Shown here: positions 1 through 64,000 of the stretch, in pieces
Numbering within the stretch: the first letter of the stretch is position 1
Layout of the letters: every line of letters begins with the position of its first letter
IMG/VR virus record: IMGVR_UViG_3300042317_001568
Coordinates: 1-64,000 of that record
Length of the DNA: 64,000 nt
Reading direction: 5' to 3' (one strand)
Translations under genes and position numbers: made by a program
The notes under the pieces: generated by a model
The model's database searches: none
What the model was told of the DNA's origin: nothing
The model's input: only the letters and a program-made list of their open reading frames with translations

Positions 1-12
1 GGGGGGGGGGGG

Positions 13-1011
13 GTGGGGGGGGGGGGTGGGGGGTGGGGCGGCGGATGGTATTGGGGTTGGGGAGGCCTTGCCCCTAACGAAGAAAACAAATCGTGCACGC
101 CGGTAATTCGCTGGAAAGAAGATTTTTACCGCAAATGGTTTTGCGGCTCAGAGTGTTATGTCTACATGTCGTGGGCCTACGATAGCTGCTCGACACCGTG
201 GGGCGAGTATGAGGTCGTGGAAGCAGGCGAGGCGTGCAACAACAGATTTCGTGGTTGCTGCGCTAGCGCGCCTTCTAATCCGTGCGACTGCGTGTCTAAT
301 TGTTATGGCTGCGGTCCCTGCGGCGGCTCGTGGTACGGCTGGGGCTGGGGCGGCGGCTATTGGGGCGGCGGATGGTGGGGTTGGGGTGGTAATACTTTTG
401 GCTGTCATTGTTACGAAAACACGGGCGAAAAAGAAGAAGGGCGCTGGGTGGATTGTTCGTCAGGTTGCGGCAGCGGGTGTCCTCCGTGCTGGTATGGGTA
501 CGTGGGCGGTTATGACATTTGGCAGGCTAAATACGGTTCGTGCTACAAGGGCAGCACAAATTCAAGTGTAGCGCGGCTGATCATGTGGGACTGCGAGTCG
601 GGCACATGGAAAAACGTCACAGAAGAAGCGTATGAAATTGTGCCCGGCACCGCCGCGGGCCCGGGTCAGTGGATAGGTTTTTTCAAAACAACCACCGGCC
701 CTGACGATGAAGGCTTTTACACCTGCGAAATGGCGCCGGAAGAAGAATGGGGCGGGCGCTGGAAAATGGAAATTGCCGACGGAGGTATTAAAACCTCGAA
801 TCAATATCGCCCGGGCTACTATACATGCGAGCAATGCGGCTCTAACCCAGATTGTAATCCGTACTGGGGCGACAATCCGTGCGGCTACTGTTGCGGAGAC
901 TGCCAGCCTATTACGTACTGCGCGTGGCCTGCAGAGTGTTCGCCGCGGGTCAAAGAAATTTCCGAATATCCTGTTACGTGCCCCGAAGAACCAAGCGGCC
1001 CTGATTGTTAG
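13..1011 (+). CDS. Cys/Gly/Trp-rich protein, probably 5'-truncated; possible virion surface protein
   Basis: Long ORF with GGGW(Y/W)GWGG repeats and many Cys. It begins in a poly-G run at the window edge. Confidence 0.65.
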   Translation: MGGGGGGWGGGWYWGWGGLAPNEENKSCTPVIRWKEDFYRKWFCGSECYVYMSWAYDSCSTPWGEYEVVEAGEACNNRFRGCCASAPSNPCDCVSNCYGCGPCGGSWYGWGWGGGYWGGGWWGWGGNTFGCHCYENTGEKEEGRWVDCSSGCGSGCPPCWYGYVGGYDIWQAKYGSCYKGSTNSSVARLIMWDCESGTWKNVTEEAYEIVPGTAAGPGQWIGFFKTTTGPDDEGFYTCEMAPEEEWGGRWKMEIADGGIKTSNQYRPGYYTCEQCGSNPDCNPYWGDNPCGYCCGDCQPITYCAWPAECSPRVKEISEYPVTCPEEPSGPDC

Positions 1012-1020
1012 TGTGCAACT

Positions 1021-1881
1021 ATGCCTGACTGCAACTATTCAGCGTGCAATCCCTGTGGCCCGATGCCGTCGTGGAAAGACCCGCCAGCAGACAAAAGCGT
1101 TGACTGCGAAGATTTAACAGAAGAAGATACGGGCGAAGAGCCTGAGCTAGAGTACGACAACTACGTGACTGATCCGGAAGATTGCCACATTGAAGGTAGC
1201 GTCACACCAGAGGTCACTGAATCATACGGCCCGTGTGGCGGTCAAATCATCAAAATTTGGAAGTTCGAAGAAGACTGCGCAAAGGCCACCAATCCAAACG
1301 ACCGGAAAATGGAGCATGTGCAAATCATTACGGTTAATTACTCAGATAATCCTGAGTGGGTAGAGCCCCCAGCAGATTTGGAACTTGGGTGTGTTGCTGG
1401 GCTGGAGTACATTGAAGACGGTCCGCAAGAATTGTCGTATGAGAACCACGCGGAGGGCGATGTAGACGGTTGTCGGGTATCTGGCACGGCGACTGGCTAC
1501 ATTTGCGCGGCTGTCGGGTACTGCTCCGGCATGATCACTCAAACGTGGACTGCCGACGACGAGTGCCGGCGTGTAATTGATCATACGCAAATTGTTACGA
1601 CGACGGCTGCCACGCAAGCTTCGTGGGTAAACCCGCCGCCTTCTCAGGGCATGACGTGCACGCAGGCGTATTTAACAACGCTGCAGCCATTGTCGGCGTT
1701 TCGGTTGCAGTACAAAAACAACTTGCGCGGGCCGTGCAAAATCGAAGGCTACATGGAGCCAAGAATCGAGGTAAATGTGCAGAATTGTACGGGAACTATT
1801 ACGCGGACATGGGAATTTACCGACCTTTGCCTGCGGACAATTACGCATGTGCAGGTGCTGACCGTCACTCCCGACGTTTGA
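1021..1881 (+). CDS. Cys-rich protein with three HYR-like beta-sandwich repeats
   Basis: Repeats of G-x-I-x-x-x-W-x-x-x-D/E-x-C...H-x-Q-x-x-T (GQIIKIWKFEEDC, GMITQTWTADDEC, GTITRTWEFTDLC). In frame with the upstream ORF across one TAG. Confidence 0.7.
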   Translation: MPDCNYSACNPCGPMPSWKDPPADKSVDCEDLTEEDTGEEPELEYDNYVTDPEDCHIEGSVTPEVTESYGPCGGQIIKIWKFEEDCAKATNPNDRKMEHVQIITVNYSDNPEWVEPPADLELGCVAGLEYIEDGPQELSYENHAEGDVDGCRVSGTATGYICAAVGYCSGMITQTWTADDECRRVIDHTQIVTTTAATQASWVNPPPSQGMTCTQAYLTTLQPLSAFRLQYKNNLRGPCKIEGYMEPRIEVNVQNCTGTITRTWEFTDLCLRTITHVQVLTVTPDV

Positions 1882-1945
1882 TTTTGATTGCTTGATGCTG
1901 CACTTGCTGTCGGCTATGATGCCCGCGAACAAGCGGAGCGCAAGC

Positions 1946-2590
1946 GTGGCAAAACTCTATTTCCGGCACGGCACTGTAGGCAGCGCAAAGACGTTAAATC
2001 TTCTTGCTGTAGCGCACAACTACCGACAGCAAGGCAAACAAGTTCTGCTGCTCAAGCCGGAGTTTGACACGCGCTTCGGCGTTGGGGTGATTCAGACCCG
2101 GGCTGGTATTTCTATGCCGGCTGACGTCATTGTGGGTGACACGCTTAAAGTGCCAGATTTGACACATATCGTGTGTATTCTGGTGGATGAGTGCCAGTTC
2201 TTGCACCATACGCATATCGACCGTCTGCGGGAGATTACGAACACTCACGATATCCCTGTCATCTGCTACGGCCTGCGCACAGACTTCCGCACGAACCTGT
2301 TTCCAGCCGCCCGACGCTTATTTGAACTGGCTGATAGCATTGAAGAGGTCAAAACCACGTGCAATTACTGCTTGCGAAAAGCCATCTTCAACCTTAAACT
2401 ACTCGACGGTAAGCCAACCCTCAGCGGGCCATCTGCAGAATTAGGCTGTGAAGAAAAATACCTTCCTGTCTGTGCGGACTGTTTTGATGAACACCATCTT
2501 AATGCCGGCAATGTTAGTAGCTGGAACTCTACTGTTAGCCGACGCAGCGCCTGTAACTGCGGAAGCGGCAGTTGCTGCTGTAAAAAGTGA
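1946..2590 (+). CDS. tdk: Thymidine kinase (type II)
   Basis: P-loop GTVGSAKT, ILVDECQFL, CYGLRTDF and C-terminal Zn cysteines (CNYC, CADC). GTG start chosen after GGAG. Confidence 0.95.
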   Translation: MAKLYFRHGTVGSAKTLNLLAVAHNYRQQGKQVLLLKPEFDTRFGVGVIQTRAGISMPADVIVGDTLKVPDLTHIVCILVDECQFLHHTHIDRLREITNTHDIPVICYGLRTDFRTNLFPAARRLFELADSIEEVKTTCNYCLRKAIFNLKLLDGKPTLSGPSAELGCEEKYLPVCADCFDEHHLNAGNVSSWNSTVSRRSACNCGSGSCCCKK

Positions 2591-2639
2591 TCCGTCGGCG
2601 TCCCTGTGTTTTGCGATTACGTTTAGCGTGTGCGCCGCG

Positions 2640-3038
2640 ATGCTCGCTATTGTTTTTGGCTTTATGACATTTGATGAAATAGCCAAGGTCCGCGCGCTAA
2701 AAAAGAAAAACGCGGATATCGAAGAACGCTATCGCCAAGTGCGCGCAGATATGTTGCAAGAGCTCGACCGCCGGCACCAAGCGGAGCAGGTTATTCGCGC
2801 TGCTATGCCCGCGGCTACAACGACGACTGCCTCAGCGGCTTTTCCTGTGACGTATGCTGTTAGCTCTACTTTTCCGCCGGGCACGTCAAGTAACGTTTTT
2901 CCATTACCGTTGACCAACATCGGCAACATCACGCTCCGTGCTTCAGATAGTCAATCAGCGGCTCCCACACCACCGCCGCACGACCAGAATCATTTTGAAC
3001 GTATTGCCGTGCCCCGCCGTTTTATACGCCTTGACTGA
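2640..3038 (+). CDS. Hypothetical membrane-anchored coiled-coil protein (start uncertain)
   Basis: Hydrophobic N-terminus, then a charged helix and an Ala/Thr/Pro tail. The ORF-track start at 2448 overlaps tdk. Confidence 0.55.
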   Translation: MLAIVFGFMTFDEIAKVRALKKKNADIEERYRQVRADMLQELDRRHQAEQVIRAAMPAATTTTASAAFPVTYAVSSTFPPGTSSNVFPLPLTNIGNITLRASDSQSAAPTPPPHDQNHFERIAVPRRFIRLD

Positions 3039-3047
3039 GGAGATTTC

Positions 3048-3233
3048 ATGGCAGGTCAGTATGTCACTGTTTCTTTTGGACCAGAAGAAAAGTATTCGTT
3101 ATTTATTCCCGTCACAGCAGAAAACCAAGAACAGCTTGCGACGCAGTTAAAAAAAGCTGCGGTGACAGTTAAAACGATAGCTGCGGCATCCGCGGCGCCG
3201 CAGCAACGCGTGTTCGATTTTTGCACTAAGTAA
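3048..3233 (+). CDS. Hypothetical protein
   Basis: GAGGAG RBS; fills the gap between genes. Confidence 0.65.
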   Translation: MAGQYVTVSFGPEEKYSLFIPVTAENQEQLATQLKKAAVTVKTIAAASAAPQQRVFDFCTK

Positions 3234-3246
3234 TTAGGTATTTCGC

Positions 3247-4362
3247 ATGGACGCCAAACCTACGCTGCACCTTATTGGTATCTTTCACACGATTCACAAT
3301 CAGGAGTATTCGCATTGCGCGTTTACTGGTAAAGCGCTGCGTTTCTCCAAGATGATGCGGGCCTATGGCTACAACGTCATTGAGTATGCCAACGAGGGCA
3401 GCGAAAGCGAAGCCAATGAAAAAGTCGTCATGCTGCGCTCTGACGAATTTCAAACAATGCTGGGCCGCACATCCAAAACAGCGTTCCACGGTGACCACGC
3501 GTCTACAGGGACTAAGCATCACAGTAAGTTTGAAGAGCGCTTAATCCCCGAATTAAAGAAACGCGTTCAGCCAAGAGACATTATTTGCCACCCGTTTGGC
3601 CACTCTCACGCGTCTGCCTGCAATGAGTTCCAGAAACATCTGCATTGCGAGACCGGCATCGGGTATCCTACGACCATGCCGGGAACAATGAAGATTTTCG
3701 AGAGCTACGCGTGGCGGCACTTTCATTGCGGCAAAGATAATCGGCAGGGCACAAACTACGAGTGGGTAATCCCGAACTACTTTGAAATTGACGACTGGGA
3801 CCCGCAGTACGAACCCGGCAAATACATTGCGTTTATGGGGCGCATCACAGAGTCCAAGGGCCTGCCCACGATTAGCGAGCTCGCCAAGTATGTAGATAAA
3901 AAAATCATCCTGTGCGGGCAGGGCGACCATAAGACCTACATGCGCCCGAACATCGAATACTGGGGCCCGCTTGAAGGCCGGCAGCGCAGTATGTTTATTG
4001 GTAATGCAATCTGTTCGCTTATGCCCACGACGTTTATTGAGCCCTTCGGTGGTTCTGGGGTTGAAGGCATGCTATGTGGCACGCCGTTGATTGCGTCGGA
4101 TTACGGCGCGTTTACAGAGACCGTGCTGGAGGGTGTGACCGGATATAGATGCAAAACCTTGTGGGATTGGATAGAAGCTATCGAACGCGTCGGCGAGCTA
4201 GACCGCAAAGTTATTGCTGATCGTGCCCGCGCGACATATAGCCTGCAGGCGTGCGGCAAGAAGTATGACAAAGCTTTTACGCAAATGTCGCAACTACACG
4301 ATGACGGCTGGTACACGTTGCCCCCAAAATACCGAAAAGAACAGCTCCAAAAAAGCGCCTGA
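3247..4362 (+). CDS. Glycosyltransferase, GT-B fold (GT4-like)
   Basis: FMGRITESKG and EPFGGSGVEGMLCGTPLIASDYGAFTETV (E-x7-E motif). Confidence 0.9.
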   Translation: MDAKPTLHLIGIFHTIHNQEYSHCAFTGKALRFSKMMRAYGYNVIEYANEGSESEANEKVVMLRSDEFQTMLGRTSKTAFHGDHASTGTKHHSKFEERLIPELKKRVQPRDIICHPFGHSHASACNEFQKHLHCETGIGYPTTMPGTMKIFESYAWRHFHCGKDNRQGTNYEWVIPNYFEIDDWDPQYEPGKYIAFMGRITESKGLPTISELAKYVDKKIILCGQGDHKTYMRPNIEYWGPLEGRQRSMFIGNAICSLMPTTFIEPFGGSGVEGMLCGTPLIASDYGAFTETVLEGVTGYRCKTLWDWIEAIERVGELDRKVIADRARATYSLQACGKKYDKAFTQMSQLHDDGWYTLPPKYRKEQLQKSA

Positions 4363-4367
4363 TAATA

Positions 4368-4396
4368 GCTAAATTGCTGTTAAATACAGGGCATAT
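4368..4396 (+). promoter_or_regulatory. Bipartite phage promoter-like motif, copy 1
   Basis: GCTAAAT-N15-GGCATAT, intergenic. Confidence 0.7.
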
Positions 4397-4458
4397 TCAT
4401 TGGCCCCCGCAGTAGCGTATTGCGGGTTTTCGCCACCGCGTATTGGGAGGAAACTACT

Positions 4459-4638
4459 ATGTCCCCGCGGAGAATCATTGGTGAATGCGCGTTAGTGGTC
4501 GGCGTGCTCGGCGGAACGGTTGTCGGCTTTTTAGCCGGCAGTCATTTCGTCGAACCGCAGATACAACTCGTGTTCGCTTTTATCGGCATGGCTCTTGGTG
4601 GAGCTTTTGTCGATATATGCTTAAGAGGAGGACAGTGA
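4459..4638 (+). CDS. Small two-TM membrane protein
   Basis: GGAGG RBS; two hydrophobic helices. Confidence 0.7.
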   Translation: MSPRRIIGECALVVGVLGGTVVGFLAGSHFVEPQIQLVFAFIGMALGGAFVDICLRGGQ

Positions 4639-5270
4639 TGTTTGCAAAGCTGTTGTTGATTGTCGTGTGCCTGACTGCCGTAGCTCACGGACAGAACCAG
4701 CCCACGCAGAAGGATATCGACCAGATGCGTGATTCGCTGGTCGCAAACTTCGACGCCCAGTCTCGCGAGGACGTCGATGCGATGATTGCGACGATCAGTC
4801 CGAAGGGTCAGCAGATGGCTGGCCCCACCGAGATGGCCGAGCTTCGGGAAGAATCCTTGAAACTCTTCGAGGAAACAAACCTGAAGCTACGGTTGGTCAG
4901 CCTGCACGTGTACGACTACTCGCCACCCAGCGTCAGCGGCTGCGCGTACGCCGACGTCGTGCAGCTCACGCTGCCGTCGGAGCATTCGTACGCGGACTTG
5001 GAGGAGTACCCGGCCGACATGAGCTCGCTCTGGCGGCACCACTCGGGGGCCTTGCCCACATCGCAGCTGGTGAAGTATGTTCTTCGGTTCGACTACGACC
5101 CGAAGGACCGCACGTGGAAACCGACGCGGATCGTGGAGCCGCCGAAGCCCGTGAGCAACTGGCCTGAGAACACTCAGGAAGTGATGCACGGCAAAGTGGC
5201 GGACCCGACAAGTCGGACCGGGGTGTGTTCAAACGGCAGATGTTCGAACAGGCTTACCAACAACCGGTAA
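4638..5270 (+). CDS. Secreted protein, possible NTF2/SnoaL-like fold
   Basis: GAGGAG RBS, signal peptide MFAKLLLIVVCLTAVAHG, then a helix-helix-beta pattern. Confidence 0.7.
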   Translation: MFAKLLLIVVCLTAVAHGQNQPTQKDIDQMRDSLVANFDAQSREDVDAMIATISPKGQQMAGPTEMAELREESLKLFEETNLKLRLVSLHVYDYSPPSVSGCAYADVVQLTLPSEHSYADLEEYPADMSSLWRHHSGALPTSQLVKYVLRFDYDPKDRTWKPTRIVEPPKPVSNWPENTQEVMHGKVADPTSRTGVCSNGRCSNRLTNNR

Positions 5271-5530
5271 GCGGTCGACTGGGCGACCTAAAATAGGACT
5301 TAAGCCTAGTGCGTGGGGAGCGCTAATCCGCTCCCCGATGTCTGCGTTCATAGTCGTTCATGATTGGCTGTGGCGTGGGTTATTGACACTCCTCGGCCTG
5401 CGTATGCCAACAGCCCTGCAAGGCTGCAAAAATACGTAGGCAGGCACGCCTGTGGTTGCAGCCGCAGTTTGGAAAGTCGCGCGCGTTATCGGGTTTCTCG
5501 GTGACGAAGTGTGGCGGCAGTGTCAGTCTC
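5271..5530 (+). ncRNA. Candidate structured RNA or leader upstream of tRNA-Lys
   Basis: No ORF. Hairpins 5315-5336 and 5396-5441, plus long-range pair TTGACACT(5383)/AGTGTCAG(5519). Confidence 0.4.
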
Positions 5531-5604
5531 GCCCCTTTAGCTCAGTTGGTTAGAGCATCGGACTTTTAATCCGTTGGTCCTAGGTTCGAATCCTAGAAGG
5601 GGCA
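5531..5604 (+). tRNA. tRNA-Lys(UUU)
   Basis: Cloverleaf; acceptor GCCCCTT/AAGGGGC, anticodon loop CT-TTT-AA, GGTTCGAATCC. No encoded CCA. Confidence 0.95.
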
Positions 5605-5642
5605 ATGGTTCAGTTGTTTTTTCACATCAAGGAGGGCGTGAA

Positions 5643-5852
5643 ATGAACTGGTTAATTATGTTGCTGATGTCGATCGTTGTGCCGGTCGTCCAGCCTGTCG
5701 TTCAGCAAGGAGTGCAGAACGTTCAGGTCCGCGTTGCGCAACGCATGCAACAACAGGCGGTCAAGCCCGTACAGCCCGCGGTCGTTTTTCATAACGGTCA
5801 GTGGTGGAAGTACGAGCAGGGCCAATGGTGGGTGTGGCAGGAACGCAGATGA
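5643..5852 (+). CDS. Small Gln/Val/Trp-rich exported protein
   Basis: GGAGGG RBS; hydrophobic N-terminus; GQWW repeats. Confidence 0.7.
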   Translation: MNWLIMLLMSIVVPVVQPVVQQGVQNVQVRVAQRMQQQAVKPVQPAVVFHNGQWWKYEQGQWWVWQERR

Positions 5853-6133
5853 CGAACTTTGAGTATCCGGTGGAAGAGTGGTTCACCGGACAGTACGCAG
5901 ACATCCCAATCCATATGCAGGAGACGATCAAACGGTACGTGATTGAAAAAGTCAGGCCGGGTGATTTTCTTTCTGCTATCATCACGAACGATCTCCGCGG
6001 CGCCGTTAACTACGCGGACGCCGACAACCTAGCCCGGATCAAGTTGTATGTGCAGTGGTTTTACAACCGCGCGCCAGCAATTTGCTCGGGTAGCAAGGAA
6101 GCGATGACCAACTGGCTTTCGGGTAACGCGTAA
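5849..6133 (+). CDS. Hypothetical phage protein
   Basis: ATGA overlap with the previous gene; PGDFLSAIITNDL segment. Confidence 0.75.
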   Translation: MTNFEYPVEEWFTGQYADIPIHMQETIKRYVIEKVRPGDFLSAIITNDLRGAVNYADADNLARIKLYVQWFYNRAPAICSGSKEAMTNWLSGNA

Positions 6134-6140
6134 ACCCGTC

Positions 6141-6225
6141 GGGGTTGTGGCGAAATGGCAGACGCAGCGGACTTAAAATCCGCTGGGAAGTAATTCCCGT
6201 GTGGGTTCGAGTCCCACCTCCCCCA
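6141..6225 (+). tRNA. tRNA-Leu(UAA), long variable arm
   Basis: GCGGA-CT-TAA-AA-TCCGC, variable arm GGGAA/TTCCC. The acceptor stem has two mismatches. Confidence 0.85.
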
Positions 6226-6343
6226 ATGATGATGACGATACACCGAAGTCGCCGGTCTTGTGTTCTGCAGTTTACTTCCTGACCTGCGGAACACGAGCGT
6301 ACGTTGCGCTCGCCGGCGATTTCTTTTTTCTATTGGAGCTCCC

Positions 6344-6598
6344 ATGAACAAGTGTCCGGAATGCAATGCCAGCCTCGACGGCGGCGGGATTTTTGAGACC
6401 TTGCGACCACAAGACTGGTGCGCACACATGGACGACGACGAATTGCGCAAATATGTGGAAGACCACTACGGCGCCGTCGATGCGCGATTCAGCCGGGTTA
6501 TTGGTGTCGAGTACCGCGGGCGTTACGACGGTGTGTGGGAATGGCGTTGCCCTGACTGTGCGGCAACGTGGCCTAGATTCGCGGAAGGGAAACGATGA
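6344..6598 (+). CDS. Hypothetical Zn-binding protein
   Basis: CPEC...CPDC; GGAG RBS. Confidence 0.75.
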   Translation: MNKCPECNASLDGGGIFETLRPQDWCAHMDDDELRKYVEDHYGAVDARFSRVIGVEYRGRYDGVWEWRCPDCAATWPRFAEGKR

Positions 6599-6894
6599 GT
6601 TTTTTACACCAGAAATACGCGTTTCGAGAAGGGTGCTGTACGACCACGCTGGTCGACGCAGAAACTACGCGCAACACGCTGCGTGTTGATGGCCCGTGTT
6701 TTTACTGCAAAGAGCCGCAATCTGTCACGGTTCCGGCGGAAGCGCTTATTCGGTTTGGGCAGGGCGATTTCGCTCAAAACTGTTTTCCAAACCTAACCCC
6801 GGGACAGCGCGAGTTCTTGATATCCGGGATTTGTGACCCGTGCTGGGATCAGATGTTTGGAGCCGATGAAGAAGATGAGGAACCTGACGCCTAG
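6595..6894 (+). CDS. Hypothetical Zn-binding phage protein
   Basis: CFYC...REFLISGICDPCW; ATGA overlap. Confidence 0.75.
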   Translation: MSFLHQKYAFREGCCTTTLVDAETTRNTLRVDGPCFYCKEPQSVTVPAEALIRFGQGDFAQNCFPNLTPGQREFLISGICDPCWDQMFGADEEDEEPDA

Positions 6895-6903
6895 GAGATC
6901 GAC

Positions 6904-7281
6904 ATGGCAGAGGAAGAAACAGTTGATCGGTTTGGATGGCGCAATTCCCACAAAGACTCGCCTGCAATGGGGCAGGAAGTCTACTATTTCGGTCCCAACA
7001 TAGGGATCGGAATCGGTCGGTACTCATACGAGGAAAACCGGTCATTTCGGCCGTATTCTTACGATGAAGCCGGCGTAAAAGTATATGACGACAAAGAGGT
7101 CGGGCTTTGTCCGCACATATTTACCAACAATAAATGGGGCGTGGTGGACGCGTGCGACGCCCCGCGATGGCAACCGTATGACCCAGAACGCGCCAAAAGC
7201 TGGTCGCCTATGCCGCCAGTCGGATATATCCGTCAAATCGTGCACGATCTCGACGCAATAACATATGTCGACGAGAAGTAA
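6904..7281 (+). CDS. Hypothetical protein
   Basis: GGAGA RBS; operon context. Confidence 0.7.
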   Translation: MAEEETVDRFGWRNSHKDSPAMGQEVYYFGPNIGIGIGRYSYEENRSFRPYSYDEAGVKVYDDKEVGLCPHIFTNNKWGVVDACDAPRWQPYDPERAKSWSPMPPVGYIRQIVHDLDAITYVDEK

Positions 7282-7299
7282 CAACAGAAAGAAGGTAAG

Positions 7300-7494
7300 A
7301 TGCCAGAAAATGTTTTTCTTTTTCAGCTGTTAACAGCGGCTGAAAAAAATATGCGCGAGGCTCTGGAGCCTTTGCAGAGTTTCGAGGCCGATGCTAAACA
7401 AAAAGATTCGCCGGCTGCGGTTCGTGGAAGGATCGCAGCAGACGCGATACGCGCGGCGTTGTTCGCGTTGCAGACAGTCAAGGCGGGAGCATGA
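7300..7494 (+). CDS. Hypothetical protein
   Basis: GAAGG RBS; helical sequence. Confidence 0.65.
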   Translation: MPENVFLFQLLTAAEKNMREALEPLQSFEADAKQKDSPAAVRGRIAADAIRAALFALQTVKAGA

Positions 7495-7498
7495 ACAA

Positions 7499-7572
7499 AG
7501 CCGCATAGCTCAATTGGTCAGAGCACCTCGTTTACACCGAGGGGGTTGGGGGTTCGAGTCCCTCTGCGGCTA
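7499..7572 (+). tRNA. tRNA-Val(UAC)
   Basis: Acceptor AGCCGCA/TGCGGCT; CCTCG-TT-TAC-AC-CGAGG; TTCGAGT loop. Confidence 0.95.
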
Positions 7573-7639
7573 TTAAACCCGGTGTGGGGCGCATCACGTG
7601 TTTTCAGGCACACCACTGAAAACAATCATGGAGGATTCT

Positions 7640-8017
7640 ATGGTCCGCAGTTTGCTGTGTCTGTTTTTGGTGGTGTCTGCCTTCACGGTCGAAGCAGCGC
7701 CACGGCGTCGTAGTTACACCTACACAACCCCGAGCACGTCATCGATGCCGCGCGTGTCAAGCTACACGTCAAGCTCGATGCCGGTTCATTCCAGTGGCGG
7801 CACTTCTTCCGCTCAGGGCGTTGCCGAGATGATGGCGTCTCGGGGCGTCATGCAGCATTTCGGAGGCAACTCCGGATATGAAGGGGTCGGCACCGGATCG
7901 ACGCCGGAACAGGCACTCGGCAATTGCTGCTATTCCAATAGCGGCATGGCTGTTGTTGATCAGGGCGTAGCCTGCGGCCGCAACGGCCGCTGGTACGCCT
8001 GCAAGCGTTACCGCTAG
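7640..8017 (+). CDS. Secreted protein with a minimal CAP/SCP-like domain
   Basis: GGAGG RBS, signal peptide, Ser-rich linker, then AQGVAEMMA...H-x-GG...EGVG...CCY...GRWYAC. Confidence 0.75.
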   Translation: MVRSLLCLFLVVSAFTVEAAPRRRSYTYTTPSTSSMPRVSSYTSSSMPVHSSGGTSSAQGVAEMMASRGVMQHFGGNSGYEGVGTGSTPEQALGNCCYSNSGMAVVDQGVACGRNGRWYACKRYR

Positions 8018-8067
8018 GCCCACTGGCGGGCGCTGGAGGAAGCCCAAGCCTCTGGCGCCCGCCTCAC

Positions 8068-8143
8068 GGGGCGTAAGGTAAGCCGGTTGCATCCAGCACT
8101 CTTATAAGGTGCCCATAGGTAGGTTCGACTCCTACACGCCCTA
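8068..8143 (+). tRNA. tRNA-Ile(UAU), atypical D-arm
   Basis: Acceptor GGGGCGT/ACGCCCT; GCACT-CT-TAT-AA-GGTGC; GTAGG-TTCGACT-CCTAC. Confidence 0.8.
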
Positions 8144-8162
8144 CTCACACTCGGAGACTGCG

Positions 8163-8588
8163 ATGAGTGACGTTCTAGTCGACATTCAGGAAGAGTACGG
8201 CTACCAGCATTGGTGGCTGCTCTGCACAGAAAAAGAATTTGCAGATATTTGCCGGCGCTGGCAGACTATGAAAAACCTATGCTGTTTGGTGCCGGTAGAC
8301 CTCGTGTTTCCCGGCGCCCGTGGACAGTTTAATCAATGGCCGCCGGAGGCCGCCTGCAAATCACGGGTAGAAAATGCCCGCGTAGTCCGCGCGCATGTAC
8401 ATCAGCACGACGATTCGTGGCTGGATGGCGTCACGTACAACATACCGGTCAGCGCCGACGAAAATGACGACTCTTTCGAGATTGACGGCGTGGTGTACAC
8501 TGGCGAGCAAATCATAGCGTTGCTCGCCGAGTCGCGCGCCAAGCGCACGGCAGACTATTTCGCGCTTCATCCGGAGGACGCGGGGTGA
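8163..8588 (+). CDS. Hypothetical protein
   Basis: GGAGA RBS; continuous ORF. Confidence 0.7.
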   Translation: MSDVLVDIQEEYGYQHWWLLCTEKEFADICRRWQTMKNLCCLVPVDLVFPGARGQFNQWPPEAACKSRVENARVVRAHVHQHDDSWLDGVTYNIPVSADENDDSFEIDGVVYTGEQIIALLAESRAKRTADYFALHPEDAG

Positions 8589-8863
8589 AACTCTTGCTTT
8601 GCCCGGAATGTTCTGACATATTCAACCTGCAAGCACACGTTAAAATGTGCAGCTGCGGGCAAACGCGTGGTCAGTACATTGACAATATAAATGCTGTCTA
8701 CTCTGGGGGTATACCTCTGGGGTTCGCTAACACCACGTTTCTTGAGGCGGTTGCAAATCAGCCTCAAGCTGGTGACGGCAAAACGTTTACTGCGTTTGTG
8801 ATTCCTGTTATGTGTCCCACTTTCAAGGAGCTACCCGATGGCCTTTCGAAGAGTGAACGCTGA
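8585..8863 (+). CDS. Hypothetical Zn-binding phage protein
   Basis: CPEC...CSCG; GTGA overlap. Confidence 0.75.
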   Translation: MKLLLCPECSDIFNLQAHVKMCSCGQTRGQYIDNINAVYSGGIPLGFANTTFLEAVANQPQAGDGKTFTAFVIPVMCPTFKELPDGLSKSER

Positions 8864-9005
8864 GCAGTATGTCGAGCTGTGTAACTTCTGCATGGAGAAT
8901 GACATCGCCTACGAGCTAAAAACGCTCGACAAGACGACGTTGCTCTTCGGGCTCGACCGACGATTCTGGCATGCGATTGACTACGGAGCGCTCGCGTGCG
9001 TGTAG
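8838..9005 (+). CDS. Small hypothetical protein (55 aa, not in the ORF track)
   Basis: AAGGAG RBS; MAFRRVNAEQYVELC...; ends just before tRNA-Glu. Confidence 0.55.
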   Translation: MAFRRVNAEQYVELCNFCMENDIAYELKTLDKTTLLFGLDRRFWHAIDYGALACV

Positions 9006-9008
9006 TTA

Positions 9009-9081
9009 GGCCCCATCGTCTAGAGGCCTAGGACACCACCCTTTCACGGTGGATACTGGGGTTCGAATCCCCATGGGGTCA
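9009..9081 (+). tRNA. tRNA-Glu(UUC)
   Basis: Acceptor GGCCCCA/TGGGGTC; CCACC-CT-TTC-AC-GGTGG. Confidence 0.95.
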
Positions 9082-9115
9082 GTGGTTCGATTTTCTTTAA
9101 CAACAAAGGTTTCCC

Positions 9116-9274
9116 GTGAAAAGCCAGTATTTTTTCATCGCTGCCGCAGGGCTGAGTTTTGTCTTCAGTGTTAGTCTCTGGTTTGCCGGAGAGACTGATT
9201 TGAATCGGCAGCAGGCCCTTTTCGTAGGGCTGTGGGTGCCTAGTATCTTGGGTCTGGGGACACTCTTAAAGTGA
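9116..9274 (+). CDS. Small two-TM membrane protein (52 aa, not in the track)
   Basis: MKSQYFFIAAAGLSFVFSVSLWF...LFVGLWVPSILGLG. Confidence 0.65.
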   Translation: MKSQYFFIAAAGLSFVFSVSLWFAGETDLNRQQALFVGLWVPSILGLGTLLK

Positions 9275-9372
9275 CTAACTTCACGATTTTCATCGTCGGA
9301 ATTATCGTGACACTGATAACAGGAATGGGCGTTCTGCTCAGTCTTGTGTCCATTGGGTACAAAAAAAAGTAA
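9271..9372 (+). CDS. Small single-TM peptide (33 aa, not in the track)
   Basis: GTGA overlap; MTNFTIFIVGIIVTLITGMGVLLSLVSIGYKKK. Confidence 0.6.
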   Translation: MTNFTIFIVGIIVTLITGMGVLLSLVSIGYKKK

Positions 9373-9386
9373 GTATCTTCTGGCGT

Positions 9387-9460
9387 GACTCGGTAGCCCA
9401 ACTGGCAGAGGCGCAGGATTTAGGTTCCTGTTGTTGTGGGTTCGACTCCCACCCGGGTCA
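9387..9460 (+). tRNA. tRNA with UAG anticodon (Leu), short variable loop
   Basis: Acceptor GACTCGG/CCGGGTC; CAGGA-TT-TAG-GT-TCCTG; 5-nt variable loop; A73. Confidence 0.85.
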
Positions 9461-9486
9461 TTGGTCTTTTTCTATAGGAGCGCATT

Positions 9487-9798
9487 ATGCGTATTTGGCT
9501 CGATGACGTTCGGCCCATGCCGGCTGAGTGGGACGTATGGCTCAGGACAGCCGAACAAGCTATTCTGGCTATCAAGCTTGGCGGCGTGACGGCTATTTCA
9601 CTGGACCACGATCTCGGCGACGAGTCTGCTAAGACCGGCTACGACGTGGCGAAGTTCATCGAAGAAGGAGCCTTTAAGGATACAATAGCTCCCATAGAAA
9701 TCTACGTCCACACCGCAAACGCGGCGGGCAGACAAAACATCATCCGTTCGATTCGCAAAGCCGAGAAGTTTTGGCATGAGCGACTCACGCGGACTTGA
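9487..9798 (+). CDS. Cyclic-phosphate-processing receiver-like domain protein
   Basis: IWLDDVR...ISLDHDLGD...TGYDVAK...VHTAN signature. Confidence 0.85.
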   Translation: MRIWLDDVRPMPAEWDVWLRTAEQAILAIKLGGVTAISLDHDLGDESAKTGYDVAKFIEEGAFKDTIAPIEIYVHTANAAGRQNIIRSIRKAEKFWHERLTRT

Positions 9799-9921
9799 CG
9801 ATTCGCTTCGGCAAAAACGGTGCTCTGATAGTTGGTAGAGCTTAATTGCGTTCAGCCCTAGTCGGTGTGTTTTCCTCCTTTCTTAACACCGGCCAAAAAA
9901 TGCAGCCGTTTTCTCTTACTC

Positions 9922-10268
9922 GGGGGCGTACTGGTATCGACAGGATAAAGAAGGTAAAGACTGCGTGTCGTGGTTGATCGGGTGGCCACGTTAAAACTCG
10001 ATTATGTTTCTAGCTGGCGCACATGCACCGGCCCTCGCTGCCTGACCTAGGTTAGGTGGTGAGTGGGGCGTCCTGAGCCCCATCGCCCAATCAGGATGAC
10101 GCCGATAATCGGCTGATCTGGCCCAGCAAGAAAGGGCAAGATGGTGGTAGCCCACCTGACGCCGATAATCGGCTAACTTTGGCAGTAGTGTAAACAACAA
10201 CTGCCTACACACGTAGACGTTTTTACTAGGCATATCTCTGGACGCGGGTTCGACTCCCGCCGCCTCCA
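9922..10268 (+). ncRNA. ssrA: tmRNA
   Basis: 5' GGGGGCGTACTGGTATCGAC; 3' GGACGCGGGTTCGACTCCCGCCGCCTCCA; internal reading frame ending ALAA-TGA (10043-10045). Confidence 0.93.
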
Positions 10269-10271
10269 CTG

Positions 10272-10332
10272 CACTACCGCGCTTTGACTGCATGGGTAAA
10301 ACCCTAAGTCAAAGCGCGGTAGTGTTTTTTTT
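10272..10332 (+). terminator. Intrinsic terminator with an 18-bp perfect stem
   Basis: CACTACCGCGCTTTGACT / AGTCAAAGCGCGGTAGTG followed by T8. Confidence 0.85.
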
Positions 10333-10337
10333 GTACT

Positions 10338-10367
10338 CCCATCGGCAACGTGCCGGTGGGTTTTTTT
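10338..10367 (+). terminator. Second tandem intrinsic terminator
   Basis: CCCATCGGCA-ACG-TGCCGGTGGG followed by T7. Confidence 0.75.
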
Positions 10368-10404
10368 GTTGATTATCTTTCCCCAGCAGAAGGAGTTGCT
10401 GCAA

Positions 10405-11037
10405 ATGGCAACGAAGGCACGGAGTAAGAAGTCGCGGATTGCCAATAAGACCGCGATCAAGAAGAAGCAGACGGCCACGAGCGTGAGCCGTATCGATGTC
10501 ACGAAGGTGGCGACAGGACTTGTGGCGCAGATCACCGCGGCGCTGAAGCGCTTCGGCAAGGTCGACCATCACAAGCTCCGGACGACTGTTTACGCTAACC
10601 GCGAGGTGGCGCTGAACATTCTGCCTGCGCACGTGCGAGGTGCTTCCAAGCGTGTGGACAACTCTTGTCCGGTCGCGAGGGCGCTGCTCGCGTCGCCGCT
10701 TGGTCAGTGGATCACCGACGCACATGTCGGTAATACCACTGTGCGTGTTTGGAACGCGGCTGTTCCAGACTTGGAGGTTAAGTTCCTGTTGTCCCCTGAG
10801 TTGATGTACGCTGTAAAGGCGTGGGATCGGCCGAACGGAAAGTGGGAACTTGATCCCGGAGTGTACTGGCTGCACTCGTACCCGCGATCGCTCCGACGTG
10901 GTTACGTGGCGCGTGAGCCGCGGACCTATTCAGAATCGGGTCCTCGTGTCCGCACGGCGATGCGGCATATCACGCGTCTCAACGACGTGCGGCGCGCGAT
11001 GGCTTTGTCGGATGTCAAGATGACCAAGAAGCGCTAA
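10405..11037 (+). CDS. Basic hypothetical protein
   Basis: AAGGAG RBS; Lys/Arg-rich termini; SCPVARAL segment. Confidence 0.75.
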   Translation: MATKARSKKSRIANKTAIKKKQTATSVSRIDVTKVATGLVAQITAALKRFGKVDHHKLRTTVYANREVALNILPAHVRGASKRVDNSCPVARALLASPLGQWITDAHVGNTTVRVWNAAVPDLEVKFLLSPELMYAVKAWDRPNGKWELDPGVYWLHSYPRSLRRGYVAREPRTYSESGPRVRTAMRHITRLNDVRRAMALSDVKMTKKR

Positions 11038-11169
11038 ACTCTAGCGCACTGAAAACAAGCTCCGCTGCTGGAAAGCGACTCAGCCACCGAGTTGTCAGGT
11101 AAAATCGCCCCGTACAGGGGCACAGGGACAACCAGCGGATACTTGTTTTTTTAACTACTGGAGCCAAGC

Positions 11170-11628
11170 ATGGACAAGCTGCTGTTTCTTGATGTCGATG
11201 GTGTGCTTAACAACGCCCGAATATTACGCGCAGAAAGTATTTTTGGGCTCGGTTGCAAGCAATTGAGTCTTCTAAAGCTTATCGTAGCTAACACTTGTTG
11301 TGAAATCGTACTCTCGTCAACGTGGCGACTGAACGACGAGCATAGAGAAGCGCTGCGTAACGCTTTTGAAGAACACTTAATACCTATGTGGATCGGGCAA
11401 ACGCCTGATTTGGGCATTTGCATGCGTCGTGACGAGATACTTTCGTGGATGATTGGGCATGAGGCGCCGGCCAAAGTCGTTATTCTCGACGACGACAAGG
11501 ACGCAATGCTGGTAAACGCGCCAGAACGCTTCCGAGAACGGCTTTTTGTGCACACTAACTTCGATCATGGTCTTACGTTAGACCACGCGGAGGCGATTTT
11601 GGAGTTTTTTAAGGAGGACTGTAAGTGA
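11170..11628 (+). CDS. HAD-superfamily phosphatase, RNA-repair (Swiss-army-knife) type
   Basis: LFLDVDGVLN (DxD), IVLSSTWR, VVILDDD, GLT. Confidence 0.85.
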   Translation: MDKLLFLDVDGVLNNARILRAESIFGLGCKQLSLLKLIVANTCCEIVLSSTWRLNDEHREALRNAFEEHLIPMWIGQTPDLGICMRRDEILSWMIGHEAPAKVVILDDDKDAMLVNAPERFRERLFVHTNFDHGLTLDHAEAILEFFKEDCK

Positions 11629-11837
11629 TTATGCGTCATTTAGAGGCAATGATTCTGCAAGAGCGCGGCGACAACCGAAATCTGCTCGCGGAAATCAAAG
11701 AAAAGCTGTCTCCTGAGTCGCAGGAACGGCTTTTCCGCCTTTTCCAAGACCATGAGCACGAGATTGGCCGCCTGAAAAGGAAAGCCAGCATGACTTCGGC
11801 AGCAATCGCGAGTCATCTGGCTGGTTTTGGACGCTGA
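11625..11837 (+). CDS. Hypothetical protein
   Basis: GGAGG RBS; GTGA overlap. Confidence 0.65.
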   Translation: MIMRHLEAMILQERGDNRNLLAEIKEKLSPESQERLFRLFQDHEHEIGRLKRKASMTSAAIASHLAGFGR

Positions 11838-11843
11838 AAAGCA

Positions 11844-11942
11844 GTGTTTTGACGTAACTCCTTATCGCGCAGTAGTTTACGACCGCTGGCATATGCTATT
11901 TGTCGTAAATGTCTGTGCGGTAAGGAGTTACGCAAAATACAC
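11844..11942 (+). repeat. About 40-bp imperfect inverted repeat (long hairpin)
   Basis: Arms 11844-11883 and 11902-11942; several mismatches are G-U on the + strand. Confidence 0.85.
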
Positions 11943-12012
11943 CAAACGCAACGATCCGTTTTTTTAGCTAATAGCGCCCCTGTATACTCATTTGTTTACA
12001 CAGGAGGGCGCT

Positions 12013-12084
12013 ATGGATACCTGCAGCTTCGATTTTGAGGACATTATGTCCTTCCTGTTCGACGACGACTGGGACGCCGAATAG
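12013..12084 (+). CDS. Putative 23-aa acidic peptide
   Basis: GGAGGG RBS; MDTCSFDFEDIMSFLFDDDWDAE. Confidence 0.45.
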   Translation: MDTCSFDFEDIMSFLFDDDWDAE

Positions 12085-12109
12085 CCCTAAATACCCCCTA
12101 TGGCGAATA

Positions 12110-12138
12110 GCTAAATATAGGCCAAAAACAGGGTATAT
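12110..12138 (+). promoter_or_regulatory. Bipartite promoter-like motif, copy 2
   Basis: GCTAAAT-N15-GGTATAT. Confidence 0.7.
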
Positions 12139-12140
12139 GA

Positions 12141-13142
12141 ATTGACGGGGATAATAGGTATTGCCTATAGACCCGTCCCGGAACCCGCTACGGTGAAAGT
12201 GGGACCAGACCTGCAGCAGCAGTGTTCTGGGCTTAATACTGCGGGGAAGCGCCGCAGGGCTGATGATCGGCCGCCACAATCCGTCGGGTCCGTTGCAGTG
12301 GACCAGTGAGACGTTAAAACAGAATCTCGACTGCGCGGCCTAATACGCCGTAACGTTCTGGCTGTAAAGTCAGATCGTTATCCGCACCGCTACAGGTGTG
12401 GGTGAGCCGGCCCTTCTCGATGGGGTCTGGTTTCCCGATGGGGGTGTGCACTCATTAGAGCACCTCCATTAAGACGTTGTGGCGCCTCTTCTGCGCGACC
12501 AACGTACGGCCTGTGTCAATATAAGTCGTACCCAAGGTACGCTTTTGAAACAGGGTTTGCTGCTAATTCCTCCAGCGCAGCACACGGTTTTCGCAAGCCG
12601 TCCAATCGGGAGTCGATTCAGTGTAGGGAGACAAAGTAGCCATGGCGAAATGTTTCCAGCAGTGTTGACAGGGCGTAACGCACCCTGTGTGTGACACACT
12701 GCGATCTACAGCTGCAATCGGCTGCGAACCCATCTTCGGTTCGTGAGTGGAGGACAATACACGCTAGCCGCAAGGCTGGCACGTCGTTTCTTCCGACGTA
12801 GCGGAAGAGGTTTGACCAACAAGCCTAACTGTTGGTGATCGTATGTGGGTTAAACCACAAACGTTCGCGAGCCGCTCAGTCGCCAAAGTTCCAAGAGCCC
12901 TTAGTTGCGTTACGGAAGTGAAACGCAACGGCTAGCCGTGTAGCAGGAACGTGTATTAAGACACGTACACGGCACAATAAACGCCTACCACCGGGCGATA
13001 TGGCGTGGCTGCCGCACGAGGGAAGTAACGTGCGTGGGGACCGGCACCTAGCCGGGGCTGTGGACGCACAGTTGACGCTTAAATGGAAGACGCGGCGAGG
13101 TGCACCTCAAAGCGAGCCGGGTTCGATTCCCGGCATAGTGTC
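12141..13142 (+). ncRNA. Candidate giant structured ncRNA 1 (about 1 kb)
   Basis: No credible ORF; many hairpins and long-range helices; T-arm-like 3' end; promoter motif directly upstream. Boundaries are approximate. Confidence 0.65.
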
Positions 13143-13228
13143 TAGTTTTTTGGCAAGGTACCGTTCCCTGCCACCCCATCTGAGGGCTTTTGAACGGACG
13201 CGTGTCTCGAAAGAGAAAGGGGAGTGCT

Positions 13229-14101
13229 ATGAGCACTTTCAAGTCAGTTGTCGCCAGCCCGTTTTACGGGTTCGGCTGGGTCGCTGGTCAGATCAAGAAC
13301 GGCTACGACAAGGCGGTGAACGCCACGTCGTCGGCCGCGTCGCAGGTGGCCACCGCCGCCACCTCGACGGCCAAGGCCGCCAAGGCCAAGGCCACCAAGG
13401 CGGGCAAGGCCGTGAAGGGCGGCGCCAAGGCGGCCAAGGCTGCTACGGTTAAGGCCGGCAGCTCGGCCAAGGCGAAGGTTGCGTCCTTCGCCCGCCACGC
13501 CGCCGCCGATGCCCGCGGGCTCGGCGCCATGCTGTTCGGCATGGTCAAAGTGGCCGCCGTGGGCGTTGTCACGATTGCCACCGCGGTTCTCCTCGGTGTC
13601 GTCAAGACGGTGGGCTTGGTGGCCCACGCCGTGGGGCTGATTGCCCTCGGCGTGGCGGCGTTGGTGGTGACTAGCTTCTCGCTGGTTGCCATTGCAGCGT
13701 TCTGCGTGGCGTTTCTCGCAACGCTCGCCGTGGTGTTCATCGTCCGCGGAATCTTCACAGCGCTCGCGGCTGTGGGGCGGTTTCTGACCGGCGAAGGCGG
13801 CATGGTTATCGCGACCGTGTTGCACGACCTGTCGGTGTTCTGCTGCTTCCTTGCCGCCGTTTACGCCTGCGTTGCGGTGGCGGCGGTGGCCATTCCGGCG
13901 CTCGGGATTGCCGCCGCCAATGCTGCCGCCGTGGCGGTGATCGCCACGTGGTGTGCCCTGCTGGGCGCGGGAACGGGGATTGCCGGCCTTCTGCTGGAGG
14001 CCGCCAACCGCCTCCCGGAGGTTGTGGTGTATGCGCCGCCCAGTCGGCGTATCCTGCCTAACGACGTCTATCCGGGCGTCATCGGCACCGCGACTGCCTG
14101 A
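13229..14101 (+). CDS. Ala/Lys-rich multi-pass membrane protein
   Basis: GGGGAG RBS; AKA repeats followed by several hydrophobic helices. Confidence 0.8.
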   Translation: MSTFKSVVASPFYGFGWVAGQIKNGYDKAVNATSSAASQVATAATSTAKAAKAKATKAGKAVKGGAKAAKAATVKAGSSAKAKVASFARHAAADARGLGAMLFGMVKVAAVGVVTIATAVLLGVVKTVGLVAHAVGLIALGVAALVVTSFSLVAIAAFCVAFLATLAVVFIVRGIFTALAAVGRFLTGEGGMVIATVLHDLSVFCCFLAAVYACVAVAAVAIPALGIAAANAAAVAVIATWCALLGAGTGIAGLLLEAANRLPEVVVYAPPSRRILPNDVYPGVIGTATA

Positions 14102-14179
14102 CTAAGGTCGGGTAGTAAACATTGACGCGCACACACGCGTGGAGGGCAGCAAGCCACCTCCTTACCAAAAAAGAATTGC

Positions 14180-14215
14180 ACGGGCCGGTCACGCCGACGC
14201 AGGCCCGTTTCTTTT
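14180..14215 (+). terminator. Probable intrinsic terminator
   Basis: ACGGGCC...GGCCCGT followed by a T-rich tail. Confidence 0.5.
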
Positions 14216-14259
14216 ATCTATTCCCAATCCCACATCCTTAAGAAAGGAACGCGTTAATT

Positions 14260-14886
14260 ATGGGAATTCTGGACACCAAGGCTGCCGTGGCGTGCACGGT
14301 TGCTCACGAGTCGATTCAGCAGATGCGGAAGTATGGCGACCGGCGCTATTACACGCACCCGCTGACGGTGGCCGCGCTCGTGCACACGCTGCCGGGCACG
14401 GACGAGGCGATGTTCGCTGCGGCGTGCCTCCATGACGTCATCGAAGACGTCTACCCGAAGAACCCCGCCTACGGCCCCGCGTGGGTTGCGAACAACTTCG
14501 GCGAGGAAGTGCTGCTGCTCGTTCATGAGCTCACCAACGAGTTCACGAAAGAGCGGTATCCCGACCTCAACCGCAACGAGCGGAAGCGGCGGGAGAGTCT
14601 GCGGCTCGCCGACATCTCCGACGCCGCGAAGGTTGTGAAGCAGGCAGACCTGTATCACAACAGCACGGAGATCAGCCCTGACACCCGCTTCTGGGGTCAA
14701 TGGTTGAAGGAGAAGAACGAGCTCGACGAGCTCATCGGCGCGTGGGAGGACCGCGAGTGCGGCTTCCTCACGGGTGGCGACGTCTGGAGTCTTGTCGGCT
14801 CTGGCGAGTTCAAGATGCTCGTCGCTACGGCGCACGAGATCGACGAGTTCTACAAGGTCGCCGACTGGGGCCTTGTGACTGCGTAA
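14260..14886 (+). CDS. HD-domain hydrolase, RelA/SpoT-HD (Mesh1/SAH-like)
   Basis: AH...Q-x-RK...Y-x-x-HP-x-x-VA...AA-x-LHDVIED...FG-x-EV-x-x-LV-x-ELT...VK-x-AD-x-x-HN. Confidence 0.85.
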   Translation: MGILDTKAAVACTVAHESIQQMRKYGDRRYYTHPLTVAALVHTLPGTDEAMFAAACLHDVIEDVYPKNPAYGPAWVANNFGEEVLLLVHELTNEFTKERYPDLNRNERKRRESLRLADISDAAKVVKQADLYHNSTEISPDTRFWGQWLKEKNELDELIGAWEDRECGFLTGGDVWSLVGSGEFKMLVATAHEIDEFYKVADWGLVTA

Positions 14887-14946
14887 ACAATTGGCGCGGC
14901 AGGGAGTCCTGCCCTCCCGCACCTTTTGTTTAGCTATTAGCGCGTA

Positions 14947-14975
14947 GCTAAATATACGACAAATAAACGGCATAT
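14947..14975 (+). promoter_or_regulatory. Bipartite promoter-like motif, copy 3
   Basis: GCTAAAT-N15-GGCATAT, preceded by TTTAGCTATTAGCGC. Confidence 0.7.
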
Positions 14976-15069
14976 CTAATGAGTACCGGGAATCATATTG
15001 CCACTGGTACTTGAGTTTTAAGCCGCACATCCGGCTAGCTCCACAAGGCAATTCTGAAGGAGCCCACAA

Positions 15070-15492
15070 ATGGCATCTATCTACACCGCCGTCCTCCTGA
15101 CCGAAGAGTCCCGCCAGAACCTGATCGCGTTCTACGGTCTCACGTCGTTCTACGCGGAGGGTTGGGTCATCAAGGCCCACCACATGACGATCGATACCAA
15201 GTCTGCGGATAAGGCCGGCGTCGCGGACTTGGTCGGCAAAGAGTTCACGATGGACGTGACCGCCGTCGGCAGGCTCATGGTGGACGACACCCGCGGCATC
15301 GTCGCCGTGACTGTCGAGACTGCGGCCCCGTCGAAAAACGCCATCAAGCACGTCACGGTGGCGCACGCGGATGGCGTCAAGCCTATGATGTCTAACAACA
15401 TCACCGACTGGCGGCCCGTCAAGCCGGGCACGCTCACGCTCACGGGCGTCGTGTGCATGCTTGAGTCGGCTCCCGTGCCGGCGAAGAGCTGA
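15070..15492 (+). CDS. 2H phosphoesterase (cyclic phosphodiesterase-like)
   Basis: Two H-x-T motifs (HHMTI, KHVTVA) with 2H spacing; AAGGAG RBS. Confidence 0.75.
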   Translation: MASIYTAVLLTEESRQNLIAFYGLTSFYAEGWVIKAHHMTIDTKSADKAGVADLVGKEFTMDVTAVGRLMVDDTRGIVAVTVETAAPSKNAIKHVTVAHADGVKPMMSNNITDWRPVKPGTLTLTGVVCMLESAPVPAKS

Positions 15493-15539
15493 ACACTCGC
15501 GGCGGCTTACAACGCCGCGCAGTAGGTCTGCATAGACCA

Positions 15540-15572
15540 GCCCCCAAACCGAAAGGTGCGGGGGCTTTTTTT
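15540..15572 (+). terminator. Intrinsic terminator
   Basis: GCCCCC..ACC-GAAA-GGT..GGGGGC followed by T7. Confidence 0.8.
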
Positions 15573-15586
15573 AGCTATCAGCGCGT

Positions 15587-15615
15587 GCTAAATATGGAAC
15601 AAATGCGCGGCATAT
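15587..15615 (+). promoter_or_regulatory. Bipartite promoter-like motif, copy 4
   Basis: GCTAAAT-N15-GGCATAT. Confidence 0.7.
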
Positions 15616-15805
15616 TGATTGTGCGCCAGTGATTTTTTGTTGGCGCGGGTTTGTTGACAACTGCAAAAGGACCTTGCGGTGTTTGAATTCTTTGACAACA
15701 TGTCGCTCAGCTCCTTGATGGCGTTCGCGTTAAGTACGTCATGGGTGCTTAGTTCTTTGTGTGAATTGTTCGAGGAGTAACGCTCTTTAAGAAGGGAGTC
15801 GTCCG

Positions 15806-16303
15806 GTGGATATTTTTCTAGACATAAAAAGGCAGCAAGAATACGCGAAACAGCTGGAAGACGGCGACAGGCGTAACGTGGAAGACTGGGCCCGCAACCA
15901 AGAGCGCCGTAATGAGGCAAAGCGCCGCGGCCTTTTTCAGCGCGATAAGCCCAAAGAGCGCCGCATTGCTATTTTTCAGCGCTGGCAAAAAATGCGTAAA
16001 GCGAGTGCCATCAAGCTGCGCGCCCCGGACGGCGACTCTAGGTTTTGTTTATGTAAATGCGGTCGGCCCAAGGCGTGCGCACAAACGCACTGCTACGACT
16101 GTCAGGACATGATGTTTATTGTCCGGCACAGGATACCAATGTCTGGCGCAGTAGAAGTCGAAAAGCGATATGGGCGAATATACGAAACGCCCCTGCTGCG
16201 CCACGACATCGACTACCGATCGTCTAGGTACGAGGACAGTGAGAACTTCGGTAGCCTCCACAATGTGATTCGGGCGATGGAAGACTCCCTAGCGTACGAT
16301 TAA
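15806..16303 (+). CDS. Hypothetical protein with a Cys cluster
   Basis: AAGGGAG RBS; CLCKC...CYDC. Confidence 0.65.
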   Translation: MDIFLDIKRQQEYAKQLEDGDRRNVEDWARNQERRNEAKRRGLFQRDKPKERRIAIFQRWQKMRKASAIKLRAPDGDSRFCLCKCGRPKACAQTHCYDCQDMMFIVRHRIPMSGAVEVEKRYGRIYETPLLRHDIDYRSSRYEDSENFGSLHNVIRAMEDSLAYD

Positions 16304-16305
16304 AC

Positions 16306-16387
16306 GCTAAATAGTCTCCAAAAGCCTGACATATACAGAAAATGCGGGTTTCTGCTGAGCTAAATATTCAGCAAAAACACGGCATAT
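16306..16387 (+). promoter_or_regulatory. Tandem bipartite promoter-like motifs, copies 5 and 6
   Basis: GCTAAAT-N15-GACATAT (16306-16334) and GCTAAAT-N15-GGCATAT (16359-16387). Confidence 0.7.
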
Positions 16388-16391
16388 CTAG

Positions 16392-17070
16392 TGCTCAGCG
16401 CGCTAGCTGTCGACGGCTACGCGCTAATTGACGTGAATTCGTTCTGAGCCTGCGCGGTGTACCATTGCTTGAACGGATGCTTCCGTGGTGATTCGAGCAG
16501 TGAGTAAAAGCTGCGCAGGCTTTTCCGTAAATACGTCCGCGGCAGGCAGTTAAGCCGCGTAGAAAACTGCCAATACACTCGACCTTCGCCTTGCGAGAAT
16601 GCGGCGAACAGAATCTGCCGTCACGGGCACCATCTTTGGTGGCTCGAAAGTTGGGCGATCATCGGCCCAAAGGCGGGATAGGACGCACACTATCCGCGCT
16701 ACGCGATTTGTAAATCCCAAAGTGGAAGGAGGAAATGTCGAATTCCCAAAGCAAGGAATTCCGTAGCAGGCTGTGTAAGACTGCGCAAAAAGCATTTCCA
16801 AGCGCCCCGGACCGCTAGCTCAAACACAACGACGCTAGAAGAGGGTTCGGTACCGGATGGGCCGGTCGTGATTCATAGCATAAACCTGCGTTTGTTACTT
16901 TGGTCGGCCAACCAAATAATAAACAAAGGCGCTACTGCAGTCGGTCGTACAACTGACTGTAGAGTAATCGCGTGACTGATGAGGATAGCAAACACGTAGT
17001 TGGGGAACTCGTAGCAGGTTAGCGTCTGCTGCGATGCTTCTTCCCAAAGGTGGTGCCCGTGACGGCAGTT
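16392..17070 (+). ncRNA. Candidate large structured ncRNA 2 (about 680 nt)
   Basis: No credible ORF; 25-bp long-range stem 16615-16639/17044-17068; many nested hairpins; tandem promoter motifs upstream. Confidence 0.65.
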
Positions 17071-17103
17071 GTTAGTTTAACCCCTAAGAAAGGATGGACT
17101 CTC

Positions 17104-17319
17104 ATGTTGTTTATTGGAATGCTCGGTGCGGTGTTCGTGCTCGGTGCGGTTGCTGGGACCATCAGCGACATGGTCAATACCGAAAAGCCTAAAATGGCCA
17201 CCACGTTTACTCGTGTTTCGACCAAGGTCACGAGCGGTATCGTCGACGTGGACCCGAATGGCAACATCATCAGGATCACCGACGCCTCCGGGCGCGTGGT
17301 CTATGAGGAGGGGGCTTAA
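17104..17319 (+). CDS. Small membrane-anchored protein
   Basis: AAGGA RBS; N-terminal TM segment. Confidence 0.7.
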   Translation: MLFIGMLGAVFVLGAVAGTISDMVNTEKPKMATTFTRVSTKVTSGIVDVDPNGNIIRITDASGRVVYEEGA

Positions 17320-17347
17320 CGCCCTTTCTTTTAGCTATCAGCGCCCA

Positions 17348-17376
17348 CCTAAATTAAACACAAAAGCCCGTCATAT
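17348..17376 (+). promoter_or_regulatory. Bipartite promoter-like motif, copy 7
   Basis: CCTAAAT-N15-GTCATAT after a terminator and TTTAGCTATCAGCGC. Confidence 0.6.
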
Positions 17377-17439
17377 TTATTGTTGTACGACATAGCTGCC
17401 AGTGTCGGCAGTTTATTTTCATCAAAGGAGGACCCGATC

Positions 17440-17886
17440 GTGTCAAAGACCGTTAAAAAAAAGCGCCCTGCTGAGTCGCTCCACGTACGCTATATGGGTG
17501 TCGATTCCCGTATCGCTGAAATTCGTGGCCACATCGTCAAAATGTGCGCTGCCATTGACGACATCGAGGCACGGCACAAGGAACACGGCGAAGTTCCCGA
17601 CGAGCACTTGTCGTGGTTGAACTCGTTTATCGATAACCTCGATGACACGATGTACCATCACAAGCTGATCTCCGTTAAAAAGCCGCCTAGCCATGGTGTT
17701 ATTGTCAAAAAGCGCACGGAATACTACGACCGCCGCTGGAAGAAACGGATGGCCATGCTCACCAAGTCGCTCAACACGATGTCGCGGAAAATCAAAAGCG
17801 CCTTCGATAACTTCCCGCCCGAAATCGAATCGCGGCTCACCGCGCTTGAGAGCACTGTCCCTGACATCGATAACAGTGATGACTGA
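17440..17886 (+). CDS. Hypothetical coiled-coil protein
   Basis: GGAGG RBS before GTG. Confidence 0.7.
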   Translation: MSKTVKKKRPAESLHVRYMGVDSRIAEIRGHIVKMCAAIDDIEARHKEHGEVPDEHLSWLNSFIDNLDDTMYHHKLISVKKPPSHGVIVKKRTEYYDRRWKKRMAMLTKSLNTMSRKIKSAFDNFPPEIESRLTALESTVPDIDNSDD

Positions 17887-17892
17887 TTTTTC

Positions 17893-17923
17893 GGGGGTGT
17901 GCAAACGCGCGCCCCCTTTTTTT
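17893..17923 (+). terminator. Intrinsic terminator
   Basis: GGGGGTGTGC-AAAC-GCGCGCCCCC followed by a T-run. Confidence 0.75.
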
Positions 17924-17974
17924 AACTATCAGCGCTCCGTTGCCATTCTATTCCCTTTTTGTCACAATATTCGT

Positions 17975-19048
17975 ATGCCATTCAAATCTGAAAAGCAGCG
18001 TCGTTTTCTCTGGGCCTCGCATCCCGATATAGCGAAGCGGTGGGCGCACGAATACCCCGAATCAAACAAAGGCCTGCCTATGTACGCGCACAAGAAGAAA
18101 GACGAGAAAGAGGCCGCATTAACAGCAATTCACAGTTACGTGAATAAACTTAACAATTTGTTAATATTGCCACATACCGTACAAAACAAGGCTTTTTCGA
18201 AAGTTGCCAATTCAAAGCAGACATATATTGAGATTCCCCACAGCGAAAAGCCAACGTACGCTGGGGAAGAACGGGAGAAAAACCCCGAACATCGCCCAGA
18301 CTTTGATGTCACGCAATCAGGCACAGAACAGCCTAAAAAACGCCAAGAAAACGCAATTAACTCGCTTCTCAAGAAGATCGCTTTGGTCGTAGGGCCCAAC
18401 ATCAGAAAGATAAAAGAAGAGCAAGACGCTGCGCTGGAAGGCCGCGAACCCGCCTACGTGCCGACAAACGCGGACGTAAAGCGCTATCCCGTCGCGACAA
18501 CGGGAATTATGCCGCCCATGGGCTCGCAACCACAGCCACAACAGCAAGCGCCGGTCAAGCAACCGCAGTCTCGCCCTTCTGCGCCCCCTGTCGGAAACGG
18601 TAGCAGCACGCAATCTCGTCCCATTCAGTCTTTAGGCGGCTTGTCTGTAAAAAACGAACTCACCGGAAACTCGGGTTCTGCTGGCGGACGTAATCCGGGC
18701 GCAGGTATCAAAACGTCAAGCAGTCCAGCGTGGCAACGAAGCGCTGGTAAAAATGACGAAGGCGGCTTAAACGCCAAAGGTCGCGCCAGCTACAACAACG
18801 CTACGGGCGGCAATCTCAAAGCCCCCGTGACCGAGTCCAGCCCCAAAGGCGATCGGGCAAAGCGCCAGAACTCATTTTGTTCGCGGATGTGCGGTATGAA
18901 AAAACATGAGACTGGCAGCAAGACCAAGAAAGACCCCGATTCCCGCATCAATAAAGCTTTGCGTAAATGGAACTGCAAGTGCAGCAGTGTCAATGGTCTA
19001 GTTGAAATGCTGCGTAATTCGCGTTTTGCCGGCCCCCAATCCCGATAA
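17975..19048 (+). CDS. Modular putative virion protein: MPFKS-type N-terminal module plus C-terminal module resembling DUF6321
   Basis: MPFKSEKQRRFLWASHPDIAKRW; AWQRSAGKN..GGLNAKGRASY..SFCSRM..DPDSRINKALRKWNC. The family name is from memory. Confidence 0.7.
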   Translation: MPFKSEKQRRFLWASHPDIAKRWAHEYPESNKGLPMYAHKKKDEKEAALTAIHSYVNKLNNLLILPHTVQNKAFSKVANSKQTYIEIPHSEKPTYAGEEREKNPEHRPDFDVTQSGTEQPKKRQENAINSLLKKIALVVGPNIRKIKEEQDAALEGREPAYVPTNADVKRYPVATTGIMPPMGSQPQPQQQAPVKQPQSRPSAPPVGNGSSTQSRPIQSLGGLSVKNELTGNSGSAGGRNPGAGIKTSSSPAWQRSAGKNDEGGLNAKGRASYNNATGGNLKAPVTESSPKGDRAKRQNSFCSRMCGMKKHETGSKTKKDPDSRINKALRKWNCKCSSVNGLVEMLRNSRFAGPQSR

Positions 19049-19120
19049 TTTGGTAATTGTTAACAATGCCTGTTATGTTAAATAGGCAAATACGGTAGCG
19101 ATTACCCCGAGGACCGCGTC

Positions 19121-19465
19121 ATGCGTTACTGGCTGGCATTCATTCTGAGCCTATTCGGCGCCCTAAGCTGGGCTGACGAACTAATCATCTTTCACATGCC
19201 CGGCTGCCGCCCCTGCGCGCAGCTTAAGCAGGTCCTAGACGAAAACCCTGAGCTTGTTCAGGGTTTTACTGTTTCACGCATTGATATTCTGGCGGATACC
19301 CAAAGCGCTGAGATATTTCGTGTCTCGTCTGTACCCACCGTGGTGCGACTAGACGCAAAAGACCGCGAAATCGCCCGCTCGGTTGGTTTCATGAACCGAA
19401 AAGAACTCGCCCACTGGCTTGATAATCCTTCGACGACCCGCAGTTTCCGTCGAACCCGCCGCTAA
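19121..19465 (+). CDS. Exported thioredoxin-like protein
   Basis: Signal peptide, CRPC motif, cis-Pro VPT. Confidence 0.85.
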   Translation: MRYWLAFILSLFGALSWADELIIFHMPGCRPCAQLKQVLDENPELVQGFTVSRIDILADTQSAEIFRVSSVPTVVRLDAKDREIARSVGFMNRKELAHWLDNPSTTRSFRRTRR

Positions 19466-19538
19466 TTACGTGCTCGTAACTGCATGGAAAGTGAGTAGAA
19501 CTGGCTTTATGTAAACACACTCTTGTTATAGGTGACCC

Positions 19539-20456
19539 ATGCATGGACGCATTTTCACGGTACTCCTACGTACCTTTTTCTTTTTTTTAGCTATTAGCGC
19601 TGGTGTAAACATCTGCGCCGGCACTCGTGACCCCAATACGCCAGACGCCCGATACCTCGAATTCGGACAAAAGTTCCCGAATGTGGTGAGCGTCAAAGCC
19701 CTGCGTGTTGAAGGCGTTGACGATATTATGCAAATTCAGGAGCTGGATTTAAGCCCTGATAGCAAAGAAAAAGGCATCAAAGTTTCTTTCCAATTCGGCT
19801 CGGCTGTCGTCATTCGGCCCAATTGGCTTCTGACCGCGGGGCATGTCGTCAAAGGCGCGCCGCTTGTGCTGGCTGTCACAGATGACAAGTCAGAGCACAA
19901 GCTGCACAAGATCATTGTCCACCCGCGCTTCGAAGACGAGGACTTTGGCTTTCACGATCTAGCGCTGTGCTACTCGGCTAAAGCATTTGAGATGGCGTTT
20001 TATCCTGAGCTGTACACCAAGCTGGACGAGGTTGGCGCGGCTATTACTATTGCTGGCTATGGCACGACCGGGACTTTCAATACTGGCGCAACTGGCGAAG
20101 ACCACCAAAAGCGTGGCGGCCATAACAGAATAGACTCCAGCGAGCGCACTATTCTTATCTGCACGCCCAGTATCCAGCACGATAAGTTTCCACTGGAGTT
20201 CATGATCGCCCCGGGAGATTCTGGCGGCGGTATGTTTATTGGTAACAAACTAGCTGGTATTAATTCGTTCCTAATGGCCCGGGATAAGAAACCTAATGGT
20301 TCTTACACGGACGAATCGGCTTTTACGCGAATTAGTCTGTACCACGAGTGGATTGAAGAACAGATTGCTTTGCACGAACTAGCCATTGCGAGCAAAAGCA
20401 CCATGGCGCCTGACTTGGACAAGATCACGCCGATTCTTACGGGAGTTGCGCCATGA
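19539..20456 (+). CDS. Exported trypsin-like serine protease (S1)
   Basis: LTAGHV, DLAL, GDSGG catalytic triad. Confidence 0.9.
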   Translation: MHGRIFTVLLRTFFFFLAISAGVNICAGTRDPNTPDARYLEFGQKFPNVVSVKALRVEGVDDIMQIQELDLSPDSKEKGIKVSFQFGSAVVIRPNWLLTAGHVVKGAPLVLAVTDDKSEHKLHKIIVHPRFEDEDFGFHDLALCYSAKAFEMAFYPELYTKLDEVGAAITIAGYGTTGTFNTGATGEDHQKRGGHNRIDSSERTILICTPSIQHDKFPLEFMIAPGDSGGGMFIGNKLAGINSFLMARDKKPNGSYTDESAFTRISLYHEWIEEQIALHELAIASKSTMAPDLDKITPILTGVAP

Positions 20457-21091
20457 AAAAGCCCGTCAAGCAGCTCGTATACGAACTTCGGCGCTGGGTG
20501 CACGCACCTAATGCAGTTTCAGCACAGGACATGCTGGACGAGGCTGCTGACAGGCTGGAAGAGCTTGCCCACGACAGCGACAAGTTCTGGCGCATGGCTG
20601 AACGCTGCAAAGAGAACTACATGGCGGCGACAAAAGAAAATGCGCAGTTTCGCCGGGCGCTGTACAGCCAGCCAGCGTTAATTCGTTTAGACGCCCCACA
20701 AGTAGCTGATTTGAACAAACTCATTGAACTTCACAACGACGCTCGGGCTAAGAAGAGCTGGTTTCGGCCACTGCGGGCATTGACCAAAAGCGCGGCCCTG
20801 ACTGAGTACGCCCAGCGCCACGCATTCAAGATGGCCGATGGCGGCTGGCTGCGGCACTCTTCTATGGACAATGTGCTCAAACTAGGATTTACAGCAGCCG
20901 GCGAGAATATTGCGTGGGGTCAGAATTCAGAAGAAAGCGTCTTAAATTCGTGGCTGTGGTCGTACGGGCACAGGGCCAATATTCTCAGCAGCAAATACGA
21001 CAGTATCGGCTGTGGCGCACGCAAAGATAAAGCTGGTCGGTTATACTGGTGCGTAGTGTTCGGCAAGTTAAAGCCGCAGTCCGCCAGTTAA
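20453..21091 (+). CDS. CAP/SCP domain protein
   Basis: HN-x-x-R...AQRHA...H...GENIAWGQ...GHRANIL...IGCG...YWCVVFG. Confidence 0.9.
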   Translation: MKKPVKQLVYELRRWVHAPNAVSAQDMLDEAADRLEELAHDSDKFWRMAERCKENYMAATKENAQFRRALYSQPALIRLDAPQVADLNKLIELHNDARAKKSWFRPLRALTKSAALTEYAQRHAFKMADGGWLRHSSMDNVLKLGFTAAGENIAWGQNSEESVLNSWLWSYGHRANILSSKYDSIGCGARKDKAGRLYWCVVFGKLKPQSAS

Positions 21092-21119
21092 TTTACGCCG
21101 ATTTAACGAGCTAGCGCCA

Positions 21120-21203
21120 ATGATGTACCGAGACATACCCCGGCTAATTCGGCTCGTGATTCTTTTTGGGATACTGGTCTGGCTTGTGGGGGCGACTCTA
21201 TGA
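21120..21203 (+). CDS. Possible 27-aa TM peptide coupled to the helicase start
   Basis: MMYRDIPRLIRLVILFGILVWLVGATL; ATGA overlap. Confidence 0.35.
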   Translation: MMYRDIPRLIRLVILFGILVWLVGATL

Positions 21204-23146
21204 CCACAGCAGCAGGTATGTTCTATGGCGGCAGCGCGCTAAACAAAGCAGCCGAACTCGTACCAGACGTCCAGTTACAAGACCACCAGCAGCGCATTGC
21301 AGACCGTATCTCGGGCGATGACCCCAGACTGCTTGTGTATCACGGACTGGGCTCTGGCAAGTCCCTGTCAGCTCTGGCAGCAGCTGAGAAAGCCCGCACA
21401 GAACAGGGCGGCGAATATGGCGTCGTCGTACCAGCCAGCCTCAAGGGCAACTTCGAGAAGGAGATCGCCAAGTTCACGCGCGACTCGAACCCGGAAGTCA
21501 TGAGCTACACGGGCTTGGGCATGGGCAAGGATTTTACGAATAATCCCGACACGCTGGTGATGGACGAAGCAGCTCGGCTAAGAAATCCCACAGCCGCGAG
21601 CACATCTGCCGCTATGCGCGCAGCCCAGAAAGCCAAAAGACTGGTCCTGCTCACAGGCACGCCGATCACCAATGAGCCGAGTGATATCGCCAGCTTGCTG
21701 TCTATGCTGCACAACAAACAAATCACGCCGCAGCAATTTGATCAGCAGTTTGTAAGCGAGAAGAAAGTTCGGCCGGGTATCTTAGCGTGGTTGCGTGGCA
21801 TAAAGCCCGGTATGAAGCCAGTTATCAAGAACGAAAGCAAGCTGCGCGCATTGCTAGAGGGCAAAGTCGATTACTTACCCAGCAAAACACCTGAAGGCGT
21901 AAACGTTAACGAAGAAGTCGTGCGTGTGCCGCTGTCAGCCGAACAGCAGCGTATCCAGAAGGCTATTCGGACCAAGATTCCGCCGGGCTTTCTCTGGAAA
22001 CTGGACCAAGAGTTCCCGCTGTCGCGCGATGAGCTGGCGAAACTAAACAGCTTTATGACTGGTCTGCGCCAAGTGAGTCTAAGTACACAGCCGTTTCGAG
22101 CTGACAAAGACATGTACCGCGCGTATTCTCAGTCCAGCAAATTACAGAAAGCCATGGCAGACTTGCAGGAGACGCTCAAGAGTGATCCGCGCAAGAAGGC
22201 TATTATCTACTCTAACTTCATTGACGCTGGATTAAATCCATATGCTGCGGCGTTAGAGAAGAACAAGATTCCCCACGCGTTCTTCCACGGCGGCATGCCC
22301 GTCAAAGCGCGTCAGCAGGCACTCAAGCAGTACAACGAAGGCAAGCTCAAGGCGCTCTTGCTCGGCCCCGCAGCAGCCGAAGGTATCTCGACTAAGGGCA
22401 CCAGTCTCATTCAGCTTCTGGACCCGCACTGGAACGAAGCACGCAGTCAGCAAGCTCGTGGTCGTGGTCTGCGCTTTGACTCCCACGAGGGCCTGCCCGA
22501 AGAGCTGCGCAACGTAGCTGTCCGGCGATATCTTAGCTCGTCAGAAAATCCGGGCATTGTTGGCAAATACTTGCTGGGCAGAAAGCGTGAACGCACCGGT
22601 GACGAAGTGCTGGAAAGACTCACGGCAGAGAAAGAACAGTTTAATGACGTGTTCCGCAACTTACTCCGCGAAGTCGGCAGCGAGAAGCAAAGTGACGAAG
22701 CGCCGCCAATAGCGAAAAAAAAGAAGCCGGTACCCGCGTTCACACCTGACTTTACGCCAGAACAGCTTGAAGAACTGGGCGTCTATAACTCGCTGTACCG
22801 CGGCATTGGCCCCCGTCTGGCTAGCTTGGGCGAATGGAAACCAGAGTGGGTGAATCCTGTCGACCCCAAAGGCTGGGCGCAGTGGTACAAGCGTTATTCT
22901 GGTGGCCGGAGATTAGGCGACGAAGATGAGCGTCAAATCAAGCGCTGGGCCAATTTTAAGTCCCGTCACGGCGGCCCATTTGTTAAAAAACCCACGCCTC
23001 GCCGCGGTTGGGCGCTGCAGAACTGGGGGATTGATCCTAGCCTGCTCGTTCCCGAAGAAGAATCTGATAAAATCAAAACCATGCTGCAGAACTATGCTGT
23101 TAAACAAACGGCAAAGCATGTAGCGAATACAACGCCGGAACAGTAA
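21200..23146 (+). CDS. SF2 (SNF2-like) helicase/ATPase with an extra C-terminal domain
   Basis: HGLGSGKS, MDEAA, LLTGTP, LLDPHWN, QARGRGLR. Confidence 0.88.
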   Translation: MTTAAGMFYGGSALNKAAELVPDVQLQDHQQRIADRISGDDPRLLVYHGLGSGKSLSALAAAEKARTEQGGEYGVVVPASLKGNFEKEIAKFTRDSNPEVMSYTGLGMGKDFTNNPDTLVMDEAARLRNPTAASTSAAMRAAQKAKRLVLLTGTPITNEPSDIASLLSMLHNKQITPQQFDQQFVSEKKVRPGILAWLRGIKPGMKPVIKNESKLRALLEGKVDYLPSKTPEGVNVNEEVVRVPLSAEQQRIQKAIRTKIPPGFLWKLDQEFPLSRDELAKLNSFMTGLRQVSLSTQPFRADKDMYRAYSQSSKLQKAMADLQETLKSDPRKKAIIYSNFIDAGLNPYAAALEKNKIPHAFFHGGMPVKARQQALKQYNEGKLKALLLGPAAAEGISTKGTSLIQLLDPHWNEARSQQARGRGLRFDSHEGLPEELRNVAVRRYLSSSENPGIVGKYLLGRKRERTGDEVLERLTAEKEQFNDVFRNLLREVGSEKQSDEAPPIAKKKKPVPAFTPDFTPEQLEELGVYNSLYRGIGPRLASLGEWKPEWVNPVDPKGWAQWYKRYSGGRRLGDEDERQIKRWANFKSRHGGPFVKKPTPRRGWALQNWGIDPSLLVPEEESDKIKTMLQNYAVKQTAKHVANTTPEQ

Positions 23147-23147
23147 A

Positions 23148-24419
23148 ATGCCGCCGTTTGTATACCGTAGTTTAAAAGACTTCATGCGCGCGTCAGCTAC
23201 GGCTCAGACGCGCCAAGAGCTTTTACAAAAACTCATAACCACCGCCGCAAAACGTAAAGCCCAATTCCACGTCGACGCCACTGACGCACGACTTGTCACA
23301 TCTCCGGAGACTTTTGGCATGAACCTCAGCAAACAAATCATGAATAAGCAAGCCAACATGGCCCTGCTTCGACAAATTCTCAGCCCGGCGATGAAGCAAC
23401 TGCAAACAGGTGCCGCAAAAACAATGGGCGGCTTGAAGACTTACGGCAAACGGCTTATGGGCGATTCAACCGTGCGACCGATTCGTAACCGCATTAATGT
23501 AATAAAGGACGTAGAGCGTGATTTGGCGCATAATATTCCCAACCCAAAAAACGTAGCGGTAAACAGCTTGCGTTACAACCCGCGCGCGGTTGGTAATCCA
23601 ACGCAAGCTGTGGCAGATGCGCGACGGGCCCGAAATATTGGCTTTGAAGCGTACAAAGATTTAAACACGCAAAGTTTGGACTCGTATGACGCGTTGTTTA
23701 AAGAATTGGAAGCTATCCGCAGGACACGCCTGTATACAGGTGGCGCCGTTTCCGGGGCCACGCTTGGCGTTATTGGCGACGCGGCATTAAAGAACACTGC
23801 CGGCACCAAGCAATCCATGACTATGCCGCAGCCGTCGTCACGCGGCCAGACTAAGAAAGTACAAATGCCCGAAGCAAGCCTAACTAAACCGGACTGCGAT
23901 CCGGAAGGAGTTCAGATGAGTAACAACAAGCAAGCGTTTATGGGTCTCGGCGCATTAGCCGGTATGGCAACGGCCCCGAACAAAGAAGAAGAGGACCTCT
24001 CGATTGGCCGCGGTGCGTTGCGTGGTGCCGGCACAGCTTTAGGTGCTAGTGCTGGTGCTGGTATTGGCGGAATTGGCGGAGCTGGTATTGGCGCAATTGG
24101 TGGCGGGCTACTAGGCGCACTTGCAGGCGCATTTGGAAAGAAGCCAGTTGGACCCGGTCGTCATACCTTGTTGCCTTTAGGTCAACGTGTCGCCAATGGT
24201 GCGGTCGCCGGCGGTGGCCTCGGCGCTCTTGCTGGTATTCCCGCCGGCGCGATTTATGGGGGCATCAAGGGCAACAAGGCTACCAAAGCCCTGCTCGACA
24301 AGAGCGCCCCGATTAGCGAAAAGAAGAAAGACAAGAAAGACGACAAAGAAGACGACAAGGAAGTGAAAGAAGCTGCTGCTGTCGTACTTGCTCAGCTGAA
24401 ACGCAATCACAACAAGTGA
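23148..24419 (+). CDS. Putative virion/inner-head protein with glycine-zipper segments
   Basis: GAG(I/L)GG repeats; KQA/KQS/KEA motifs. Confidence 0.7.
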   Translation: MPPFVYRSLKDFMRASATAQTRQELLQKLITTAAKRKAQFHVDATDARLVTSPETFGMNLSKQIMNKQANMALLRQILSPAMKQLQTGAAKTMGGLKTYGKRLMGDSTVRPIRNRINVIKDVERDLAHNIPNPKNVAVNSLRYNPRAVGNPTQAVADARRARNIGFEAYKDLNTQSLDSYDALFKELEAIRRTRLYTGGAVSGATLGVIGDAALKNTAGTKQSMTMPQPSSRGQTKKVQMPEASLTKPDCDPEGVQMSNNKQAFMGLGALAGMATAPNKEEEDLSIGRGALRGAGTALGASAGAGIGGIGGAGIGAIGGGLLGALAGAFGKKPVGPGRHTLLPLGQRVANGAVAGGGLGALAGIPAGAIYGGIKGNKATKALLDKSAPISEKKKDKKDDKEDDKEVKEAAAVVLAQLKRNHNK

Positions 24420-24420
24420 G

Positions 24421-24825
24421 TTGACTATGAACGCATTTCAATTCGGCCAGTCGGTCGCGCAGTTTATTAAACAAGCTGACGACATGTACAACAAATACCA
24501 GTCCAGCGGTCACGCGGGGACAATGTCGTACGAGGACTTTTTAGAGGCCCACGACGACGGGCCGACACCGCCCCAAGCCCCGACAACGCCAGAAATGCCC
24601 TCGACACCCGCAGCACCAGCCCAGCCGCAAGGCGGTTTCTTTTCTCGCATGGGCGCGAAAGCAGACGCCGCAGTAGCTTTACCCGGTCAAGTCGCCAAGG
24701 GTGTTTACAATTGGGGCACCCGGCCGCTTAATCAATCGTATCCCAACACCTTTAACTCGGCGCCAAAACCACCCAATCCGCAGTGGGAAGCCCAGCGTCA
24801 AAACTTCGAAGGGTCGATGTTTTAG
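24421..24825 (+). CDS. Putative inner-head protein
   Basis: AFQFG...IKQA N-terminus; Pro-rich. Confidence 0.7.
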   Translation: MTMNAFQFGQSVAQFIKQADDMYNKYQSSGHAGTMSYEDFLEAHDDGPTPPQAPTTPEMPSTPAAPAQPQGGFFSRMGAKADAAVALPGQVAKGVYNWGTRPLNQSYPNTFNSAPKPPNPQWEAQRQNFEGSMF

Positions 24826-24919
24826 GCGTAAATTAACGCAAAAAAACCCTCTGCGACAACCTATAGTCATACCTGTATAATCAAGCCCTGCTGGCAAGGA
24901 CGCCACAGGGAGAGCAGGC

Positions 24920-25267
24920 ATGGCAGCCAAATTTTACAATTACAAGATTCTCCTGTCGGCGCTCAAAAAAAAGTGCCCCGCGGCGTACCCAGTTAGCGTT
25001 CGTCGCGTTAAATTAACGAATTTTGAAGGGCGTTGCTGGAAACACGGCAAGCACTTTCATATTCAGGTCGACAGCAAGCTTGACGAACATCGGGCGATTG
25101 GCGTGCTTTTACACGAATGGGCGCACGCCCGGGCTTGGAATCACCGGCTAGACGCTGCCGATACCGACGAGCTTTTTAATAGCCTCGCTCACGACGCAAC
25201 GTGGGGTGTGGCGTATGCCGAAGTGTACGTCGTTTACGAGCGTGCGTTGACGGTTGCGCCGCTGTAA
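24920..25267 (+). CDS. Small HExxH metallopeptidase-like protein
   Basis: VLLHEWAH; GGAGAG RBS; GCGACA-N17-TATAAT upstream. Confidence 0.7.
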   Translation: MAAKFYNYKILLSALKKKCPAAYPVSVRRVKLTNFEGRCWKHGKHFHIQVDSKLDEHRAIGVLLHEWAHARAWNHRLDAADTDELFNSLAHDATWGVAYAEVYVVYERALTVAPL

Positions 25268-25518
25268 TGAGTGCGCGAAATAACGGTTCAGAGCCGCTTT
25301 CTCGGCAAACTCTGCTGTCTTGGGGCCGGTGCTGCGGGCGCAAATGCGTCAATTGCCCGTATATTCCTCGGCACAAACGCGGCGCTACAGAAACAACATT
25401 GGCTTGTATATGTTACGTCTGTGCGGGTACACTAGTAGAGATTCGCGGGAAACAAATTTGTAGCCAATGCCGCACAATTAATGAGACCTGTTGTGACGGC
25501 GGGCAGTGTCATTTTTAA
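25267..25518 (+). CDS. Small Cys-rich Zn-binding protein
   Basis: GRCCGRKCVNCPY, CYVC, CSQC. Confidence 0.65.
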   Translation: MSARNNGSEPLSRQTLLSWGRCCGRKCVNCPYIPRHKRGATETTLACICYVCAGTLVEIRGKQICSQCRTINETCCDGGQCHF

Positions 25519-26390
25519 CAACGAGTCTGCTCATGCCGCCAGCATTTACGGCGTTATCGCTTTACAAAATTGCCGTCATGGAAGGCGCCCCCAATGTTCC
25601 AGAGCGCACGTGGGGGCAGTTTGGCCGACAACTAGCATTTGGAAAGGGCCTTTCGCACATTCTCGATGCCGACAATCGCGGCATGGTGGCGGACGCGGCG
25701 CTGTATTCAAACCCATTTACTGGCGTTCCCACAGCCGTCCTCGATACTGGCCGCCATCTCTGGAACGGGCGATTTGGTAGTGCGCTCGGCTCGGCCGCGA
25801 TGGGCACCGTAAGTTTTCTCCCCGGAGCTGGTAGCGCTCTTGGTGTCGCTGGCCGTGGTGCGCTTGGTGCGGCAAAGGGTGTAGCCGGTGCTGCGGCAAA
25901 GGGCGTCGCTGGTCAAGCTGCGCGATCTGCCGCCCGGCAAGCTACCAGTAGCGGAGCACGCGCCGTCACGAATACACTGGCCTCCGCCGGTCGCCGAATG
26001 GGTTCCAGCTCGCTCGACAATGCAGCGCTGGCAGCTAACAACTACGCGCGTTCTGGCGCCCAAGCTGTTGGTAACGCGCAGCGCTCATTTGTTCAAGGCG
26101 CTGAACAAATACTTCCCGGCGGTTTCCAGTACAAATCGTGGCAACACGGACTCCAGAATCCGCTGTCTAATGGCGCAGGTGGTTGGGGTATGCGGTCGCC
26201 TGTAGCTGGCGGCCGCTATTTGCCGTCAATAAGCAAGTCAGTGCGCTCCGGCATTGACACTGTCGCGCAGAATCCGCTGAGCTCGGCTACGTTCTTCCAT
26301 GATTACGGCGCTGGCGGCGCATTCGACCCAACGAATACGCAAGCGTACGACGACGCGCACAGACAATGGCTTAACGAACAATTCAAGTAA
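25506..26390 (+). CDS. Gly/Ala-rich putative virion protein
   Basis: Low-complexity G/A helices. Confidence 0.7.
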   Translation: MSFLTTSLLMPPAFTALSLYKIAVMEGAPNVPERTWGQFGRQLAFGKGLSHILDADNRGMVADAALYSNPFTGVPTAVLDTGRHLWNGRFGSALGSAAMGTVSFLPGAGSALGVAGRGALGAAKGVAGAAAKGVAGQAARSAARQATSSGARAVTNTLASAGRRMGSSSLDNAALAANNYARSGAQAVGNAQRSFVQGAEQILPGGFQYKSWQHGLQNPLSNGAGGWGMRSPVAGGRYLPSISKSVRSGIDTVAQNPLSSATFFHDYGAGGAFDPTNTQAYDDAHRQWLNEQFK

Positions 26391-26401
26391 GAGTACACAC
26401 T

Positions 26402-27028
26402 ATGACACCATTTGAATTTGGCTGCCAATGCAGCCAGTTTGAAAAGCAATCGTTAAATCCAATTCTGGGCGGCTTGCTTCACGGCGGCAAAAAGATTGTC
26501 AAAGGTCTTGGCGGCATTGATAACGCTGCCGGCGGTCTGATGCGCAGTGTTGGTTCTTTGTCGGGCGGCATCGGCAAACTGTTTGGTTCTGCCGGGCAAA
26601 TGGCCAAACCGGTTGGACAAGCCATTACCCGTGGCGGCGAAGCAATGGCCAACACGAATATCAAAAATGAAACCGCCCGCGACCTTATTCGCATGCTCGG
26701 CTATGCCACGAAAACAACCGGTAAGGGCATAACGGCATCTGGTGGCGGCGCAAATATTGTCGGCGGCGGTTTTAACCTGCTCGACAAAGGTTTAAAACGC
26801 GTTGGTAATTTTGGTTACGGCGTGCCGACGCTTGGCACGTTAGGTTTGGGCGGCGCTGGATTCCAAGCTGGTGTGTTGCAAAACCCTGTGCGGATTGCGC
26901 CCAGCAATGACCACATTGACGTTCGGTCGCCCGTGACGCTGCCTGTTGCCGTACGCAACATGTTCGACGAGCCGGCTCCGCGGCGTCCTCGTCCCAAATA
27001 CACTGCTTCCGGCAAACGCATTCGTTAA
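26402..27028 (+). CDS. Gly-rich putative inner-head protein
   Basis: MTPFEFG...FEKQS N-terminus. Confidence 0.7.
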   Translation: MTPFEFGCQCSQFEKQSLNPILGGLLHGGKKIVKGLGGIDNAAGGLMRSVGSLSGGIGKLFGSAGQMAKPVGQAITRGGEAMANTNIKNETARDLIRMLGYATKTTGKGITASGGGANIVGGGFNLLDKGLKRVGNFGYGVPTLGTLGLGGAGFQAGVLQNPVRIAPSNDHIDVRSPVTLPVAVRNMFDEPAPRRPRPKYTASGKRIR

Positions 27029-27038
27029 GGAGAACCAC

Positions 27039-29225
27039 ATGTCGCATTATCACTATGATTTCGAAAAAGAAGCCGTTAAAGGTAAATTCCTCAAAGCGCT
27101 GCTTGGTGGCGCGAAAGACCTCGCTGTTCGCGGCGGCTCGACTGCGCTGGACTTTGGAAAAAAGATGGTCAGCCCCGGAACGAGCGCGTATCAGGCTGCA
27201 AAAGCGACTGGCAAATCCACTGCCCGCGCTCTTGGCGAAGCAACAAAAGATCAGGCTGTTGCGGCCGGCAAAGTCATGGGCGACGCCGGCACTGCGGTAT
27301 ACAACAATCCAACAGCGCAATCAGTAGGTAAAAAAGTAACTGAAACGCTATCTCCTGTAACATCTCGCGTCGGCCGCGTTGGTCAGTTTACGACAGACGT
27401 AAGCCGTAACGCGTTAAACATGGGCGATGATGCTGTGGCTCGGATGCGCGGACAAAACCGGCCCGCTGGCGCAGGTTGGGGACTCGGCGACGCAATAATT
27501 TCGCCGACGGCTAAAAATCCTTCGTCGTTACGAAATGTCGGTGTCGGCAGCGGCGTACTATACGGCGGTGCTCGCGCAACTGGCCTTACGGGCGGCAGCA
27601 ACGATCCGCAAGACGACGTTTATACGCCTGTGGCTCCCGGCGCTCAAATGCCGCGGCCTATTCAAAACTATTCGGGCGGCGGATTTTTAGGCGGTATTCC
27701 GAAAGAGATGCAATACGCCGCAGCCGCTGGCGTACCGCTCGCGCTCCTTGGCGCTTACATGGGCGGCGGCAAAGGTCTCGCGACGGGCGCTCTTGGTTTG
27801 GGCGCGCTTGGTCTTGGCGCCGCGGGCTCTGGCTACTTTGGTGACGGCGCTCGGCGAATGGTCGGCCAAGGCGCCAACAGCCTTATGGGGTTATTTGGTG
27901 GCAACCAGAATGGCGACATGATGTCCCAGATTGAACAGCTCAGCAATCTAAGCCCCGAGTTTGGCGTTACTATGTTAATGGGTAAGAATCCCGGGCTGTC
28001 ACGCGAAGACGCTGAGCAGATGTATCACTTTTTGACGCAAAACAAGGGCGTGATTTCCAAGATGGCTCCGATGATTACTGGAGCTAAGACGCCAATGGCC
28101 AAGGCCGGTGCTTTGCGGGCAATCTCGTCGGAGCTGGAAAAGGCCGCCCGATGCTGGAAGGGTTACGAGCCTGTTCCGGGTAAAGCGCCATATAGCAACA
28201 ATTCGTGCCGGCCTGCTGGCAGCGGCAAGAAAAAGAAAAAACAGGAAAAAACTTCGGCTTACACCTCTAACCATGAAAGTGACAACATGCTTACTCCGTA
28301 CGACTTTGGGCGGGCTCTTGTGAAGAGCGCCGCGTTTCCGTTTGACGCAAACAATGTGTTAACGTCTGGCGCTGGCGGCTCTATGTCCGGCGGCAGTTCG
28401 CCGACAATGTCGTTAGCTAATCCCGCCGTACATAACGTTTCTATGCAGGCCAAGCCGGTCGCGAAGCCAATGGTCAATCGCCCAGCAGCTCCGGCACCCG
28501 CGGCCGCTAAAAGCCTTACGGGCGGTTTCTCGGCTAATCAGGCGCCCATGACTGGCACGAGCCCTACCGGTCGTCGCTGGGATATGAAAGACAATCCCAT
28601 GCAGGCGAACGCCGTAGGCAGCATGCCTGTTCCTACGCTTTCGTTAGCGCGACCTGACGGTATGCGGCCGCAACACACGCTTACTACTAGCGGCACGCGT
28701 CCCGGGCAGGTAACGCCCGTTGCTCCGGCAAACACGCCGGTTGTTCGACCCTCTGCTGCGCCAAAGATGGCCCCGACACAGGCCGCTACTCCCGCAGCCA
28801 AACCGGCAATGACCGCCGAAGATTATTCGTCGCAAGCCAAGAGGATGCTGGCTGAGCTTAACGCGCGTGTGCGCGCTAATGGCGGTGTAACATCTGACTA
28901 CAAGCAGGTCAGTGATCAAGCGAATGCGCTGCTCGATCGCGCGAACAAGATGCGCAATGCTCCGGGATATAAGCCGGGAGCTAACGAGCAGAACATCGCG
29001 CAAGTGCAGCAACTAAACGCTGACCGTGCCCGTGCCGGCGGCGAAGTGGCTAATATTGGACAGCGCATGCAGGCGATCAACAACGCTAGCCGCGACTACG
29101 ACACAGCGTCGTGGAACCGCGCTACGCAGGGCATTCCGCAGCGCATGCCTGTTGGCAATCCCTCGCGTGTTCCCATGAACGGCCCGCCGGTTCAAGGCGG
29201 TCCTGTTCAGGTCGCCAAGCGCTAG
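27039..29225 (+). CDS. Large modular Gly/Ala/Pro-rich putative virion protein
   Basis: AAGGAG RBS; EKEA, EKAA, EKTS and KSAA motifs; CWKGY module. Confidence 0.75.
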   Translation: MSHYHYDFEKEAVKGKFLKALLGGAKDLAVRGGSTALDFGKKMVSPGTSAYQAAKATGKSTARALGEATKDQAVAAGKVMGDAGTAVYNNPTAQSVGKKVTETLSPVTSRVGRVGQFTTDVSRNALNMGDDAVARMRGQNRPAGAGWGLGDAIISPTAKNPSSLRNVGVGSGVLYGGARATGLTGGSNDPQDDVYTPVAPGAQMPRPIQNYSGGGFLGGIPKEMQYAAAAGVPLALLGAYMGGGKGLATGALGLGALGLGAAGSGYFGDGARRMVGQGANSLMGLFGGNQNGDMMSQIEQLSNLSPEFGVTMLMGKNPGLSREDAEQMYHFLTQNKGVISKMAPMITGAKTPMAKAGALRAISSELEKAARCWKGYEPVPGKAPYSNNSCRPAGSGKKKKKQEKTSAYTSNHESDNMLTPYDFGRALVKSAAFPFDANNVLTSGAGGSMSGGSSPTMSLANPAVHNVSMQAKPVAKPMVNRPAAPAPAAAKSLTGGFSANQAPMTGTSPTGRRWDMKDNPMQANAVGSMPVPTLSLARPDGMRPQHTLTTSGTRPGQVTPVAPANTPVVRPSAAPKMAPTQAATPAAKPAMTAEDYSSQAKRMLAELNARVRANGGVTSDYKQVSDQANALLDRANKMRNAPGYKPGANEQNIAQVQQLNADRARAGGEVANIGQRMQAINNASRDYDTASWNRATQGIPQRMPVGNPSRVPMNGPPVQGGPVQVAKR

Positions 29226-29228
29226 TAA

Positions 29229-29897
29229 TTAAAAACACGGCATAAGACTCGCCATGTTGATTAAACCGTTTCCGTGAAACAGCAGCGGCGTCGTGTCGAA
29301 CTGTTTGTTACGAATGGTCGTGCCGTCGATCACGAAGTCTGGCATATTAACGCCAGCGCCGACGCTACCGTTGTACAACGACTGAAACACCCGACACTCG
29401 TAGTCTAGCGCGAGTAAACCCGGCTGCGATAAGAACAGCAACGACAGCGCGTGCTGGTCGTCGCCGACCCGTACGATGTCTTCGAGCATCTCGTCGTACA
29501 TGCGTTTGACCGCGCTGACTTTACCGGCATAAAGCCCAGCATTGAGATAACGCCACTTACCGGGCGCTTTGGGATACTTTTGGGCAAGCTCTGCGGCCGG
29601 AAAACAGTTTGTCTCGGCATTGAACGTGACTTTGTCTAAATCAAAGTGCGTCTCTACGGCGTCGCGCAGTGTTTCTGCCGTGCACCCATTGAATGGCAAA
29701 ACGTCGTAGCCATCTAACAACACAATGATGTCGTCGTCCGGCAGTGATTTGACAAACTCGTGGACGCCGAAGGCTTTGGCGTAAAAGCTCCCGGTCCACG
29801 CAATAAGATTAGGCACAAACTCAATCGGGAGTTTCTGCCGTAACTGCCGTAAGTTTGAATGATCAGCATTTGTGACGTAAGTCAAGATTTTCAACAT
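29229..29897 (-). CDS. GT-A glycosyltransferase resembling the PLOD/procollagen glycosyltransferase domain
   Basis: LLDGYDV, AETNCFP, YLNAGLYAG, DDQ, LDY..VFQ, FHGNG. Confidence 0.8.
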   Translation of the reverse strand: MLKILTYVTNADHSNLRQLRQKLPIEFVPNLIAWTGSFYAKAFGVHEFVKSLPDDDIIVLLDGYDVLPFNGCTAETLRDAVETHFDLDKVTFNAETNCFPAAELAQKYPKAPGKWRYLNAGLYAGKVSAVKRMYDEMLEDIVRVGDDQHALSLLFLSQPGLLALDYECRVFQSLYNGSVGAGVNMPDFVIDGTTIRNKQFDTTPLLFHGNGLINMASLMPCF

Positions 29898-30002
29898 GAA
29901 TTTTTCTTTCGTGTGGAATAGTATCGTTTAGTCGTTAAGCGCGTTTGTTAAAATAGCGGTGGGTTAGTCAATGTCTCTAACCACTCTTATGAGGACCATC
30001 GC

Positions 30003-30701
30003 ATGGCGCGCAACTCTCGCAAGGCGGCACGGGTGCAACGAAAAGAACAAAAACAGGAGAAACAGGCACAGAATATTTATACACCACTTAACATTGAATT
30101 ACGTACAGAAACACAGAATCTTGCGTGGAAGACAATGGAAGATAAGCTGGTGACGTTTTTGCTCGGGGCAGCGGGCTCCGGTAAGACATTCTTGGCCATG
30201 GCATACGCGATCAACGCCGTGCTGACTCGCCAATGCGAGAAAATCGTTCTTACACGCCCCATTGTCGAATCGGGCGAGAAGCTGGGATTTCTCCCCGGCT
30301 CATTTGGTGAAAAAGTCAACCCGTACATGCAGCCCCTGTATGACGCCCTCGAAGTCATGGTTGGACGAGGCGGCGGTCAGCGGGAAGTCATCAACAAAGC
30401 TATTGTGCTGGCGCCGCTGTGCTATATGCGCGGTAGAACGTTCGATAACTCTATTTGCGTTTTTGACGAAGCCCAGAACGCGAGCTACATGCAACTAAAG
30501 CTCTTTCTGAGCCGGTTTGGGCAGAATACGCAATTTATTATCACTGGTGACCCAGAGCAGAGTGACCTGTATTCGCGCGACGTGCCTTTAATGGATGTCG
30601 TGAAGAAGCTGCAGTCCGTGGGCGAAATCGGCACAATCCGTTTCGATAACGCCGACATTGTGCGCCATCCATTGATATCAAAAATACTCAAGAAACTCTG
30701 A
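30003..30701 (+). CDS. phoH: PhoH-like ATPase
   Basis: GAAGSGKT, LTRPIVESGEKLGFLPG, YMRGRTF, DEAQN, GDPEQSD, IVRHPLI. Confidence 0.95.
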   Translation: MARNSRKAARVQRKEQKQEKQAQNIYTPLNIELRTETQNLAWKTMEDKLVTFLLGAAGSGKTFLAMAYAINAVLTRQCEKIVLTRPIVESGEKLGFLPGSFGEKVNPYMQPLYDALEVMVGRGGGQREVINKAIVLAPLCYMRGRTFDNSICVFDEAQNASYMQLKLFLSRFGQNTQFIITGDPEQSDLYSRDVPLMDVVKKLQSVGEIGTIRFDNADIVRHPLISKILKKL

Positions 30702-30746
30702 AAACGCTGTTGCCGGCTTATTTAGACCGCGATACATTTATGTGCG

Positions 30747-31340
30747 TTGAATGGAGTCAACCACATGATGTTAACACTGTTTCCCGCGGCAAAGCAGATC
30801 AAGCTCGCAGAAAAACGTGAGCGGACAATGCGCGCTGAAATTCAAGCGCAAACTGGCCGAACACATCTTCGCAACTCAATTACTGCTGGCGCTGGAACGC
30901 TGGCAAGCTTGGTGTGCGAAGTCTGCCTGCGCGAGTTTTACGACCTCGAATTCTCGCCTGACGACGAGAAGCACGACTATGACCTCGTGCATCCGTTGCG
31001 TTTCGGCAAGATTGACAACAAGACTAAGATTCGTACAGTAGCGCCCAAGCCGGAATACCTCGGCACTGTGGCGTCGTACAACACGCGGCAGCAGTGTGAC
31101 TTCTACTGCTTTACGAGCATTCTCAAAGATTTCAGCCAGATGTGGATCGCTGGCTTTATGCCCAAAGCCGCGTTTGGCGAGCAAGCAGTATTTCACAAAA
31201 AAGGCGATATTGACCCAAGCTCAGACCGTGGTTGGCGTTTCAAAGCCGACTGCTGGAATATGCCATACGGCGACATGTGGACCCCGCCGGCACCCGACAA
31301 AATTGACGAGCGCTATTTAGTTTCGACAAACGTGACGTAA
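30747..31340 (+). CDS. Hypothetical phage protein, possibly nuclease-like (start uncertain)
   Basis: YDL...KIDNKTK pattern loosely resembling PD-(D/E)xK. Confidence 0.6.
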   Translation: MNGVNHMMLTLFPAAKQIKLAEKRERTMRAEIQAQTGRTHLRNSITAGAGTLASLVCEVCLREFYDLEFSPDDEKHDYDLVHPLRFGKIDNKTKIRTVAPKPEYLGTVASYNTRQQCDFYCFTSILKDFSQMWIAGFMPKAAFGEQAVFHKKGDIDPSSDRGWRFKADCWNMPYGDMWTPPAPDKIDERYLVSTNVT

Positions 31341-31352
31341 CAGGAGCTTCGC

Positions 31353-32297
31353 GTGCGCCGGATTCTGTTTTTTGTTGATTCGGAATGGGCATTTGGCAAT
31401 ATCCACAACTCGCTGCGTAAATGCCTGTACCCCGAATATGACTGCGACCTCATGTGCTGGTCGAAGGTCTACACAGCTGAGACGTTCAAGTACCTGATCG
31501 ACAAGTACGACTTGTTCTGGTCTACGCCAGCGGGTGCTTTTGCGCTGCACAGCTCGTACGGCGTGCCCAACGAAAAACTGGTCGGGCTCGCCCACCACGA
31601 CTTCGACATATCCAGCCCGATTGAGAAGGCACGCGCTGACCAACTCAACGGCTACGTCGGATCGCCAAAGCATTTTGCAGACCTGCGCGGTTTTGCTGTC
31701 GTGGGCAAGAAGCTGCTGACGACCTCGATTGCGTATGGCGTATCACGGCTGCCGACAATTCTGCCAATGGGCTTGCACACGCGCGAATATGTCAGGCCGA
31801 TGTCGACTGAAGTAAAACGTTTAGGTTATTTTGGCCGTCTAGAGCGGTTTGATCACCGCGACTTTGACAGCAAACGTGGCCGGCTTGCGATCGCCGCGGC
31901 TGAAAAGACCGGCATGACGTTATACGCGCCGCAGTTCCAGAAAGACATTCATTATTTGGCCACCAGCCAGATGTATCGAGACATCGACCTGCTGATGTTT
32001 TGTTCGCTGCAGGAGGGCCAACCGTGCACGGCGTTTGAGGCGTTAGCGTCCGGCGTGCCGGTCTTAGGCACCGCAGCGGGCGTGTTTGACGAGCTGGCTG
32101 AGTTTGGCGGCGGCGGTGTGCTGCCGTACGACGAAAACGCGTTCTTAGAGCAAGCGGTAGAAGTTATTCAGGCCCTTCAGGCCGACCACACGCTGTATGC
32201 TAAGATGCACTTTGCGGCCGTAGAAACCAGCAGAAACTTCGATTGGGCCGTATTAAAACCGACATGGCTTGAATACCTTGACGGGTTATTCGCATGA
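31353..32297 (+). CDS. Glycosyltransferase, GT-B fold (GT4-like)
   Basis: EGQPCTAFEALASGVPVLGT. Confidence 0.85.
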   Translation: MRRILFFVDSEWAFGNIHNSLRKCLYPEYDCDLMCWSKVYTAETFKYLIDKYDLFWSTPAGAFALHSSYGVPNEKLVGLAHHDFDISSPIEKARADQLNGYVGSPKHFADLRGFAVVGKKLLTTSIAYGVSRLPTILPMGLHTREYVRPMSTEVKRLGYFGRLERFDHRDFDSKRGRLAIAAAEKTGMTLYAPQFQKDIHYLATSQMYRDIDLLMFCSLQEGQPCTAFEALASGVPVLGTAAGVFDELAEFGGGGVLPYDENAFLEQAVEVIQALQADHTLYAKMHFAAVETSRNFDWAVLKPTWLEYLDGLFA

Positions 32298-32881
32298 TTG
32301 TCGATGTTGTGGTGGCGCGGTATTCAGAGCCGCTAGACTGGCTGGCCACAATCCCAGACGAGTGGCGCATCTTTGTATATGACAAAGGCGGCACGCCAGC
32401 ATTACAGAATGGCCCGCTAAAGCGCGCTATTATCACAATTCCGCGCCCCAACATCGGCCGCGATCTGGAAACGTTTTTGTGGCATAACTTGACGACCACG
32501 CACGCTGACTACACCATTTATTTACAGGGCCGTCCGTTTGACCACTGCGCTGACCCTATTCCGCGTGCCCAATCGGTTATTGCAAAAAAAGAGAAGCTCG
32601 GCTGGCTCGGCCCGACATGGGACGCCACATGGAACGCGCTCCCGCACCGACTGTGTGATTTAGGCACTGCGGAAGTCTGGCCGCAAATATTTCCCAACGA
32701 ACCAGTACCGGAAAACTTTCTGTTTCCAGCTGGCGCTCAGATGATCGTCCACCGCGATCGTTTGGTTGCGAGAACAAAAGAGTGGTGGTATAACGCGCAT
32801 CGGGTTTCGTTTACAAATGACTGGCGCATGCCGCACTGTATCGAGCGGTTTTGCCCGGCTATCTACGGCAGCACGCTTTAA
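32294..32881 (+). CDS. DUF3431-like protein (glycosyltransferase-associated)
   Basis: VVVARY-x-E-x-LDW, PNIGR, LQG-x-PFDH, FPAGAQ-x-IV, IER. Confidence 0.75.
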   Translation: MIVDVVVARYSEPLDWLATIPDEWRIFVYDKGGTPALQNGPLKRAIITIPRPNIGRDLETFLWHNLTTTHADYTIYLQGRPFDHCADPIPRAQSVIAKKEKLGWLGPTWDATWNALPHRLCDLGTAEVWPQIFPNEPVPENFLFPAGAQMIVHRDRLVARTKEWWYNAHRVSFTNDWRMPHCIERFCPAIYGSTL

Positions 32882-32890
32882 GGACATATC

Positions 32891-33376
32891 ATGACGCTCA
32901 GCGACTTTTTGCAATTAATGAACGCGGACCTACAGAACGAGTGGACGCATCTGCAGTTCTATCTTTATCACGCGTCGTCTGTAATCGGCATCCACGCCGC
33001 CGAATATCGAGAGTTTTTCTCGGAATCTGCTAAGGGAGAAATGCAGCATGTCCAGCAGTTTCTAGATCGGCTGTTTGGGCTGCACTTTAATCTGCCAAAT
33101 TCCAGCGGCAAACAGTTTCCGCTGTGTCGGAATACTGAAACGGCACTAGGCGAAGCTTTAAAGCTAGAAGAAGAAGTTATCAAGAACTACGCCACGCGGC
33201 TCGCACAACTTGACGCCCTGATGATCAACAATCCCGTTGAAGCGACGTACCTTCGTATTTTTTACGAAGATCAGCTGCAAGATAGCTACGAAGACTGTGA
33301 ACGTATTCGGCAGATTTTAGGCGATACTCTGGCACACGCTTTCCGGGCGCTCAACACGTCGACCGCCAAGGAATAA
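32891..33376 (+). CDS. Ferritin-like (bacterioferritin/Dps-fold) protein
   Basis: NEW..Y...EMQH...E...Y four-helix bundle pattern. Confidence 0.8.
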   Translation: MTLSDFLQLMNADLQNEWTHLQFYLYHASSVIGIHAAEYREFFSESAKGEMQHVQQFLDRLFGLHFNLPNSSGKQFPLCRNTETALGEALKLEEEVIKNYATRLAQLDALMINNPVEATYLRIFYEDQLQDSYEDCERIRQILGDTLAHAFRALNTSTAKE

Positions 33377-33381
33377 AACAA

Positions 33382-33453
33382 TGCCCGATAGCACAACGGT
33401 AGTGCGGCAAACTGTTAATTTGTAGGTTGTAGGTTCGAATCCTACTCGGGCAG
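33382..33453 (+). tRNA. tRNA-Asn(GUU)
   Basis: Acceptor TGCCCGA/TCGGGCA; GCAAA-CT-GTT-AA-TTTGT; G73. Confidence 0.95.
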
Positions 33454-33607
33454 CTATGGACCTTCACGACAAATTCTTTGGGGCTACAAACATGACTGTC
33501 CCCGTGGCCATTGCAACCGCGATTGCATTGTGCTGTGGGCTTGTGGTTGTCGTAATTACGGTATTGTGTCTCGACCTGTGGCGAGTTGGGCGCAGGAGAC
33601 GTTAAAC

Positions 33608-33958
33608 ATGTCGCCTGAAAATCGTTGGACTGCCGGAACACGCCTGTCAGCCCTTAGCTGGTCTACTGACCCGAGAGTACGCGCGATCGCTGTTGAAGAA
33701 GAAAACGTGACAGAAAAACTTGATTCTCGACGCGCGCGTATTTCTGCGCTGTTGCTCACGTGGTGGTTTTTGAGTTGCGTACTTTGGTTTGGGCTGTCAT
33801 ATTTGTGGACGTTCGACAGTTGGCAGCAGCTTTTGCAGGTTTTTAAATATGCGGGAATGGTCGTAGGCGTTGTCGCAGCTATTTTCGGCTGCATGACCAC
33901 GTTCGCTTTTGTTCTCACCCGCGGCCGGCTGTTTGAAGGTAATTACCGTGACTTTTAA
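33608..33958 (+). CDS. Two-TM membrane protein (start uncertain)
   Basis: GGAGA RBS; two hydrophobic helices. Confidence 0.55.
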   Translation: MSPENRWTAGTRLSALSWSTDPRVRAIAVEEENVTEKLDSRRARISALLLTWWFLSCVLWFGLSYLWTFDSWQQLLQVFKYAGMVVGVVAAIFGCMTTFAFVLTRGRLFEGNYRDF

Positions 33959-33974
33959 CAACAAGGACAAAGCC

Positions 33975-34217
33975 ATGCCAGACCGTTTTGACTTAGAAAA
34001 CGAAATCACGAACCTGACGGCTGTGTCAGACGACCTTGTATTGCTAGCAGGCGCGGTGCTCGAAAGAGAAGAGTTTTCAGCAGACGAGCTTTCTAACGCG
34101 CTGCTTGGTCTGAGCGTTATGGTGACGCTGCGCTCTGAAAAGCTGTTTGACATCTTTAAGGCGGTCTTCCAGCTCGACGAATACTCGCCCGAGATGCAGA
34201 AGTACACCCGCGAGTGA
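33975..34217 (+). CDS. Hypothetical phage protein (DRFDLE type)
   Basis: AAGGA RBS; MPDRFDLENEI. Confidence 0.75.
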   Translation: MPDRFDLENEITNLTAVSDDLVLLAGAVLEREEFSADELSNALLGLSVMVTLRSEKLFDIFKAVFQLDEYSPEMQKYTRE

Positions 34218-34220
34218 CGC

Positions 34221-34472
34221 ATGGAAGACTTTAGCTGGCTCCGCGCGATTACCGTATTCTTTGTGTACGTGCTGTTTGACATCTTGTACGCCTTATACGT
34301 AATTTGCGTCAGCAAGCAGCGGCCGCTTGCAGCCAGTGGAATCAGCGCCGTTATGTACAGCGTTGGTGCGTATGGCGTCATGAGCTATCTACACAACCCG
34401 ATCTACCTTATTCCGCTCGCGTGCGGAGCGTTTATCGGCACGTACGTCGCCGTAAAATACATGAGCAAGTAA
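34221..34472 (+). CDS. Small three-TM membrane protein
   Basis: Hydrophobic; GAFIGTY. Confidence 0.7.
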
Positions 34473-34477
34473 CGGGC

Positions 34478-34888
34478 ATGACGCCGTTTCGGCATACGAC
34501 GATTGCCATAGACTTCGACCGCACGTTTACCAGTGACGTCGAATTCTGGCGATTTTTTATCCGGCACGCTGTTCGACGCGGGCACAAAGTTCTTTGCGTG
34601 ACCGGCCGGACGGAGAGCGCCTTTACCCGGCGCGAGCTGTTCTCTGTCTTTGGCGAGAAGACGTACAGCCTGCTGCACGACGTGATTTTCTGCAATCATT
34701 CTCCCAAACGCGACCGCACGCTGGCGCTGGGCTACAAAATAGATATCTGGATCGACGACATGCCCGAGGGTATTGGCGCGGCAGACAAGGCCGTCTTTGA
34801 GCGGCTTGAAGATATGTTTCCGGTATGCGAGACTCTTCCTGTGTTCACTAAAGGTAACGTAGACCCTAGTAAGGTTTGGACACCATGA
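34478..34888 (+). CDS. HAD-superfamily hydrolase
   Basis: [17 protein letters not shown]. Confidence 0.8.
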
Positions 34889-35142
34889 CACTGCCCTATG
34901 AGCGCACCCGGTCGGTCGTTAACGTGCATGACTTTCTTGTGCGCTTAATCAGTCCGTACAATAAAGACGGCTTCAAGAGAATTCCCAAGGTTGTTCGGCA
35001 AGAGGCGTTAGCGCTACTTCGGCACTATCCGCAGCCGTACGATATTCACGCCGCAGCCAAATGCGCGCCAGATGTGTTCGACGCGCAGGAAATACTTCGC
35101 TATAACGAAGAGCGCAACCCCGAGCCCCTTACCGATATTTAA
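34885..35142 (+). CDS. BPSL0761-like hypothetical protein
   Basis: [11 protein letters not shown]...RQEA..LLRHYP. Confidence 0.7.
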
Positions 35143-35155
35143 GCTGTGGTATACT

Positions 35156-35506
35156 ATGATTGGCGTCAATTTATTAACTGTAGTTGTCGCCGCGTGGTTT
35201 GCAGGCGTACTTATCGGATACACGATTGCGCGCCTCGACGGTATTGGTCGGCATCTGTATAACTCGTCTGCAAACAACCTTCAGCCGGAAATGCGGCAGC
35301 CGGGATTTTTTACGAAAAATCGGGCCGCTGCGCCGGCTGAAGTTATTAAAACAGCCAAGATTGATATCGATACCAGCAAGGTCGTCACAGAAATAAGCAC
35401 CAAAGGACTTGAACGCGTCTCGCCGGCTGAGCTGGGCACAACCACGACGACCGAAGACACGATCAATAAATCGGTATCTCGGCTCTCGCAACTAAAGGGT
35501 AAATGA
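35156..35506 (+). CDS. Membrane-anchored hypothetical protein
   Basis: N-terminal TM segment; abuts the actin-like gene. Confidence 0.65.
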   Translation: MIGVNLLTVVVAAWFAGVLIGYTIARLDGIGRHLYNSSANNLQPEMRQPGFFTKNRAAAPAEVIKTAKIDIDTSKVVTEISTKGLERVSPAELGTTTTTEDTINKSVSRLSQLKGK

Positions 35507-35507
35507 C

Positions 35508-36542
35508 ATGGCCAAAGGACTCGACGTCGGTACCTCGTTTATTGTTCTTGCCGCGAACTCTTCTGCCCCCGCGAGTTTCACGGGTGACGAGACGTTTGAC
35601 TACGTTCAGTACAAAGAGTTCCGGGACGCGTTCTACGTCATTAAGCCTACGACCCCTGTAGCCACGAAAATGATCGAAAAGGGCCTGCAGGGCAAAGTCT
35701 TTGTCAAAGACGCCGACGGCACGTTTATCATTCTGGGCCAAGACGCTATTGAGAAAGCTGTCGAGCGCAACGACTCCGCCAAGCGTCCGATGTACCGCGG
35801 CGTCGTGTCGAGCAAAGAAAAAGAAGCGAAGCGCGTACTCGCCTACATTCTGAAACAAGTTTGTGGCAAGGCCGACGAGCCAAATGAGAAGCTCGTGTTC
35901 TGCATTCCAGCGCAGCCTGTAGACCAAGACGACGACGACTTTGACGTCGGCTACCACGAAGACGTGGTCCGGACTATTTTGGCTGAATGCGGCTACAGCG
36001 CGCGAGCCATCAATGAGGCCGAAGCGCTGTGCTACTCGGAGCTAGAGAGCGACGATTACACCGGCGTAGCGCTTTCCTGTGGCGCCGGCATGGTGAACTG
36101 CTGCGTTATGCTCAACGGCGAGCCTACGGTGATGTTCAGCACCACAAAGTCCGGCGACTGGATTGATCGCATGACCGCTGTAGCCGTTGGCGAACCAGAT
36201 AGCGTGGTGCAGGCTGAAAAAGAGAACGGCGAGTTTGTGATTGGCGAACAGAATGACAATCCAATTTTGGCGGCTGTGTCGAGCTACTACGAGCGCCTGA
36301 TCGATTACACAACAAAGAATCTTGCCGCTGCTATGACGGGCCACAAGCTGTTGCCGAAGTTCAAGAATCCGCTGCCGGTTGTCATTGCCGGCGGAACATC
36401 ACAGGCGGCGGGTTTTGTTGCGCTGTTTCAGAAGAAACTTGCTGACAATGAGTTTCCGCTCCCAGTCAGCGAAGTGCGTCACGCCAAAGACCCGCTGCAC
36501 GCTGTTGCTCGCGGCTGTCTAATCGCCGCAAAAGTTCTTTGA
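35508..36542 (+). CDS. Actin-like ATPase (ASKHA; MamK/MreB/ParM-related)
   Basis: GLDVGT (phosphate 1), INEAEA (connect 1), SCGAGMVN (phosphate 2), IAGGTS (adenosine), AVARG (connect 2). Confidence 0.85.
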   Translation: MAKGLDVGTSFIVLAANSSAPASFTGDETFDYVQYKEFRDAFYVIKPTTPVATKMIEKGLQGKVFVKDADGTFIILGQDAIEKAVERNDSAKRPMYRGVVSSKEKEAKRVLAYILKQVCGKADEPNEKLVFCIPAQPVDQDDDDFDVGYHEDVVRTILAECGYSARAINEAEALCYSELESDDYTGVALSCGAGMVNCCVMLNGEPTVMFSTTKSGDWIDRMTAVAVGEPDSVVQAEKENGEFVIGEQNDNPILAAVSSYYERLIDYTTKNLAAAMTGHKLLPKFKNPLPVVIAGGTSQAAGFVALFQKKLADNEFPLPVSEVRHAKDPLHAVARGCLIAAKVL

Positions 36543-36608
36543 CGCGCTAGACGCGATTCTGACCGCGGTGTACCATGGCACCTTTGCACGAACGCAGAAG
36601 GTGAACAT

Positions 36609-37076
36609 ATGCGGCGACGGGCTAAGTTTGAAGGAATTATCATTGCGCGATACGGAAACATTAACGGACCCGACGAGCTGCAGAATTCACCAAAATTTGT
36701 CGAACAAACTTTAAAAGCGGGCTGGCACGTATGCGTCGAAGTGGTTTTCCACAACGGCGCATTTTTATTGCCCCACGCAGAGATTAACGGGCACTCTTTT
36801 ACGCCTGTCCCGCCGTCCTTTTTTTCTCGGCAGCGTGTGTGGGCGTGCGCAACAAATCCTGAAACGTTAGACGCGCTGTGCAATATTAATGCGCACTGCT
36901 TTATGTTTTCTGGAGAGCAGCCTACGCTGACGAGCGCGCATTTTATCTGGACGCCGACGCCACACGCGCTGACAGACCGCGGAATTGCCTATTTGCCTGA
37001 AACCGCCCCGCCGGACTGGCTTGAGAATTGTGAGCCAGCCGGCCTATGCAGTGACCAACCCGCGCAGTATATCTAA
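36609..37076 (+). CDS. Hypothetical protein, remotely GDPD-like
   Basis: IIARYGNINGP...EN.P...G.CSD; the usual HRG is altered. Confidence 0.55.
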   Translation: MRRRAKFEGIIIARYGNINGPDELQNSPKFVEQTLKAGWHVCVEVVFHNGAFLLPHAEINGHSFTPVPPSFFSRQRVWACATNPETLDALCNINAHCFMFSGEQPTLTSAHFIWTPTPHALTDRGIAYLPETAPPDWLENCEPAGLCSDQPAQYI

Positions 37077-37220
37077 GCGTAGTGGTCTGCGTTCGTTGAC
37101 AACTTGGCCGGCAAAAGCGGTTTTATTCGGGTTTATCGCTGCGCGATAAAACTGTTAAAATACGTGTGCGTCGAGAATTAGTTGTGGCGGTCAACTGGTT
37201 AGGGCTGTAGAACGACAGGG

Positions 37221-37430
37221 ATGTCTATTTTGCAGCTGGTGTCGTGGTCAGGTACTAGCCGAGAACACGATTGGAGGCACGGCGAATGCCGCACGAGACA
37301 ATTTTTTGTCTTCGAAAGTCGCCGTAAAGTCTCGATTTTTAATCGAGATACGGACTCGCGGAAGGGGATCGCGAGAATTCTCGACGCACACAAATCTTTA
37401 CCCGCCAACGGTTTAAACGATGTTAAATGA
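37221..37430 (+). CDS. Hypothetical protein
   Basis: Short ORF overlapping the next gene. Confidence 0.5.
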   Translation: MSILQLVSWSGTSREHDWRHGECRTRQFFVFESRRKVSIFNRDTDSRKGIARILDAHKSLPANGLNDVK

Positions 37431-37776
37431 AATAACAGAGCCGTTGGCGGTCTTTTTTAGCGCCTTTGGTGTTTCGGCTTTTGCCGGGCTGGCAACGCTT
37501 TTGCGCTTTGCCCGGAAACTGTCTAAACTATCTATCATCAGCGCGATGCTAAACGCCGGTTTTATGGGTTTAGCGATTTCGCTGCTTTGGTATCAAAACT
37601 ACAGAAAAGCAGAAAACATTTCGGGCCTGATTGGCATCTGTGTTGTAGCCGGGATGGGTGGCGGAACACTAACAGACATTTTAATCTCGTTACTGTCCGG
37701 CGCCGGCATTCGTGTTACCATTACCCACGAAAGGGAGCAGCATGAAAGCGATCGCGATACCCCAACATTACCGTAA
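37420..37776 (+). CDS. Holin-like three-TM membrane protein
   Basis: Three short TM helices and a charged C-tail. Confidence 0.55.
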   Translation: MLNEITEPLAVFFSAFGVSAFAGLATLLRFARKLSKLSIISAMLNAGFMGLAISLLWYQNYRKAENISGLIGICVVAGMGGGTLTDILISLLSGAGIRVTITHEREQHESDRDTPTLP

Positions 37777-37915
37777 TCAACTAAGTCTTTTGTCTTGGGT
37801 CTTCGCGGCAATTTGCGCGGGGCTCCTTTTTTTGGCGGCGGCTGCTTCGGCCAATTCCAGTCACGCCGATACACGCGCCACGAACACGGTAGTTGTATCC
37901 GCTCAGACAAAGTAG
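37742..37915 (+). CDS. Small membrane protein
   Basis: AGGGAG RBS; one TM segment. Confidence 0.5.
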   Translation: MKAIAIPQHYRNQLSLLSWVFAAICAGLLFLAAAASANSSHADTRATNTVVVSAQTK

Positions 37916-37925
37916 TGGTGCCGCC

Positions 37926-39311
37926 ATGGACGGCCTCTCCGTACTTGACCCGTCGGGCTGGGAGCCGACCAGCCTAAAGAAATGCGCCGCGTATGCGCAG
38001 GGTAATGCGCTAGGCTGGCTGAGCCGTTCTGATAAGCAAGCGAGCGTCAATCACCCGCTCGCCGGCCGCCTGTATTTAGCCAAAAGCGGGTGGCTGCTTC
38101 TTTCTGTCCCGAACGCCTTTGTGCGTGGCGTGTACGACGCCCTTGTTGCGCCGGGCGCTGAACTTCCGCTTGCCGGCACCATGAACGTGCCCAATGTCGA
38201 CGCGGGCGTCCTGAACGCCCATATTTCCGTAATGACTGCCGACGAGGTGCAGTCAATCGGCGCCGACAAGATTAACGAGCGCGGGCACATGTTTTACTAC
38301 GGCCTCGGCCCAGTGAAAGAGATTCCCGTTACCAGCATCGAAGGCGTCAGCAAAGTCTGGGTTGTGCAGGTAGCCAGCCCGACCCTCGCGGCTTTGCGCA
38401 AAAGCTACGGCCTGACCCCGCTACCGAAAGGAAACCACCCGTTCCACATCACTATTGCCGCTCGGCGCAAGCACGTGATGGGCAACAACACTGTCAGCAA
38501 ATTTGACACAGCCCAAGGCCGCGGCGAGCTAAAAGCCGCAGAACTTTCCCGTTCGGGACAAAAAGTTGCCCGCTCGGGACAAAACGACCTTTTACCGGGC
38601 GGAAAAGCCGACAATTTACCCGATCGGGATTTTTCTTCGTCTGCCTTAGCTGAAGGAGCTAAACATGAACACGAACACGTCACAAATGACCAAATCGCCA
38701 AAGAAATTGCCAAAGATCATTTGCTCGAAGACCCCACCTACTACGAAAAAGTAAAGAAGATCGAAAAAGCGGCCAGCCCCGTGTTGAAAATGCTGCGCGA
38801 GGCCAAAGAGCACTCTGATAACAAGCGCTACGAGCACAAGGCGCGCATTTTGCGGCAATTGATGTCACAGTCTCCGCAAGACTGGGTGATCGACGACAAT
38901 AAGCCCAAGTTCAAGGGTGTGACACATAAACCTACGAACTTCCGCCTGCACGCCGACCCGCGCAGCATTGATCCGAGAGTAAAAGCCGCTTACTTCAACA
39001 CCAACTCGCCTTATCGCAGCGTGTACGTTCAGGAGATGCTCAATCAGTTTAACCGGCGCATTCCGATTACGTACGATCACAACTTGCCGCTGTTTAAAAA
39101 CATCCAGAATCAGTTGCTAGAGGTCAAGAACCGCGGAGACTTTATTCTGCGCACGAGGCAGAACGCCGAGATGTACCGGGCGCATCTTGATCCGATGTAT
39201 CGCCAGCAGCGGGCGCTTGATGCGTTCCACAACCGCGACCAGCAGATGCCCATGCTCGACCGCGTGATTTCGCGACACGGTAACGACATTCTTGGCGCTG
39301 GAGGTGCGTGA
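37926..39311 (+). CDS. Modular protein: 2H-phosphoesterase-like domain, a module resembling DUF5661, and further modules
   Basis: NAHISV and FHITIA; EGAKHEHEH...AKEIAKDHL.EDP.YY. Confidence 0.7.
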   Translation: MDGLSVLDPSGWEPTSLKKCAAYAQGNALGWLSRSDKQASVNHPLAGRLYLAKSGWLLLSVPNAFVRGVYDALVAPGAELPLAGTMNVPNVDAGVLNAHISVMTADEVQSIGADKINERGHMFYYGLGPVKEIPVTSIEGVSKVWVVQVASPTLAALRKSYGLTPLPKGNHPFHITIAARRKHVMGNNTVSKFDTAQGRGELKAAELSRSGQKVARSGQNDLLPGGKADNLPDRDFSSSALAEGAKHEHEHVTNDQIAKEIAKDHLLEDPTYYEKVKKIEKAASPVLKMLREAKEHSDNKRYEHKARILRQLMSQSPQDWVIDDNKPKFKGVTHKPTNFRLHADPRSIDPRVKAAYFNTNSPYRSVYVQEMLNQFNRRIPITYDHNLPLFKNIQNQLLEVKNRGDFILRTRQNAEMYRAHLDPMYRQQRALDAFHNRDQQMPMLDRVISRHGNDILGAGGA

Positions 39312-39580
39312 TGTTAGGCAGCAATCTCAAAAAGTTATGGACCGACCTCACTAAAAAGACGCCAACCGATATTCCGGCGCTTCCTGAAATACCGAACAAG
39401 CCGCCGAACGCGTTGCATTTGATGTGGCTGCTCTGGCGGCAGAAAATCGACAAAACAAAGTGGTATTCGATGCTCGTAACAGTACCGATGATTGTTTTTT
39501 TATCTATCAGTGGGATTGTGGCGTGGGTGGCTGTACTCGGCGGATTTTTTTGGCGTTTGTTTAAGGCTATCGCTACATGA
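39308..39580 (+). CDS. Membrane protein
   Basis: C-terminal TM segment. Confidence 0.6.
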   Translation: MMLGSNLKKLWTDLTKKTPTDIPALPEIPNKPPNALHLMWLLWRQKIDKTKWYSMLVTVPMIVFLSISGIVAWVAVLGGFFWRLFKAIAT

Positions 39581-40560
39581 CGCTCATTTCGTGGAAAAAC
39601 GTACCGGATATTGTGACGCAAACGCTCCCGCACGCGCTTGCGGCGAAGAACGCTTATCTAGAGCAAGCGAAAGAGCGTTTCCAGTTTCCGGGTGAGATCG
39701 TGACATGGCAACCCGGCAGCGACCGCATTCGTATTTACAGCATAGAAACAAACACGCCGCTGAAGTTCGACAAGTACGCGTTTGAGTTTGTGCCAATGTC
39801 TCGGCAGCCTGACTTGACCGCGGAGATATTAATTAAACGCGCAGCGCTTCCGGTTGTCGGGCCCGTGTTTGATTTTGCGCACAAAGCTCTAGGTGGCCCT
39901 CGGCCCCTGTCAAACGCTATCGTCGCTGGTTTACTAGCCGGCGGACTTGGCTATGGCGCAGGCACACTGATGGAGCAGCTGTTTCCAGAACGCTATTTAC
40001 GCCGCGGTAAGATTCGGCGCACTCTTGGTTTAACTGGCGTCGGCGCTGGCGCATTGCTCGGCTTGAACAACGCTTACGCAAACGCTGAGCACACAGGGCA
40101 AAGTTTTGTTGACGGTCTACTGACCCGTAACGACTCGATGCCGGATTACCCCGAACCGCCCGACGTAATCAAAAAAGCGTTCATGACAAATAGCGGGTTG
40201 GATAACGCTATGTATCAGCCTTCTATTTCTGTGCCACAATTTAACAATGCCGCGTGGCGCGACGTAAACATGGGTTTTCAGCGGGGCACGCCATTTTCCA
40301 CCCCACCGGCCTACGCGGCCGCGACAACCGGGTTAATGTCGGGGCTAAGCACCGGCATGAATTCACCGATTATTCGGCCTGTCGACGTTGTGCGCGGTAT
40401 TGCATCCGCTGGTGTTGGTTTAGCCACGGCCACGGTAGCAGGCAAAGCTTTATCGGCGCTGGCGGGGTTAACTCCCGCCGGACAGCAAAAACTGCAAGAC
40501 ATGGGCATGTGGGGCGGAATGATGCGCGCCATCGTTCCATCTATGTTCGGCATGCGTTAA
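39577..40560 (+). CDS. Gly-zipper putative virion protein
   Basis: GLLAGGLGYGAG; KRA/KKA motifs. Confidence 0.7.
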   Translation: MTLISWKNVPDIVTQTLPHALAAKNAYLEQAKERFQFPGEIVTWQPGSDRIRIYSIETNTPLKFDKYAFEFVPMSRQPDLTAEILIKRAALPVVGPVFDFAHKALGGPRPLSNAIVAGLLAGGLGYGAGTLMEQLFPERYLRRGKIRRTLGLTGVGAGALLGLNNAYANAEHTGQSFVDGLLTRNDSMPDYPEPPDVIKKAFMTNSGLDNAMYQPSISVPQFNNAAWRDVNMGFQRGTPFSTPPAYAAATTGLMSGLSTGMNSPIIRPVDVVRGIASAGVGLATATVAGKALSALAGLTPAGQQKLQDMGMWGGMMRAIVPSMFGMR

Positions 40561-40584
40561 AATAAACAACACAGGAAATTTATC

Positions 40585-40953
40585 ATGGAATCAAAAGAAC
40601 TGCCAGTCGTCGCTGAATTTCGTGAAATGAACGCCGCGATGGGCGTAGACGAGAAGTACCTTGTCGAGAAGTGGTTAACACCCGAATTCTGGACTATGGC
40701 TGTTGCCGTAGTGACGAACGTACTGACCGTCGGCGTATTGCTCGGTTTTGTAAACGCGTCTGACGTGCAAGAACTCAGCAAGTCTTTGACTGGCATCATT
40801 ACCGCCACCGAAGTTGTGGTTGTGAACGCACTGCTTGTGTGGAAGTATCTTTCTGGTCGGCAGCAGCTGCGGTCTCAAATGCTGGCATCTCGTTACCGGA
40901 TGATTGAAGCGGTCACAGTAGAGCGCATGCGTTTAGCGAGCACACAAAAATGA
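40585..40953 (+). CDS. Two-TM membrane protein (holin-like candidate)
   Basis: WLTPEFW followed by two TM segments. Confidence 0.6.
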   Translation: MESKELPVVAEFREMNAAMGVDEKYLVEKWLTPEFWTMAVAVVTNVLTVGVLLGFVNASDVQELSKSLTGIITATEVVVVNALLVWKYLSGRQQLRSQMLASRYRMIEAVTVERMRLASTQK

Positions 40954-41372
40954 AATCAATTGACATGGACAAACTGGAGCAGGCAATTAACAGCTCTCCG
41001 GCTTTGTCCGCTGTCGTAAACGAATTAGAAAAATCGATTGCCGATGAAATGGGTGAAAACAACATCGGCATTGATCCGTTTTTAATTCTGATGTTGATTT
41101 CGGTAATTATTCAAGTCGTCCGATTCTGCCAAGAGCGCAACAAGCAGACGGACGACGTTATTGTGGCGGCGTTAACCGGGCTCGACAAATTGCCGCTGCG
41201 CCGGACGATTGTATTACGCCGCCGGGTGGATAAGGCGTGGGTTGAATACTGCCGCAATCGAAATATCTCTGCAACGGCGCCTAATCCTTTACTCGGCGCG
41301 TTGCGAACAATATCTAACAAAATGACCGCAGAAACAGCGCAAGAGTTTGTTGCGGTCGCCAAAACCGTATAG
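40950..41372 (+). CDS. Hypothetical membrane-associated protein
   Basis: GIDPFLILMLISVIIQVVRFC. Confidence 0.65.
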   Translation: MKSIDMDKLEQAINSSPALSAVVNELEKSIADEMGENNIGIDPFLILMLISVIIQVVRFCQERNKQTDDVIVAALTGLDKLPLRRTIVLRRRVDKAWVEYCRNRNISATAPNPLLGALRTISNKMTAETAQEFVAVAKTV

Positions 41373-41379
41373 GTGCCAC

Positions 41380-42198
41380 ATGGCGAAAAAAACAACAGGC
41401 CGTACGAAAGACGTACTGCCGACAAATGAAGTATTGAAATTTTTGTACGACTACGGCTATTTCGGCGGCAAGACGTGGGCGCAAGTGAAAAGCATCCGCG
41501 GCAAAGCTTTAAAAGACGCCGTGTGCGCGTACCAGAAATTTAACGGCATTAATGAGTGCGGTTGCGTGAATGAGGTTACGGCGCACCGCATCAAGAAACG
41601 CCGCTGCGGCCTTCCAGACTTTAATCTGACGGACCCGAGCAGCGTGTGCAAATGGCCGATGAAGAAAATCACGTACCATCACGACATCGCGCTTCCGGGT
41701 TTATCCAACGAGCAGATTGCGCAGGCGTATGACATCGCTTTTTCTCAGTGGGCTGCCGTATGCGACCTTGAGCCTACCCGCGTAGACGCCCCCAACAAAG
41801 CTAACATTTATGCGCGTTCAGGCAGCGGTAAGAAACACCAACTAGACGGTTCTGGCGGCACATTAGCGTGGAGTGAACTGCCGTGCGGTGTGCACGAGAC
41901 CATTCAGCTCGACCAAATGTTCGACGAAGCAGAAGATTGGTCGTTTAACATGGCAATCGCGGTTATTTGTCATGAACTCGGTCACGCGCTTGGTTTACCG
42001 CATTTAAGTTGGGGCAACCTCATGGCGCCGTATTACGACCCGAACGTCACCGCGCCGCAAGCCGGAGACGTCGAAGAAATTGTTAAATTATATGGTTCGC
42101 GGAAGGCGCCCTATAGCGCGATAAAAGACGCTGTTATAGAAGTGAACGGCACTATTACAATTAATGGCCGCCCTTATCTGTTGATACCCCAAACGTGA
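41380..42198 (+). CDS. Matrixin-family (M10) metalloprotease with PG-binding-like pro-domain and cysteine switch
   Basis: FLYDYGY, RRCGLPD, HELGHALGLPH, LMAPYY Met-turn. Confidence 0.9.
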   Translation: MAKKTTGRTKDVLPTNEVLKFLYDYGYFGGKTWAQVKSIRGKALKDAVCAYQKFNGINECGCVNEVTAHRIKKRRCGLPDFNLTDPSSVCKWPMKKITYHHDIALPGLSNEQIAQAYDIAFSQWAAVCDLEPTRVDAPNKANIYARSGSGKKHQLDGSGGTLAWSELPCGVHETIQLDQMFDEAEDWSFNMAIAVICHELGHALGLPHLSWGNLMAPYYDPNVTAPQAGDVEEIVKLYGSRKAPYSAIKDAVIEVNGTITINGRPYLLIPQT

Positions 42199-42239
42199 AC
42201 ATGGTATATTGACCTATTGCCTATTTAAGGGAGCTACAC

Positions 42240-42515
42240 ATGACAAATTTTCAACTAATCTCGCTCGGTGTCGCGCTCGTTGCAGTTGCCGCCGCGTACC
42301 GAAATGAATTACTTGTGCTGGTAAAGAAACTGGTCGGTCGGGCCGGCATGGGCGTGAAGCCGTCGATTGCCGTGACGATTGTGAGCGAGCTTATCTCGGT
42401 CACCGAGCTGCGTGACAAGCTCGCCGCCGAAGGTTGTCCAGAAGGCGTCGAAGCGTGCACGAATCTTCTGCGTGTCATTGTTGAACAATCGCAGCCGGCA
42501 AAAACGGCTGGTTGA
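42240..42515 (+). CDS. Membrane-anchored protein
   Basis: GGAG RBS; N-terminal TM segment. Confidence 0.7.
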   Translation: MTNFQLISLGVALVAVAAAYRNELLVLVKKLVGRAGMGVKPSIAVTIVSELISVTELRDKLAAEGCPEGVEACTNLLRVIVEQSQPAKTAG

Positions 42516-42535
42516 GCCTTTTCGGAATTACAGCC

Positions 42536-42985
42536 ATGAAAAAACTAGTAGCGTTACTCGCGGTCAGCTTAGTCCTGTTTTCATTCGCATTTCCGAATGG
42601 GGTCTCACTCCCGACACGGCCAGCCGTTGTGCAGCCTGAAGACGTCATCACTGCGTTTCCGGACGACGTAATTGTTTCGCTGCTGCGCAAAGCACCGGCG
42701 ACAGACCGTGCGCGGATTGTCGGCGTATACAGCGGCCTTCGCACCGTGCTGATGCGAGACAAAGGCGTGCGCGTATCGAACACCGAAAAGCTGGCCGAAC
42801 TGCATGCTAACACGTTGCAGCTGGCTATTAGCGAAGTCGGCAAGTATCCCGGACTAGACGTGGCAATCGACAACGTATTCAAAAAGGTTGTTGGCACTGA
42901 CGATGTCGTCGCCGCCACACCGCAAATCGTGTCCAATCTTGTAAAAGCCTGCGAAACCGTAATAGTATCCGCGCAAACAAAATGA
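42536..42985 (+). CDS. Exported helical protein
   Basis: Signal peptide MKKLVALLAVSLVLFSFA. Confidence 0.7.
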   Translation: MKKLVALLAVSLVLFSFAFPNGVSLPTRPAVVQPEDVITAFPDDVIVSLLRKAPATDRARIVGVYSGLRTVLMRDKGVRVSNTEKLAELHANTLQLAISEVGKYPGLDVAIDNVFKKVVGTDDVVAATPQIVSNLVKACETVIVSAQTK

Positions 42986-43515
42986 CTTTTATAGAACTAG
43001 TAGCGATTAGTTTGTTAGGCGCGCTCTGGTTGTTAGTCGTAATCAAATCGGTTGCGGCGCTGGCGCGTGCGAAGAGTGTGGTGATTTCGTCACCACAGGG
43101 TTTATCTGTTCGACAGATAGAAAGGGATGATGAAGCTATGGCTGATACCATGACCTATGAAATCACCGTCGCTGCTCCGGCCGCGAATGACGTCGTAAGC
43201 CGCGAAATGACTGTGGTTGTTGATGGCGTGTATCGTGATCCTGTAGTTTTTCCGGCGTATGAAGTGAATCTCGGCCAAGTAAGCGCGCCGCAAGATTCGA
43301 ATGTTGTTGTATCGCTCGTCGACGTTGACGACAGCGGTAATCGGTCTGAACCGGCTACCGTTAGCTTTCAAGCGCTAGACGTTGTTCCCCCTGCAGTTCC
43401 GGGCGGACTCAGCGTCACGGTTGTTGGCGAAACGTTCGTCACCCCCGACGCGCCCGAAGTTGTTGAGCCGGAAGTAACGCCGGAAGTAACGCCTGACAGC
43501 GAAGAGAACAGCTGA
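42982..43515 (+). CDS. Membrane-anchored Ig/Fn3-like protein
   Basis: N-terminal TM; DVDDSGNRSEP...DVVPPAVPGGL. Confidence 0.65.
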   Translation: MTFIELVAISLLGALWLLVVIKSVAALARAKSVVISSPQGLSVRQIERDDEAMADTMTYEITVAAPAANDVVSREMTVVVDGVYRDPVVFPAYEVNLGQVSAPQDSNVVVSLVDVDDSGNRSEPATVSFQALDVVPPAVPGGLSVTVVGETFVTPDAPEVVEPEVTPEVTPDSEENS

Positions 43516-43536
43516 TAATTTTCTCATAGGTGTTTT

Positions 43537-44571
43537 ATGGCTGCAAATGACCGCGAAGTAATGTTTTCCAGCGTCTTTGACGTTGTAAAAGCCTATGAGA
43601 CTGGTTTTGTCGGCGCCTACGCTGACCCAGAAGCGGGTACCGCCCTGCGCGACTACATTAAGTCGTCGGGCGGTACCCCAAATGGGGCCGACGCTTGCAC
43701 GCAGTACGGTTTGCAAGAATCTGGCGCGGGCAAATTAAGTTTGCCCGTGCTGGAGATTCTTGAACTCTATCCAGACTCTCTTCCCGGCGGTGCTCAAGGC
43801 CGTGGTGACTGCGTAAGTTGGTCGACGCGCAATGCGGGCCTCGGCACCATGTGCTGCGAGATCAACAGCGGCATTCCTGACGACGTAACCGGAAAGCTTG
43901 AAGGCGCGCCTGAAGTAAGCGAAGCTGCGCGCGTAAATGGCGTGCTCAGCACAGAAGCCATTTACAATTGGCGCCGCCATGGGGGCGACGGCTGGAGCTG
44001 TCAGGCCGCGGCTAATGTCGTGTTAAAAGAAAGCGGCTTGTGGCTGCGTAAGAAATACGACGAGATCGACGTCGACTTCACCACATACAGTTCGCGCAAT
44101 GCCGGCTTGTACGGGTCAAGAACACCGCCTGAAGCGTGGCTTAAAATTGGGCGGGAGCACCTTATCCGCACCGCGACCGAAGCCAGTAGCTTTGAGGAAG
44201 TGCGCGACCTATTAACAAACGGTTACTGCATTTCGTCATGCGGCGGCGAGTCGTTCTCGGAAGAGCGCGATGAAAACGGCGTATCAAAGAGAACACCGCG
44301 TGGTTGGGCGCACGCGCTCGCCTATCTCGGCGTCGACGACCGTGACGACACCAAGAAAATTTACGGCGGGCCGCTCGTATTAGTTCAAAACAGCTGGGGT
44401 GATTGGAATAACGGCCCGCGGAAGATTCGCGGCACGCGGTTCAGTATTCCTGTGGGCTCGTTCTGGGCGAGGTGGTCGGACATTAGCAACCGGACAGCCA
44501 TTGCGTTTTCTGGCGTTAACGGTTTCCCGCCGAAGAAACTGAAGCATTTTGGCGCGCTCGGCAATATCTAG
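43537..44571 (+). CDS. Papain-like cysteine protease (C1-like)
   Basis: QGRGDCVSW, WAHAL, VQNSWG. Confidence 0.85.
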   Translation: MAANDREVMFSSVFDVVKAYETGFVGAYADPEAGTALRDYIKSSGGTPNGADACTQYGLQESGAGKLSLPVLEILELYPDSLPGGAQGRGDCVSWSTRNAGLGTMCCEINSGIPDDVTGKLEGAPEVSEAARVNGVLSTEAIYNWRRHGGDGWSCQAAANVVLKESGLWLRKKYDEIDVDFTTYSSRNAGLYGSRTPPEAWLKIGREHLIRTATEASSFEEVRDLLTNGYCISSCGGESFSEERDENGVSKRTPRGWAHALAYLGVDDRDDTKKIYGGPLVLVQNSWGDWNNGPRKIRGTRFSIPVGSFWARWSDISNRTAIAFSGVNGFPPKKLKHFGALGNI

Positions 44572-44583
44572 TGAGGAAATACC

Positions 44584-44904
44584 ATGGACTGGCTTTTCGC
44601 TTTGCTTTTCGGCGCCCCTGTCGCCCCACCTGATTACGTCGGGCAGGTTTCGGCTGAGGCGGCCTATTCGGCCATGCTCCAGACAGACGTACCCGAAGAA
44701 GACGACACCCGCCCTGTAAATCCAGATTGCAAGACATGCAACGGCACCGGTCGCGTCCGTTCGGGCGACGGGCAAGGGTGGTCGAAATGCCCCAGTTGCT
44801 TTCCTCTGGCCGCGGCTATGGAAAATCCGGCCGCCCCACTCCCGACAGGAAAGTTTCAGACTGGCGCGCCGGTAAAAAATACCTATCCGAATAGTCAAAA
44901 ATGA
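44584..44904 (+). CDS. Small protein with a DnaJ-type zinc finger
   Basis: CKTCNGTG...CPSC. Confidence 0.7.
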   Translation: MDWLFALLFGAPVAPPDYVGQVSAEAAYSAMLQTDVPEEDDTRPVNPDCKTCNGTGRVRSGDGQGWSKCPSCFPLAAAMENPAAPLPTGKFQTGAPVKNTYPNSQK

Positions 44905-44955
44905 CTTCGGGGGTTATATTGCCGGCAGTCGACTCGGCTTTAATAGGAGCGCGCT

Positions 44956-45447
44956 ATGACTGCGGCAAAAACCGGAAAGTGTTACACATTTCGCGGGCTT
45001 AAGTTCTACGCCCAAAACGGCTTTGTTTGTTTACACGATGAACAAAGCGGCGAGTTCTTCGTGCTGACTCGAAAAGAGTTTCTACAGCGCGCGCAGGCTC
45101 TTAGCGAAGAAGCACGGCGGCTTCGCACAATCGCGGCGGAAAACCCGGCAAAAGCGGCATGGATGTCGGCTGACCGCGCTGATTTAATTCGGGCCGTTGA
45201 AGAAATGATTGCCTGCACCGGCGAGGCTAAAGAGCAGGGCGACAGAATGGACCCCACCGTAGACGCGTGGTTTATGAAGCACCGCCCGCATCGCCGAAGT
45301 AAAATATCCATGGCGTCCGCCGCCGACTTTACGACCTCTTTGCCCGGTAATTTGCCGCGCGGATTAGACACTGGTAAACACGTGTCGCCAGATTTTACAA
45401 TAGGGGCACCAGCGACGAAACGAAAACTCATACTCCCCGGTGAATGA
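44956..45447 (+). CDS. Hypothetical protein
   Basis: GGAG RBS. Confidence 0.7.
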   Translation: MTAAKTGKCYTFRGLKFYAQNGFVCLHDEQSGEFFVLTRKEFLQRAQALSEEARRLRTIAAENPAKAAWMSADRADLIRAVEEMIACTGEAKEQGDRMDPTVDAWFMKHRPHRRSKISMASAADFTTSLPGNLPRGLDTGKHVSPDFTIGAPATKRKLILPGE

Positions 45448-45898
45448 CATGCCAGACGCAGACAAAGACTTGTTTAAATTAGGCTTTTTAACTCGGTGCG
45501 CGGAAGAGGGCCTAGCGCCCGAAGAAGTCTCCGTACGTATTGAAAAAGCCAGCACCAAAAGCGCGTCGTCGTTGTTTTGGCGCGCAGCCCTTCCCGCGGC
45601 CGGTGTCGGTCTTTTGTCGCACATACTCAGCAGTGGCCAAAACGCTGCAAATGCCGTTAACACGGCCGCGAGCGGATTCGATCTTGCTGGCCGCGGCGCG
45701 TTAGCGCTTGGCAGTGCCGCCGCAGGTGCCGGTCTTTTAGGTGGTGGCGCCCTTGGTTATGGCGCCGCAAAGATTACAGAGCCGACTATCACCGATGAAG
45801 ATATCAAAAAGCAAGAGTTAGCCGAGACTTATCGCATTTACGCAGAACGTGCCCGCGCCAAACGTAAGGTAAGGAAATACCGCCCACAATCGTCATGA
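45440..45898 (+). CDS. Gly-zipper putative inner-head protein
   Basis: FKLGF...IEKAS.KSA. Confidence 0.7.
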   Translation: MNDMPDADKDLFKLGFLTRCAEEGLAPEEVSVRIEKASTKSASSLFWRAALPAAGVGLLSHILSSGQNAANAVNTAASGFDLAGRGALALGSAAAGAGLLGGGALGYGAAKITEPTITDEDIKKQELAETYRIYAERARAKRKVRKYRPQSS

Positions 45899-46248
45899 GC
45901 ATCAACAAATATCACGGTCTCGACCGCGGCGGCCCCCGACACGACAATCAAAACCTTTTTTGGCCGGGCACGGCAGACGGTTTTCCGGCAATTGGTCCGC
46001 CCGGCGCCGCCGCGCACCTCAAAAAAGAGGAATTTGAAAATCTCGACATTCGGCTGGACTTTAAATCACAGATGTTTCAGCTGTGGGAACCGGCGCAAAA
46101 AGCGGAATTTGACGACATAAACGATAGAATAGTAAACGGCTGGTATTACCTACAAAAACGTAGCGACCATTGGGACGAAGAAAACAAACATTACCGCGTG
46201 TGGCTAGAGTGGTGCCAAGTTTACGGAATGGTGCCCGCCCCCAAGTGA
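45895..46248 (+). CDS. Hypothetical protein
   Basis: ATGA overlap. Confidence 0.7.
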   Translation: MSINKYHGLDRGGPRHDNQNLFWPGTADGFPAIGPPGAAAHLKKEEFENLDIRLDFKSQMFQLWEPAQKAEFDDINDRIVNGWYYLQKRSDHWDEENKHYRVWLEWCQVYGMVPAPK

Positions 46249-46258
46249 GAGGTTAATT

Positions 46259-47092
46259 ATGCCGACATACGATCCTACGCCGTTTGGAAAAGAAATCGTA
46301 CAGAGCGGGCTTACCGGCGCAGGAGTCGGGACCTCGGCTATGGCGCTTTACTACCTTCTCAACAGACTTCGCCCCGCCGAGCTGCCCAAAACACTTTTAC
46401 AGGATCAGTCAGCCGAGAAGCTCCCGACGGCGTTAACACCGACGGAAAAAAAGAAAAAGCAGGTTAAAGACGAAGCGCTTGCTAAAACGGCAATGGGCGT
46501 AAACGACATTTACGCTAGCATCGGCAGCGCCATCCCGACGACGTTTAATCCGTTCGCCGGCAATCCCGGTTCTGGCGGCCCGGGCCTCGAAAGCCCGACA
46601 ATAGCGCACGCTGGTTGGCGTACCGCGGCCAACGTCGCTGCGCTGCTCGGCGGCCTTTATGGCGGCCGGAAGCTTGTAAACACCATGGAGTCGCACAAGA
46701 AAAAGAAGCAGCTGGCGCAAGAGGTCGAAGATGCGCGCCGACAATATTTTACGGCGCTGACAGAAAAAGAGTCGCAAGTTCTTGATGCGGTTTACGAGCA
46801 GCTTGCGGAAAAAAAGGCTGATCCTGCCGGCATCGTACAACAGCAGGTTATCGGCCCCGCGTCAGACTTCACAAAGAATTACGTCGGTATTCCGCTGTGG
46901 CGCGCGCTGCTTATGACTGGTTTAGGTACCGGCGCTCTTGGCGCGCACTACATGTATAACCGCACAAAAGACACGTCGCAGTCGCGCAACCTGCAACGCG
47001 CGCAAAAAGCTCGCGCGAGGTTAAAGTCGCTGCAGGAAACTCCGTGGGTTGACCCGGCAGAACTGGAAGCCCTATCCACCGCCGCGAAGTAA
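46259..47092 (+). CDS. Gly-zipper putative virion protein
   Basis: GAGG RBS; KTA/KKA motifs. Confidence 0.7.
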   Translation: MPTYDPTPFGKEIVQSGLTGAGVGTSAMALYYLLNRLRPAELPKTLLQDQSAEKLPTALTPTEKKKKQVKDEALAKTAMGVNDIYASIGSAIPTTFNPFAGNPGSGGPGLESPTIAHAGWRTAANVAALLGGLYGGRKLVNTMESHKKKKQLAQEVEDARRQYFTALTEKESQVLDAVYEQLAEKKADPAGIVQQQVIGPASDFTKNYVGIPLWRALLMTGLGTGALGAHYMYNRTKDTSQSRNLQRAQKARARLKSLQETPWVDPAELEALSTAAK

Positions 47093-47107
47093 GCCACGGG
47101 TGCACCT

Positions 47108-50100
47108 ATGCCGAGCATTTTGCCGTCATCCGGTTTACAGCCGCCGGCACCACAACCTGCGCAGTACCGGGCATTCGGCGACGTACCGGCACTTCGAGAC
47201 AATATTTTTAACAACGCTTTGCAGAGCGCTCAAAGTATCGAGCCGATGCAAAACGATCTTTATACGCTGCGACTATCCGACGTCACTTACGACGGGCCTG
47301 AGCGGTTTACTAAAGCCGACCAGAAGAACGCTATTTTGACGCACGGCTCGCTGCACAGAAAAATGAGGGGCACATGGACTCTGCTGGACAACAAGACACA
47401 GAAGCCTGTTGCGACGAGGGCCGCTACGATTGCCAACGTGCCGTACCTAACGGACGCCGGTACGTTCGTCAATCGGGGGGTGGAGTACACGCTGGCGCAC
47501 CAACTGAGGCTGCGTCCCGGTATCTTCACACGCGAGAAAGAAAACGGGGAGCTGGAAGCCCACGTGAATGCGTTACCGGGCAAAGGCCGGTCGCACCGCT
47601 ATTATCTGGACCCAAAGACGGGGGTGTTCAAGATACAGATCGGCCAAGCGCAGATTCCGGTCATGCCGTTGTTAAAAGCGATGGGGATGCGGGACAACGA
47701 CATCCGGTCAGCGTGGGGGAACGAGATCACAGCCGCGAACATGGAGAAGGGGGACGCGGGGACGATCGACAAGTTGTACCAGCGCCTAGTGTACAAGCCG
47801 AAACCGGGGATCGACGAGCTGGGAAAGATCAAGGAGATAGCGCAGGAGTTCGCGAAGACGGAGTTCGACGAGGAAGTGACAAAAAGAACGCTCGGAAAGC
47901 CGTACAAGCAGCTGACTCCGGAAACGATCATGGACATAACGAAAAAGCTGATCGCGGTGAATCGGAAGGAGGCTGATTCCGACGACCGCGACAGCATGGC
48001 GTTCCAGCAGGTTTATGGCCCCGAAGATTTAATCGCTGAGCGTTTCGTAAAAGACAAAACTGGATTACGGCAGTTACTCTGGAAAGCAACCGCGAAAAAG
48101 TCGCTGGATCACATTCCGTCGGGCGTGTTCAACAAAGGCATTAACGCCGCCCTGATTGGCTCGGGTCTTGGTTCGTCGCTGGAAGAAATCAATCCGGCAG
48201 AAATCTTTGATCACCAGACTCGTGTAACGCGCCTAGGCGAAGGCGGCATCGGTTCGATCGACGCCATTCCCGCCGAGTCCCGCAGCGTGCAACCGAGTCA
48301 TTTCGGTTTTATCGACTATTTGCGTACGCCAGAGTCCGGCAAAGTTGGCGTCGATATGCGGTTTGCCGCCGGTGCCCGAAAAAGCCCGACAAATATTCAT
48401 ACGTTCGTGGTGCCGGTAAAAAACGTTCACACCGGCGACACGGTCTACAAGACGCCGCAAGAACTAGCCGACACGCCGCTGGTATTTCCGGGCGAAGAGC
48501 GCAGCGACCTGCCCATGGTAGCCGCTTTGCAGAACGGCAAAATTAAATACGTGCCTAAGAAAGACGCGCAGTTCATGTTGCCGAGCATGGACAACTCACT
48601 CTCCATGCTTTCAAACATGGTGCCGATGAAGTCGATGTCTAAGGGCCAGCGCGTCATCATGGGTAGCCGCATGTTTACGCAGGCACTGCCCCTAGTAAAC
48701 GCTGAATCGCCGTTTGTGCAGTCAGCAACGAGCGACGACCCGAATATTTCTTATGAAGACAAGATGGGCGAGCATCTTGGTGCCGTAAAAGCCTCCGCGC
48801 CCGGAATTGTCGAGAAAGTGACCCCCGACGAGATCATCATTAAAGGCGCAGACGGCAAACGACAGTCTATCGAGCTTTACAACGACATGCCGTTTAATCG
48901 CAAGACGTTGTGGACGCAAAGGCCGACTGTGCAGCCCGGAGATCAGATTACGCCCGGGCAATTACTCGCCACGTCGAACTTTACCGATAAAAACGGCACG
49001 ACGGCGCTGGGTTTAAATCTTCGCGTCGGGTATGTCCCTTTCCGCGGCCGTAACTATGAAGACGGCGTGGTTATCAGCGAATCAGCCGCCAAGCGCCTGA
49101 CCAGCGAGCACATGTATCAGAACGAAGTCGAGTTTGACGACAACACGCATGTCGGCAAGCGGGCGTTTGTGAGTTTGTTCCCGGGCGTTTACGACAAAAA
49201 GATGCTGGAGCGCTTTGACGACAACGGCGCAGTGAAAAAAGGCCAAGTCGTCAATTTCGGCGACCCGCTGGTGTTAATGGCCAAGAAGCGCGAAGCGGTG
49301 TACGGCAAAGTACACCGAGGCCGCGCTGGCAGCTTCGCTAACGAGACGATTACGTGGGACCATCATTCTCCCGGCGTAGTCACGGACGTTGGCGTAACAA
49401 AAAACGGTGTGAACGTAGTAGTAAAAGCGCAATCGCCGATGGAAGTCGGCGACAAGCTTTCTGGGCGATTTGGCGATAAAGGCGTTGTGGCTGAGATAGT
49501 CCCGGATCATCAGATGCCCCAAGACGCCGACGGGCGTGCGATGGAGGTGCTGGTTAGCCCGCTGGGTTTAATCAGCCGCGTAAATCCGTCTCAGGTTATC
49601 GAGGCTGCGCTGGGTAAGATTTCAGCCAAGACGGGTAAAGCATATAAGGTCAAAGATTTCGATCAGGACACAGACCTCGTTGACTTTGCGCAGGGAGAGT
49701 TAGCCAAGCACGGGCTGTCAGACACAGAAGACTTGACAGACCCGGAGACTGGTAGAAAGATTCGGGGCGTGCTGACGGGCTCCCGGTTCTACATGAAGCT
49801 CCACCATACGGCTGAATCAAAGGGTCAGGGGCGGTCTACGGGCAGTTACACAGCTGAAGGCACGCCGGCCAAGGGCGGTTCCGAAGGCGCCAAGCGCGTC
49901 GGCATGCTCGATCTTGGCGCGCTGTTAAGCCACGGTGCCGGAAAAGTTATCCGCGACGCCAAGATGGTGCGCGGCCAAGCTAATCCGGAGTATTGGGCGC
50001 AGTTCATGGCTGGCTATGACCCGCCGCTGCCCAAGGTCCCGCACGTCTACGAGAAGTTTGTCAGTCAACTGCGTGGCGCTGGCGTTAACACGGTAAAGTC

Positions 50101-51511
50101 CGGCTCCAAGGTTAATATCATGGCCCTCACCGATAAAGACATCGATGAGCTGGCCGGCGACCGAGAAATCCAGAACACTGAGACCGTGGACTGGAAAGGT
50201 AACTTAAAGCCGAAGCAGGGCGGCCTGTTTGACGAAAAGCTCACCGGCGGCCACAACGGCACGCGATGGTCAAAAGTCACGCTCCACGAGCCGATGCCCA
50301 ATCCTGTGATGGAAGAGCCCATTCGCCGCGTGCTGGGCCTTACAGAAAAGGAATTCCGCGGCGTGCTGGCCGGCGAAGAAAAGCTTTACGACAAGACAGG
50401 CCCGGCGGCTATTCGTACGGCGCTCGAAAACATCAACGTACCGAAAGCTATTGAGCAGGCTCGGCAGGATATCCAGTCTGGGCGCAAAACACTGCGTGAC
50501 GCCGCTGTCCGCCGGCTCGGGTTCTTGAAGGGCTCTGAAACCACGGGTGTTCATCCAAAAGACTGGATGCTGACCAAAATGCCGGTCCTGCCGCCAATGT
50601 TCCGGCCGGTGTCGCAAATCGGCTCCAAAAAGATGCAGCTGATCGACGACGCCAATTATCTCTACAAAGAACTGCTTGAATCTAACTCAGTGCTTAAAGA
50701 AGCTACCGGCGTGCTCGGTAACGTAGGCAACGAGCGCTTGGCCCTGTACGACGCCATGAAAGGCGTTACGGGCCTCGGCGACCCTGTAAACCCCAAACAC
50801 GTCGAAAAGAACGTCCGGGGTTATTTACGCAAGATATTCGGCGACAGCCCCAAGTTCGGCACCATGCAGCGCAAACTGCTGTCAAGCACGGTAGACCTTG
50901 TCGGCCGGGCGGTGATTACCCCCAACTCCGACCTAGACATGGACGAGGTTGCCCTGCCGGAAGAAAAGGCGTGGGATATTTACAAACCGTTTATTGTCCG
51001 CGGCCTTGTGCGTCGCGGTATGCCCCGGATGACCGCGCTCCAGTCCGTTGAAGACAAAAACAAGATCGCGTTCGACGAGATGCATAAACAAATGAATTCG
51101 CGGCCGATTGTTATTAATCGTGCCCCGGTTTTACACCGATATGGTATGATGGCCTTCTACCCCCGGCTTACGAAAAACAAGGTTATGGAGGTCAATCCGG
51201 TCATCACCAAGGGCTTTAACGCCGACTTCGACGGTGACGCGATGCAGTATCACGTCCCCAGTACCGAAGAGGCGGCCAAAGAGGCAATTGAGAAAATGCT
51301 GCCCAGCAAAAATCTGTTTGCGGCGGCTTCTTTCAAGGCGCACTACATGCCGACGATGGATTACCACACAGGCATCTATCTCGCGTCGAGTCGCATTAAC
51401 TCTAAAGCTAAGCCCCGTGTTTACCGAAATAAGAAAGACGCCGTCCGCGCGTATCGTGCCGGCGAAATTGATGTGGACACGCCGGTACACATCGTGGAAG
51501 ATAAAGACTGA
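47108..51511 (+). CDS. rpoBC: Phage multisubunit RNA polymerase: full beta fused to the N-terminal part of beta' (contains the catalytic site)
   Basis: Beta motifs VPYLTDAGTF, GSRMFTQALPL, GRNYEDGVVIS, GDKLSGRFGDKGVV, YMKLHH. Beta' motifs VLPPMFRP, KLLSSTVDLVGRAVI, NRAPVLHR, NADFDGD. Confidence 0.95.
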   Translation: MPSILPSSGLQPPAPQPAQYRAFGDVPALRDNIFNNALQSAQSIEPMQNDLYTLRLSDVTYDGPERFTKADQKNAILTHGSLHRKMRGTWTLLDNKTQKPVATRAATIANVPYLTDAGTFVNRGVEYTLAHQLRLRPGIFTREKENGELEAHVNALPGKGRSHRYYLDPKTGVFKIQIGQAQIPVMPLLKAMGMRDNDIRSAWGNEITAANMEKGDAGTIDKLYQRLVYKPKPGIDELGKIKEIAQEFAKTEFDEEVTKRTLGKPYKQLTPETIMDITKKLIAVNRKEADSDDRDSMAFQQVYGPEDLIAERFVKDKTGLRQLLWKATAKKSLDHIPSGVFNKGINAALIGSGLGSSLEEINPAEIFDHQTRVTRLGEGGIGSIDAIPAESRSVQPSHFGFIDYLRTPESGKVGVDMRFAAGARKSPTNIHTFVVPVKNVHTGDTVYKTPQELADTPLVFPGEERSDLPMVAALQNGKIKYVPKKDAQFMLPSMDNSLSMLSNMVPMKSMSKGQRVIMGSRMFTQALPLVNAESPFVQSATSDDPNISYEDKMGEHLGAVKASAPGIVEKVTPDEIIIKGADGKRQSIELYNDMPFNRKTLWTQRPTVQPGDQITPGQLLATSNFTDKNGTTALGLNLRVGYVPFRGRNYEDGVVISESAAKRLTSEHMYQNEVEFDDNTHVGKRAFVSLFPGVYDKKMLERFDDNGAVKKGQVVNFGDPLVLMAKKREAVYGKVHRGRAGSFANETITWDHHSPGVVTDVGVTKNGVNVVVKAQSPMEVGDKLSGRFGDKGVVAEIVPDHQMPQDADGRAMEVLVSPLGLISRVNPSQVIEAALGKISAKTGKAYKVKDFDQDTDLVDFAQGELAKHGLSDTEDLTDPETGRKIRGVLTGSRFYMKLHHTAESKGQGRSTGSYTAEGTPAKGGSEGAKRVGMLDLGALLSHGAGKVIRDAKMVRGQANPEYWAQFMAGYDPPLPKVPHVYEKFVSQLRGAGVNTVKSGSKVNIMALTDKDIDELAGDREIQNTETVDWKGNLKPKQGGLFDEKLTGGHNGTRWSKVTLHEPMPNPVMEEPIRRVLGLTEKEFRGVLAGEEKLYDKTGPAAIRTALENINVPKAIEQARQDIQSGRKTLRDAAVRRLGFLKGSETTGVHPKDWMLTKMPVLPPMFRPVSQIGSKKMQLIDDANYLYKELLESNSVLKEATGVLGNVGNERLALYDAMKGVTGLGDPVNPKHVEKNVRGYLRKIFGDSPKFGTMQRKLLSSTVDLVGRAVITPNSDLDMDEVALPEEKAWDIYKPFIVRGLVRRGMPRMTALQSVEDKNKIAFDEMHKQMNSRPIVINRAPVLHRYGMMAFYPRLTKNKVMEVNPVITKGFNADFDGDAMQYHVPSTEEAAKEAIEKMLPSKNLFAAASFKAHYMPTMDYHTGIYLASSRINSKAKPRVYRNKKDAVRAYRAGEIDVDTPVHIVEDKD

Positions 51512-51526
51512 TTTCGGAGGCAAAAA

Positions 51527-52258
51527 ATGTACACAGTAAATCCTGAACTCTTTCGACTCGCGCAACAAAAGCTATTTGAAAAGTCCGCGGTAGTTCCCGG
51601 ACAAATGGCGATGCCGCCACAAGACCCGGCGGCTATGGGCGCAGTGCCTCCAGCGGGCCCAATGGACCCGTCACAGCAGATGGGCGCAGCTCCTCCCGCA
51701 GGTGGAGACCCGTCGGCGGCTATGGCCAGCATGGCCCCGCCGATGGACCCGACAGCTTCTATGCAGCAACCTCCGGCAGCGCCAGCCCCGACAGCGCAGC
51801 CGCAGCAGAAGCTAAAACCAGAACAGATGATGCAGATGCTCGATTATCGGCTGTATAACATGCAGCAGCAGCTCACGGCAATTATGAATGCCATGGGTGT
51901 CGAAGTCGCGCCTGAATCTCTCGTTTTGCCGCCGGGCACAACAGGTGCTCCCCCTGCTGAAGCTGCGTTACCGGGTGGTCCCATGGCGCCCCCGCCTCCC
52001 GCGCAAGATCAAGCAGGCGGTCCGATGCCCCCCGGCGGCCCTGTACCTCCCGGCGGCCCTATGCCGCCGAATGCGCCACCAGCCGATGACGGCGCGCCCA
52101 AAACAGCGCAATGGTGGCAGACGGAGCACACCGCACAGAGAATTGGCCGCCCCACCGCACAAGGCGACAATCTTGACGTTAACAGCCCGACACCGATGCA
52201 AACAAAAGCAGGTGCGATCGCCGCCCTTTGCCGGAATTTGCTGAATAATGATCATTGA
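51527..52258 (+). CDS. Pro/Ala/Met/Gln-rich, largely disordered protein
   Basis: GGAGG RBS; composition; EKSA/PKTA motifs. Confidence 0.75.
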   Translation: MYTVNPELFRLAQQKLFEKSAVVPGQMAMPPQDPAAMGAVPPAGPMDPSQQMGAAPPAGGDPSAAMASMAPPMDPTASMQQPPAAPAPTAQPQQKLKPEQMMQMLDYRLYNMQQQLTAIMNAMGVEVAPESLVLPPGTTGAPPAEAALPGGPMAPPPPAQDQAGGPMPPGGPVPPGGPMPPNAPPADDGAPKTAQWWQTEHTAQRIGRPTAQGDNLDVNSPTPMQTKAGAIAALCRNLLNNDH

Positions 52259-52466
52259 GTCCCAACACGCGCTTATCCCTAACAAGATAGCCGCGCACAA
52301 TGTTGTAATACGCGACGATGCCGGTAACGCCATATTCGCAGCTATTCACTTTGCAGACAGCATCGTGTATTCGGCGATCGGCAATAAAGATTTTGCATCC
52401 GTGCTCAGACTCATCGTGGACGAAGCACCGCCAAAAGTAACAGAATTTCCGCCCGTTAAAAAATAG
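52248..52466 (+). CDS. Hypothetical protein
   Basis: Fills the gap between genes. Confidence 0.6.
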   Translation: MIIESQHALIPNKIAAHNVVIRDDAGNAIFAAIHFADSIVYSAIGNKDFASVLRLIVDEAPPKVTEFPPVKK

Positions 52467-52473
52467 GTGCCGT

Positions 52474-54384
52474 ATGCTGAAAACGACACTCGGGCAAATC
52501 ATGATCAACGACGCGCTACCGCAGGAGATGCGGGACTACAATCGCGTCATGGATAAGAAGACGCTGAGCTCGTTATCGACCGAGCTCGCCAAGAATTATC
52601 CCGAACAGTACCGCGAAGTTACCAAGAAGCTGTTCGATGTTGGGCGAGACGCCTCCTACTCAACAGGCGGTTTGACGTTCTCCCTGCGAGACATCAAACA
52701 AACGCTCGCCGGTCAGCGGGCTAAGCTGGAAGTGCGAAAGCAGCTTCGCGGCATTATGGCCACGCCGGGCTTGTCTGAAAAAGACCGCAACTTAAAAATC
52801 CTCCAGCTGGCGGCGAACACGCAAAACAAGCTGCTTGAAGAAGTTTTTAACGAGGCGCAAGATCAAGACAACCCGCTCGCGACCCAAGTCAAATCGGCTA
52901 TTCGCGGCAATAAGTACAGTCTTAGCTCACTTATTGGCGCCGACATGCTTTACGTCGACCACAAGGACGAGCCGATTCCGATCCCCGTTCTTAACAACTA
53001 TGGTAGGGGTCTTACACCCGCAGAATATTTCGCGGGCGCCTTCGGCGCCCGCAAGGGTCTAATTGACACGAAGACAGCCACGGCTGACGCCGGGTTCTAC
53101 GGCAAGCAATTGACGCAAATGGCGCACCGATTACTGGTGACGGCTGACGACGAAGACGACGACGCGCACAAGGACGCTTTAGAAGTCAGAGGGTTCCCAA
53201 CCGATGTCGATGACGCCGACAATGAGGGCGCGCTTCTTGCCCGCGGTGCGGGCCCCTATAAACGAAATACAGTGCTGACGCCAAAAATCCTAAAAGACCT
53301 GAAACAGATGGGCGTAAAGGACATCCTTGTTCGTAGTCCATTGGTCGGCGGCCCCGGCGATGGCGGCGTGTTCGGTAAGGACGTCGGCTACCGCGAAAAG
53401 GGCCGCATTCCTCCAATTGGCGACTATGTCGGTATTGCCGCCGCCCAAGCGTTAAGCGAGCCGGTGTCGCAGTCGCAATTGTCGTCAAAGCACTCCGGCG
53501 GTGTTGGTGGCGCGCGGGCCATTGGCGGCTTCAAAGCTATTAACGCGCTGGTGCAGGTTCCCAAAACTTATCCTGACGGCGCGACACACGCGCAGCGCGA
53601 CGGAGCGGTTCAAGAAGTACGCCCCGCGGCTCAGGGCGGCTTTTACGTGCGCGTTGACGGAGAAGATCATTACATCCGCGCCGATCAAAACGTGTCTGTC
53701 AAAAAGGGCGACCCGATCGAAGCCGGCGACGTGCTTTCGGACGGCATGCCCAACCCGTCTGAGGTCGTACGGCATAAAGGCGTCGGCGAGGGGCGTCGGT
53801 ACTTCGTGGGCGCCATGCGTGACGTGTTAAAAAATAGCGGCATTACACCGCACCGACGAAACATCGAACTGGTGGCCCGCGGGCTGATCAATCATGTGCG
53901 GTTAACTGACGAATACGGCAGTTACGCCCCAGATGACGTCGTGCCGTATTCGACGTTAGAGCGCGACTGGCAGCCGAGAGAAGGCGCTGTCTCTGGCGCG
54001 CCCTCTTCGTTAAAGGGGCATTACTTGGAAAAACCGGTGCTGCACTACTCGGTCGGCACAAAGATTGGTAAGGGCGTAATTGACAATATGAGCCGCTACG
54101 GAATTAACAACGTGCAGGCCCACAGAAACCCGCCGCCGTTCCAGCCAGAAATGGTCCGCGGCATGGCGAACATTTCCAACGACCCGGACTGGATGACGCG
54201 CATGCTTGGCTCCTACCAAGAACGCGGATTCTTAAACAGCGTGCACCGGGGACTAAAAAGCGACACAAGCGGCAGTAGTTATGTGCCGGCCCTTGCCCGC
54301 GGCGAACAATTCGGGCTTTCTGGCCCCACAAGCGGCTGGAATCCGGCAACAACTAGGATAGACAGCCAAAACACTGTAAATTAG
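52474..54384 (+). CDS. rpoC: Phage RNA polymerase beta' C-terminal part
   Basis: KTTLG, bridge helix GARKGLIDT..TADAG, trigger loop IAAAQALSEP...KHSGG, RRNIELVAR. Confidence 0.92.
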   Translation: MLKTTLGQIMINDALPQEMRDYNRVMDKKTLSSLSTELAKNYPEQYREVTKKLFDVGRDASYSTGGLTFSLRDIKQTLAGQRAKLEVRKQLRGIMATPGLSEKDRNLKILQLAANTQNKLLEEVFNEAQDQDNPLATQVKSAIRGNKYSLSSLIGADMLYVDHKDEPIPIPVLNNYGRGLTPAEYFAGAFGARKGLIDTKTATADAGFYGKQLTQMAHRLLVTADDEDDDAHKDALEVRGFPTDVDDADNEGALLARGAGPYKRNTVLTPKILKDLKQMGVKDILVRSPLVGGPGDGGVFGKDVGYREKGRIPPIGDYVGIAAAQALSEPVSQSQLSSKHSGGVGGARAIGGFKAINALVQVPKTYPDGATHAQRDGAVQEVRPAAQGGFYVRVDGEDHYIRADQNVSVKKGDPIEAGDVLSDGMPNPSEVVRHKGVGEGRRYFVGAMRDVLKNSGITPHRRNIELVARGLINHVRLTDEYGSYAPDDVVPYSTLERDWQPREGAVSGAPSSLKGHYLEKPVLHYSVGTKIGKGVIDNMSRYGINNVQAHRNPPPFQPEMVRGMANISNDPDWMTRMLGSYQERGFLNSVHRGLKSDTSGSSYVPALARGEQFGLSGPTSGWNPATTRIDSQNTVN

Positions 54385-54422
54385 AGTACCGAGTTTCGAC
54401 CAATTGCCGCATGGAGGTGGCT

Positions 54423-56792
54423 GTGTACAACAAACGAGAAAAAAAGGCGTCAGTGCCCCAACTGCTGAAAATTGTGCGTAGTTTTGACCGCACAAACACG
54501 AAAACAGCGGCGATCGGCGGTCACGGCGACGACACATCGTTCGAGCAGGCTTTTTCGAATCTGGCGCATGCTTATTTGCGCGATTCTGCGCCGAAACTCC
54601 TTGACCACGAGGTTGGTTTCCAGCTTCTTGACCGAAACCGCGAAAATACCAAAGCAGTCGGCGTTTTTGCGTTTAAAGTCGGCTCAAATTGGATGTACGC
54701 CCCGGTTTTCTTTTTAAATGGCGATCTTAAGGGTCACGAGCTGCTGTATCTGAAAAATCAGGACATGTTCGTGCCGCTCAAAGAAAACTGGATTAATTAT
54801 TTACTCAACCGCAAGCCGAGCATTCTGGGCAGCGGTATTCAACGAAATTTAACGTCTCTCGGCCAACGGCAGCCTGACTTTACACAGCTTTCCCGTTCGC
54901 CCGCAAAGTTTGGTTCCGCGCAACCGACGCTCAAGGAAATGATGGCGTCCGTTATGCCGACGTTTGCCCGCACGGCGACGATGAACACCAAAGAGGCATT
55001 TGAACAGCTTGGGAAGTCTCTCCATCTGGGCACGTTTTTAAAGCAAGCGCGACTCGAAACGGTCGAAATGCTTGTGAAGCTCTGTCAGCATGCTCCGCAA
55101 GTCGCGGAGGCTCTCGACGAGTTTCACGGGCTAAATATCGTTAAAGAAGCGATTGCCGAAATCAAGGAACGTGACCGGCTGAGCAAAATTAGCAGCGTGC
55201 TGACGAAAAAGGCCGAGAAGCCGGAAGCGCAGGGCACGTTGCAGGTCATCACGTACGACCTCACGGTGCAAAAGGCTTTACCGCCAGAATACACCGAAGA
55301 AGATCAAGAAAAACTGCTTCGGGACGGCGTGCTGATTAAAGACCAGCGGGACCGCGACGCTGTGTCCATTCCGTACAACATTCAAGTCTCGCAGAAGTTC
55401 TTCAACCCGACCGAAAGCGGTCTCTACGAAGTGTTAGTCAAGCCCGGTGAGATTGAGCGGTGCTACATCGCCGTCCACCCAATGGGTCCCAGCAAGCGCG
55501 CTGACTTTGCCACTGTAGTGCGCATTGACGGTAAACCGGACTGGCTGAATACGCGACCTGATCATATTTTTTGTTTAGCGCACGTCGAAGGCGACGAGTT
55601 CGATTCTTGGTACAACGCGCTCCCTGACGCCAACAGCGTTGGTAAGGATGCGCGGTACATGGTGCTTAACAAAAACGGAGATACGTCCGTACCGTTCCGC
55701 GTGCTCAAAGAGCACGGCGAAAATTCGTACGGGACGACGACCTATGAGGTCCACATGGAAGATCATTCAAAATTTCCTCCGCGTGGAAGCATTGGCCCGT
55801 GCTGCTACTCAGACCCGTTGAATTACGACAAGTACCGCGACGGGGTCCGCGTCCATCTGAACGGTAAGAAGGGCGCTGGCTTGCGTTCCAGCATGGGCGA
55901 CATTTTCGTTCCAGAGAGTTTCAAGCTGTTAAAAGTCAGCAAGGGCGAAGATGACGACGAATTAGACGGGCAAGATACCTGCGGCTGCGGCGAAAGCGAC
56001 CCGCCAGCCCTGCAGCCCGGCAACCTGCTTGATGTGCAGTCTGTGCTTATGAACAAGCTCGGCAGCCTTGAAGTCCGGCATAACGGCTCTGACGTCTGGA
56101 TTAACAACGAGCAATTTACAACAAAGAGCGCGCTGATCTCACTGGTAAAACAGCACGGCCTGCGCGAGGCAGCCGCCCGCGAGATTCTTAGCAAAGCAGC
56201 CGCACAGCGTAAATTCGCGTGCCACGTCAAATATGCCGACCCGTACGGCGGCCCGATGATGATTCACGGCGCCCCGACTGCTCCGGCTGATCCGGGACCG
56301 GTTATGGGCGGCGAAAGCATTATGGGGACGAACATTCCAACGCAGCTTGGCATTGACGTTGGCGTTCCGGTGCCGGGCATGAGCGCGACCCAAACAGACC
56401 GCAGCGTTTACAACCCCAACACCCAGTTCGACCAAAAGGCCGTGCAGCAGGTACTCGACGCCGCCCAGTCTGGTCAGCGTGAAGTGTTTGATACGGCCAT
56501 GATCGGCACCATGTTGCGCGCCGTCCGAGACGACGGCCTTGTCGACCGGTACATGGGCGACCTGACAAAGGGTCTGGATAAGATCGGCCGTATTTTGTTT
56601 ATGTTTTACTGGCACGGTGACCGCTTTGCCGATCGTTACGGTAAGTCGGACATGCCCGAACTAGAAGACTCGTTGCGCAATGCTTTTGAAATGCTCGGCG
56701 ACGTTATTCTGTTCTTGAAGCAAAAAACAATCGAGCCGTACCCCGAAGAGTCATCGCAGGACGTCGACTTGAACGCGCCTGCTAACGTATAG
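54423..56792 (+). CDS. Large putative virion/head-morphogenesis protein
   Basis: GTG start after GGAGG; located in the head module; function not assigned. Confidence 0.75.
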   Translation: MYNKREKKASVPQLLKIVRSFDRTNTKTAAIGGHGDDTSFEQAFSNLAHAYLRDSAPKLLDHEVGFQLLDRNRENTKAVGVFAFKVGSNWMYAPVFFLNGDLKGHELLYLKNQDMFVPLKENWINYLLNRKPSILGSGIQRNLTSLGQRQPDFTQLSRSPAKFGSAQPTLKEMMASVMPTFARTATMNTKEAFEQLGKSLHLGTFLKQARLETVEMLVKLCQHAPQVAEALDEFHGLNIVKEAIAEIKERDRLSKISSVLTKKAEKPEAQGTLQVITYDLTVQKALPPEYTEEDQEKLLRDGVLIKDQRDRDAVSIPYNIQVSQKFFNPTESGLYEVLVKPGEIERCYIAVHPMGPSKRADFATVVRIDGKPDWLNTRPDHIFCLAHVEGDEFDSWYNALPDANSVGKDARYMVLNKNGDTSVPFRVLKEHGENSYGTTTYEVHMEDHSKFPPRGSIGPCCYSDPLNYDKYRDGVRVHLNGKKGAGLRSSMGDIFVPESFKLLKVSKGEDDDELDGQDTCGCGESDPPALQPGNLLDVQSVLMNKLGSLEVRHNGSDVWINNEQFTTKSALISLVKQHGLREAAAREILSKAAAQRKFACHVKYADPYGGPMMIHGAPTAPADPGPVMGGESIMGTNIPTQLGIDVGVPVPGMSATQTDRSVYNPNTQFDQKAVQQVLDAAQSGQREVFDTAMIGTMLRAVRDDGLVDRYMGDLTKGLDKIGRILFMFYWHGDRFADRYGKSDMPELEDSLRNAFEMLGDVILFLKQKTIEPYPEESSQDVDLNAPANV

Positions 56793-56801
56793 AGGTAAAC
56801 T

Positions 56802-57200
56802 ATGCCCGCTACCGTATGGTCCAACGCGCAAAGCTTCTCCGTTAACTCCGGCGCCGCCACCGTCGTGCCGATTCGCGTGCCGTATCGCGGCGTCTTGCGC
56901 GGTTACAGCTTAATTCAAACCAGCGGCACAAATGCCGGGGCGACAGCCAAACTATTGTCGAGCAACCGGGAAAAAGCGCCGAATAGCACATATCCCGAGG
57001 ATTCGTTTATTGTCACGACAATGACCGTCGCGGCCAGCAGCGCTTCAACATCGCAAGAAAGTTTGAACATCGCCTATCAAAACCGCGACGGCGATCCCAG
57101 CAACGGAAAGCGGTTCCTGTATCTAAAAATTACGCCGGCTGGTTCTGGCAGCAAAGATTTTACGCTCACGGTCACAATTGAAACACCGCGGCTAAACTAA
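56802..57200 (+). CDS. Beta-rich putative structural protein
   Basis: GAGG RBS; Ser/Thr/Gly-rich beta pattern. Confidence 0.7.
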   Translation: MPATVWSNAQSFSVNSGAATVVPIRVPYRGVLRGYSLIQTSGTNAGATAKLLSSNREKAPNSTYPEDSFIVTTMTVAASSASTSQESLNIAYQNRDGDPSNGKRFLYLKITPAGSGSKDFTLTVTIETPRLN

Positions 57201-58144
57201 TGACTCAGGCGCTGTGCGACAATCTAAAGCGCGCGCCAAGCTGGCGGTGGTTGCGCGCCATGGAAATTGACGGCGGTGGCTTCAAGGCCACGAAGGCGCT
57301 CGACGGGTCTGACGGCTTTCGGTGGATTCGACGCTCGTTGCGGTTTAAGCGACGTTTTGACGCGGCGGGCAATCAAACCCCCGCTATTTACGCCGTGGTG
57401 TTGGCGGACAGGCCACTATTCTGGGCGCACTCTATCTGGGCTGACGAGAAAAGCCCCGTTCGTTGGGCGATCGAAGCCCGCATCCTTGCCGGCGAGTCTG
57501 ACGAAGCAATCGCCGAGAAGCTGGGGACAAAAGCCGACGTTATCGATGTTTACGCTAATACGTTCTTTGACGTTCGGAGCAAGTTGCAGAACATGGATTA
57601 CGTGCTGACGGTCGTATTAGCCGACGCTGTCACACGCGGATTACAAGAACGGCACTACGACCTATTGTGGAAAATGCTGGGATATTGCGGCGGCGCTCAC
57701 GTGCTGGACGCTACGATCAGCCGGTTCACAAAAATGGTTAAACCGGATAGCCCCGAACAAGTTTCCACGTTTTTCCAAGAATTTGCCGTTAATACCATGA
57801 AATACAAGGCCGCGCTGTCTGCCATGACGGTTCCGGTCAACACGCACACACAATTGCCTTTAATCGACTCTTTTGTAAAATATGTAGAGATCGAGCGTAC
57901 AACCGAAAATGCAGTAAAGGCACAATCGTCTATCGTCGAAAACATTGGGGAAATGCTAAAATCGCTTACGTTCACAGTCGGCACCAAACTAGAAGCAAAT
58001 CCGATCAAAGTGTTGCCGTATGACGATCAGGCTGCGGAATTAAGAAGTGACGAGCTGCTATCTGCGGCAGTCGGCGGTGTGGTTTTAAATGGCGCCGACA
58101 TTCAAAAATTAAACTTCCCGGAGAAGGACAATGCAGGCACTTAA
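57200..58144 (+). CDS. Hypothetical protein
   Basis: TAATG coupling. Confidence 0.75.
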   Translation: MTQALCDNLKRAPSWRWLRAMEIDGGGFKATKALDGSDGFRWIRRSLRFKRRFDAAGNQTPAIYAVVLADRPLFWAHSIWADEKSPVRWAIEARILAGESDEAIAEKLGTKADVIDVYANTFFDVRSKLQNMDYVLTVVLADAVTRGLQERHYDLLWKMLGYCGGAHVLDATISRFTKMVKPDSPEQVSTFFQEFAVNTMKYKAALSAMTVPVNTHTQLPLIDSFVKYVEIERTTENAVKAQSSIVENIGEMLKSLTFTVGTKLEANPIKVLPYDDQAAELRSDELLSAAVGGVVLNGADIQKLNFPEKDNAGT

Positions 58145-59690
58145 CAAACAAGCGGAGGCGAAGCTCATCAGCGCGATTGAACGCGCGGCTACATTCGCCA
58201 ACGAGGGCATGAGTCCTAACGACGCGATCATCAAAAGTGCCGGCGAGGCCAACGTGCCTGCCGGGCATATTAACTTGATGGTGCACGCGTACAACACGGG
58301 TCGTACGACAAAACAACGAGAAGCTGGCGAAGACACGCTGCAGAAGGCGGCCGACTTTCAATTAGCAGACGCCGACGTTGTATTAAAAGCGCTTTACCCT
58401 GAAACGGTAAAGACTTCCGCGGAAATATCGCAAAACTCGATAGTGTCGGCAGAGTATGCTGTGTCCCCCGTCGGCATGCTCCAGCGCCGGCAGGCCGAGA
58501 TGCGCAAAGCCGCGGCTGCCAAGGTAGCGCTTCCTGAAAAGACATACGTACCGCCTCCCCGCGACGAGCACGCGGCTGCCATGCGTTCGCAGAGCGAAAA
58601 GGTAGCCGCGCAGCGTGCTGCCGACGAAAAACGCCGCTTAGCTTTTATTGCGTATAACGAAGCCGCGGCTGACATGGCGAAGCTTGCCGAGTATTTCCGT
58701 CGGCCGGGCAACATGCCGTTTCAAGACGCCCTGCGCGAGGTCGGGCTGCGCTTCGGTGACAGCGGCGTGGCTGTGTTGAACAAGGTCGCCGAGGTGTACC
58801 CGCACTTCGCGAAACAAGCCAGCGCAAAAGCCAACTACTTCGGTAACGACGATGTTTACGGCCTTGTTACAAAGGTCGTAAACGGCATTGAGCGGTACAA
58901 CGATTTAAAAAGCGCTGTGCCGGAACTGAACACAAAGGTAGCGCAAAAAAAAAATCTTGAGCCCGCCCAAATTGTGACCGGGTCGGTGCTCAACGCGCTG
59001 CAGCAAAAGCCGTTGCAGCTTAAAACCGCGTACAACCCGCGTGGTGCCGGGGCGTGGAACAACGCTGGACCGCAAGACCCAGATGAAGCCGCCGCTGTAA
59101 TGGGCGCTTTAGGAATTGGCGGTGACGAGCCGCCACCTCCGCCTCCTAACGATATGCCGCGGTACGTGCCGGACTGGAATAACACAGTCAGGCGAGAAAG
59201 AGACTACGGCGACTTCCGCCTTAACAACGTTTATTCTCGCGGCGACGACTCAGTGCTGAGCTCTATCGGCGGCATGCTCGCCGGCCCGCAGCAAGCCGCG
59301 ATGGGCGCTATCGGCAAAGAGCTTTTTGATCCGGCAAAAAAAGAAAAAATGAAGCGGCAAGAGTACGAGAAGCTGACTTCACCCGACCACGAAACGGCGC
59401 TGAAAAATATCAAGGCTCAGGCCACGCTTCACGACTTGTTGTTAAATGACGACGTCGTTTCCGGGCATGATCCGAAAGAGGTCGCCGTGGCGTTTAATGA
59501 AATTGCTAACGCCGCTCCCGGCGTCGTTGACTCGCCCGCTGTGCTGCAGGCCCTCCTGCGGAAGCGATTAGAGTCTGGCCAGCTGGCTGACTTCGACGTC
59601 AAGCAACTGCTGGAAATGGACAAGCTCAAGGCCGAGCGCGACAAGCTGCGAACCGAAACCATGGAAAAGGAGCGCAACCTCGTTGCGTAA
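58131..59690 (+). CDS. Putative head-associated helical protein
   Basis: GAAGGA RBS; multiple K-x-A motifs. Confidence 0.7.
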   Translation: MQALNKQAEAKLISAIERAATFANEGMSPNDAIIKSAGEANVPAGHINLMVHAYNTGRTTKQREAGEDTLQKAADFQLADADVVLKALYPETVKTSAEISQNSIVSAEYAVSPVGMLQRRQAEMRKAAAAKVALPEKTYVPPPRDEHAAAMRSQSEKVAAQRAADEKRRLAFIAYNEAAADMAKLAEYFRRPGNMPFQDALREVGLRFGDSGVAVLNKVAEVYPHFAKQASAKANYFGNDDVYGLVTKVVNGIERYNDLKSAVPELNTKVAQKKNLEPAQIVTGSVLNALQQKPLQLKTAYNPRGAGAWNNAGPQDPDEAAAVMGALGIGGDEPPPPPPNDMPRYVPDWNNTVRRERDYGDFRLNNVYSRGDDSVLSSIGGMLAGPQQAAMGAIGKELFDPAKKEKMKRQEYEKLTSPDHETALKNIKAQATLHDLLLNDDVVSGHDPKEVAVAFNEIANAAPGVVDSPAVLQALLRKRLESGQLADFDVKQLLEMDKLKAERDKLRTETMEKERNLVA

Positions 59691-59702
59691 TGAAGTGCCG
59701 CT

Positions 59703-61181
59703 ATGAGCATGATTAAAGTAATTCAGCCGCACGCACAAAACTTTAGCGAGCCCGTAGCCGCGCTCATCAAAGTATCTAGCCGCGGAATAATCGGGTCTGA
59801 TCGGTCAGCGCTGATTAAACGTGCCGGCGCTGAGTTCGTAGATCATTTGGCCAACATCAAGTTTGCCGCGGATGAGGTGCCTGTGCATCTTATCGCCATC
59901 GGCGCCACCGAGGATTACGGCCCGAACCGCAACGGAGACGGTTTCACGCGTGACTGCTGCAAGAAGTATCACCACACGTTTGAAAAGTTTGCGCGGTTCT
60001 ATCGGGATCACGCCAACAAGAATCCGGCAAAAAGCTACGGGCTTGTAAAGGCGTCGTTTTACAACGAACCAATGCGCCGAATCGAACTGGTATGCGCTTT
60101 AAATAGCACCAAAGAAGCAGCAGAGCGTAACGGCGGTTTAGTGGCCGACAAAGAACTAGAGAAGCTGTCGAACGACCAAGAGATTCCAGTTTCGATGGCG
60201 TGCAAAATTCCATTCGACAAGTGTTCGTCGTGCGGCAACATGGCCCGCACCCGCGCCGAGTACTGCGACTCGATTGAGAATGGCGGTCACTGCAAAGCTG
60301 GCGGTTTGAAACACAACATCGGTCGGGTAATGTCTGACGGTCACATCCTGCACGCCGACAACCCTGACCCTTCGTTCTTTGATATTTCGCATGTGTTTCG
60401 TCCGGCTGACCGCATCGCGTACGTTTCCGGACAACTGCAAAAAGCTGCCTCAAGTGCCGGCTGTATGTCTGGCGCAGAGTTAGCTGAGCAAATGGGTGTA
60501 ACGCTCCCCGTATCGCTCTTAACCAACGAATTTACTAGTAAGCGGGCGCAGGCGCAGTTACAGGCTTTACAGTTACTCGCTGACACGGAGCGCACCCTGA
60601 ACCTGCGTGATCTTACGAAAGCGGCCGCGTACACCCCAACCGGTCTCTCCGCAGCCATTCAGCAGCCGATTGATTTTGAAAGCGCCCCGATTGTCGGCTC
60701 CGTTAAGCTTGCAGAGTTGCTGCGCGGCTTGGCTGACGCGGCGGTTGTCTTACCCGTGCGCGACTTCTTGATGTTAACAATTAAACAAGCTGATTTTGGG
60801 CTCGTGAACGCGGTATCATCTGCGACAATTAGCATTTTTGACCGGCTGTTGAACGAGCCAAATATTGCATCTACACTTGAAAATAACGTATACTTTCCGG
60901 CAGACGCAGCTCCGCCGGCCGTGCGTTTATGGGCCGAAAAAGTGGCGTGCACTTACAGCGTACTAGAAGATCGTATGCAAAAACAGGCTTATACAGCGGC
61001 ATTGCGCGGTGCAACGCCGCGTCATCTTGTAGAGAAGACTGCATCGGCAACGCCAGCGATAAATGCTCTTGCAAAGCACTACGCTCTCTATAAGATTGCT
61101 GCATTAACGGCAGTCACTGAGAAATATGGAAATAACTTGTTGACAGTAGGCCACTGCATACTGCAAAATTACATTACTTGA
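59703..61181 (+). CDS. Prohead (maturation) protease-like protein
   Basis: GPNRNGDGF, RDH (His), VSMAC (Ser), FFDIS-x-V-x-x-PAD; position upstream of the scaffold and capsid genes. Confidence 0.7.
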   Translation: MSMIKVIQPHAQNFSEPVAALIKVSSRGIIGSDRSALIKRAGAEFVDHLANIKFAADEVPVHLIAIGATEDYGPNRNGDGFTRDCCKKYHHTFEKFARFYRDHANKNPAKSYGLVKASFYNEPMRRIELVCALNSTKEAAERNGGLVADKELEKLSNDQEIPVSMACKIPFDKCSSCGNMARTRAEYCDSIENGGHCKAGGLKHNIGRVMSDGHILHADNPDPSFFDISHVFRPADRIAYVSGQLQKAASSAGCMSGAELAEQMGVTLPVSLLTNEFTSKRAQAQLQALQLLADTERTLNLRDLTKAAAYTPTGLSAAIQQPIDFESAPIVGSVKLAELLRGLADAAVVLPVRDFLMLTIKQADFGLVNAVSSATISIFDRLLNEPNIASTLENNVYFPADAAPPAVRLWAEKVACTYSVLEDRMQKQAYTAALRGATPRHLVEKTASATPAINALAKHYALYKIAALTAVTEKYGNNLLTVGHCILQNYIT

Positions 61182-61227
61182 ACCGAAGCTGGTCACATGA
61201 CGTGACCCAGTCTTTAAGGAGAAAAAC

Positions 61228-62613
61228 ATGGCACGGATGCAACGTTCTCTTTTTGCTCAGTTAAACGCGTTAGCGGAAGAAATTTCGCAGGGCGCCGTCA
61301 AGGCCGCGTCGGAAAAGTCGGCTGGCCCCGTTCCTTCCGATCCGGGTGGGTATCAGGGCGCTTCGAGCCACCCCACAACGAGCATTGATAACAACGTACG
61401 AGACGCTGCGACCGGTGCGCGAGCTTCTGAGTATGAGGCTGACATCAAGAAGCAGCAGGGCCCCCTTTCAGTCGACAACGCTCCTGAGATGTCTCAAGAA
61501 GGTCGGCAGGACGAGGTTCAACTTAACATCAATACAAAGGCCACGGCTGTCGGTGAAGACCCGTCGGTTGAAAAGGATTACAAGGGCGACAAGGACGACC
61601 CGGGCACAGCTCACCCCGCCAAGACAAACGACGGCGAGAAGTACAGCTCGGTAACTTTCAAGACTGCGCGCGAAGCTTGCGGCAATCTTGGAAACGATAT
61701 CCTCGCTAACCTGATCAATTTCGGCACTGCCCGTCTTAACGCCGAGAAGGCCGCTGAAATGCCGGCCTTCATTCAGGCGAAAATGGACGAAAAAAAAGAG
61801 TCGCCCGCTAAAGAAAAAGCCGAGCACGGCAAACTGAAGGGCGACCAGCACAAGCTCGACGTCGACAACGACGGCAAGATTGAGGGTTCGGACCTCGCTT
61901 CGCTGCGCGGAGACAAAGAAGCCGCTTATAGCGCCGGTTATGAGCTGGCAGCACATCTTGGCGTAGAAAAAGAGGCTGCTGAAGCCGCCGTTCGCGAGGT
62001 GTGTGCAAACACGCTGCGCGAAGCCGACGAGATGGCCGACCTGCTCATTGGATTTTTAACAACCAAGCGTGCGAATGACGACGCGCTTGGTGATGCGTCT
62101 GAAGGCGAAGATCACGACACCGCTGGTGACGAAGACTCCGGCGCTGGCGATGCCCCTATGATGGGCGGCGCTGACGAATCCGCTGCGCTTGCCGGAGCCG
62201 AAGGTGACCCTGCCGCCGGTGGCGACATGGGCGGCATGATGGACGGCGGCATGGGCGGAGAACCGTCTGAAGACGAAGCTGTTCAAGAACTGGCGATGGC
62301 TTTAGAAGAACTCGGCATTCCGCCGGAAGCACTTCTTGAAGCTGTTCAATCTGGCGCTCTCGGCGGAGACGCCGGCGGTGCTGGTGGAATGCCCCCAGCC
62401 GGCGGCGAAATTCCTGCTGAAGCTGCTGCGCCCGGTATGGACGCTGCGCCGAAGATGGCTGCCGACCGCGCGCAAGCCCTAACTGAAGTTGGCTCTGCTG
62501 TAATCAACTTCAAGCGCTCTGGCAAGTTTCAAATCAAAGAAGCTCGTACAAAGCGTTCCCGCCAGTTGCGTGATATAATGAAGCAGCATGTAATCGAACT
62601 GGTAAACCGATAA
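61228..62613 (+). CDS. Acidic scaffold/inner-core-like protein
   Basis: AAGGAG RBS; acidic, Gly/Ala-rich; follows the protease. Confidence 0.6.
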   Translation: MARMQRSLFAQLNALAEEISQGAVKAASEKSAGPVPSDPGGYQGASSHPTTSIDNNVRDAATGARASEYEADIKKQQGPLSVDNAPEMSQEGRQDEVQLNINTKATAVGEDPSVEKDYKGDKDDPGTAHPAKTNDGEKYSSVTFKTAREACGNLGNDILANLINFGTARLNAEKAAEMPAFIQAKMDEKKESPAKEKAEHGKLKGDQHKLDVDNDGKIEGSDLASLRGDKEAAYSAGYELAAHLGVEKEAAEAAVREVCANTLREADEMADLLIGFLTTKRANDDALGDASEGEDHDTAGDEDSGAGDAPMMGGADESAALAGAEGDPAAGGDMGGMMDGGMGGEPSEDEAVQELAMALEELGIPPEALLEAVQSGALGGDAGGAGGMPPAGGEIPAEAAAPGMDAAPKMAADRAQALTEVGSAVINFKRSGKFQIKEARTKRSRQLRDIMKQHVIELVNR

Positions 62614-62627
62614 TTACGGAGGTTTTA

Positions 62628-63059
62628 ATGTCCGCTAACAACACAAATACACTTGTGCAAAAAATCATCGATTACATTGGTTATTCCGATGCCGCGATGA
62701 CAAAGGCTGCCGCATCGCTGCAGGTCCAAGAAACACAGGCGACAAAGATTGCCTCGCTGATTCCGACCGCCGTGAAGGCGTGCGTTGAAAATGAACGGAT
62801 CGAACCGCATCAAAAAGAAGCGCTTGAACAAGCCCTTCGCGACCCAGTAGCGACCATGGAGCTTGTTGTAAAACTTGCTTCGCATCGCAACTCCGCCGAA
62901 CTCGGCCGCCTCGGCCAGCCGGTTGGTCAGCAAAAGTCTGCGTCGTACGATCCGAACACAAGTCTGACGAACGGGTACGTGGGTGCCCGTGACGGCCGCG
63001 TAAAGGCGTCCGACGTGAAGTTGTTCACGGGTCTCGGTCTGAATCCGCCCACCACCTGA
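62628..63059 (+). CDS. Putative head/scaffold-associated protein
   Basis: GGAGG RBS. Confidence 0.65.
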   Translation: MSANNTNTLVQKIIDYIGYSDAAMTKAAASLQVQETQATKIASLIPTAVKACVENERIEPHQKEALEQALRDPVATMELVVKLASHRNSAELGRLGQPVGQQKSASYDPNTSLTNGYVGARDGRVKASDVKLFTGLGLNPPTT

Positions 63060-63093
63060 TCCTTAAAAACTACTTAGACATGGAGGTCTAACA

Positions 63094-63687
63094 ATGGCTG
63101 TTCCTGAGCAAATGTTTGCGCACGGTTTAGACGTCAAAAAGGGCTGGTTCGACATGGCCTCGCTCGATTATTCGGCGAAGCTTGCGACTACCGTCACGTT
63201 TGACGTAAAGCGCGGTCGCGTTGTCCACGTTAACACTAACGGTGAGTTCGTGCCGGGTGCGCACAAGACGTGCCCCGCGGTCTTCCTGCTTAACGGTTCG
63301 GACGACGCCGACGTAAGTAACCCCGGTTACAACTCGCCGATGACATCGGCGAATTTCATGCACATCGCAGTTGCGCCGACCGGCAAGATGTCCGGCCTCG
63401 TAGCGACTGGCGGTTACGAAATCTCCTCGACGGAGTTCGTGACTGCTAACACCTACACGCCCGGCGATCTGCTTTCGGTAACTACGAAAACTGGCGCTGG
63501 CAGCACCGTAGCTGCTACCGACGGTCTTCTGACGAACTACAGCGTTACGCAGTATGCGCAGCCGGTAGTCGGCGTTGTATCCAGCGGTGCTGGCAAGAAT
63601 CACAACGGGATTCAAGCCCTTTCGTTCTGGTGCGTCTATCTCCCGGGCGCGGCCAACTGGAACGGCGTACAGGCGGCTAGCGCCTAA
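63094..63687 (+). CDS. Putative capsid decoration/cement protein
   Basis: Beta-rich; directly before the capsid candidate; GGAGGT RBS. Confidence 0.55.
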   Translation: MAVPEQMFAHGLDVKKGWFDMASLDYSAKLATTVTFDVKRGRVVHVNTNGEFVPGAHKTCPAVFLLNGSDDADVSNPGYNSPMTSANFMHIAVAPTGKMSGLVATGGYEISSTEFVTANTYTPGDLLSVTTKTGAGSTVAATDGLLTNYSVTQYAQPVVGVVSSGAGKNHNGIQALSFWCVYLPGAANWNGVQAASA

Positions 63688-63718
63688 CTCTAACTAATAG
63701 AACATGGAGGTTCTTAAG

Positions 63719-64000
63719 ATGCCCACTCAGCAAGAAATCCAACTGCTCAACGAGACTCTTTTTGAGCAGCTTGATACACCCGGCATGCAGAAGCAGGCCA
63801 TTGATGCGGTTAACGACTTCACGCGCACCAAGATGCGTGAAGACGGCTTCTACCGTCGTATTATCCCGCCGCTAACCATCACCAACGACGAACTCGATCG
63901 TCAGGTTGATACGGACAAGCCGGTGAAGGTAGTCGACAAGGAGCCCGATTCCCCGGCAGCCGTGTCGATTCCGTTCGCCACGCTCCCGAGCAACTTTTAC
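63719..64000 (+). CDS. Probable major capsid protein (3'-truncated, not in the track)
   Basis: GGAGGT RBS; open frame MPTQQEIQLLNETLFEQLDTPGMQKQAIDAVNDFTRTKMREDGFYRRIIPP...; gene order protease-scaffold-decoration-capsid. Confidence 0.6.
   Translation, partial: MPTQQEIQLLNETLFEQLDTPGMQKQAIDAVNDFTRTKMREDGFYRRIIPPLTITNDELDRQVDTDKPVKVVDKEPDSPAAVSIPFATLPSNFY

What the first reader, a model, noticed from the sequence alone, without database searches (positions are those of the whole stretch)
4368..17376. Seven copies of a fixed-spacing promoter-like motif confined to the accessory region
Seen: SCTAAAT-N15-GNYATAT starts at 4368, 12110, 14947, 15587, 16306, 16359 and 17348. The spacer is always 15 nt, with AAA at spacer positions 8-10 in all seven. 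All copies are intergenic, on the + strand, upstream of genes or of the two candidate ncRNAs. I saw none in the structural region. It is not the sigma70 consensus, though it loosely recalls sigma28-type TAAA spacing. Inference: an early promoter for the phage's own RNA polymerase (47-54 kb), as for virion RNAPs of phiKZ/AR9, or for a host alternative sigma.
Basis: partly seen in the sequence, partly recalled or inferred. Interest (0 to 1): 0.8.

Follow-up and report, generated by a model that had tools for sequence, protein, structure and literature searches.

The report
Phage-specific bipartite promoter, sigma-28-like geometry
Seven copies of a rigid two-box DNA signal in the variable region of a 205 kb lake-water phage are almost certainly promoters, probably read by the phage's own bacterial-type RNA polymerase and sigma factor, though no start site was mapped.

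Summary
Seven exact matches lie on the + strand, with none expected by chance and no weaker copies elsewhere in the window.

The real element is about 37 nt: aGCTAAATA-N5-CAAAw-N-Ccg-GkCATAT-yt-A-n-TGa. It recurs more than 90 times in a family of roughly 200 kb freshwater phages.
- The box spacing is always the same.
- 90 of 92 sites lie outside called genes.
- 76 of 81 are co-oriented with the next gene, typically about 56 nt before its start codon.
- Many sit directly after a terminator.
- Most are followed within a few bases by an RNA stem-loop that keeps pairing through compensatory and G-U changes.

This is promoter anatomy. The geometry matches sigma-70-family promoters (hexamers 17 bp apart, G at -14). 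CTAAA and ATA superimpose exactly on the sigma-28 fliC promoter, but the sigma-28 core CGA is absent.

The phage encodes a fused beta-beta' polymerase. About 27 kb beyond the window it also encodes a sigma-70-family factor orthologous to the virion-packaged sigma of Salmonella phage Arash.

Who reads the motif, and when, is inferred. No transcription start could be mapped. The kind of element is known; this example is new.

The parts
4367..4403 (+). Promoter site 1 (37.4 bits). It begins 5 nt after the stop of the glycosyltransferase gene (3247-4362). It lies upstream of ORF 4485-5270, the Pistol ribozyme, six tRNAs and the tmRNA.
12109..12145 (+). Promoter site 2 (44.7 bits). It lies upstream of a region without a good ORF (12.14-13.19 kb) that is held as RNA in one metatranscriptome, followed by ORFs 13190-14101 and 14260-14886 (HD domain).
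14946..14982 (+). Promoter site 3 (44.3 bits). It is preceded by a terminator-like hairpin and T-run (about 14896-14931) and by the junction TTTAGCTATTAGCGCG. It lies upstream of ORF 15070-15492.
15586..15622 (+). Promoter site 4 (35.1 bits). It is preceded by a terminator-like hairpin and T-run (about 15539-15572). It lies upstream of ORF 15806-16303.
16305..16341 (+). Promoter site 5, the weakest (25.8 bits). It lacks the A-n-TG block and lies 53 nt upstream of site 6. It is either a tandem or a decaying copy.
16358..16394 (+). Promoter site 6 (44.7 bits). It lies upstream of a highly structured RNA of about 450 nt (16615-17070).
17347..17383 (+). Promoter site 7 (40.0 bits). It is preceded by a terminator-like hairpin and T-run (about 17305-17332). 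It lies upstream of the DUF6321 gene (17693-19048), which starts the block conserved among relatives.
4401..4435 (+). 5' leader stem-loop starting at the conserved TG of site 1. Equivalent stem-loops lie at about 12144-12177, 14981-15012, 15620-15647, 16397-16425 and 17394-17413.
   Evidence: family-wide; covariation in a homologous group
47108..51511 (+). Fused RNA polymerase beta plus the N-terminal part of beta' (1467 aa). This is the candidate enzyme that reads the motif. No motif copy lies upstream of it.
52474..54384 (+). RNA polymerase beta' C-terminal part (636 aa).
21200..23146 (+). SNF2-type ATPase, homologous to Arash gp217, which is abundant in Arash virions. It is one of the few proteins shared with Arash, together with the RNAP, a homologue of the structural protein gp218, and sigma.

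Best explanation
The motif is a class of strong bipartite promoters used by one family of roughly 200 kb freshwater phages.

In sigma-70-family register:
- CTAAAT is the -35 hexamer.
- YATATY is the -10 hexamer, 17 bp later. The invariant A24 sits at the -11 position (the base that is flipped out in sigma-70-family open complexes) and the invariant G21 at -14, the extended -10 position.
- The conserved T-G-(A) marks the start region.

Transcription would begin 6-8 nt after the ATAT box, at window 4402-4404, 12144-12146, 14981-14983, 15621-15623, 16393-16395 and 17382-17384. The RNA folds at once into a 5' stem-loop.

The most likely reader is the phage's own sigma-70-family factor. It is encoded about 27 kb beyond the window, among genes for very large proteins, the same neighbourhood as its Arash orthologue gp10. 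It would work with the phage's fused beta-beta' polymerase.

By analogy with Arash, that holoenzyme would arrive in the virion. It would fire about nine promoters per genome, which drive a hypervariable set of ORFans, tRNAs, a tmRNA and structured RNAs.

Shown: the element, its conservation, its promoter-like placement, and the sense-strand RNA hairpin directly downstream.
Inferred: the start site, the identity of the sigma and core enzyme, virion delivery, and early timing.

I put about 0.9 on 'sigma-type promoter' and about 0.55 on 'read by the phage's own sigma and polymerase'.
For: Statistics in the window: 7 matches against 0 expected, all on one strand, with a clean bimodal matrix score.

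Family-wide evidence:
- There are 92 unique sites of at least 30 bits in IMG/VR contigs of about 190-205 kb.
- 90 of 92 lie outside called genes. The next gene is on the same strand in 76 of 81 cases, and the commonest distance to its start codon is 56 nt.
- The spacer is 15 nt in 126 of 133 box pairs. The other seven are scattered matches at other spacings, and the seven examples printed all lie in AT-rich contigs without other family-type sites.
- Positions not demanded by the search patterns are conserved: A30 in 80/91, T32 in 90/91, G33 in 88/91.

Local anatomy:
- Terminator hairpins with T-runs directly precede 3 of the 7 window sites. A T-run lies just upstream of 26 of the 91 family sites (hairpins not checked there).
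- A stem-loop starts 0-4 nt after T32 in 73 of 91 sites.
- In 14 homologous sites, 97.6% of cells pair, 4 of 7 pairs change on both sides, and G-U pairs occur on the sense strand only. The structure therefore forms in sense RNA that starts no more than 8-9 nt after the box.

Geometry: the register is identical to the sigma-28 fliC promoter, with CTAAA at -35..-31 and A-T-A at -11..-9 (PMC12784957).

Phage machinery:
- RNAP domains are present.
- The sigma has region 3 at 40 bits (cut-off 25.3) and region 4 at 24.3 bits (cut-off 24.1).
- A profile of the sigma family matches SigA regions 2-4 at 2e-10.
- The sigma is orthologous to Arash gp10 at 6e-18. Arash gp10 was detected in virions with 100% coverage.
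- The sigma's region 4.2 helix-turn-helix is nearly invariant across homologues that are only about 65% identical overall, paralleling the invariant -35 box.

Other points:
- Neither the RNAP nor the sigma gene has the motif upstream.
- Sigma-70-type promoter matches are not enriched in the region (9 found against 7.7 expected).
- The strict pattern found only 3 stretches in one genome each of 185,579 species. One of the three is a phage fragment.
Against: - No 5' end was mapped. The only RNA evidence is four metatranscriptome assemblies that hold RNAs downstream of two sites (12204-12745, and 16641 to about 17058). Their ends lie 60 and about 250 nt from the predicted starts, so they are processed or incompletely assembled.
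- Related sites were collected with patterns that fix the boxes and the spacer. Conservation of the boxes in relatives is therefore partly circular.
- The sigma is not specifically FliA-like by sequence. FliA scores only 5e-4, against 2e-10 for SigA.
- Arash, which has the orthologous sigma, lacks this motif. It uses GGTATAAG-N5-TGTAA without a -35 box.
- A genuine copy (43.6 bits) sits in 62% G+C DNA of a Planctomycetaceae MAG, within a run of helicase and PLD-nuclease genes next to an integrase. This could mean that a host holoenzyme reads the motif.
- The conserved mid-spacer A-tract and the strict intolerance of a spacer one base longer or shorter are unusual for sigma-70-type promoters.
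Confidence: 0.55

Rival explanations
1. The motif is a promoter read by the host's RNA polymerase with a host sigma factor. That sigma could be a sigma-28/FliA-like or other alternative sigma, or an unusual housekeeping sigma of an unstudied phylum. The phage polymerase would then serve other gene classes. A variant of this rival is the phage sigma redirecting the host core enzyme.
For: - The -35 core and box spacing are identical to sigma-28 promoters.
- The hexamers sit at the canonical 17-bp spacing.
- One full-quality copy lies in host-like DNA (62% G+C) of a Planctomycetaceae MAG, placed correctly about 48 nt before an ORF.
- The RNAP and sigma genes carry no motif themselves. Something else must express them, unless they are delivered in the virion.
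Against: - The sigma-28 -10 core C-G-A is replaced by k-C-A. That CGA is critical for sigma-28 is from my own knowledge of the mutational literature.
- The -35 box bears no resemblance to TTGACA.
- The strict pattern is essentially absent from 185,579 species' genomes. This test is insensitive for a looser host regulon.
- The phage carries a complete sigma plus polymerase, and the orthologues are packaged in Arash virions.
- Consensus-level identity over about 37 nt, across phages whose cassette genes are unrelated, is typical of phage-specific recognition.
Confidence: 0.27
2. The motif is an operator for a dimeric DNA-binding regulator rather than a promoter. The outer halves are inverted repeats (CTAAATAT ... 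ATATyTAG).
For: - There is partial dyad symmetry over 8 positions. One site just outside the window also scores 14.7 bits on the opposite strand.
- The spacing is rigid.
- An inverted copy of the -35 half (TTTAGCTATCAGCGC) lies 18 nt upstream in 27 of 91 sites.
Against: - The element is strongly asymmetric: A-2/G-1, C12-A16, C18-G21 and T32-G33-A34 have no mirror partners.
- Within every fetched stretch that holds several sites, they all lie on one strand, and across the family the next gene downstream is on the site's strand in 76 of 81 cases.
- The right half is only half-conserved at the mirrored positions.
- An operator does not explain the fixed distance to a sense-strand RNA hairpin.
Confidence: 0.05
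3. The repeats matter mainly as recombination substrates. They would be composite terminator-promoter cassette borders, like the PeSLs of T4-type phages, that shuffle accessory genes. Promoter activity would be secondary. This reading does not exclude the promoter reading.
For: - About 30% of sites share a fixed junction: T-run, then the TTAGCTA core of AGCTATCAGCGC, 17-19 nt before the -35 box. In the three window examples the T-run follows a terminator hairpin.
- The genes between the window's sites (10.5-17.5 kb) have almost no protein-level match in the relatives' motif-bearing loci. The block from 17.5 kb onwards is conserved in 14-18 loci.
- PeSLs are documented in PMC2839356 and PMC4122927.
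Against: - No recombination junction was demonstrated here.
- Only partial stretches of the relatives were available.
- Conservation is concentrated in the functional boxes, not spread evenly over the repeat.
Confidence: 0.08
4. The motif acts at the RNA or single-stranded DNA level. It could be a processing site, or a hairpin promoter of the phage N4 type.
For: The outer halves could pair as an 8-bp A/U stem.
Against: - The potential pairs show no compensation. Position 24 is always A while position 7 is A or T, and position 28 is C in about 4 of 10 sites (16/35; 34/91) opposite the invariant A3.
- Many sites lie after terminators, and so outside upstream transcripts.
- No single-subunit N4-type polymerase turned up among the called proteins I scanned. 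The second scan's summary was complete; the first showed 25 of its 27 families.
Confidence: 0.02

Closest known systems
Sigma-28 (FliA/SigD) flagellar promoters: TAAA-N15-GCCGATAA, for example P. aeruginosa fliC with (-36)TCTAAAG(-30) and (-15)GCCGATAA(-8)
   Same: CTAAA sits at -35..-31 and A-T-A at -11..-9 with identical spacing. There is a long -10 region with a G at -15/-14. (PMC12784957)
   Different: - The -13/-12 bases are G/T-C instead of C-G, so the CGA core is missing.
- T replaces A at -8.
- There is a conserved mid-spacer A-tract, a conserved T-G start block and an obligatory 5' stem-loop.
- The phage sigma is not closer to FliA than to SigA or RpoS.
Phage-encoded sigma factors that redirect transcription to phage-specific promoters (SPO1 gp28, T4 gp55; from my own knowledge)
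   Same: A phage sigma-70-family protein and a phage-specific consensus placed in front of a temporal or functional gene class.
   Different: Those sigmas use the host core enzyme and are made during infection. Here the phage also has its own beta-beta', and the orthologous sigma is found in virions.
Early promoters of the virion multisubunit RNAPs of phiKZ and AR9 (reviewed in PMC7598289)
   Same: A phage-encoded multisubunit polymerase and a highly uniform phage-specific promoter in front of non-structural genes.
   Different: The phiKZ/AR9 enzymes are split into several polypeptides, have no sigma-70-family subunit and use short single-box AT-rich motifs near the start. Here there is a fused beta-beta', a true sigma, and a two-box promoter with a -35 element.
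The promoter-like motif GGTATAAG-N5-TGTAA of Salmonella phage Arash, the nearest cultured relative (about 32% RNAP identity).
   Same: A G-G-Y-A-T-A-W core upstream of non-structural genes and tRNAs. In both phages the TG lies a few bases downstream (4 nt here, 6 in Arash). The sigma and RNAP are orthologous.
   Different: Arash has no conserved -35 box, and its sigma gp10 has no detectable region 4. The spacing from box to TG differs by 2 nt. The window's matrix finds nothing in 92 kb of Arash.
PeSLs, the composite promoter-early/stem-loop motifs of T4-type phages (PMC2839356, PMC4122927)
   Same: Conserved terminator-plus-promoter modules flank variable ORFan cassettes in a hyperplastic region.
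   Different: PeSL promoters are host sigma-70 early promoters. A recombination role was not tested here.

Membership tests
Sigma-70-family bipartite promoter | Two conserved boxes at a fixed distance compatible with -35/-10 (hexamers 17 +/- 1 bp apart) | tested here: met
Sigma-70-family bipartite promoter | Intergenic, upstream of and co-oriented with transcription units | tested here: met
   90 of 92 sites lie outside called genes. The next gene is on the same strand in 76 of 81 cases, at a modal distance of 56 nt. All 7 window sites are on the + strand, like nearly all genes.
Sigma-70-family bipartite promoter | Transcription starts about 7 nt downstream of the -10 hexamer | tested here: inconclusive
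   No 5' ends could be mapped. RNA contigs begin 60-250 nt downstream. Indirect support comes from a covarying sense-strand RNA hairpin with G-U pairs that begins 8-9 nt after the box.
Sigma-70-family bipartite promoter | Initiation depends on a sigma-70-family factor | not testable with these tools
   A candidate sigma exists (L026:18252-19055), but its binding or activity cannot be computed.
Sigma-28 (FliA) promoter class | TAAA at about -34..-31, with 15 nt before the 8-mer -10 region | tested here: met
   The register is identical to the fliC promoter described in PMC12784957.
Sigma-28 (FliA) promoter class | -10 region GCCGATAA with the CGA core | tested here: not met
   The consensus is g-G-k-C-A-T-A-T. 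C-13 and G-12 are replaced in every site. The motif is therefore not filed as a sigma-28 promoter.
Housekeeping sigma-70 promoter | TTGACA-like -35 and TATAAT -10 with T at -7 | tested here: not met
   The -35 box is CTAAAT, and position -7 is T in only about half of the sites. The sigma-70 consensus scan is not enriched in the region.
phiKZ/AR9 virion-RNAP early promoters | Split multisubunit RNAP without a sigma-70-family factor; single short AT-rich box at the start site | tested here: not met
   The polymerase is a fused beta-beta' with a separate beta' C-terminal part. A sigma-70-family factor is present. The motif is two-box.
N4-type hairpin promoters | A DNA hairpin upstream of the start, read by a single-subunit virion RNAP | tested here: not met
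   There is no compensation between the potentially pairing halves. No single-subunit RNAP turned up among the called proteins scanned.
PeSL-like composite promoter-terminator cassette borders | Stem-loop terminator joined to a conserved early promoter, flanking variable genes, with cassette exchange at the repeats | tested here: inconclusive
   The terminator-plus-junction-plus-promoter composite is present at 3 of 7 window sites. 27 of 91 family sites carry the junction, and 26 of 91 a T-run. The cassettes are unrelated between relatives. Exchange points were not mapped.
Sigma-70-family sigma factor (the candidate reader, L026:18252-19055) | Regions 2, 3 and 4 in order | tested here: met
   Pfam region 3 scores 40.3 bits (cut-off 25.3) and region 4 scores 24.3 bits (cut-off 24.1). 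The family profile aligns to SigA regions 2-4 at E = 2e-10. Region 2 on its own is weak.

The most novel reading that the evidence does not exclude
A bacterial-type holoenzyme (fused beta-beta' plus a sigma-70-family factor) is carried in the virion. It starts infection from about nine sigma-28-geometry promoters. The single perfect copy of the promoter in an integrase-bearing Planctomycetaceae island, next to helicase and PLD-nuclease genes, is a trap: the island's small genes would be switched on only when this phage's polymerase enters the cell. That would make the island an infection sensor or satellite keyed to a phage-specific promoter, and it would also name the host phylum.
Probability: 0.12. 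Interest if true: 0.85.

Novelty: new member of a known kind. Interest (0 to 1): 0.55.

Why it matters
The window belongs to a large, uncultured family of roughly 200 kb lake phages. The sigma search alone returned 369 proteins at E ≤ 0.001.

These phages carry a near-complete bacterial-type transcription apparatus. A clean 37-nt consensus gives that apparatus a defined template. With recombinant beta-beta' and sigma, promoter recognition could be reconstituted without culturing the host.

It would test three questions:
- whether a sigma-containing holoenzyme can be delivered in a virion;
- how a sigma keeps the sigma-28 geometry while changing -10 specificity;
- whether conserved terminator-promoter modules organise the hypervariable early region.

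The promoter is also a practical annotation tool. It marks transcription units, including two unannotated structured RNAs, in hundreds of metagenomic contigs.

Tried and rejected
- A near-identity search of 4-18 kb against GenBank phages found no match.
- A sigma factor inside the window was not found by Pfam scans of 66 called proteins (the first batch summary showed only 25 of its 27 families) or by tblastn with both Arash sigmas.
- The sigma was found only by walking along the JGI contig.
- The window's matrix finds nothing in 92 kb of Arash.
- A search for a second, -10-only promoter class in the window showed no clear enrichment.
- Start-site mapping from public RNA failed. The four metatranscriptome runs are kept as contigs and hold only stable RNAs and one gene stretch, with no informative ends.
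- GTAT in the leader loop is not a general element. It is positioned in only about a third of sites, mostly one homologous group.
- Looking for a hidden second sigma among the motif-driven ORFans gave nothing, from PDB, PHROGs or the protein atlas.
- The 'moraphage' and boreal jumbophage papers concern unrelated lineages.
- A test of covariation between sigma and promoter was not possible. All collected lineages share the same boxes, because the search patterns required them.
- Host identification yielded only weak hints: a Planctomycetaceae island and a 203 kb contig binned as Sphingorhabdus.

Full report
**Observation**

No matches occurred in 100 dinucleotide-preserving shuffles. Relaxing to two mismatches adds nothing.

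A 37-nt weight matrix built from 35 unique family sites scores the seven at 25.8-44.7 bits. Nothing else in the 64 kb exceeds 8 bits on the + strand or -4.3 on the - strand. The class is sharply bounded, with no tail of weaker sequences.

Site 16306 is the weakest and lacks the final block.

**What the window is**

The window is positions 1-64000 of IMG/VR contig 3300042317_001568 (205,010 bp). This equals 56,621-120,620 of a 205,038 bp JGI lake-water contig. DNA runs holding it are lake-water metagenomes. Nearly all genes are on the + strand.

Gene content:
- A fused RNA polymerase beta plus N-terminal beta' (47108-51511) and a C-terminal beta' (52474-54384).
- An SNF2 ATPase and RNA-repair domains.
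- Seven tRNAs, six of them in a 4 kb cluster with the tmRNA.
- A Pistol ribozyme.

The nearest cultured relatives are Salmonella phage Arash and Vibrio phages D69, D181 and D148, at about 31-32% identity over the polymerase. Only the polymerase parts, the SNF2 ATPase, one structural protein and a sigma factor are detectably shared with Arash.

**Distribution**

Two exact-pattern scans of IMG/VR returned the motif in many contigs of 190-205 kb. Several copies typically cluster within 5-15 kb, always on one strand within a locus.

In this phage's own genome the two scans find nine sites: the seven in the window, plus two at 66,693 and 67,465. Those two lie upstream of a 201-aa ORF and an AAA_5 ATPase. 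A contiguous 90.6 kb was also scanned with the matrix and gave the same nine. The remaining 114 kb was checked only by the two patterns, which together recover eight of the nine known sites.

A caveat applies. The relatives' sites were found with patterns that fix both boxes and the spacer, so conservation of those positions is partly circular. Independent support comes from three sources:
- positions that were not required by the patterns;
- extra matrix-only hits in the same loci;
- the context analyses below.

**Promoter anatomy**

Among 92 unique sites of at least 30 bits:
- 90 lie outside genes, using my own crude codon-usage caller.
- The next gene is on the same strand in 76 of 81 cases.
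- The distance from the T-G-A block to the start codon clusters at 50-95 nt, with a mode of 56.

The spacer is 15 nt in 126 of 133 box pairs found in all fetched DNA. The seven exceptions are scattered at other spacings. The seven examples printed all lie in AT-rich contigs without other family-type sites.

Three of the seven window sites are preceded by a G+C-rich hairpin and a T-run, and 26 of the 91 family sites have a T-run just upstream.

In 73 of 91 sites, the sequence after the conserved T-G folds into a stem-loop beginning within 0-4 nt. The mean z-score is -1.8 against mononucleotide shuffles.

For 14 homologous sites from different contigs:
- 97.6% of cells in this stem pair.
- Four of seven pairs change on both sides, and the observed covariation score was reached by 0 of 500 shuffles.
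- Several variants are G-U pairs. These would be C-A mismatches on the other strand.

The structure is therefore selected in sense-strand RNA. It begins 8-9 nt after the ATAT box. Because many sites follow terminators, the RNA has to start in the short gap between box and stem.

**Direct RNA evidence**

Direct RNA evidence is thin. Four metatranscriptome assemblies hold a highly abundant RNA at 16641/16646 to 16980/17058. One of them also holds 12204-12745 and 13633-14704. Both non-coding stretches lie downstream of motif sites, but their ends are 60 and about 250 nt from the predicted starts. The data are contigs, not reads.

**Geometry and known classes**

Counted as hexamers, CTAAAT and YATATY are 17 bp apart. 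This is the canonical sigma-70-family spacing. It places the invariant A24 at -11 and the invariant G21 at -14.

The P. aeruginosa sigma-28 open-complex paper gives fliC as (-36)TCTAAAG(-30) and (-15)GCCGATAA(-8), with A-11 flipped (PMC12784957). In that register the phage motif has:
- CTAAA at -35..-31;
- G at -15 in about two thirds of sites;
- A-T-A at -11..-9.

The superposition is exact. The sigma-28 core C-G at -13/-12 is replaced by (G/T)-C in every site, so I do not file it as a sigma-28 promoter. The -35 box is unlike TTGACA, and sigma-70 consensus matches are not enriched.

The conserved A-tract sits roughly one helical turn from each box, at -23..-19. The same paper notes that in the E. 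coli sigma-28 complex the beta' zinc-binding domain contacts the spacer. A similar contact here is speculation.

**The candidate reader**

No sigma is encoded in the window. Walking along the JGI contig found a 267-aa protein about 27 kb beyond the window. It lies after a run of very large proteins and two small ORFs before a gene with only a faint Baseplate_J hit.
- It has Sigma70 region 3 above the Pfam cut-off and region 4 at the cut-off.
- A profile of 19 homologues aligns to regions 2-4 of SigA and RpoS structures at 2e-10, and to FliA at only 5e-4.
- It is the orthologue of Arash gp10 (6e-18), with the same neighbourhood.

In Arash, gp10, the two polymerase parts and the SNF2 ATPase are all abundant in purified virions (PMC10585845).

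Across homologues only about 65% identical overall, the region 4.2 helix-turn-helix is almost invariant. This parallels the invariant -35 box.

Arash has its own promoter-like motif, GGTATAAG-N5-TGTAA. It occurs 23 times in 92 kb, 22 of them on the strand of the non-structural genes. It shares the G-G-Y-A-T-A-W core but has no -35 box, and Arash gp10 has no detectable region 4. With only two lineages, this correlation is suggestive and no more.

Neither the polymerase genes nor the sigma gene has the motif upstream. If they read the motif, they must either arrive in the virion or be expressed first from another promoter class.

**Evidence for the rival (a host sigma)**

A strict 20-base version of the motif occurs in only three stretches among one genome each of 185,579 species.
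- One is a fragment of a family phage.
- One looks like chance: 37% G+C, with no T-G block.
- One is a full-quality site (43.6 bits, with T-G-A and a following hairpin) in a Planctomycetaceae MAG.

The Planctomycetaceae site sits in 62% G+C DNA. It lies between a PLD-DUF3427 helicase gene and a set of small ORFs, which are followed by an HTH_17 gene and an integrase. Either the host's own polymerase reads such promoters, or a mobile island carries a promoter keyed to this phage. I cannot tell which. The absence of further genome hits is weak evidence, because a host regulon would rarely match 20 fixed bases.

**Genome dynamics**

About 30% of sites share a fixed junction: T-run, then the TTAGCTA core of AGCTATCAGCGC, 17-19 nt before the -35 box. 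In the three window examples the T-run follows a terminator hairpin. This junction is an inverted copy of the GCGCTGAT-AGCTAAA that directly precedes other sites.

The cassettes between the window's promoters (10.5-17.5 kb) have almost no protein-level match in the relatives' motif-bearing loci. The block from 17.5 kb onwards is conserved in 14-18 loci. This resembles the promoter-terminator composites (PeSLs) of T4-type phages (PMC2839356, PMC4122927). No exchange points were mapped.

**Verdict**

- The element is a sigma-type promoter class (about 0.9).
- 'Early' timing and virion delivery are inferences from Arash and from the gene content downstream: ORFans, tRNAs, a tmRNA, an HD-domain protein, a weak sub-threshold match to a tRNA-ligase phosphodiesterase domain, and structured RNAs.
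- I found no publication on this phage family or its promoters.
- It is a new example of a known kind of element.

Noticed in passing
window 16615-17070: A structured RNA of about 450 nt, closed by a 25-bp helix (16616-16640 pairs with 17046-17070).
- Folding z-score is -8.4.
- There is no Rfam match, even at E = 5.
- Four metatranscriptomes hold 16641/46-16980/17058 at up to about 170-fold word depth, while flanking genes are at zero.
- A variant contig changes GGATAG/CTATCC (16676-16695) to AAACGG/CCGTTT, which is four compensatory pairs.
   Followed up: partly
window 5273-5343: A Pistol self-cleaving ribozyme (58.1 bits, gathering score 34.5). It starts 3 nt after the stop of ORF 4485-5270 and lies ahead of the tRNA cluster. 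It may cut the mRNA away from the tRNA precursor.
   Followed up: no
window 5531-10271: Six tRNA genes (Lys, Leu, Val, Ile, Glu, Leu) and a one-piece tmRNA (9922-10271, 122.8 bits; predicted tag GAHAPALAA). A strong terminator follows at 10338-10360. All lie downstream of promoter site 1 with no strong terminator in between.
   Followed up: partly
window 12204-12745: One metatranscriptome holds a 551-nt contig, from a diverged relative, over the ORF-poor 60% G+C stretch downstream of promoter site 2. There is no Rfam match.
   Followed up: no
L114 6657-6693 = L115 9920-9956 (Planctomycetaceae MAG CANFQO010000019.1): A full-quality copy of the phage promoter (43.6 bits, with T-G-A and a leader hairpin, 48 nt before an ATG) in 62% G+C DNA.
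- Upstream lie UvrD, PLD, SNF2 and PLD-DUF3427 helicase genes.
- Downstream lie six small ORFs, an HTH_17 gene and an integrase at the contig end.
- It could be a host regulon member, or an island or satellite keyed to the phage polymerase.
- It is also a weak hint at the host.
   Followed up: partly
L020+L025 and L001 (Salmonella phage Arash, 92 kb examined): A promoter-like motif GGTATAAG-N5-TGTAA occurs 23 times. Of these, 22 are on the strand of the non-structural genes and tRNAs, about 20-30 nt before ribosome-binding sites. It has no conserved -35 box. The Arash paper contains no occurrence of the word 'promoter'.
   Followed up: partly
window 14928-14945, 15569-15585, 17329-17346, and 27 of 91 family sites: A fixed junction element, TTTAGCTAT(C/T)AGCGC, lies 17-19 nt upstream of the -35 box. 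It is the inverted copy of the GCGCTGAT-AGCTAAA that directly precedes 18 other sites. Its function is unknown. Possibilities are a second sigma region 4 or regulator site, or a recombination scar.
   Followed up: partly
L024 4926-4962 (about 2.7 kb right of the window): This promoter copy is nearly palindromic and also scores 14.7 bits on the opposite strand. The outer halves of the motif are in general inverted repeats (CTAAATAT / ATATyTAG).
   Followed up: partly
window 47108-54384: The polymerase is arranged as a beta-beta'(N-terminal) fusion, then a 243-aa and a 72-aa ORF of unknown function, then beta'(C-terminal). In Arash, ten genes separate the two parts. I found no alpha or omega homologue.
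   Followed up: no
window 37893-39311, 35508-36542 and others: 'Swiss Army Knife' RNA-repair domains (2H-SAK, HAD_SAK_2, cREC_REC), a PhoH-like protein, a ferritin-like protein, a trypsin-like protease, a matrixin, and a Volactin actin-like protein. The last is unusual cargo for a phage.
   Followed up: no
P0071 (sigma homologue): One sigma homologue (66% identity) is labelled Sphingorhabdus sp. in NCBI, on a 202,923 bp contig. This is probably a whole phage genome binned into a MAG. It conflicts with the Planctomycetaceae hint about the host.
   Followed up: no

Follow-up and report, generated by a model that had tools for sequence, protein, structure and literature searches.

The 1 kb gene-free stretch at positions 12141-13142 (+ strand) of the window, that is, of the whole 64,000-nt stretch of IMG/VR virus record IMGVR_UViG_3300042317_001568 that we analyzed, encodes a large, elaborately folded non-coding RNA, inferred from sequence alone, which carries a tRNA-like tail, is conserved in one lineage of uncultured jumbo phages and matches no described RNA family. 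We hold with high confidence that it represents a real and new structured RNA family, while its release as a stand-alone RNA is only more likely than not. An earlier note had described this stretch as a candidate giant ornate RNA that starts right after a promoter copy, lacks a credible ORF and ends in a T-arm without a canonical anticodon arm, and had proposed that it is either a member of the GOLLD or ROOL classes or a new one. Our results confirmed the observation. The interpretation was only partly supported, since the stretch is a large, highly structured non-coding RNA gene with a tRNA-like 3′ module and is new rather than known, but membership of GOLLD or ROOL was not supported.

A gene-free and highly structured region conserved among relatives

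To begin the characterization of the region, we searched it for reading frames. No ORF longer than 76 aa lies within 12141-13142 in any frame, and the genes around it all read rightward. Next, we compared its folding energy with that of dinucleotide shuffles. The + strand folds to −431.4 kcal/mol against −370.3 ± 8.7 for the shuffles (z −7.1), while the − strand reaches only z −3.4; taken separately, 12141-12765 gives z −5.2 and 12766-13073 gives z −4.3. The T-arm GCCGGG-TTCGATT-CCCGGC lies at exactly 13116-13134, as the earlier note had reported. The promoter-like repeat ahead of the start is also real, with related copies at 4361, 12103 and 14940 and at about 16362.

To determine whether the region belongs to a described class, we searched Rfam 15 at the gathering score with the whole window and with ten homologous loci, and at E ≤ 10 with permissive filters using 11800-13400 and four homologous loci. 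Nothing relevant was found at the gathering score, and at E ≤ 10 only weak matches carried by the T-arm appeared, to the Deinococcus Y RNA (20.3 bits, gathering score 80, with most of its stem positions mismatched) and to the mascRNA-menRNA model (19.4 bits, gathering score 42.5). Neither GOLLD (RF01998) nor ROOL (RF03087) matched the window or any homolog searched, and the models of tmRNA, RNase P RNA, group I and group II introns, OLE and HEARO gave no match in 11800-13400 at E ≤ 10. RNase P-like, rRNA-like and Y-RNA-like resemblances suggested by short motifs were not backed by any model match and were rejected. Elsewhere in the window, Rfam and ARAGORN identified six tRNA genes at 5531-9461 and one at 33382 (by Rfam; ARAGORN adds a tRNA-Ile at 8068-8144), a tmRNA at 9922-10271 and a pistol ribozyme at 5273-5343.

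The window is part of a 205-kb IMG/VR contig, and identical copies occur in three other contigs. The phage belongs to a lineage that encodes its own multisubunit RNA polymerase, with a fused β/β′ RNA polymerase subunit at 47108-51511 and the rest of β′ at 52474-54384. When the HAD and RNA polymerase proteins were searched with tblastn against cultured phages, nothing closer than about 35 and 32% identity was found, so there is no cultured model; the nearest cultured phages, Salmonella phage Arash and some Vibrio phages, share about 32% identity in the polymerase protein. A blastn search in distant mode of 12100-13200 against the INPHARED phages gave no match. Searches of IMG/VR with the flanking HAD and HD proteins returned only identical copies of the same phage plus one unrelated HD locus (L008), which has no gap and no Rfam match at the gathering score. 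Four DNA patterns from conserved blocks returned only this phage in IMG/VR, and 56 other matches to the 16-mer were shown by nhmmer to be due to chance; one pattern gave three chance matches inside coding sequence in JGI metagenomes and one gave none in GTDB genomes. Literature searches found no description of this RNA. The family is therefore new to Rfam 15 and to the papers searched, and so far confined to one uncultured phage lineage.

Divergent relatives were obtained from metagenome contigs through the upstream neighbor at 11170-11628, a HAD_SAK_2 protein (the HAD domain of 'Swiss Army Knife' RNA-repair proteins), which has a graded series of homologs at 93-59% identity. Ten distinct loci (designated with L numbers below) keep the same order of tRNAs, tmRNA, HAD, a gene-free gap of 0.9-1.6 kb, a membrane-protein gene and, in most loci, an HD_4 gene, while a more distant locus, L019, at 51% HAD identity, has no gap. 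An nhmmer search showed that the gaps are homologous to the region in the window. A FastTree tree splits the 11 sequences into clade A (window, L011, L016, L014, L009, L017 and L082) and clade B (L013, L018, L083 and L084). Alignment of these loci outlined the following features, all on the + strand:

12013-12084, conserved acidic micro-ORF of 22-25 codons (motif ..DI[ML]xFLFxDDWDxE*), directly upstream of the putative RNA promoter
12111-12138, promoter-like 28-mer, CTAAATATnGGnCAAAAACnGGGTATAT
12141-12765, conserved RNA core of about 625 nt (498-648 nt in relatives), with at least 20 helices and a 5′-terminal hairpin at 12144-12177
12766-12973, lineage-specific insertion of stable hairpins
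12974-13073, 3′ domain of hairpins
13074-13142, 69-nt tRNA-like module
13152-13197, conserved pseudoknot in the leader of the downstream gene
13229-14101, downstream gene, whose product has a Lys/Ala-rich N-terminus followed by a hydrophobic multi-pass region

The micro-ORF precedes the RNA in all 11 loci (in L018 it was read from the alignment), its C-terminal half is conserved, acidic and aromatic, and the alignment shows synonymous-type changes. The 28-mer is nearly invariant in all 11 homologs and unique at ≤3 mismatches in the window, with looser copies of the same type of motif ahead of the genes at 4361 and 14940 and ahead of a second non-coding stretch at about 16362; we take it as a promoter of the phage's transcription program, which is an inference. 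The downstream gene is always present after the RNA, and its product has no Pfam or PHROG match.

Compensatory changes in the conserved core

We then asked whether the core behaves as a structured RNA, a point that the earlier note had set as a test, together with the absence of hidden conserved frames. RNAalifold on the 11 cores predicted 107 pairs, 36 of them kept through changes on both sides. With ribosum scoring the consensus energy is −261, compared with −175 ± 7.7 for column-shuffled alignments. Of the 162 pairs in that structure, 91% of cells are canonical and 39 pairs show compensatory double changes, against 0-9 when every 3′ partner is slid by 1-3 columns, a control that keeps the phylogeny. 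Counting on the FastTree tree gave 52 canonical-to-canonical double substitutions in 41 pairs, against 3-15 in the slid controls, and nine pairs changed at least twice independently. It must be considered that the 11 sequences come from one phage lineage in two clades and that many of the compensatory changes separate these two clades. G:U cells outnumber A:C cells 152 to 48, which points to the + strand as the transcript. None of the short ORFs of the region stays open in the homologs, where they carry stops and frameshifting indels. Within clade A the core is 84-94% identical to that of the window, where the adjacent HAD gene is 68-79% identical.

The best-supported helices, in window coordinates, are the following; several more exist in clade A only:

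12144-12159 with 12163-12177
12239-12246 with 12250-12257
12294-12302 with 12327-12335
12442-12452 with 12457-12467
12475-12486 with 12493-12504
12510-12514 with 12550-12554
12524-12532 with 12536-12543
12584-12588 with 12597-12601
12622-12633 with 12651-12710 (two stacked helices)

Of the helices listed in the earlier note, those lying in the conserved core, GACGGG/CCCGTC, TCTGGC/GTCAGA, CCGCACC/GGTGTGG, ACGTTG/CAACGT, ACGGTTT/AAGCCGT and ACAGGG/CCCTGT, are backed by compensatory changes. In contrast, the long-range helix GGGACCAGACC (12201)/GGTCTGGTTTCCC (12424) was rejected as not conserved, since its 5′ strand sits in a 27-nt insertion found only in the window and L011 while the 3′ strand is conserved in relatives that lack the insertion. 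Some helices, such as 12258-12263 with 12267-12272, are invariant and thus receive no support from covariation. Some long-range pairings differ between two RNAalifold runs and involve invariant bases; for 12281-12292, the runs disagree between a long-range and a local partner. The helices GCTAGCC-GCAA-GGCTGGC, ACCAACA/TGTTGGT, GTTGCGTT/AACGCAAC and ACGTGT/ACACGT, at 12766-12973, are present in the sequence and in the minimum free energy fold, but lie in a lineage-specific segment with no divergent homolog, so that their only support is the single-sequence fold.

These results refine the extent of the element. The evolutionarily conserved unit is the 5′ core, which ends at a conserved GGACAAUnCAyG, while the next roughly 310 nt are lineage-specific or shared by only three sequences. 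The 12766-12973 segment is absent in L011 and L009 and replaced by unrelated, longer inserts in L014, L016 and L082. The 12974-13073 domain is shared with L011 and L082 and in part with L017, L016 and L014, and its hairpin CUGUG-GACG-CACAG covaries, with ACGG/CCGU in L017 and CCACGCG/CGCGUGG in L016.

Two kinds of proposed 3′ end and a leader pseudoknot

Next, we studied the 3′ end. In the window, the module has a 6-bp acceptor-like stem (13074-13079 with 13137-13142), a 12-nt single strand containing GG, a short tetraloop arm in place of the anticodon arm and the T-arm with loop UUCGAUU, but no D stem and no 7-nt anticodon loop. In all seven clade A sequences a T-arm with a 5-6 bp stem is followed, after 0-2 nt, by a strand that pairs with an upstream segment, so the module fits the loose class of tRNA-like structures, defined by a T-arm with a canonical T-loop (UUCRANY) stacked on an acceptor-like stem, although L016 and L014 have a variant loop, UGCAAUY. 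The closing stems covary: GACGCU/AGUGUC in the window, GACGUU/AACGUC in L082, GACGCUU/AAGUGUC in L017, CCGUC/GACGG in L009, UUGCUC/GAGCAA in L016 and UUGCC/GGCAA in L014. Between the closing stem and the T-arm lie a single strand of 9-12 nt, which contains GG in most sequences, and one or more short arms; L009 has a 46-nt minimal version. This is the acceptor/T-arm half of a tRNA without a D stem or anticodon loop, and accordingly neither ARAGORN nor the Rfam tRNA model (RF00005) calls a tRNA at 13074-13142. No CCA is encoded. The T-run after the module (13146-13151) is not conserved, so it is unlikely to be a terminator, and no terminator follows in clade A; read-through into the downstream gene is therefore likely unless processing occurs.

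The tRNA-like end exists in clade A only. In clade B the core is followed within about 12 nt by a hairpin (GCGAGUG...CACUCGU, with one compensatory change in L018) and then U5-6 at the same junction, and a plain hairpin stands where clade A has the module. A strict terminator scan did not call this hairpin, because its U-run begins a few bases after the perfect stem, and we therefore consider it terminator-like only.

Downstream of the module or hairpin, every locus has a hairpin whose loop is complementary to a stretch 17-21 nt further on. In the window, the hairpin GGCAAGG/CCUGCC has a loop (CCGUUC) that pairs with GAACGG, and a small CCC/GGG hairpin lies between them. The loop-to-downstream pairing is found in all 11 sequences in four versions, CCGUUC/GAACGG, GUCAUUU/AAAUGAC, GCCAUUU/AAAUGGC and GUCGCU/AGCGAC, which is good covariation for a pseudoknot. 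It lies about 20 nt before the ribosome-binding site of the membrane-protein gene and matches no Rfam family.

Genomic context and possible roles

The RNA lies in an island of translation and RNA-repair functions. Besides the upstream tRNA genes and the tmRNA, it comprises cREC_REC, a cyclic-phosphate-processing receiver, at 9487-9795, HAD_SAK_2 at 11170-11625, HD_4 at 14260-14883, a weak 2H/CPD-like match below its cut-off at 15070-15489 and, further on, a 2H-SAK protein at 37893-39308. No Ro/TROVE protein or RNA ligase was found among the ORFs scanned in the window.

Taken together, what our analysis demonstrates is a conserved 5′ core whose many helices are maintained by compensatory substitutions on the + strand, a nearly invariant promoter-like element immediately upstream, the absence of a conserved reading frame and a conserved gene order. 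That the 28-mer acts as a promoter, that transcription starts at about 12141-12144 and, in the window's clade, runs through the variable insertion and the 3′ domain into the tRNA-like module, that a discrete transcript accumulates, and what the RNA does are all inferences. In this view, the module would serve as a signal for 3′-end formation and stabilization, where the tRNA-processing enzymes (RNase P and 3′ tRNA nucleases) would cut as at the MALAT1/mascRNA junction, releasing the RNA from the downstream mRNA, whose own leader begins with the pseudoknot; in the sister clade the hairpin plus U-run would do this job by termination. The presence of two different putative end-forming devices at the same junction is our main argument for the release, while the role of the module as a processing or stability signal is tentative. 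The most likely role of the released RNA is a trans-acting scaffold or assembly of the GOLLD/ROOL kind acting during infection with the tRNA, tmRNA and RNA-repair genes of the phage, possibly connected with tRNA handling, but this is a guess from context that we hold loosely.

The present RNA is the same kind of object as GOLLD and ROOL, but not a member of either family by the covariance-model test. GOLLD is likewise large (over 800 nt), ornate and phage-encoded, is often next to tRNA islands, has one conserved and one variable half, sometimes carries tRNAs covalently in a linker and is of unknown function (10.1101/2024.12.08.627333). Its conserved half is, however, the 3′ one, whereas here it is the 5′ one, and the element attached here is a stripped-down tRNA mimic at the 3′ end, not a true tRNA. 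ROOL is an RNA of phages and prophages with a highly complex fold, found near tRNA islands and without a known protein partner, and both RNAs form RNA-only cages of unknown purpose, a closed 14-mer in the case of GOLLD (10.1101/2024.12.08.627333). ROOL measures about 580 nt, a size similar to that of the core, but there is no evidence here for its pseudoknot pattern. MALAT1/MEN-β with mascRNA resembles our element in that a long ncRNA is followed by a tRNA-like structure lacking a normal anticodon arm, proposed to mark the cut that makes the 3′ end, but that system is eukaryotic and nuclear, and here there is no triple-helix stabilizer upstream. Like the tRNA-like domains of tmRNA and of bacterial Y RNA (YrlA), the module has an acceptor-like stem stacked on a canonical T-arm, a GG-containing single strand instead of the D stem and a location among RNA-repair genes; nevertheless, it lacks a Ro-binding stem, and the bona fide tmRNA of the window is a separate gene.

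The strongest alternative, which we consider unlikely, is that the stretch is one giant structured 5′ leader of the downstream membrane-protein mRNA, a cis-acting sensor or stabilizer with the clade B hairpin plus U-run as its expression platform. It is consistent with the lack of a conserved terminator in clade A, with the gene always following, with the pseudoknot just before its ribosome-binding site and with a second structured RNA, at 16615-17068, that also abuts the ribosome-binding site of the next gene. However, the core is separated from the leader by 0.1 to 0.7 kb of non-homologous sequence in different relatives, two different putative end-forming devices occupy the same junction, no sequence was seen in the core that could compete with the clade B hairpin, and an aptamer of 500-600 nt would be without precedent. 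Less likely still, the stretch could hold several small RNAs, for example a Y-RNA-like or tRNA-mimic RNA at the 3′ end plus upstream sRNAs, given that the module folds on its own and weakly matches the Y RNA and mascRNA models, that the middle segment is replaceable and that RNA-repair-type genes are neighbors, as at bacterial rsr/Y RNA loci. Against this, only one promoter-like element is present, predicted long-range helices tie the core together, the Y RNA match (bacterial Y RNA, RF01053 and relatives) is far below its gathering score and no TROVE gene was found among the ORFs scanned.

A very divergent GOLLD or ROOL RNA would agree with the size, ornate folding, phage origin, position beside a tRNA island and covalently attached tRNA-like element, but is very unlikely given the absence of matches to either Rfam model, even at E ≤ 10 with permissive filters, in the window or in four homologs, and the 5′ position of the conserved part. 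A decayed protein gene or a DNA-level element such as an origin or packaging site, for which nothing speaks beyond the lack of an ORF, is the least likely and already disfavored by the compensatory pairs with their 3:1 excess of G:U over A:C on the + strand, the absence of iterons or direct repeats inside the region, a nucleotide conservation higher than in the flanking gene and indels that are not in multiples of three. On the other hand, a bolder possibility, which we regard as doubtful, is that this lineage carries two unrelated, previously unknown classes of giant structured RNA driven by the same phage promoter type, the first being a functional partner of the surrounding tRNA, tmRNA and RNA-repair genes, for instance a tRNA-handling or tRNA-mimicking ribonucleoprotein scaffold, a decoy that counters host defenses which attack tRNAs, or an RNA-only assembly or ribozyme acting on its own tRNA-like tail, and thus more than an inert structured leader.

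Only a few bacterial and phage RNA classes above 500 nt are known, and their functions remain largely open. A further class, with strong covariation, a defined promoter-like element, a modular build (a conserved core, a swappable insert and either a tRNA-like or a terminator-type end) and a fixed place inside a tRNA, tmRNA and RNA-repair island, would give a new handle on why phages invest in such RNAs, and at about 500 nt in clade B it is small enough for cryo-EM and biochemical work. The exchange of a tRNA-like module for a terminator-like hairpin at one junction would also be a natural experiment on how bacterial and phage ncRNA 3′ ends are made.

Finally, we examined the second stretch, 16304-17049, which has no + strand ORF of 80 aa or more and starts with the same promoter type. 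It has no Rfam match, including at E ≤ 10 for 16300-17150, and paralogy with the first RNA was rejected, as there is no similarity beyond the promoter. Its 3′ part, at about 16615-17068, is conserved in L011, L014, L009 and L016 and closed by a helix of about 24 bp (16615-16639 with 17044-17068), and RNAalifold predicted 159 pairs, 46 of them compensatory in only five sequences.

A second structured RNA candidate and elements near the first RNA

Besides the first RNA, the window contains the following elements:
16362-17068, a second large, ORF-poor, conserved structured RNA candidate (promoter-like motif 16362-16389; structured part about 16615-17068)
13152-13197, a conserved pseudoknot in the 5' leader of the membrane-protein gene
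12013-12084, a conserved micro-ORF of 22-25 codons
11854-11931, a long imperfect hairpin of about 35 bp
5273-5343, a pistol ribozyme

The second RNA candidate has the same promoter type as the first RNA and is closed by a helix of about 24 bp. RNAalifold predicted 159 pairs for it, of which 46 were compensatory in 5 sequences. We found no Rfam match for this candidate, and it is unrelated in sequence to the first RNA.

In the leader pseudoknot, the loop-to-downstream pairing occurs in four covarying versions across 11 loci. This element is in no Rfam family, and it may play a role in translation or stability. The micro-ORF ends in an acidic and aromatic tail (..DIMxFLFDDDWDxE), has its own T-rich promoter-like element (11959-11995) and ribosome-binding site, and always sits just upstream of the RNA promoter. 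Between this micro-ORF and the 70-aa ORF lies the imperfect hairpin, which is flanked by CGTAAC...GTTACG and is conserved in most relatives with changes on both arms. The fold z-score for 11800-12099 was -6.2. The only match of the hairpin was to a miRNA model and was considered spurious.

Motifs bordering the tRNA and tmRNA genes

The pistol ribozyme, which scored 58.1 bits against a gathering score of 34.5, lies immediately after the ORF at 4485-5270 and just before the tRNA array. A DUF3800-VIII RNA motif was identified directly after the tmRNA gene in four relatives, namely L009 (1370-1445), L011 (4877-4953), L014 (139-214) and L016 (275-350), in a position corresponding to about 10272-10350 of the window. 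The motif is below threshold or absent in the window's own copy. In the window, 10200-10499 is very stably folded, with a z-score of -8.0.

Protein-coding genes around the RNAs

Several RNA-repair-type domains are spread around the RNA genes:
9487-9795, cREC_REC
11170-11625, HAD_SAK_2
14260-14883, HD_4
15070-15489, a weak tRNA-ligase CPD-like match
37893-39308, 2H-SAK

Together, these domains suggest a counter-measure island against RNA or tRNA damage. The protein encoded downstream of the first RNA (13229-14101) has a Lys/Ala-rich, histone-H1-like N-terminal stretch followed by a long hydrophobic multi-pass region; it has no family match and co-occurs with the RNA in every locus. Finally, the phage RNA polymerase is encoded as a beta subunit fused to the N-terminal part of beta' (47108-51511, 1467 aa), plus a separate beta' C-terminal part (52474-54384, 636 aa), and its nearest cultured relative, Salmonella phage Arash, is at about 32% identity.

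What the first reader, a model, noticed from the sequence alone, without database searches (positions are those of the whole stretch)
16392..17070. Second large structured RNA candidate closed by a 25-bp long-range stem
Seen: about 680 nt without a credible ORF behind two tandem promoter motifs. CTGCCGTCACGGGCACCATCTTTGG (16615-16639) pairs with CCAAAGGTGGTGCCCGTGACGGCAG (17044-17068) as 24 Watson-Crick pairs plus one G-U, enclosing 404 nt. Enclosed hairpins include TTGGGC/GCCCAA, GGATAG/CTATCC, GAATTCC/GGAATTC, CTGCAGTCGGT/ACTGACTGTAG and GTAGCAG/CTGCTGC. A 5' domain has AGCGCG/CGCGCT and AGCCTGCGC/GCGCAGGCT. TTGGG at 17000 competes for the same CCCAA, a possible switch. Inference: an independent ornate ncRNA, an RNase III-excised or circularised RNA, or a retron-like a1/a2-bounded RNA whose reverse transcriptase lies outside the window. 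Two such RNAs under one promoter class may form a single RNA-based system.
Basis: partly seen in the sequence, partly recalled or inferred. Interest (0 to 1): 0.85.

Follow-up and report, generated by a model that had tools for sequence, protein, structure and literature searches.

The report
New large structured RNA, jumbo phage
An uncultured jumbo phage carries a roughly 455-nt, 16-helix RNA domain that matches no described RNA family, keeps its fold through compensatory mutations in related phages, and always sits just upstream of one small membrane-protein gene; its function is unknown.

Summary

Homologues came from eight further distinct metagenomic contigs (six full-length), which with the window fall into two clades about 75% identical. 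On the 7-sequence alignment a 159-pair, 16-helix consensus keeps 96.8% of cells paired. Thirty-three pairs change on both sides, against 1-6 when partners are slid. Unpaired positions are more conserved than paired ones, 1-2-nt indels rule out coding, and 13-17 G-U pairs place the RNA on the + strand.

No Rfam family matches at E<=10. The conserved unit is only the stem-closed domain. The 5' domain varies from 227 nt to about 19 nt.

The RNA lies behind a conserved phage promoter motif and about 35 nt upstream of a conserved 71-aa membrane-protein gene, with no terminator between them. RNA and gene occur together and are absent together.

Retron, MITE, hammerhead, RNase P and group I readings are not supported. 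An invertible DNA segment is unlikely.

Best reading: a new, lineage-restricted ornate phage RNA in a tRNA/tmRNA/RNA-repair island, probably released by cleavage of the stem. A giant cis-acting leader is the main rival.

The parts
16307..16334 (+). Phage promoter-like motif, copy 1 (CTAAAT-N17-CATAT)
   Evidence: Seven copies in the window against 0.48 expected, all on the + strand. Conserved at the same place in L011, L051, L053 and L009.
16360..16387 (+). Phage promoter-like motif, copy 2, the one nearest the RNA
   Evidence: Present before the RNA in every relative whose contig reaches that far, including clade B, where it lies about 19 nt before P1.
16388..16614 (+).
   Evidence: About 227 nt in the window, about 214 nt in L011, about 76 nt in L052 and about 19 nt in L009/L050. 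It is therefore dispensable for the conserved unit.
16615..17068 (+). Conserved stem-closed RNA domain (454 nt, 16 helices)
   Evidence: Alignment A4 of 7 sequences. 159 pairs, 96.8% of cells paired, 33 pairs with compensatory change against 1-6 in slid controls, 0 of 500 shuffles reach this. No Rfam match at E<=10.
16615..16639 (+). P1 5' arm
   Evidence: Five of its 25 pairs covary, three of them within clade A.
17044..17068 (+). P1 3' arm
16698..16723 (+). Long-range helix H4, 5' strand (pairs with 16975-17000); closes the central multi-helix core
   Evidence: 22 pairs, 5 with compensatory change, 98.7% paired.
16975..17000 (+). H4 3' strand, containing the invariant CTGATGAGG
   Evidence: The CTGATGAGG segment pairs with ATCCCAAAGT with covariation, so it is not a hammerhead core.
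16867..16972 (+). Most conserved subdomain (H12-H15), preceded by hairpin H11 at 16852-16866
   Evidence: Covariance model R1, built from 16851-16973, finds only the known homologues (128-145 bits) and nothing in more distant relatives.
17002..17043 (+). Hairpin H16, abutting P1 directly (possible coaxial stack)
   Evidence: 17 pairs, 6 with compensatory change.
17069..17103 (+). Conserved linker with Shine-Dalgarno AAGGA
   Evidence: Alignment A1. Left unpaired in the centroid fold of the window. The fold of L009 likewise shows no pairing between this linker and the RNA domain.
17104..17319 (+). Co-transcribed 71-aa protein: N-terminal hydrophobic helix, invariant C-terminus resembling one YD/RHS repeat unit
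   Evidence: The family is confined to this lineage in 1.84 billion representatives. Absent from relatives that lack the RNA.
17312..17344 (+). Weak terminator-like hairpin plus U-tract and the TTTTAGCTATCAGCGC box that precedes the next promoter
   Evidence: Repeat family D2. Not called by the terminator scan, so its role as the end of the unit is inferred.

Best explanation
The element is a previously undescribed structured RNA, encoded on the + strand, of a lineage of uncultured jumbo phages that carry their own multisubunit RNA polymerase. SHOWN: a 454-nt domain of 16 helices closed by a 25-bp stem is conserved through compensatory changes. Its loops and junctions are more conserved than its stems. 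It is non-coding. It lies behind a conserved phage promoter motif and about 35 nt upstream of a conserved 71-aa membrane-protein gene, with no terminator between. RNA and gene are found together, and both are missing from more distant relatives. INFERRED: the RNA is made as the 5' part of that transcript and folds into a compact self-contained module, since the distance from promoter to stem is free to vary. The long, near-perfect P1 duplex is cut by a double-strand-specific RNase (host RNase III). This would release a stable RNA of about 410-450 nt and a separate short-leader mRNA. The released RNA would then act through its three-dimensional fold, as a scaffold, decoy or self-assembling particle. 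That would put it in the same broad class as the ornate phage RNAs GOLLD and ROOL, within this phage's tRNA/tmRNA/RNA-repair gene island.
For: Structure: 33 covarying pairs against 1-6 in slid controls, and 96.8% of cells paired. Compensatory events fall on at least three branches: 4 within clade A, 3 within clade B, 33 between clades. Independent single-sequence folds of the window and L009 give the same architecture, with z-scores of -5.8 and -6.5. Strand: 13-17 G-U pairs, and the + strand is 44 kcal/mol more stable. Constraint beyond pairing: unpaired columns differ at 24.6% and paired columns at 32%. Non-coding: 1-2-nt indels and no conserved frame. Modularity: clade B keeps only the stem-closed domain. 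P1 keeps its 25-bp length in both clades. Context: tRNAs, tmRNA and a Pistol ribozyme; cREC, HAD_SAK_2, HD and 2H RNA-repair-type domains. GOLLD and ROOL are phage RNAs that often lie near tRNA islands (bioRxiv 10.1101/2024.12.08.627333).
Against: There are no transcript data, so ends, processing and stability are all untested. Unlike RNA 1 and the RNA of L013, which have their own terminators, this RNA has none. It is tightly linked to one gene, which fits a cis-acting role equally well. Only 9 distinct sequences in two clades were found (7 in the alignment), so covariation power is limited. Helices H7 and H8 are poorly supported in clade B. No RNase III gene was found in the window. Cleavage would depend on a host enzyme, and the host is unknown.
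Confidence: 0.45

Rival explanations
1. A giant cis-acting 5' leader. The folded domain stays on the mRNA and controls the stability or translation of the small membrane-protein gene. It might do this by sensing a ligand, protein or tRNA, or as a 5' stabiliser or ribosome standby platform.
For: No terminator between RNA and ORF. The linker and Shine-Dalgarno sequence are conserved and at a fixed distance. RNA and ORF are present together in all 9 distinct homologues and absent together in L013-L020. The protein family is confined to the same lineage.
Against: At 454 nt and 16 helices it is far larger than the cis-regulators I know of (own knowledge). The folds show neither pairing between the Shine-Dalgarno region and the RNA domain nor an alternative terminator. 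The proposed TTGGG/CCCAA switch has no comparative support.
Confidence: 0.3
2. A new large ribozyme, for example a self-processing or RNA-repair-related catalyst.
For: Large RNAs with strongly conserved junction nucleotides are often catalytic (own knowledge). The phage already uses a Pistol ribozyme. The island is rich in domains that process RNA ends.
Against: No match to any Rfam ribozyme model at E<=10. The CTGATGAGG motif is part of a covarying helix, not a hammerhead core. No candidate cleavage site is identified.
Confidence: 0.08
3. A DNA-level invertible segment (inverton) bounded by 25-bp inverted repeats and flipped by a recombinase.
For: The end of contig L012 reads 5' flank, then the repeat, then the reverse complement of the interior next to the 3' arm. 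That is the junction an inversion would create. Repeats that recombine would also stay complementary to each other.
Against: Every other contig (at least 12, from independent samples) has the same orientation. Twenty-eight covarying pairs lie outside the repeats and are strand-specific. No recombinase domain was found among the neighbours. The L012 junction lies 29 nt from a contig end and is a typical assembly or fold-back artefact at a perfect repeat.
Confidence: 0.04
4. A retron-like msr/msd RNA bounded by a1/a2 repeats, or a MITE or other mobile element.
For: Only the terminal inverted repeat.
Against: No reverse transcriptase among the 60 window ORFs scanned. The downstream gene is a 71-aa membrane protein. 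The element is single-copy in the window and in a 205-kb contig. It sits at a fixed syntenic position in relatives 75% identical. The sequences directly flanking the arms are not a direct repeat, so there is no target-site duplication.
Confidence: 0.02

Closest known systems
GOLLD and ROOL large ornate RNAs of phages and prophages
   Same: Phage-encoded RNAs of several hundred nucleotides with many helices and strongly conserved junctions. They are located in or near tRNA islands and have no known protein partner or function.
   Different: No covariance-model match to either, and a different secondary structure. RNA 2 is closed by a 25-bp terminal stem, lacks its own terminator, is tied to a small ORF, and is known from only one phage lineage.
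RNase III processing stems: flanks of 16S/23S rRNA precursors, and phage T7 and lambda leader sites (own knowledge)
   Same: A long, near-perfect duplex formed by sequences 5' and 3' of a structured RNA inside a longer transcript, immediately upstream of an mRNA.
   Different: Cleavage has not been tested here. The host and its RNase III are unknown.
Long structured 5' leaders of small membrane-protein or toxin mRNAs (hok-type fold-back mRNAs) and T-box leaders (own knowledge)
   Same: A structured RNA immediately upstream of a small hydrophobic-protein gene on the same transcript.
   Different: Several-fold larger. No antisense RNA, no sequestration of the ribosome-binding site, and no T-box match.
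Retron msr/msd non-coding RNA
   Same: Terminal inverted repeats (a1/a2-like).
   Different: No adjacent reverse transcriptase. The element is much larger and the stem much longer than in the retrons I know of (own knowledge).
Invertible DNA switches (Hin/Gin/Cin-type)
   Same: Inverted repeats flanking a few hundred base pairs in a phage, plus one contig end with an inversion-type junction.
   Different: No invertase found, orientation otherwise fixed, and internal strand-specific RNA covariation.

Membership tests
Any Rfam 15 family (including GOLLD, ROOL, RNase P, group I/II introns, hammerhead, T-box, 6S, HEARO) | Covariance-model match | tested here: not met
   No hit at gathering score in the window. 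At E<=10 on 16200-17200 there were only two chance-level hits, to a snoRNA and a microRNA model. Nothing at E<=10 for the clade-B homologue.
GOLLD / ROOL | Phage-encoded and located near a tRNA island | tested here: met
   Seven tRNAs and a tmRNA lie at 5.5-10.3 kb, and the RNA at 16.6 kb lies in the stretch (4.4-17.4 kb) where all seven copies of the promoter motif occur. This is a contextual resemblance only.
Retron | Reverse transcriptase gene next to the non-coding RNA | tested here: not met
   Pfam scans of 60 window ORFs found no reverse transcriptase domain. The rest of the roughly 205-kb genome could not be read.
Retron | Terminal a1/a2 inverted repeats | tested here: met
   A 25-bp repeat is present, but this feature is not specific to retrons.
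Retron | Branching G and msDNA production | not testable with these tools
   Needs an experiment.
MITE / transposon | Multiple copies and target-site duplication | tested here: not met
   Single copy in the window and one match per 205-kb contig. The flanking bases are not a direct repeat. Same syntenic site in diverged relatives.
Inverton | Both orientations present in populations | tested here: inconclusive
   One contig end (L012) shows an inversion-type junction. All other contigs share one orientation. Reads are not available.
Inverton | Site-specific recombinase nearby | tested here: not met
   No recombinase domain in neighbouring ORFs by Pfam or PHROGs.
Hammerhead ribozyme | CUGANGA ... 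GAAA core flanked by three stems | tested here: not met
   CTGATGAGG is present, but it pairs in helix H4 with covariation. There is no stem II or GAAA arrangement, and no model match.
Cis-regulatory leader / riboswitch | Located in the 5' UTR of the regulated gene | tested here: met
   The promoter motif lies upstream, the ORF starts 35 nt downstream, and no terminator lies between.
Cis-regulatory leader / riboswitch | Expression platform: alternative terminator or sequestration of the ribosome-binding site | tested here: not met
   The Shine-Dalgarno region is not paired with the RNA domain in the folds of the window or L009. No conserved alternative pairing was found.
RNase III substrate | At least about 20 bp of uninterrupted duplex | tested here: met
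   P1 is 25 bp in both clades, with at most one mismatch.
RNase III substrate | Cleavage by RNase III | not testable with these tools
   Needs in-vitro cleavage, or a comparison of rnc+ and rnc- strains.

The most novel reading that the evidence does not exclude
RNA 2 is a new class of functional ornate RNA, either a catalytic RNA or a self-assembling RNA-only or RNA-protein particle. Jumbo phages with their own RNA polymerase would deploy it, together with tRNAs, tmRNA, a second giant RNA and RNA-repair enzymes, to protect or reprogram the RNA pool during infection. Its partner small membrane protein would be part of the same device.
Probability: 0.15. Interest if true: 0.85.

Novelty: new variant of a known kind. 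Interest (0 to 1): 0.6.

Why it matters
Bacterial and phage RNAs longer than 400 nt with this much conserved structure are few. To my knowledge (own knowledge), those understood so far are ribozymes, ribonucleoprotein scaffolds or, as recently shown for GOLLD and ROOL, self-assembling cages. This candidate has unusually clean comparative support for its size. Its setting points to RNA-centred infection biology: tRNAs, tmRNA, a Pistol ribozyme, a second RNA of about 1 kb, several RNA-repair domains and a phage RNA polymerase with its own promoter motif. The strict linkage to one small membrane protein gives a concrete experimental handle that GOLLD and ROOL lack. The narrow distribution limits how general the finding is.

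Tried and rejected
- **Rfam scans.** Gathering and E<=10 thresholds on the window region, the RNA 1 region and the clade-B homologue gave nothing meaningful.
- **Cultured phage genomes.** blastn against 50,697 phage records gave no match. The phage's RNA polymerase is only 23-27% identical to its nearest cultured relatives.
- **Wider homologue searches.** These gave only copies identical to the window or chance hits:
  - four motif patterns on viral contigs, metagenome contigs and GTDB genomes;
  - covariance model R1 on all fetched loci;
  - profile nhmmer searches.
- **The 1.1-1.2-kb gene-free gaps in more distant relatives (L013-L020).** They hold a different RNA with its own promoter and terminator. 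It shows no detectable similarity to RNA 2 or RNA 1.
- **RNA 1 to RNA 2 base-pairing.** The longest complement is 8 nt. Shuffles give 8-13 nt. Whole-length duplexfold was uninformative.
- **Function of the small protein.** No PHROG family was found. The only Pfam hit is a sub-threshold RHS-repeat match. An HMM search of 1.84 billion representatives found only this lineage plus large YD/RHS-repeat proteins.
- **Hammerhead reading of CTGATGAGG.** Rejected.
- **Coding, under any genetic code.** Rejected because of 1-2-nt indels between and within clades.

Full report
**Observation.** The sequence at 16392-17070 is as described.
- The arms 16615-16639 and 17044-17068 are 25 nt, 96% complementary and 404 nt apart. 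They form the best long-range inverted repeat in the window.
- The single non-canonical position is a U-G pair on the + strand.
- The region folds far better than shuffled controls. The z-score is -8.3 on the + strand and -6.8 on the - strand, and the + strand is 44 kcal/mol more stable.
- The promoter motif CTAAAT-N17-CATAT occurs seven times in the window, all on the + strand, against 0.48 expected. Two copies lie at 16307 and 16360.
- No ORF longer than 83 aa overlaps the region.

**Genome context.** Every ORF that matched a family or a homologue lies on the + strand.
- The window carries seven tRNAs, a tmRNA and a Pistol ribozyme.
- It has several domains typical of RNA-repair systems: cREC_REC, HAD_SAK_2, HD, a 2H-like protein and 2H-SAK.
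- It encodes a split multisubunit RNA polymerase.
- Identical DNA occurs on IMG/VR contigs of up to 205 kb.
- This is therefore an uncultured jumbo phage, only distantly related to cultured ones.

**Homologues.**
- Proteins flanking the region led to diverged relatives.
- RNA 2 is present in the window and in L051, L011, L052, L053 and L056 (clade A, 89-99% identical).
- It is also present in L009/L010, L050 and L055 (clade B, about 75% identical).
- In clade B, similarity begins exactly at the 5' arm and ends just past the 3' arm. The promoter lies about 19 nt upstream of the stem.
- The leader between promoter and stem is about 227, 214, 76 or 19 nt in different phages.

**Structure.**
- On the 7-sequence alignment A4, RNAalifold gives 159 pairs in 16 helices.
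- 96.8% of cells are standard pairs.
- Thirty-three pairs show changes on both sides, against 1-6 when partners are slid by 1-3 columns. No shuffle out of 500 reaches this.
- Compensatory events occur within clade A (4, three of them in P1), within clade B (3) and between clades (33), so they fall on several branches.
- Unpaired columns are more conserved than paired ones (24.6% against 32% different).
- The fold contains 13-17 G-U pairs that would be A-C mismatches on the other strand.
- Single-sequence folds of the window and L009 recover the same architecture.
- Indels of 1-2 nt between and within clades exclude a conserved reading frame under any genetic code.
- Helices H7 and H8 are weakly supported in clade B, probably because of misalignment.
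- A candidate loop-loop contact (16683-16687 with 16772-16776) changes from ACGCA/UGUGU to AUAUA/UGUAU. It rests on a single clade split.

**Identity.**
- No Rfam 15 family matches, at gathering score or at E<=10, for either clade.
- That excludes membership of GOLLD, ROOL, RNase P, group I/II introns, hammerhead, T-box and the other described families.
- Motif scans of viral, metagenome and GTDB genome collections found no further relatives. A covariance model of the most conserved subdomain also found none.
- The family is confined to one phage lineage in the collections I could reach.

**Transcription unit.**
- The domain is followed, 35 nt later, by a conserved Shine-Dalgarno sequence and a 71-aa ORF. 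No terminator-like site lies between them, apart from the internal hairpin H16, which lacks a U-tract.
- The protein has an N-terminal hydrophobic helix and an invariant C-terminus that resembles one YD/RHS repeat.
- In a search of 1.84 billion representatives, the family is found only in this lineage.
- More distant relatives (L013-L020) lack both the RNA and the ORF within the roughly 10 kb fetched.
- The two therefore form one inherited module.

**Mechanism.**
- Shown: a conserved, strand-specific, non-coding fold, with sequence constraint on junctions and loops, promoter-proximal and co-transcribed with the small gene.
- Inferred: the self-contained, stem-closed design and the 25-bp near-perfect duplex suggest release by a double-strand-specific RNase. 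This would parallel rRNA precursors and phage T7 or lambda leader sites (own knowledge).
- That would yield a stable folded RNA that acts through its shape. This would place it in the same broad class as GOLLD and ROOL, which are phage RNAs near tRNA islands and assemble into cages.
- I give this reading 0.45.
- The main rival (0.3) is a giant cis-acting leader for the membrane-protein gene. The missing terminator and the strict linkage favour it. The size of the domain and the absence of any expression platform in the folds count against it.
- A new ribozyme (0.08) cannot be excluded.

**Rejected or unlikely readings.**
- Retron: no reverse transcriptase among 60 window ORFs, and an unrelated downstream gene.
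- MITE: single copy, syntenic, no target duplication.
- Hammerhead: the CTGATGAGG segment is part of covarying helix H4.
- TTGGG/CCCAA switch: no comparative support.
- Inverton: one contig end (L012) has an inversion-type junction at the repeat. All other contigs share one orientation, no recombinase is nearby, and 28 covarying pairs lie inside the segment. I rate it 0.04 and regard the junction as a probable assembly or fold-back artefact.

**RNA 1 and RNA 2.**
- RNA 1 (about 12139-13160) is also highly structured, with z = -5.8.
- It lies behind the same promoter motif and is conserved in L009, which also has RNA 2.
- The same motif also precedes protein genes.
- The two RNAs have no complementarity beyond chance.
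- A joint system is possible but not shown.

**Verdict.** This is a real and well-supported new structured RNA of unknown function, in a narrow phage lineage. It is a new variant within the known kind of large ornate phage RNAs. Interest 0.6.

Noticed in passing
window 5273-5343 (+): A Pistol self-cleaving ribozyme (Rfam 58 bits, gathering score 34.5) lies directly after ORF 4485-5270 and upstream of tRNA-Lys (5531). It probably separates the mRNA from the tRNA part of one transcript.
   Followed up: no
window 12139-13160 (+): 'RNA 1' is a gene-free stretch of about 1 kb behind promoter motif 12111. Its fold z-score is -5.8 and it is conserved in L009 569-1910. It ends in a tRNA T-arm-like CCGGGTTCGATTCCCGG (13117-13135), with weak sub-threshold hits to Y RNA and mascRNA models. 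It lies just downstream of a HAD_SAK_2 RNA-repair domain gene.
   Followed up: partly
L013 5574-6660; L017 6244-7330: More distant relatives carry a different non-coding unit of about 1.08 kb in the slot occupied by RNA 2. It has the same promoter motif and a clear intrinsic terminator, and it contains GGGTTCGAATCCC. It shows no detectable similarity to RNA 2 or RNA 1.
   Followed up: partly
window 9487-9798, 11170-11628, 14260-14886, 15070-15492, 37893-39311: A cluster of RNA-repair-type domains (cREC_REC, HAD_SAK_2, HD, 2H-like, 2H-SAK plus DUF5661) is interspersed with the tRNAs, the tmRNA and the large RNAs.
   Followed up: partly
window 47108-51511 and 52474-54384: A phage multisubunit RNA polymerase: a 1467-aa fusion of beta with the N-terminal part of beta', followed by a separate beta' C-terminal part. 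The CTAAAT-N17-CATAT motif may be its promoter. All seven copies lie between 4.4 and 17.4 kb.
   Followed up: no
L012 1109-1163: The contig end reads 5' flank, then the 25-nt repeat, then the reverse complement of the interior next to the 3' arm. This is either an inversion junction or an assembly or fold-back artefact at a perfect inverted repeat.
   Followed up: partly
window 16666, 16716, 16745, 17043: The heptamer CCCAAAG occurs four times inside the 454-nt RNA, out of 13 occurrences in the whole window on both strands. About 0.03 would be expected in a stretch of that length. It is only partly conserved in clade B (CCYAAAG, CCCUAAG, CCCGAGG).
   Followed up: partly
window 37154-37179 / 37376-37401: A 26-nt inverted repeat, 85% complementary, bounds 196 nt in the intergenic gap 37076-37420. 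It may be another structured element.
   Followed up: no
window 11848-11937: A 90-nt near-perfect hairpin follows the ORF that ends at 11838. After it come a T-run and the TTTTTAGCTAATAGCGCC box. It gives a spurious microRNA-model hit.
   Followed up: no
window 35508-36542: An actin-like protein (Pfam Volactin, E = 5.5e-61) is encoded by the phage.
   Followed up: no
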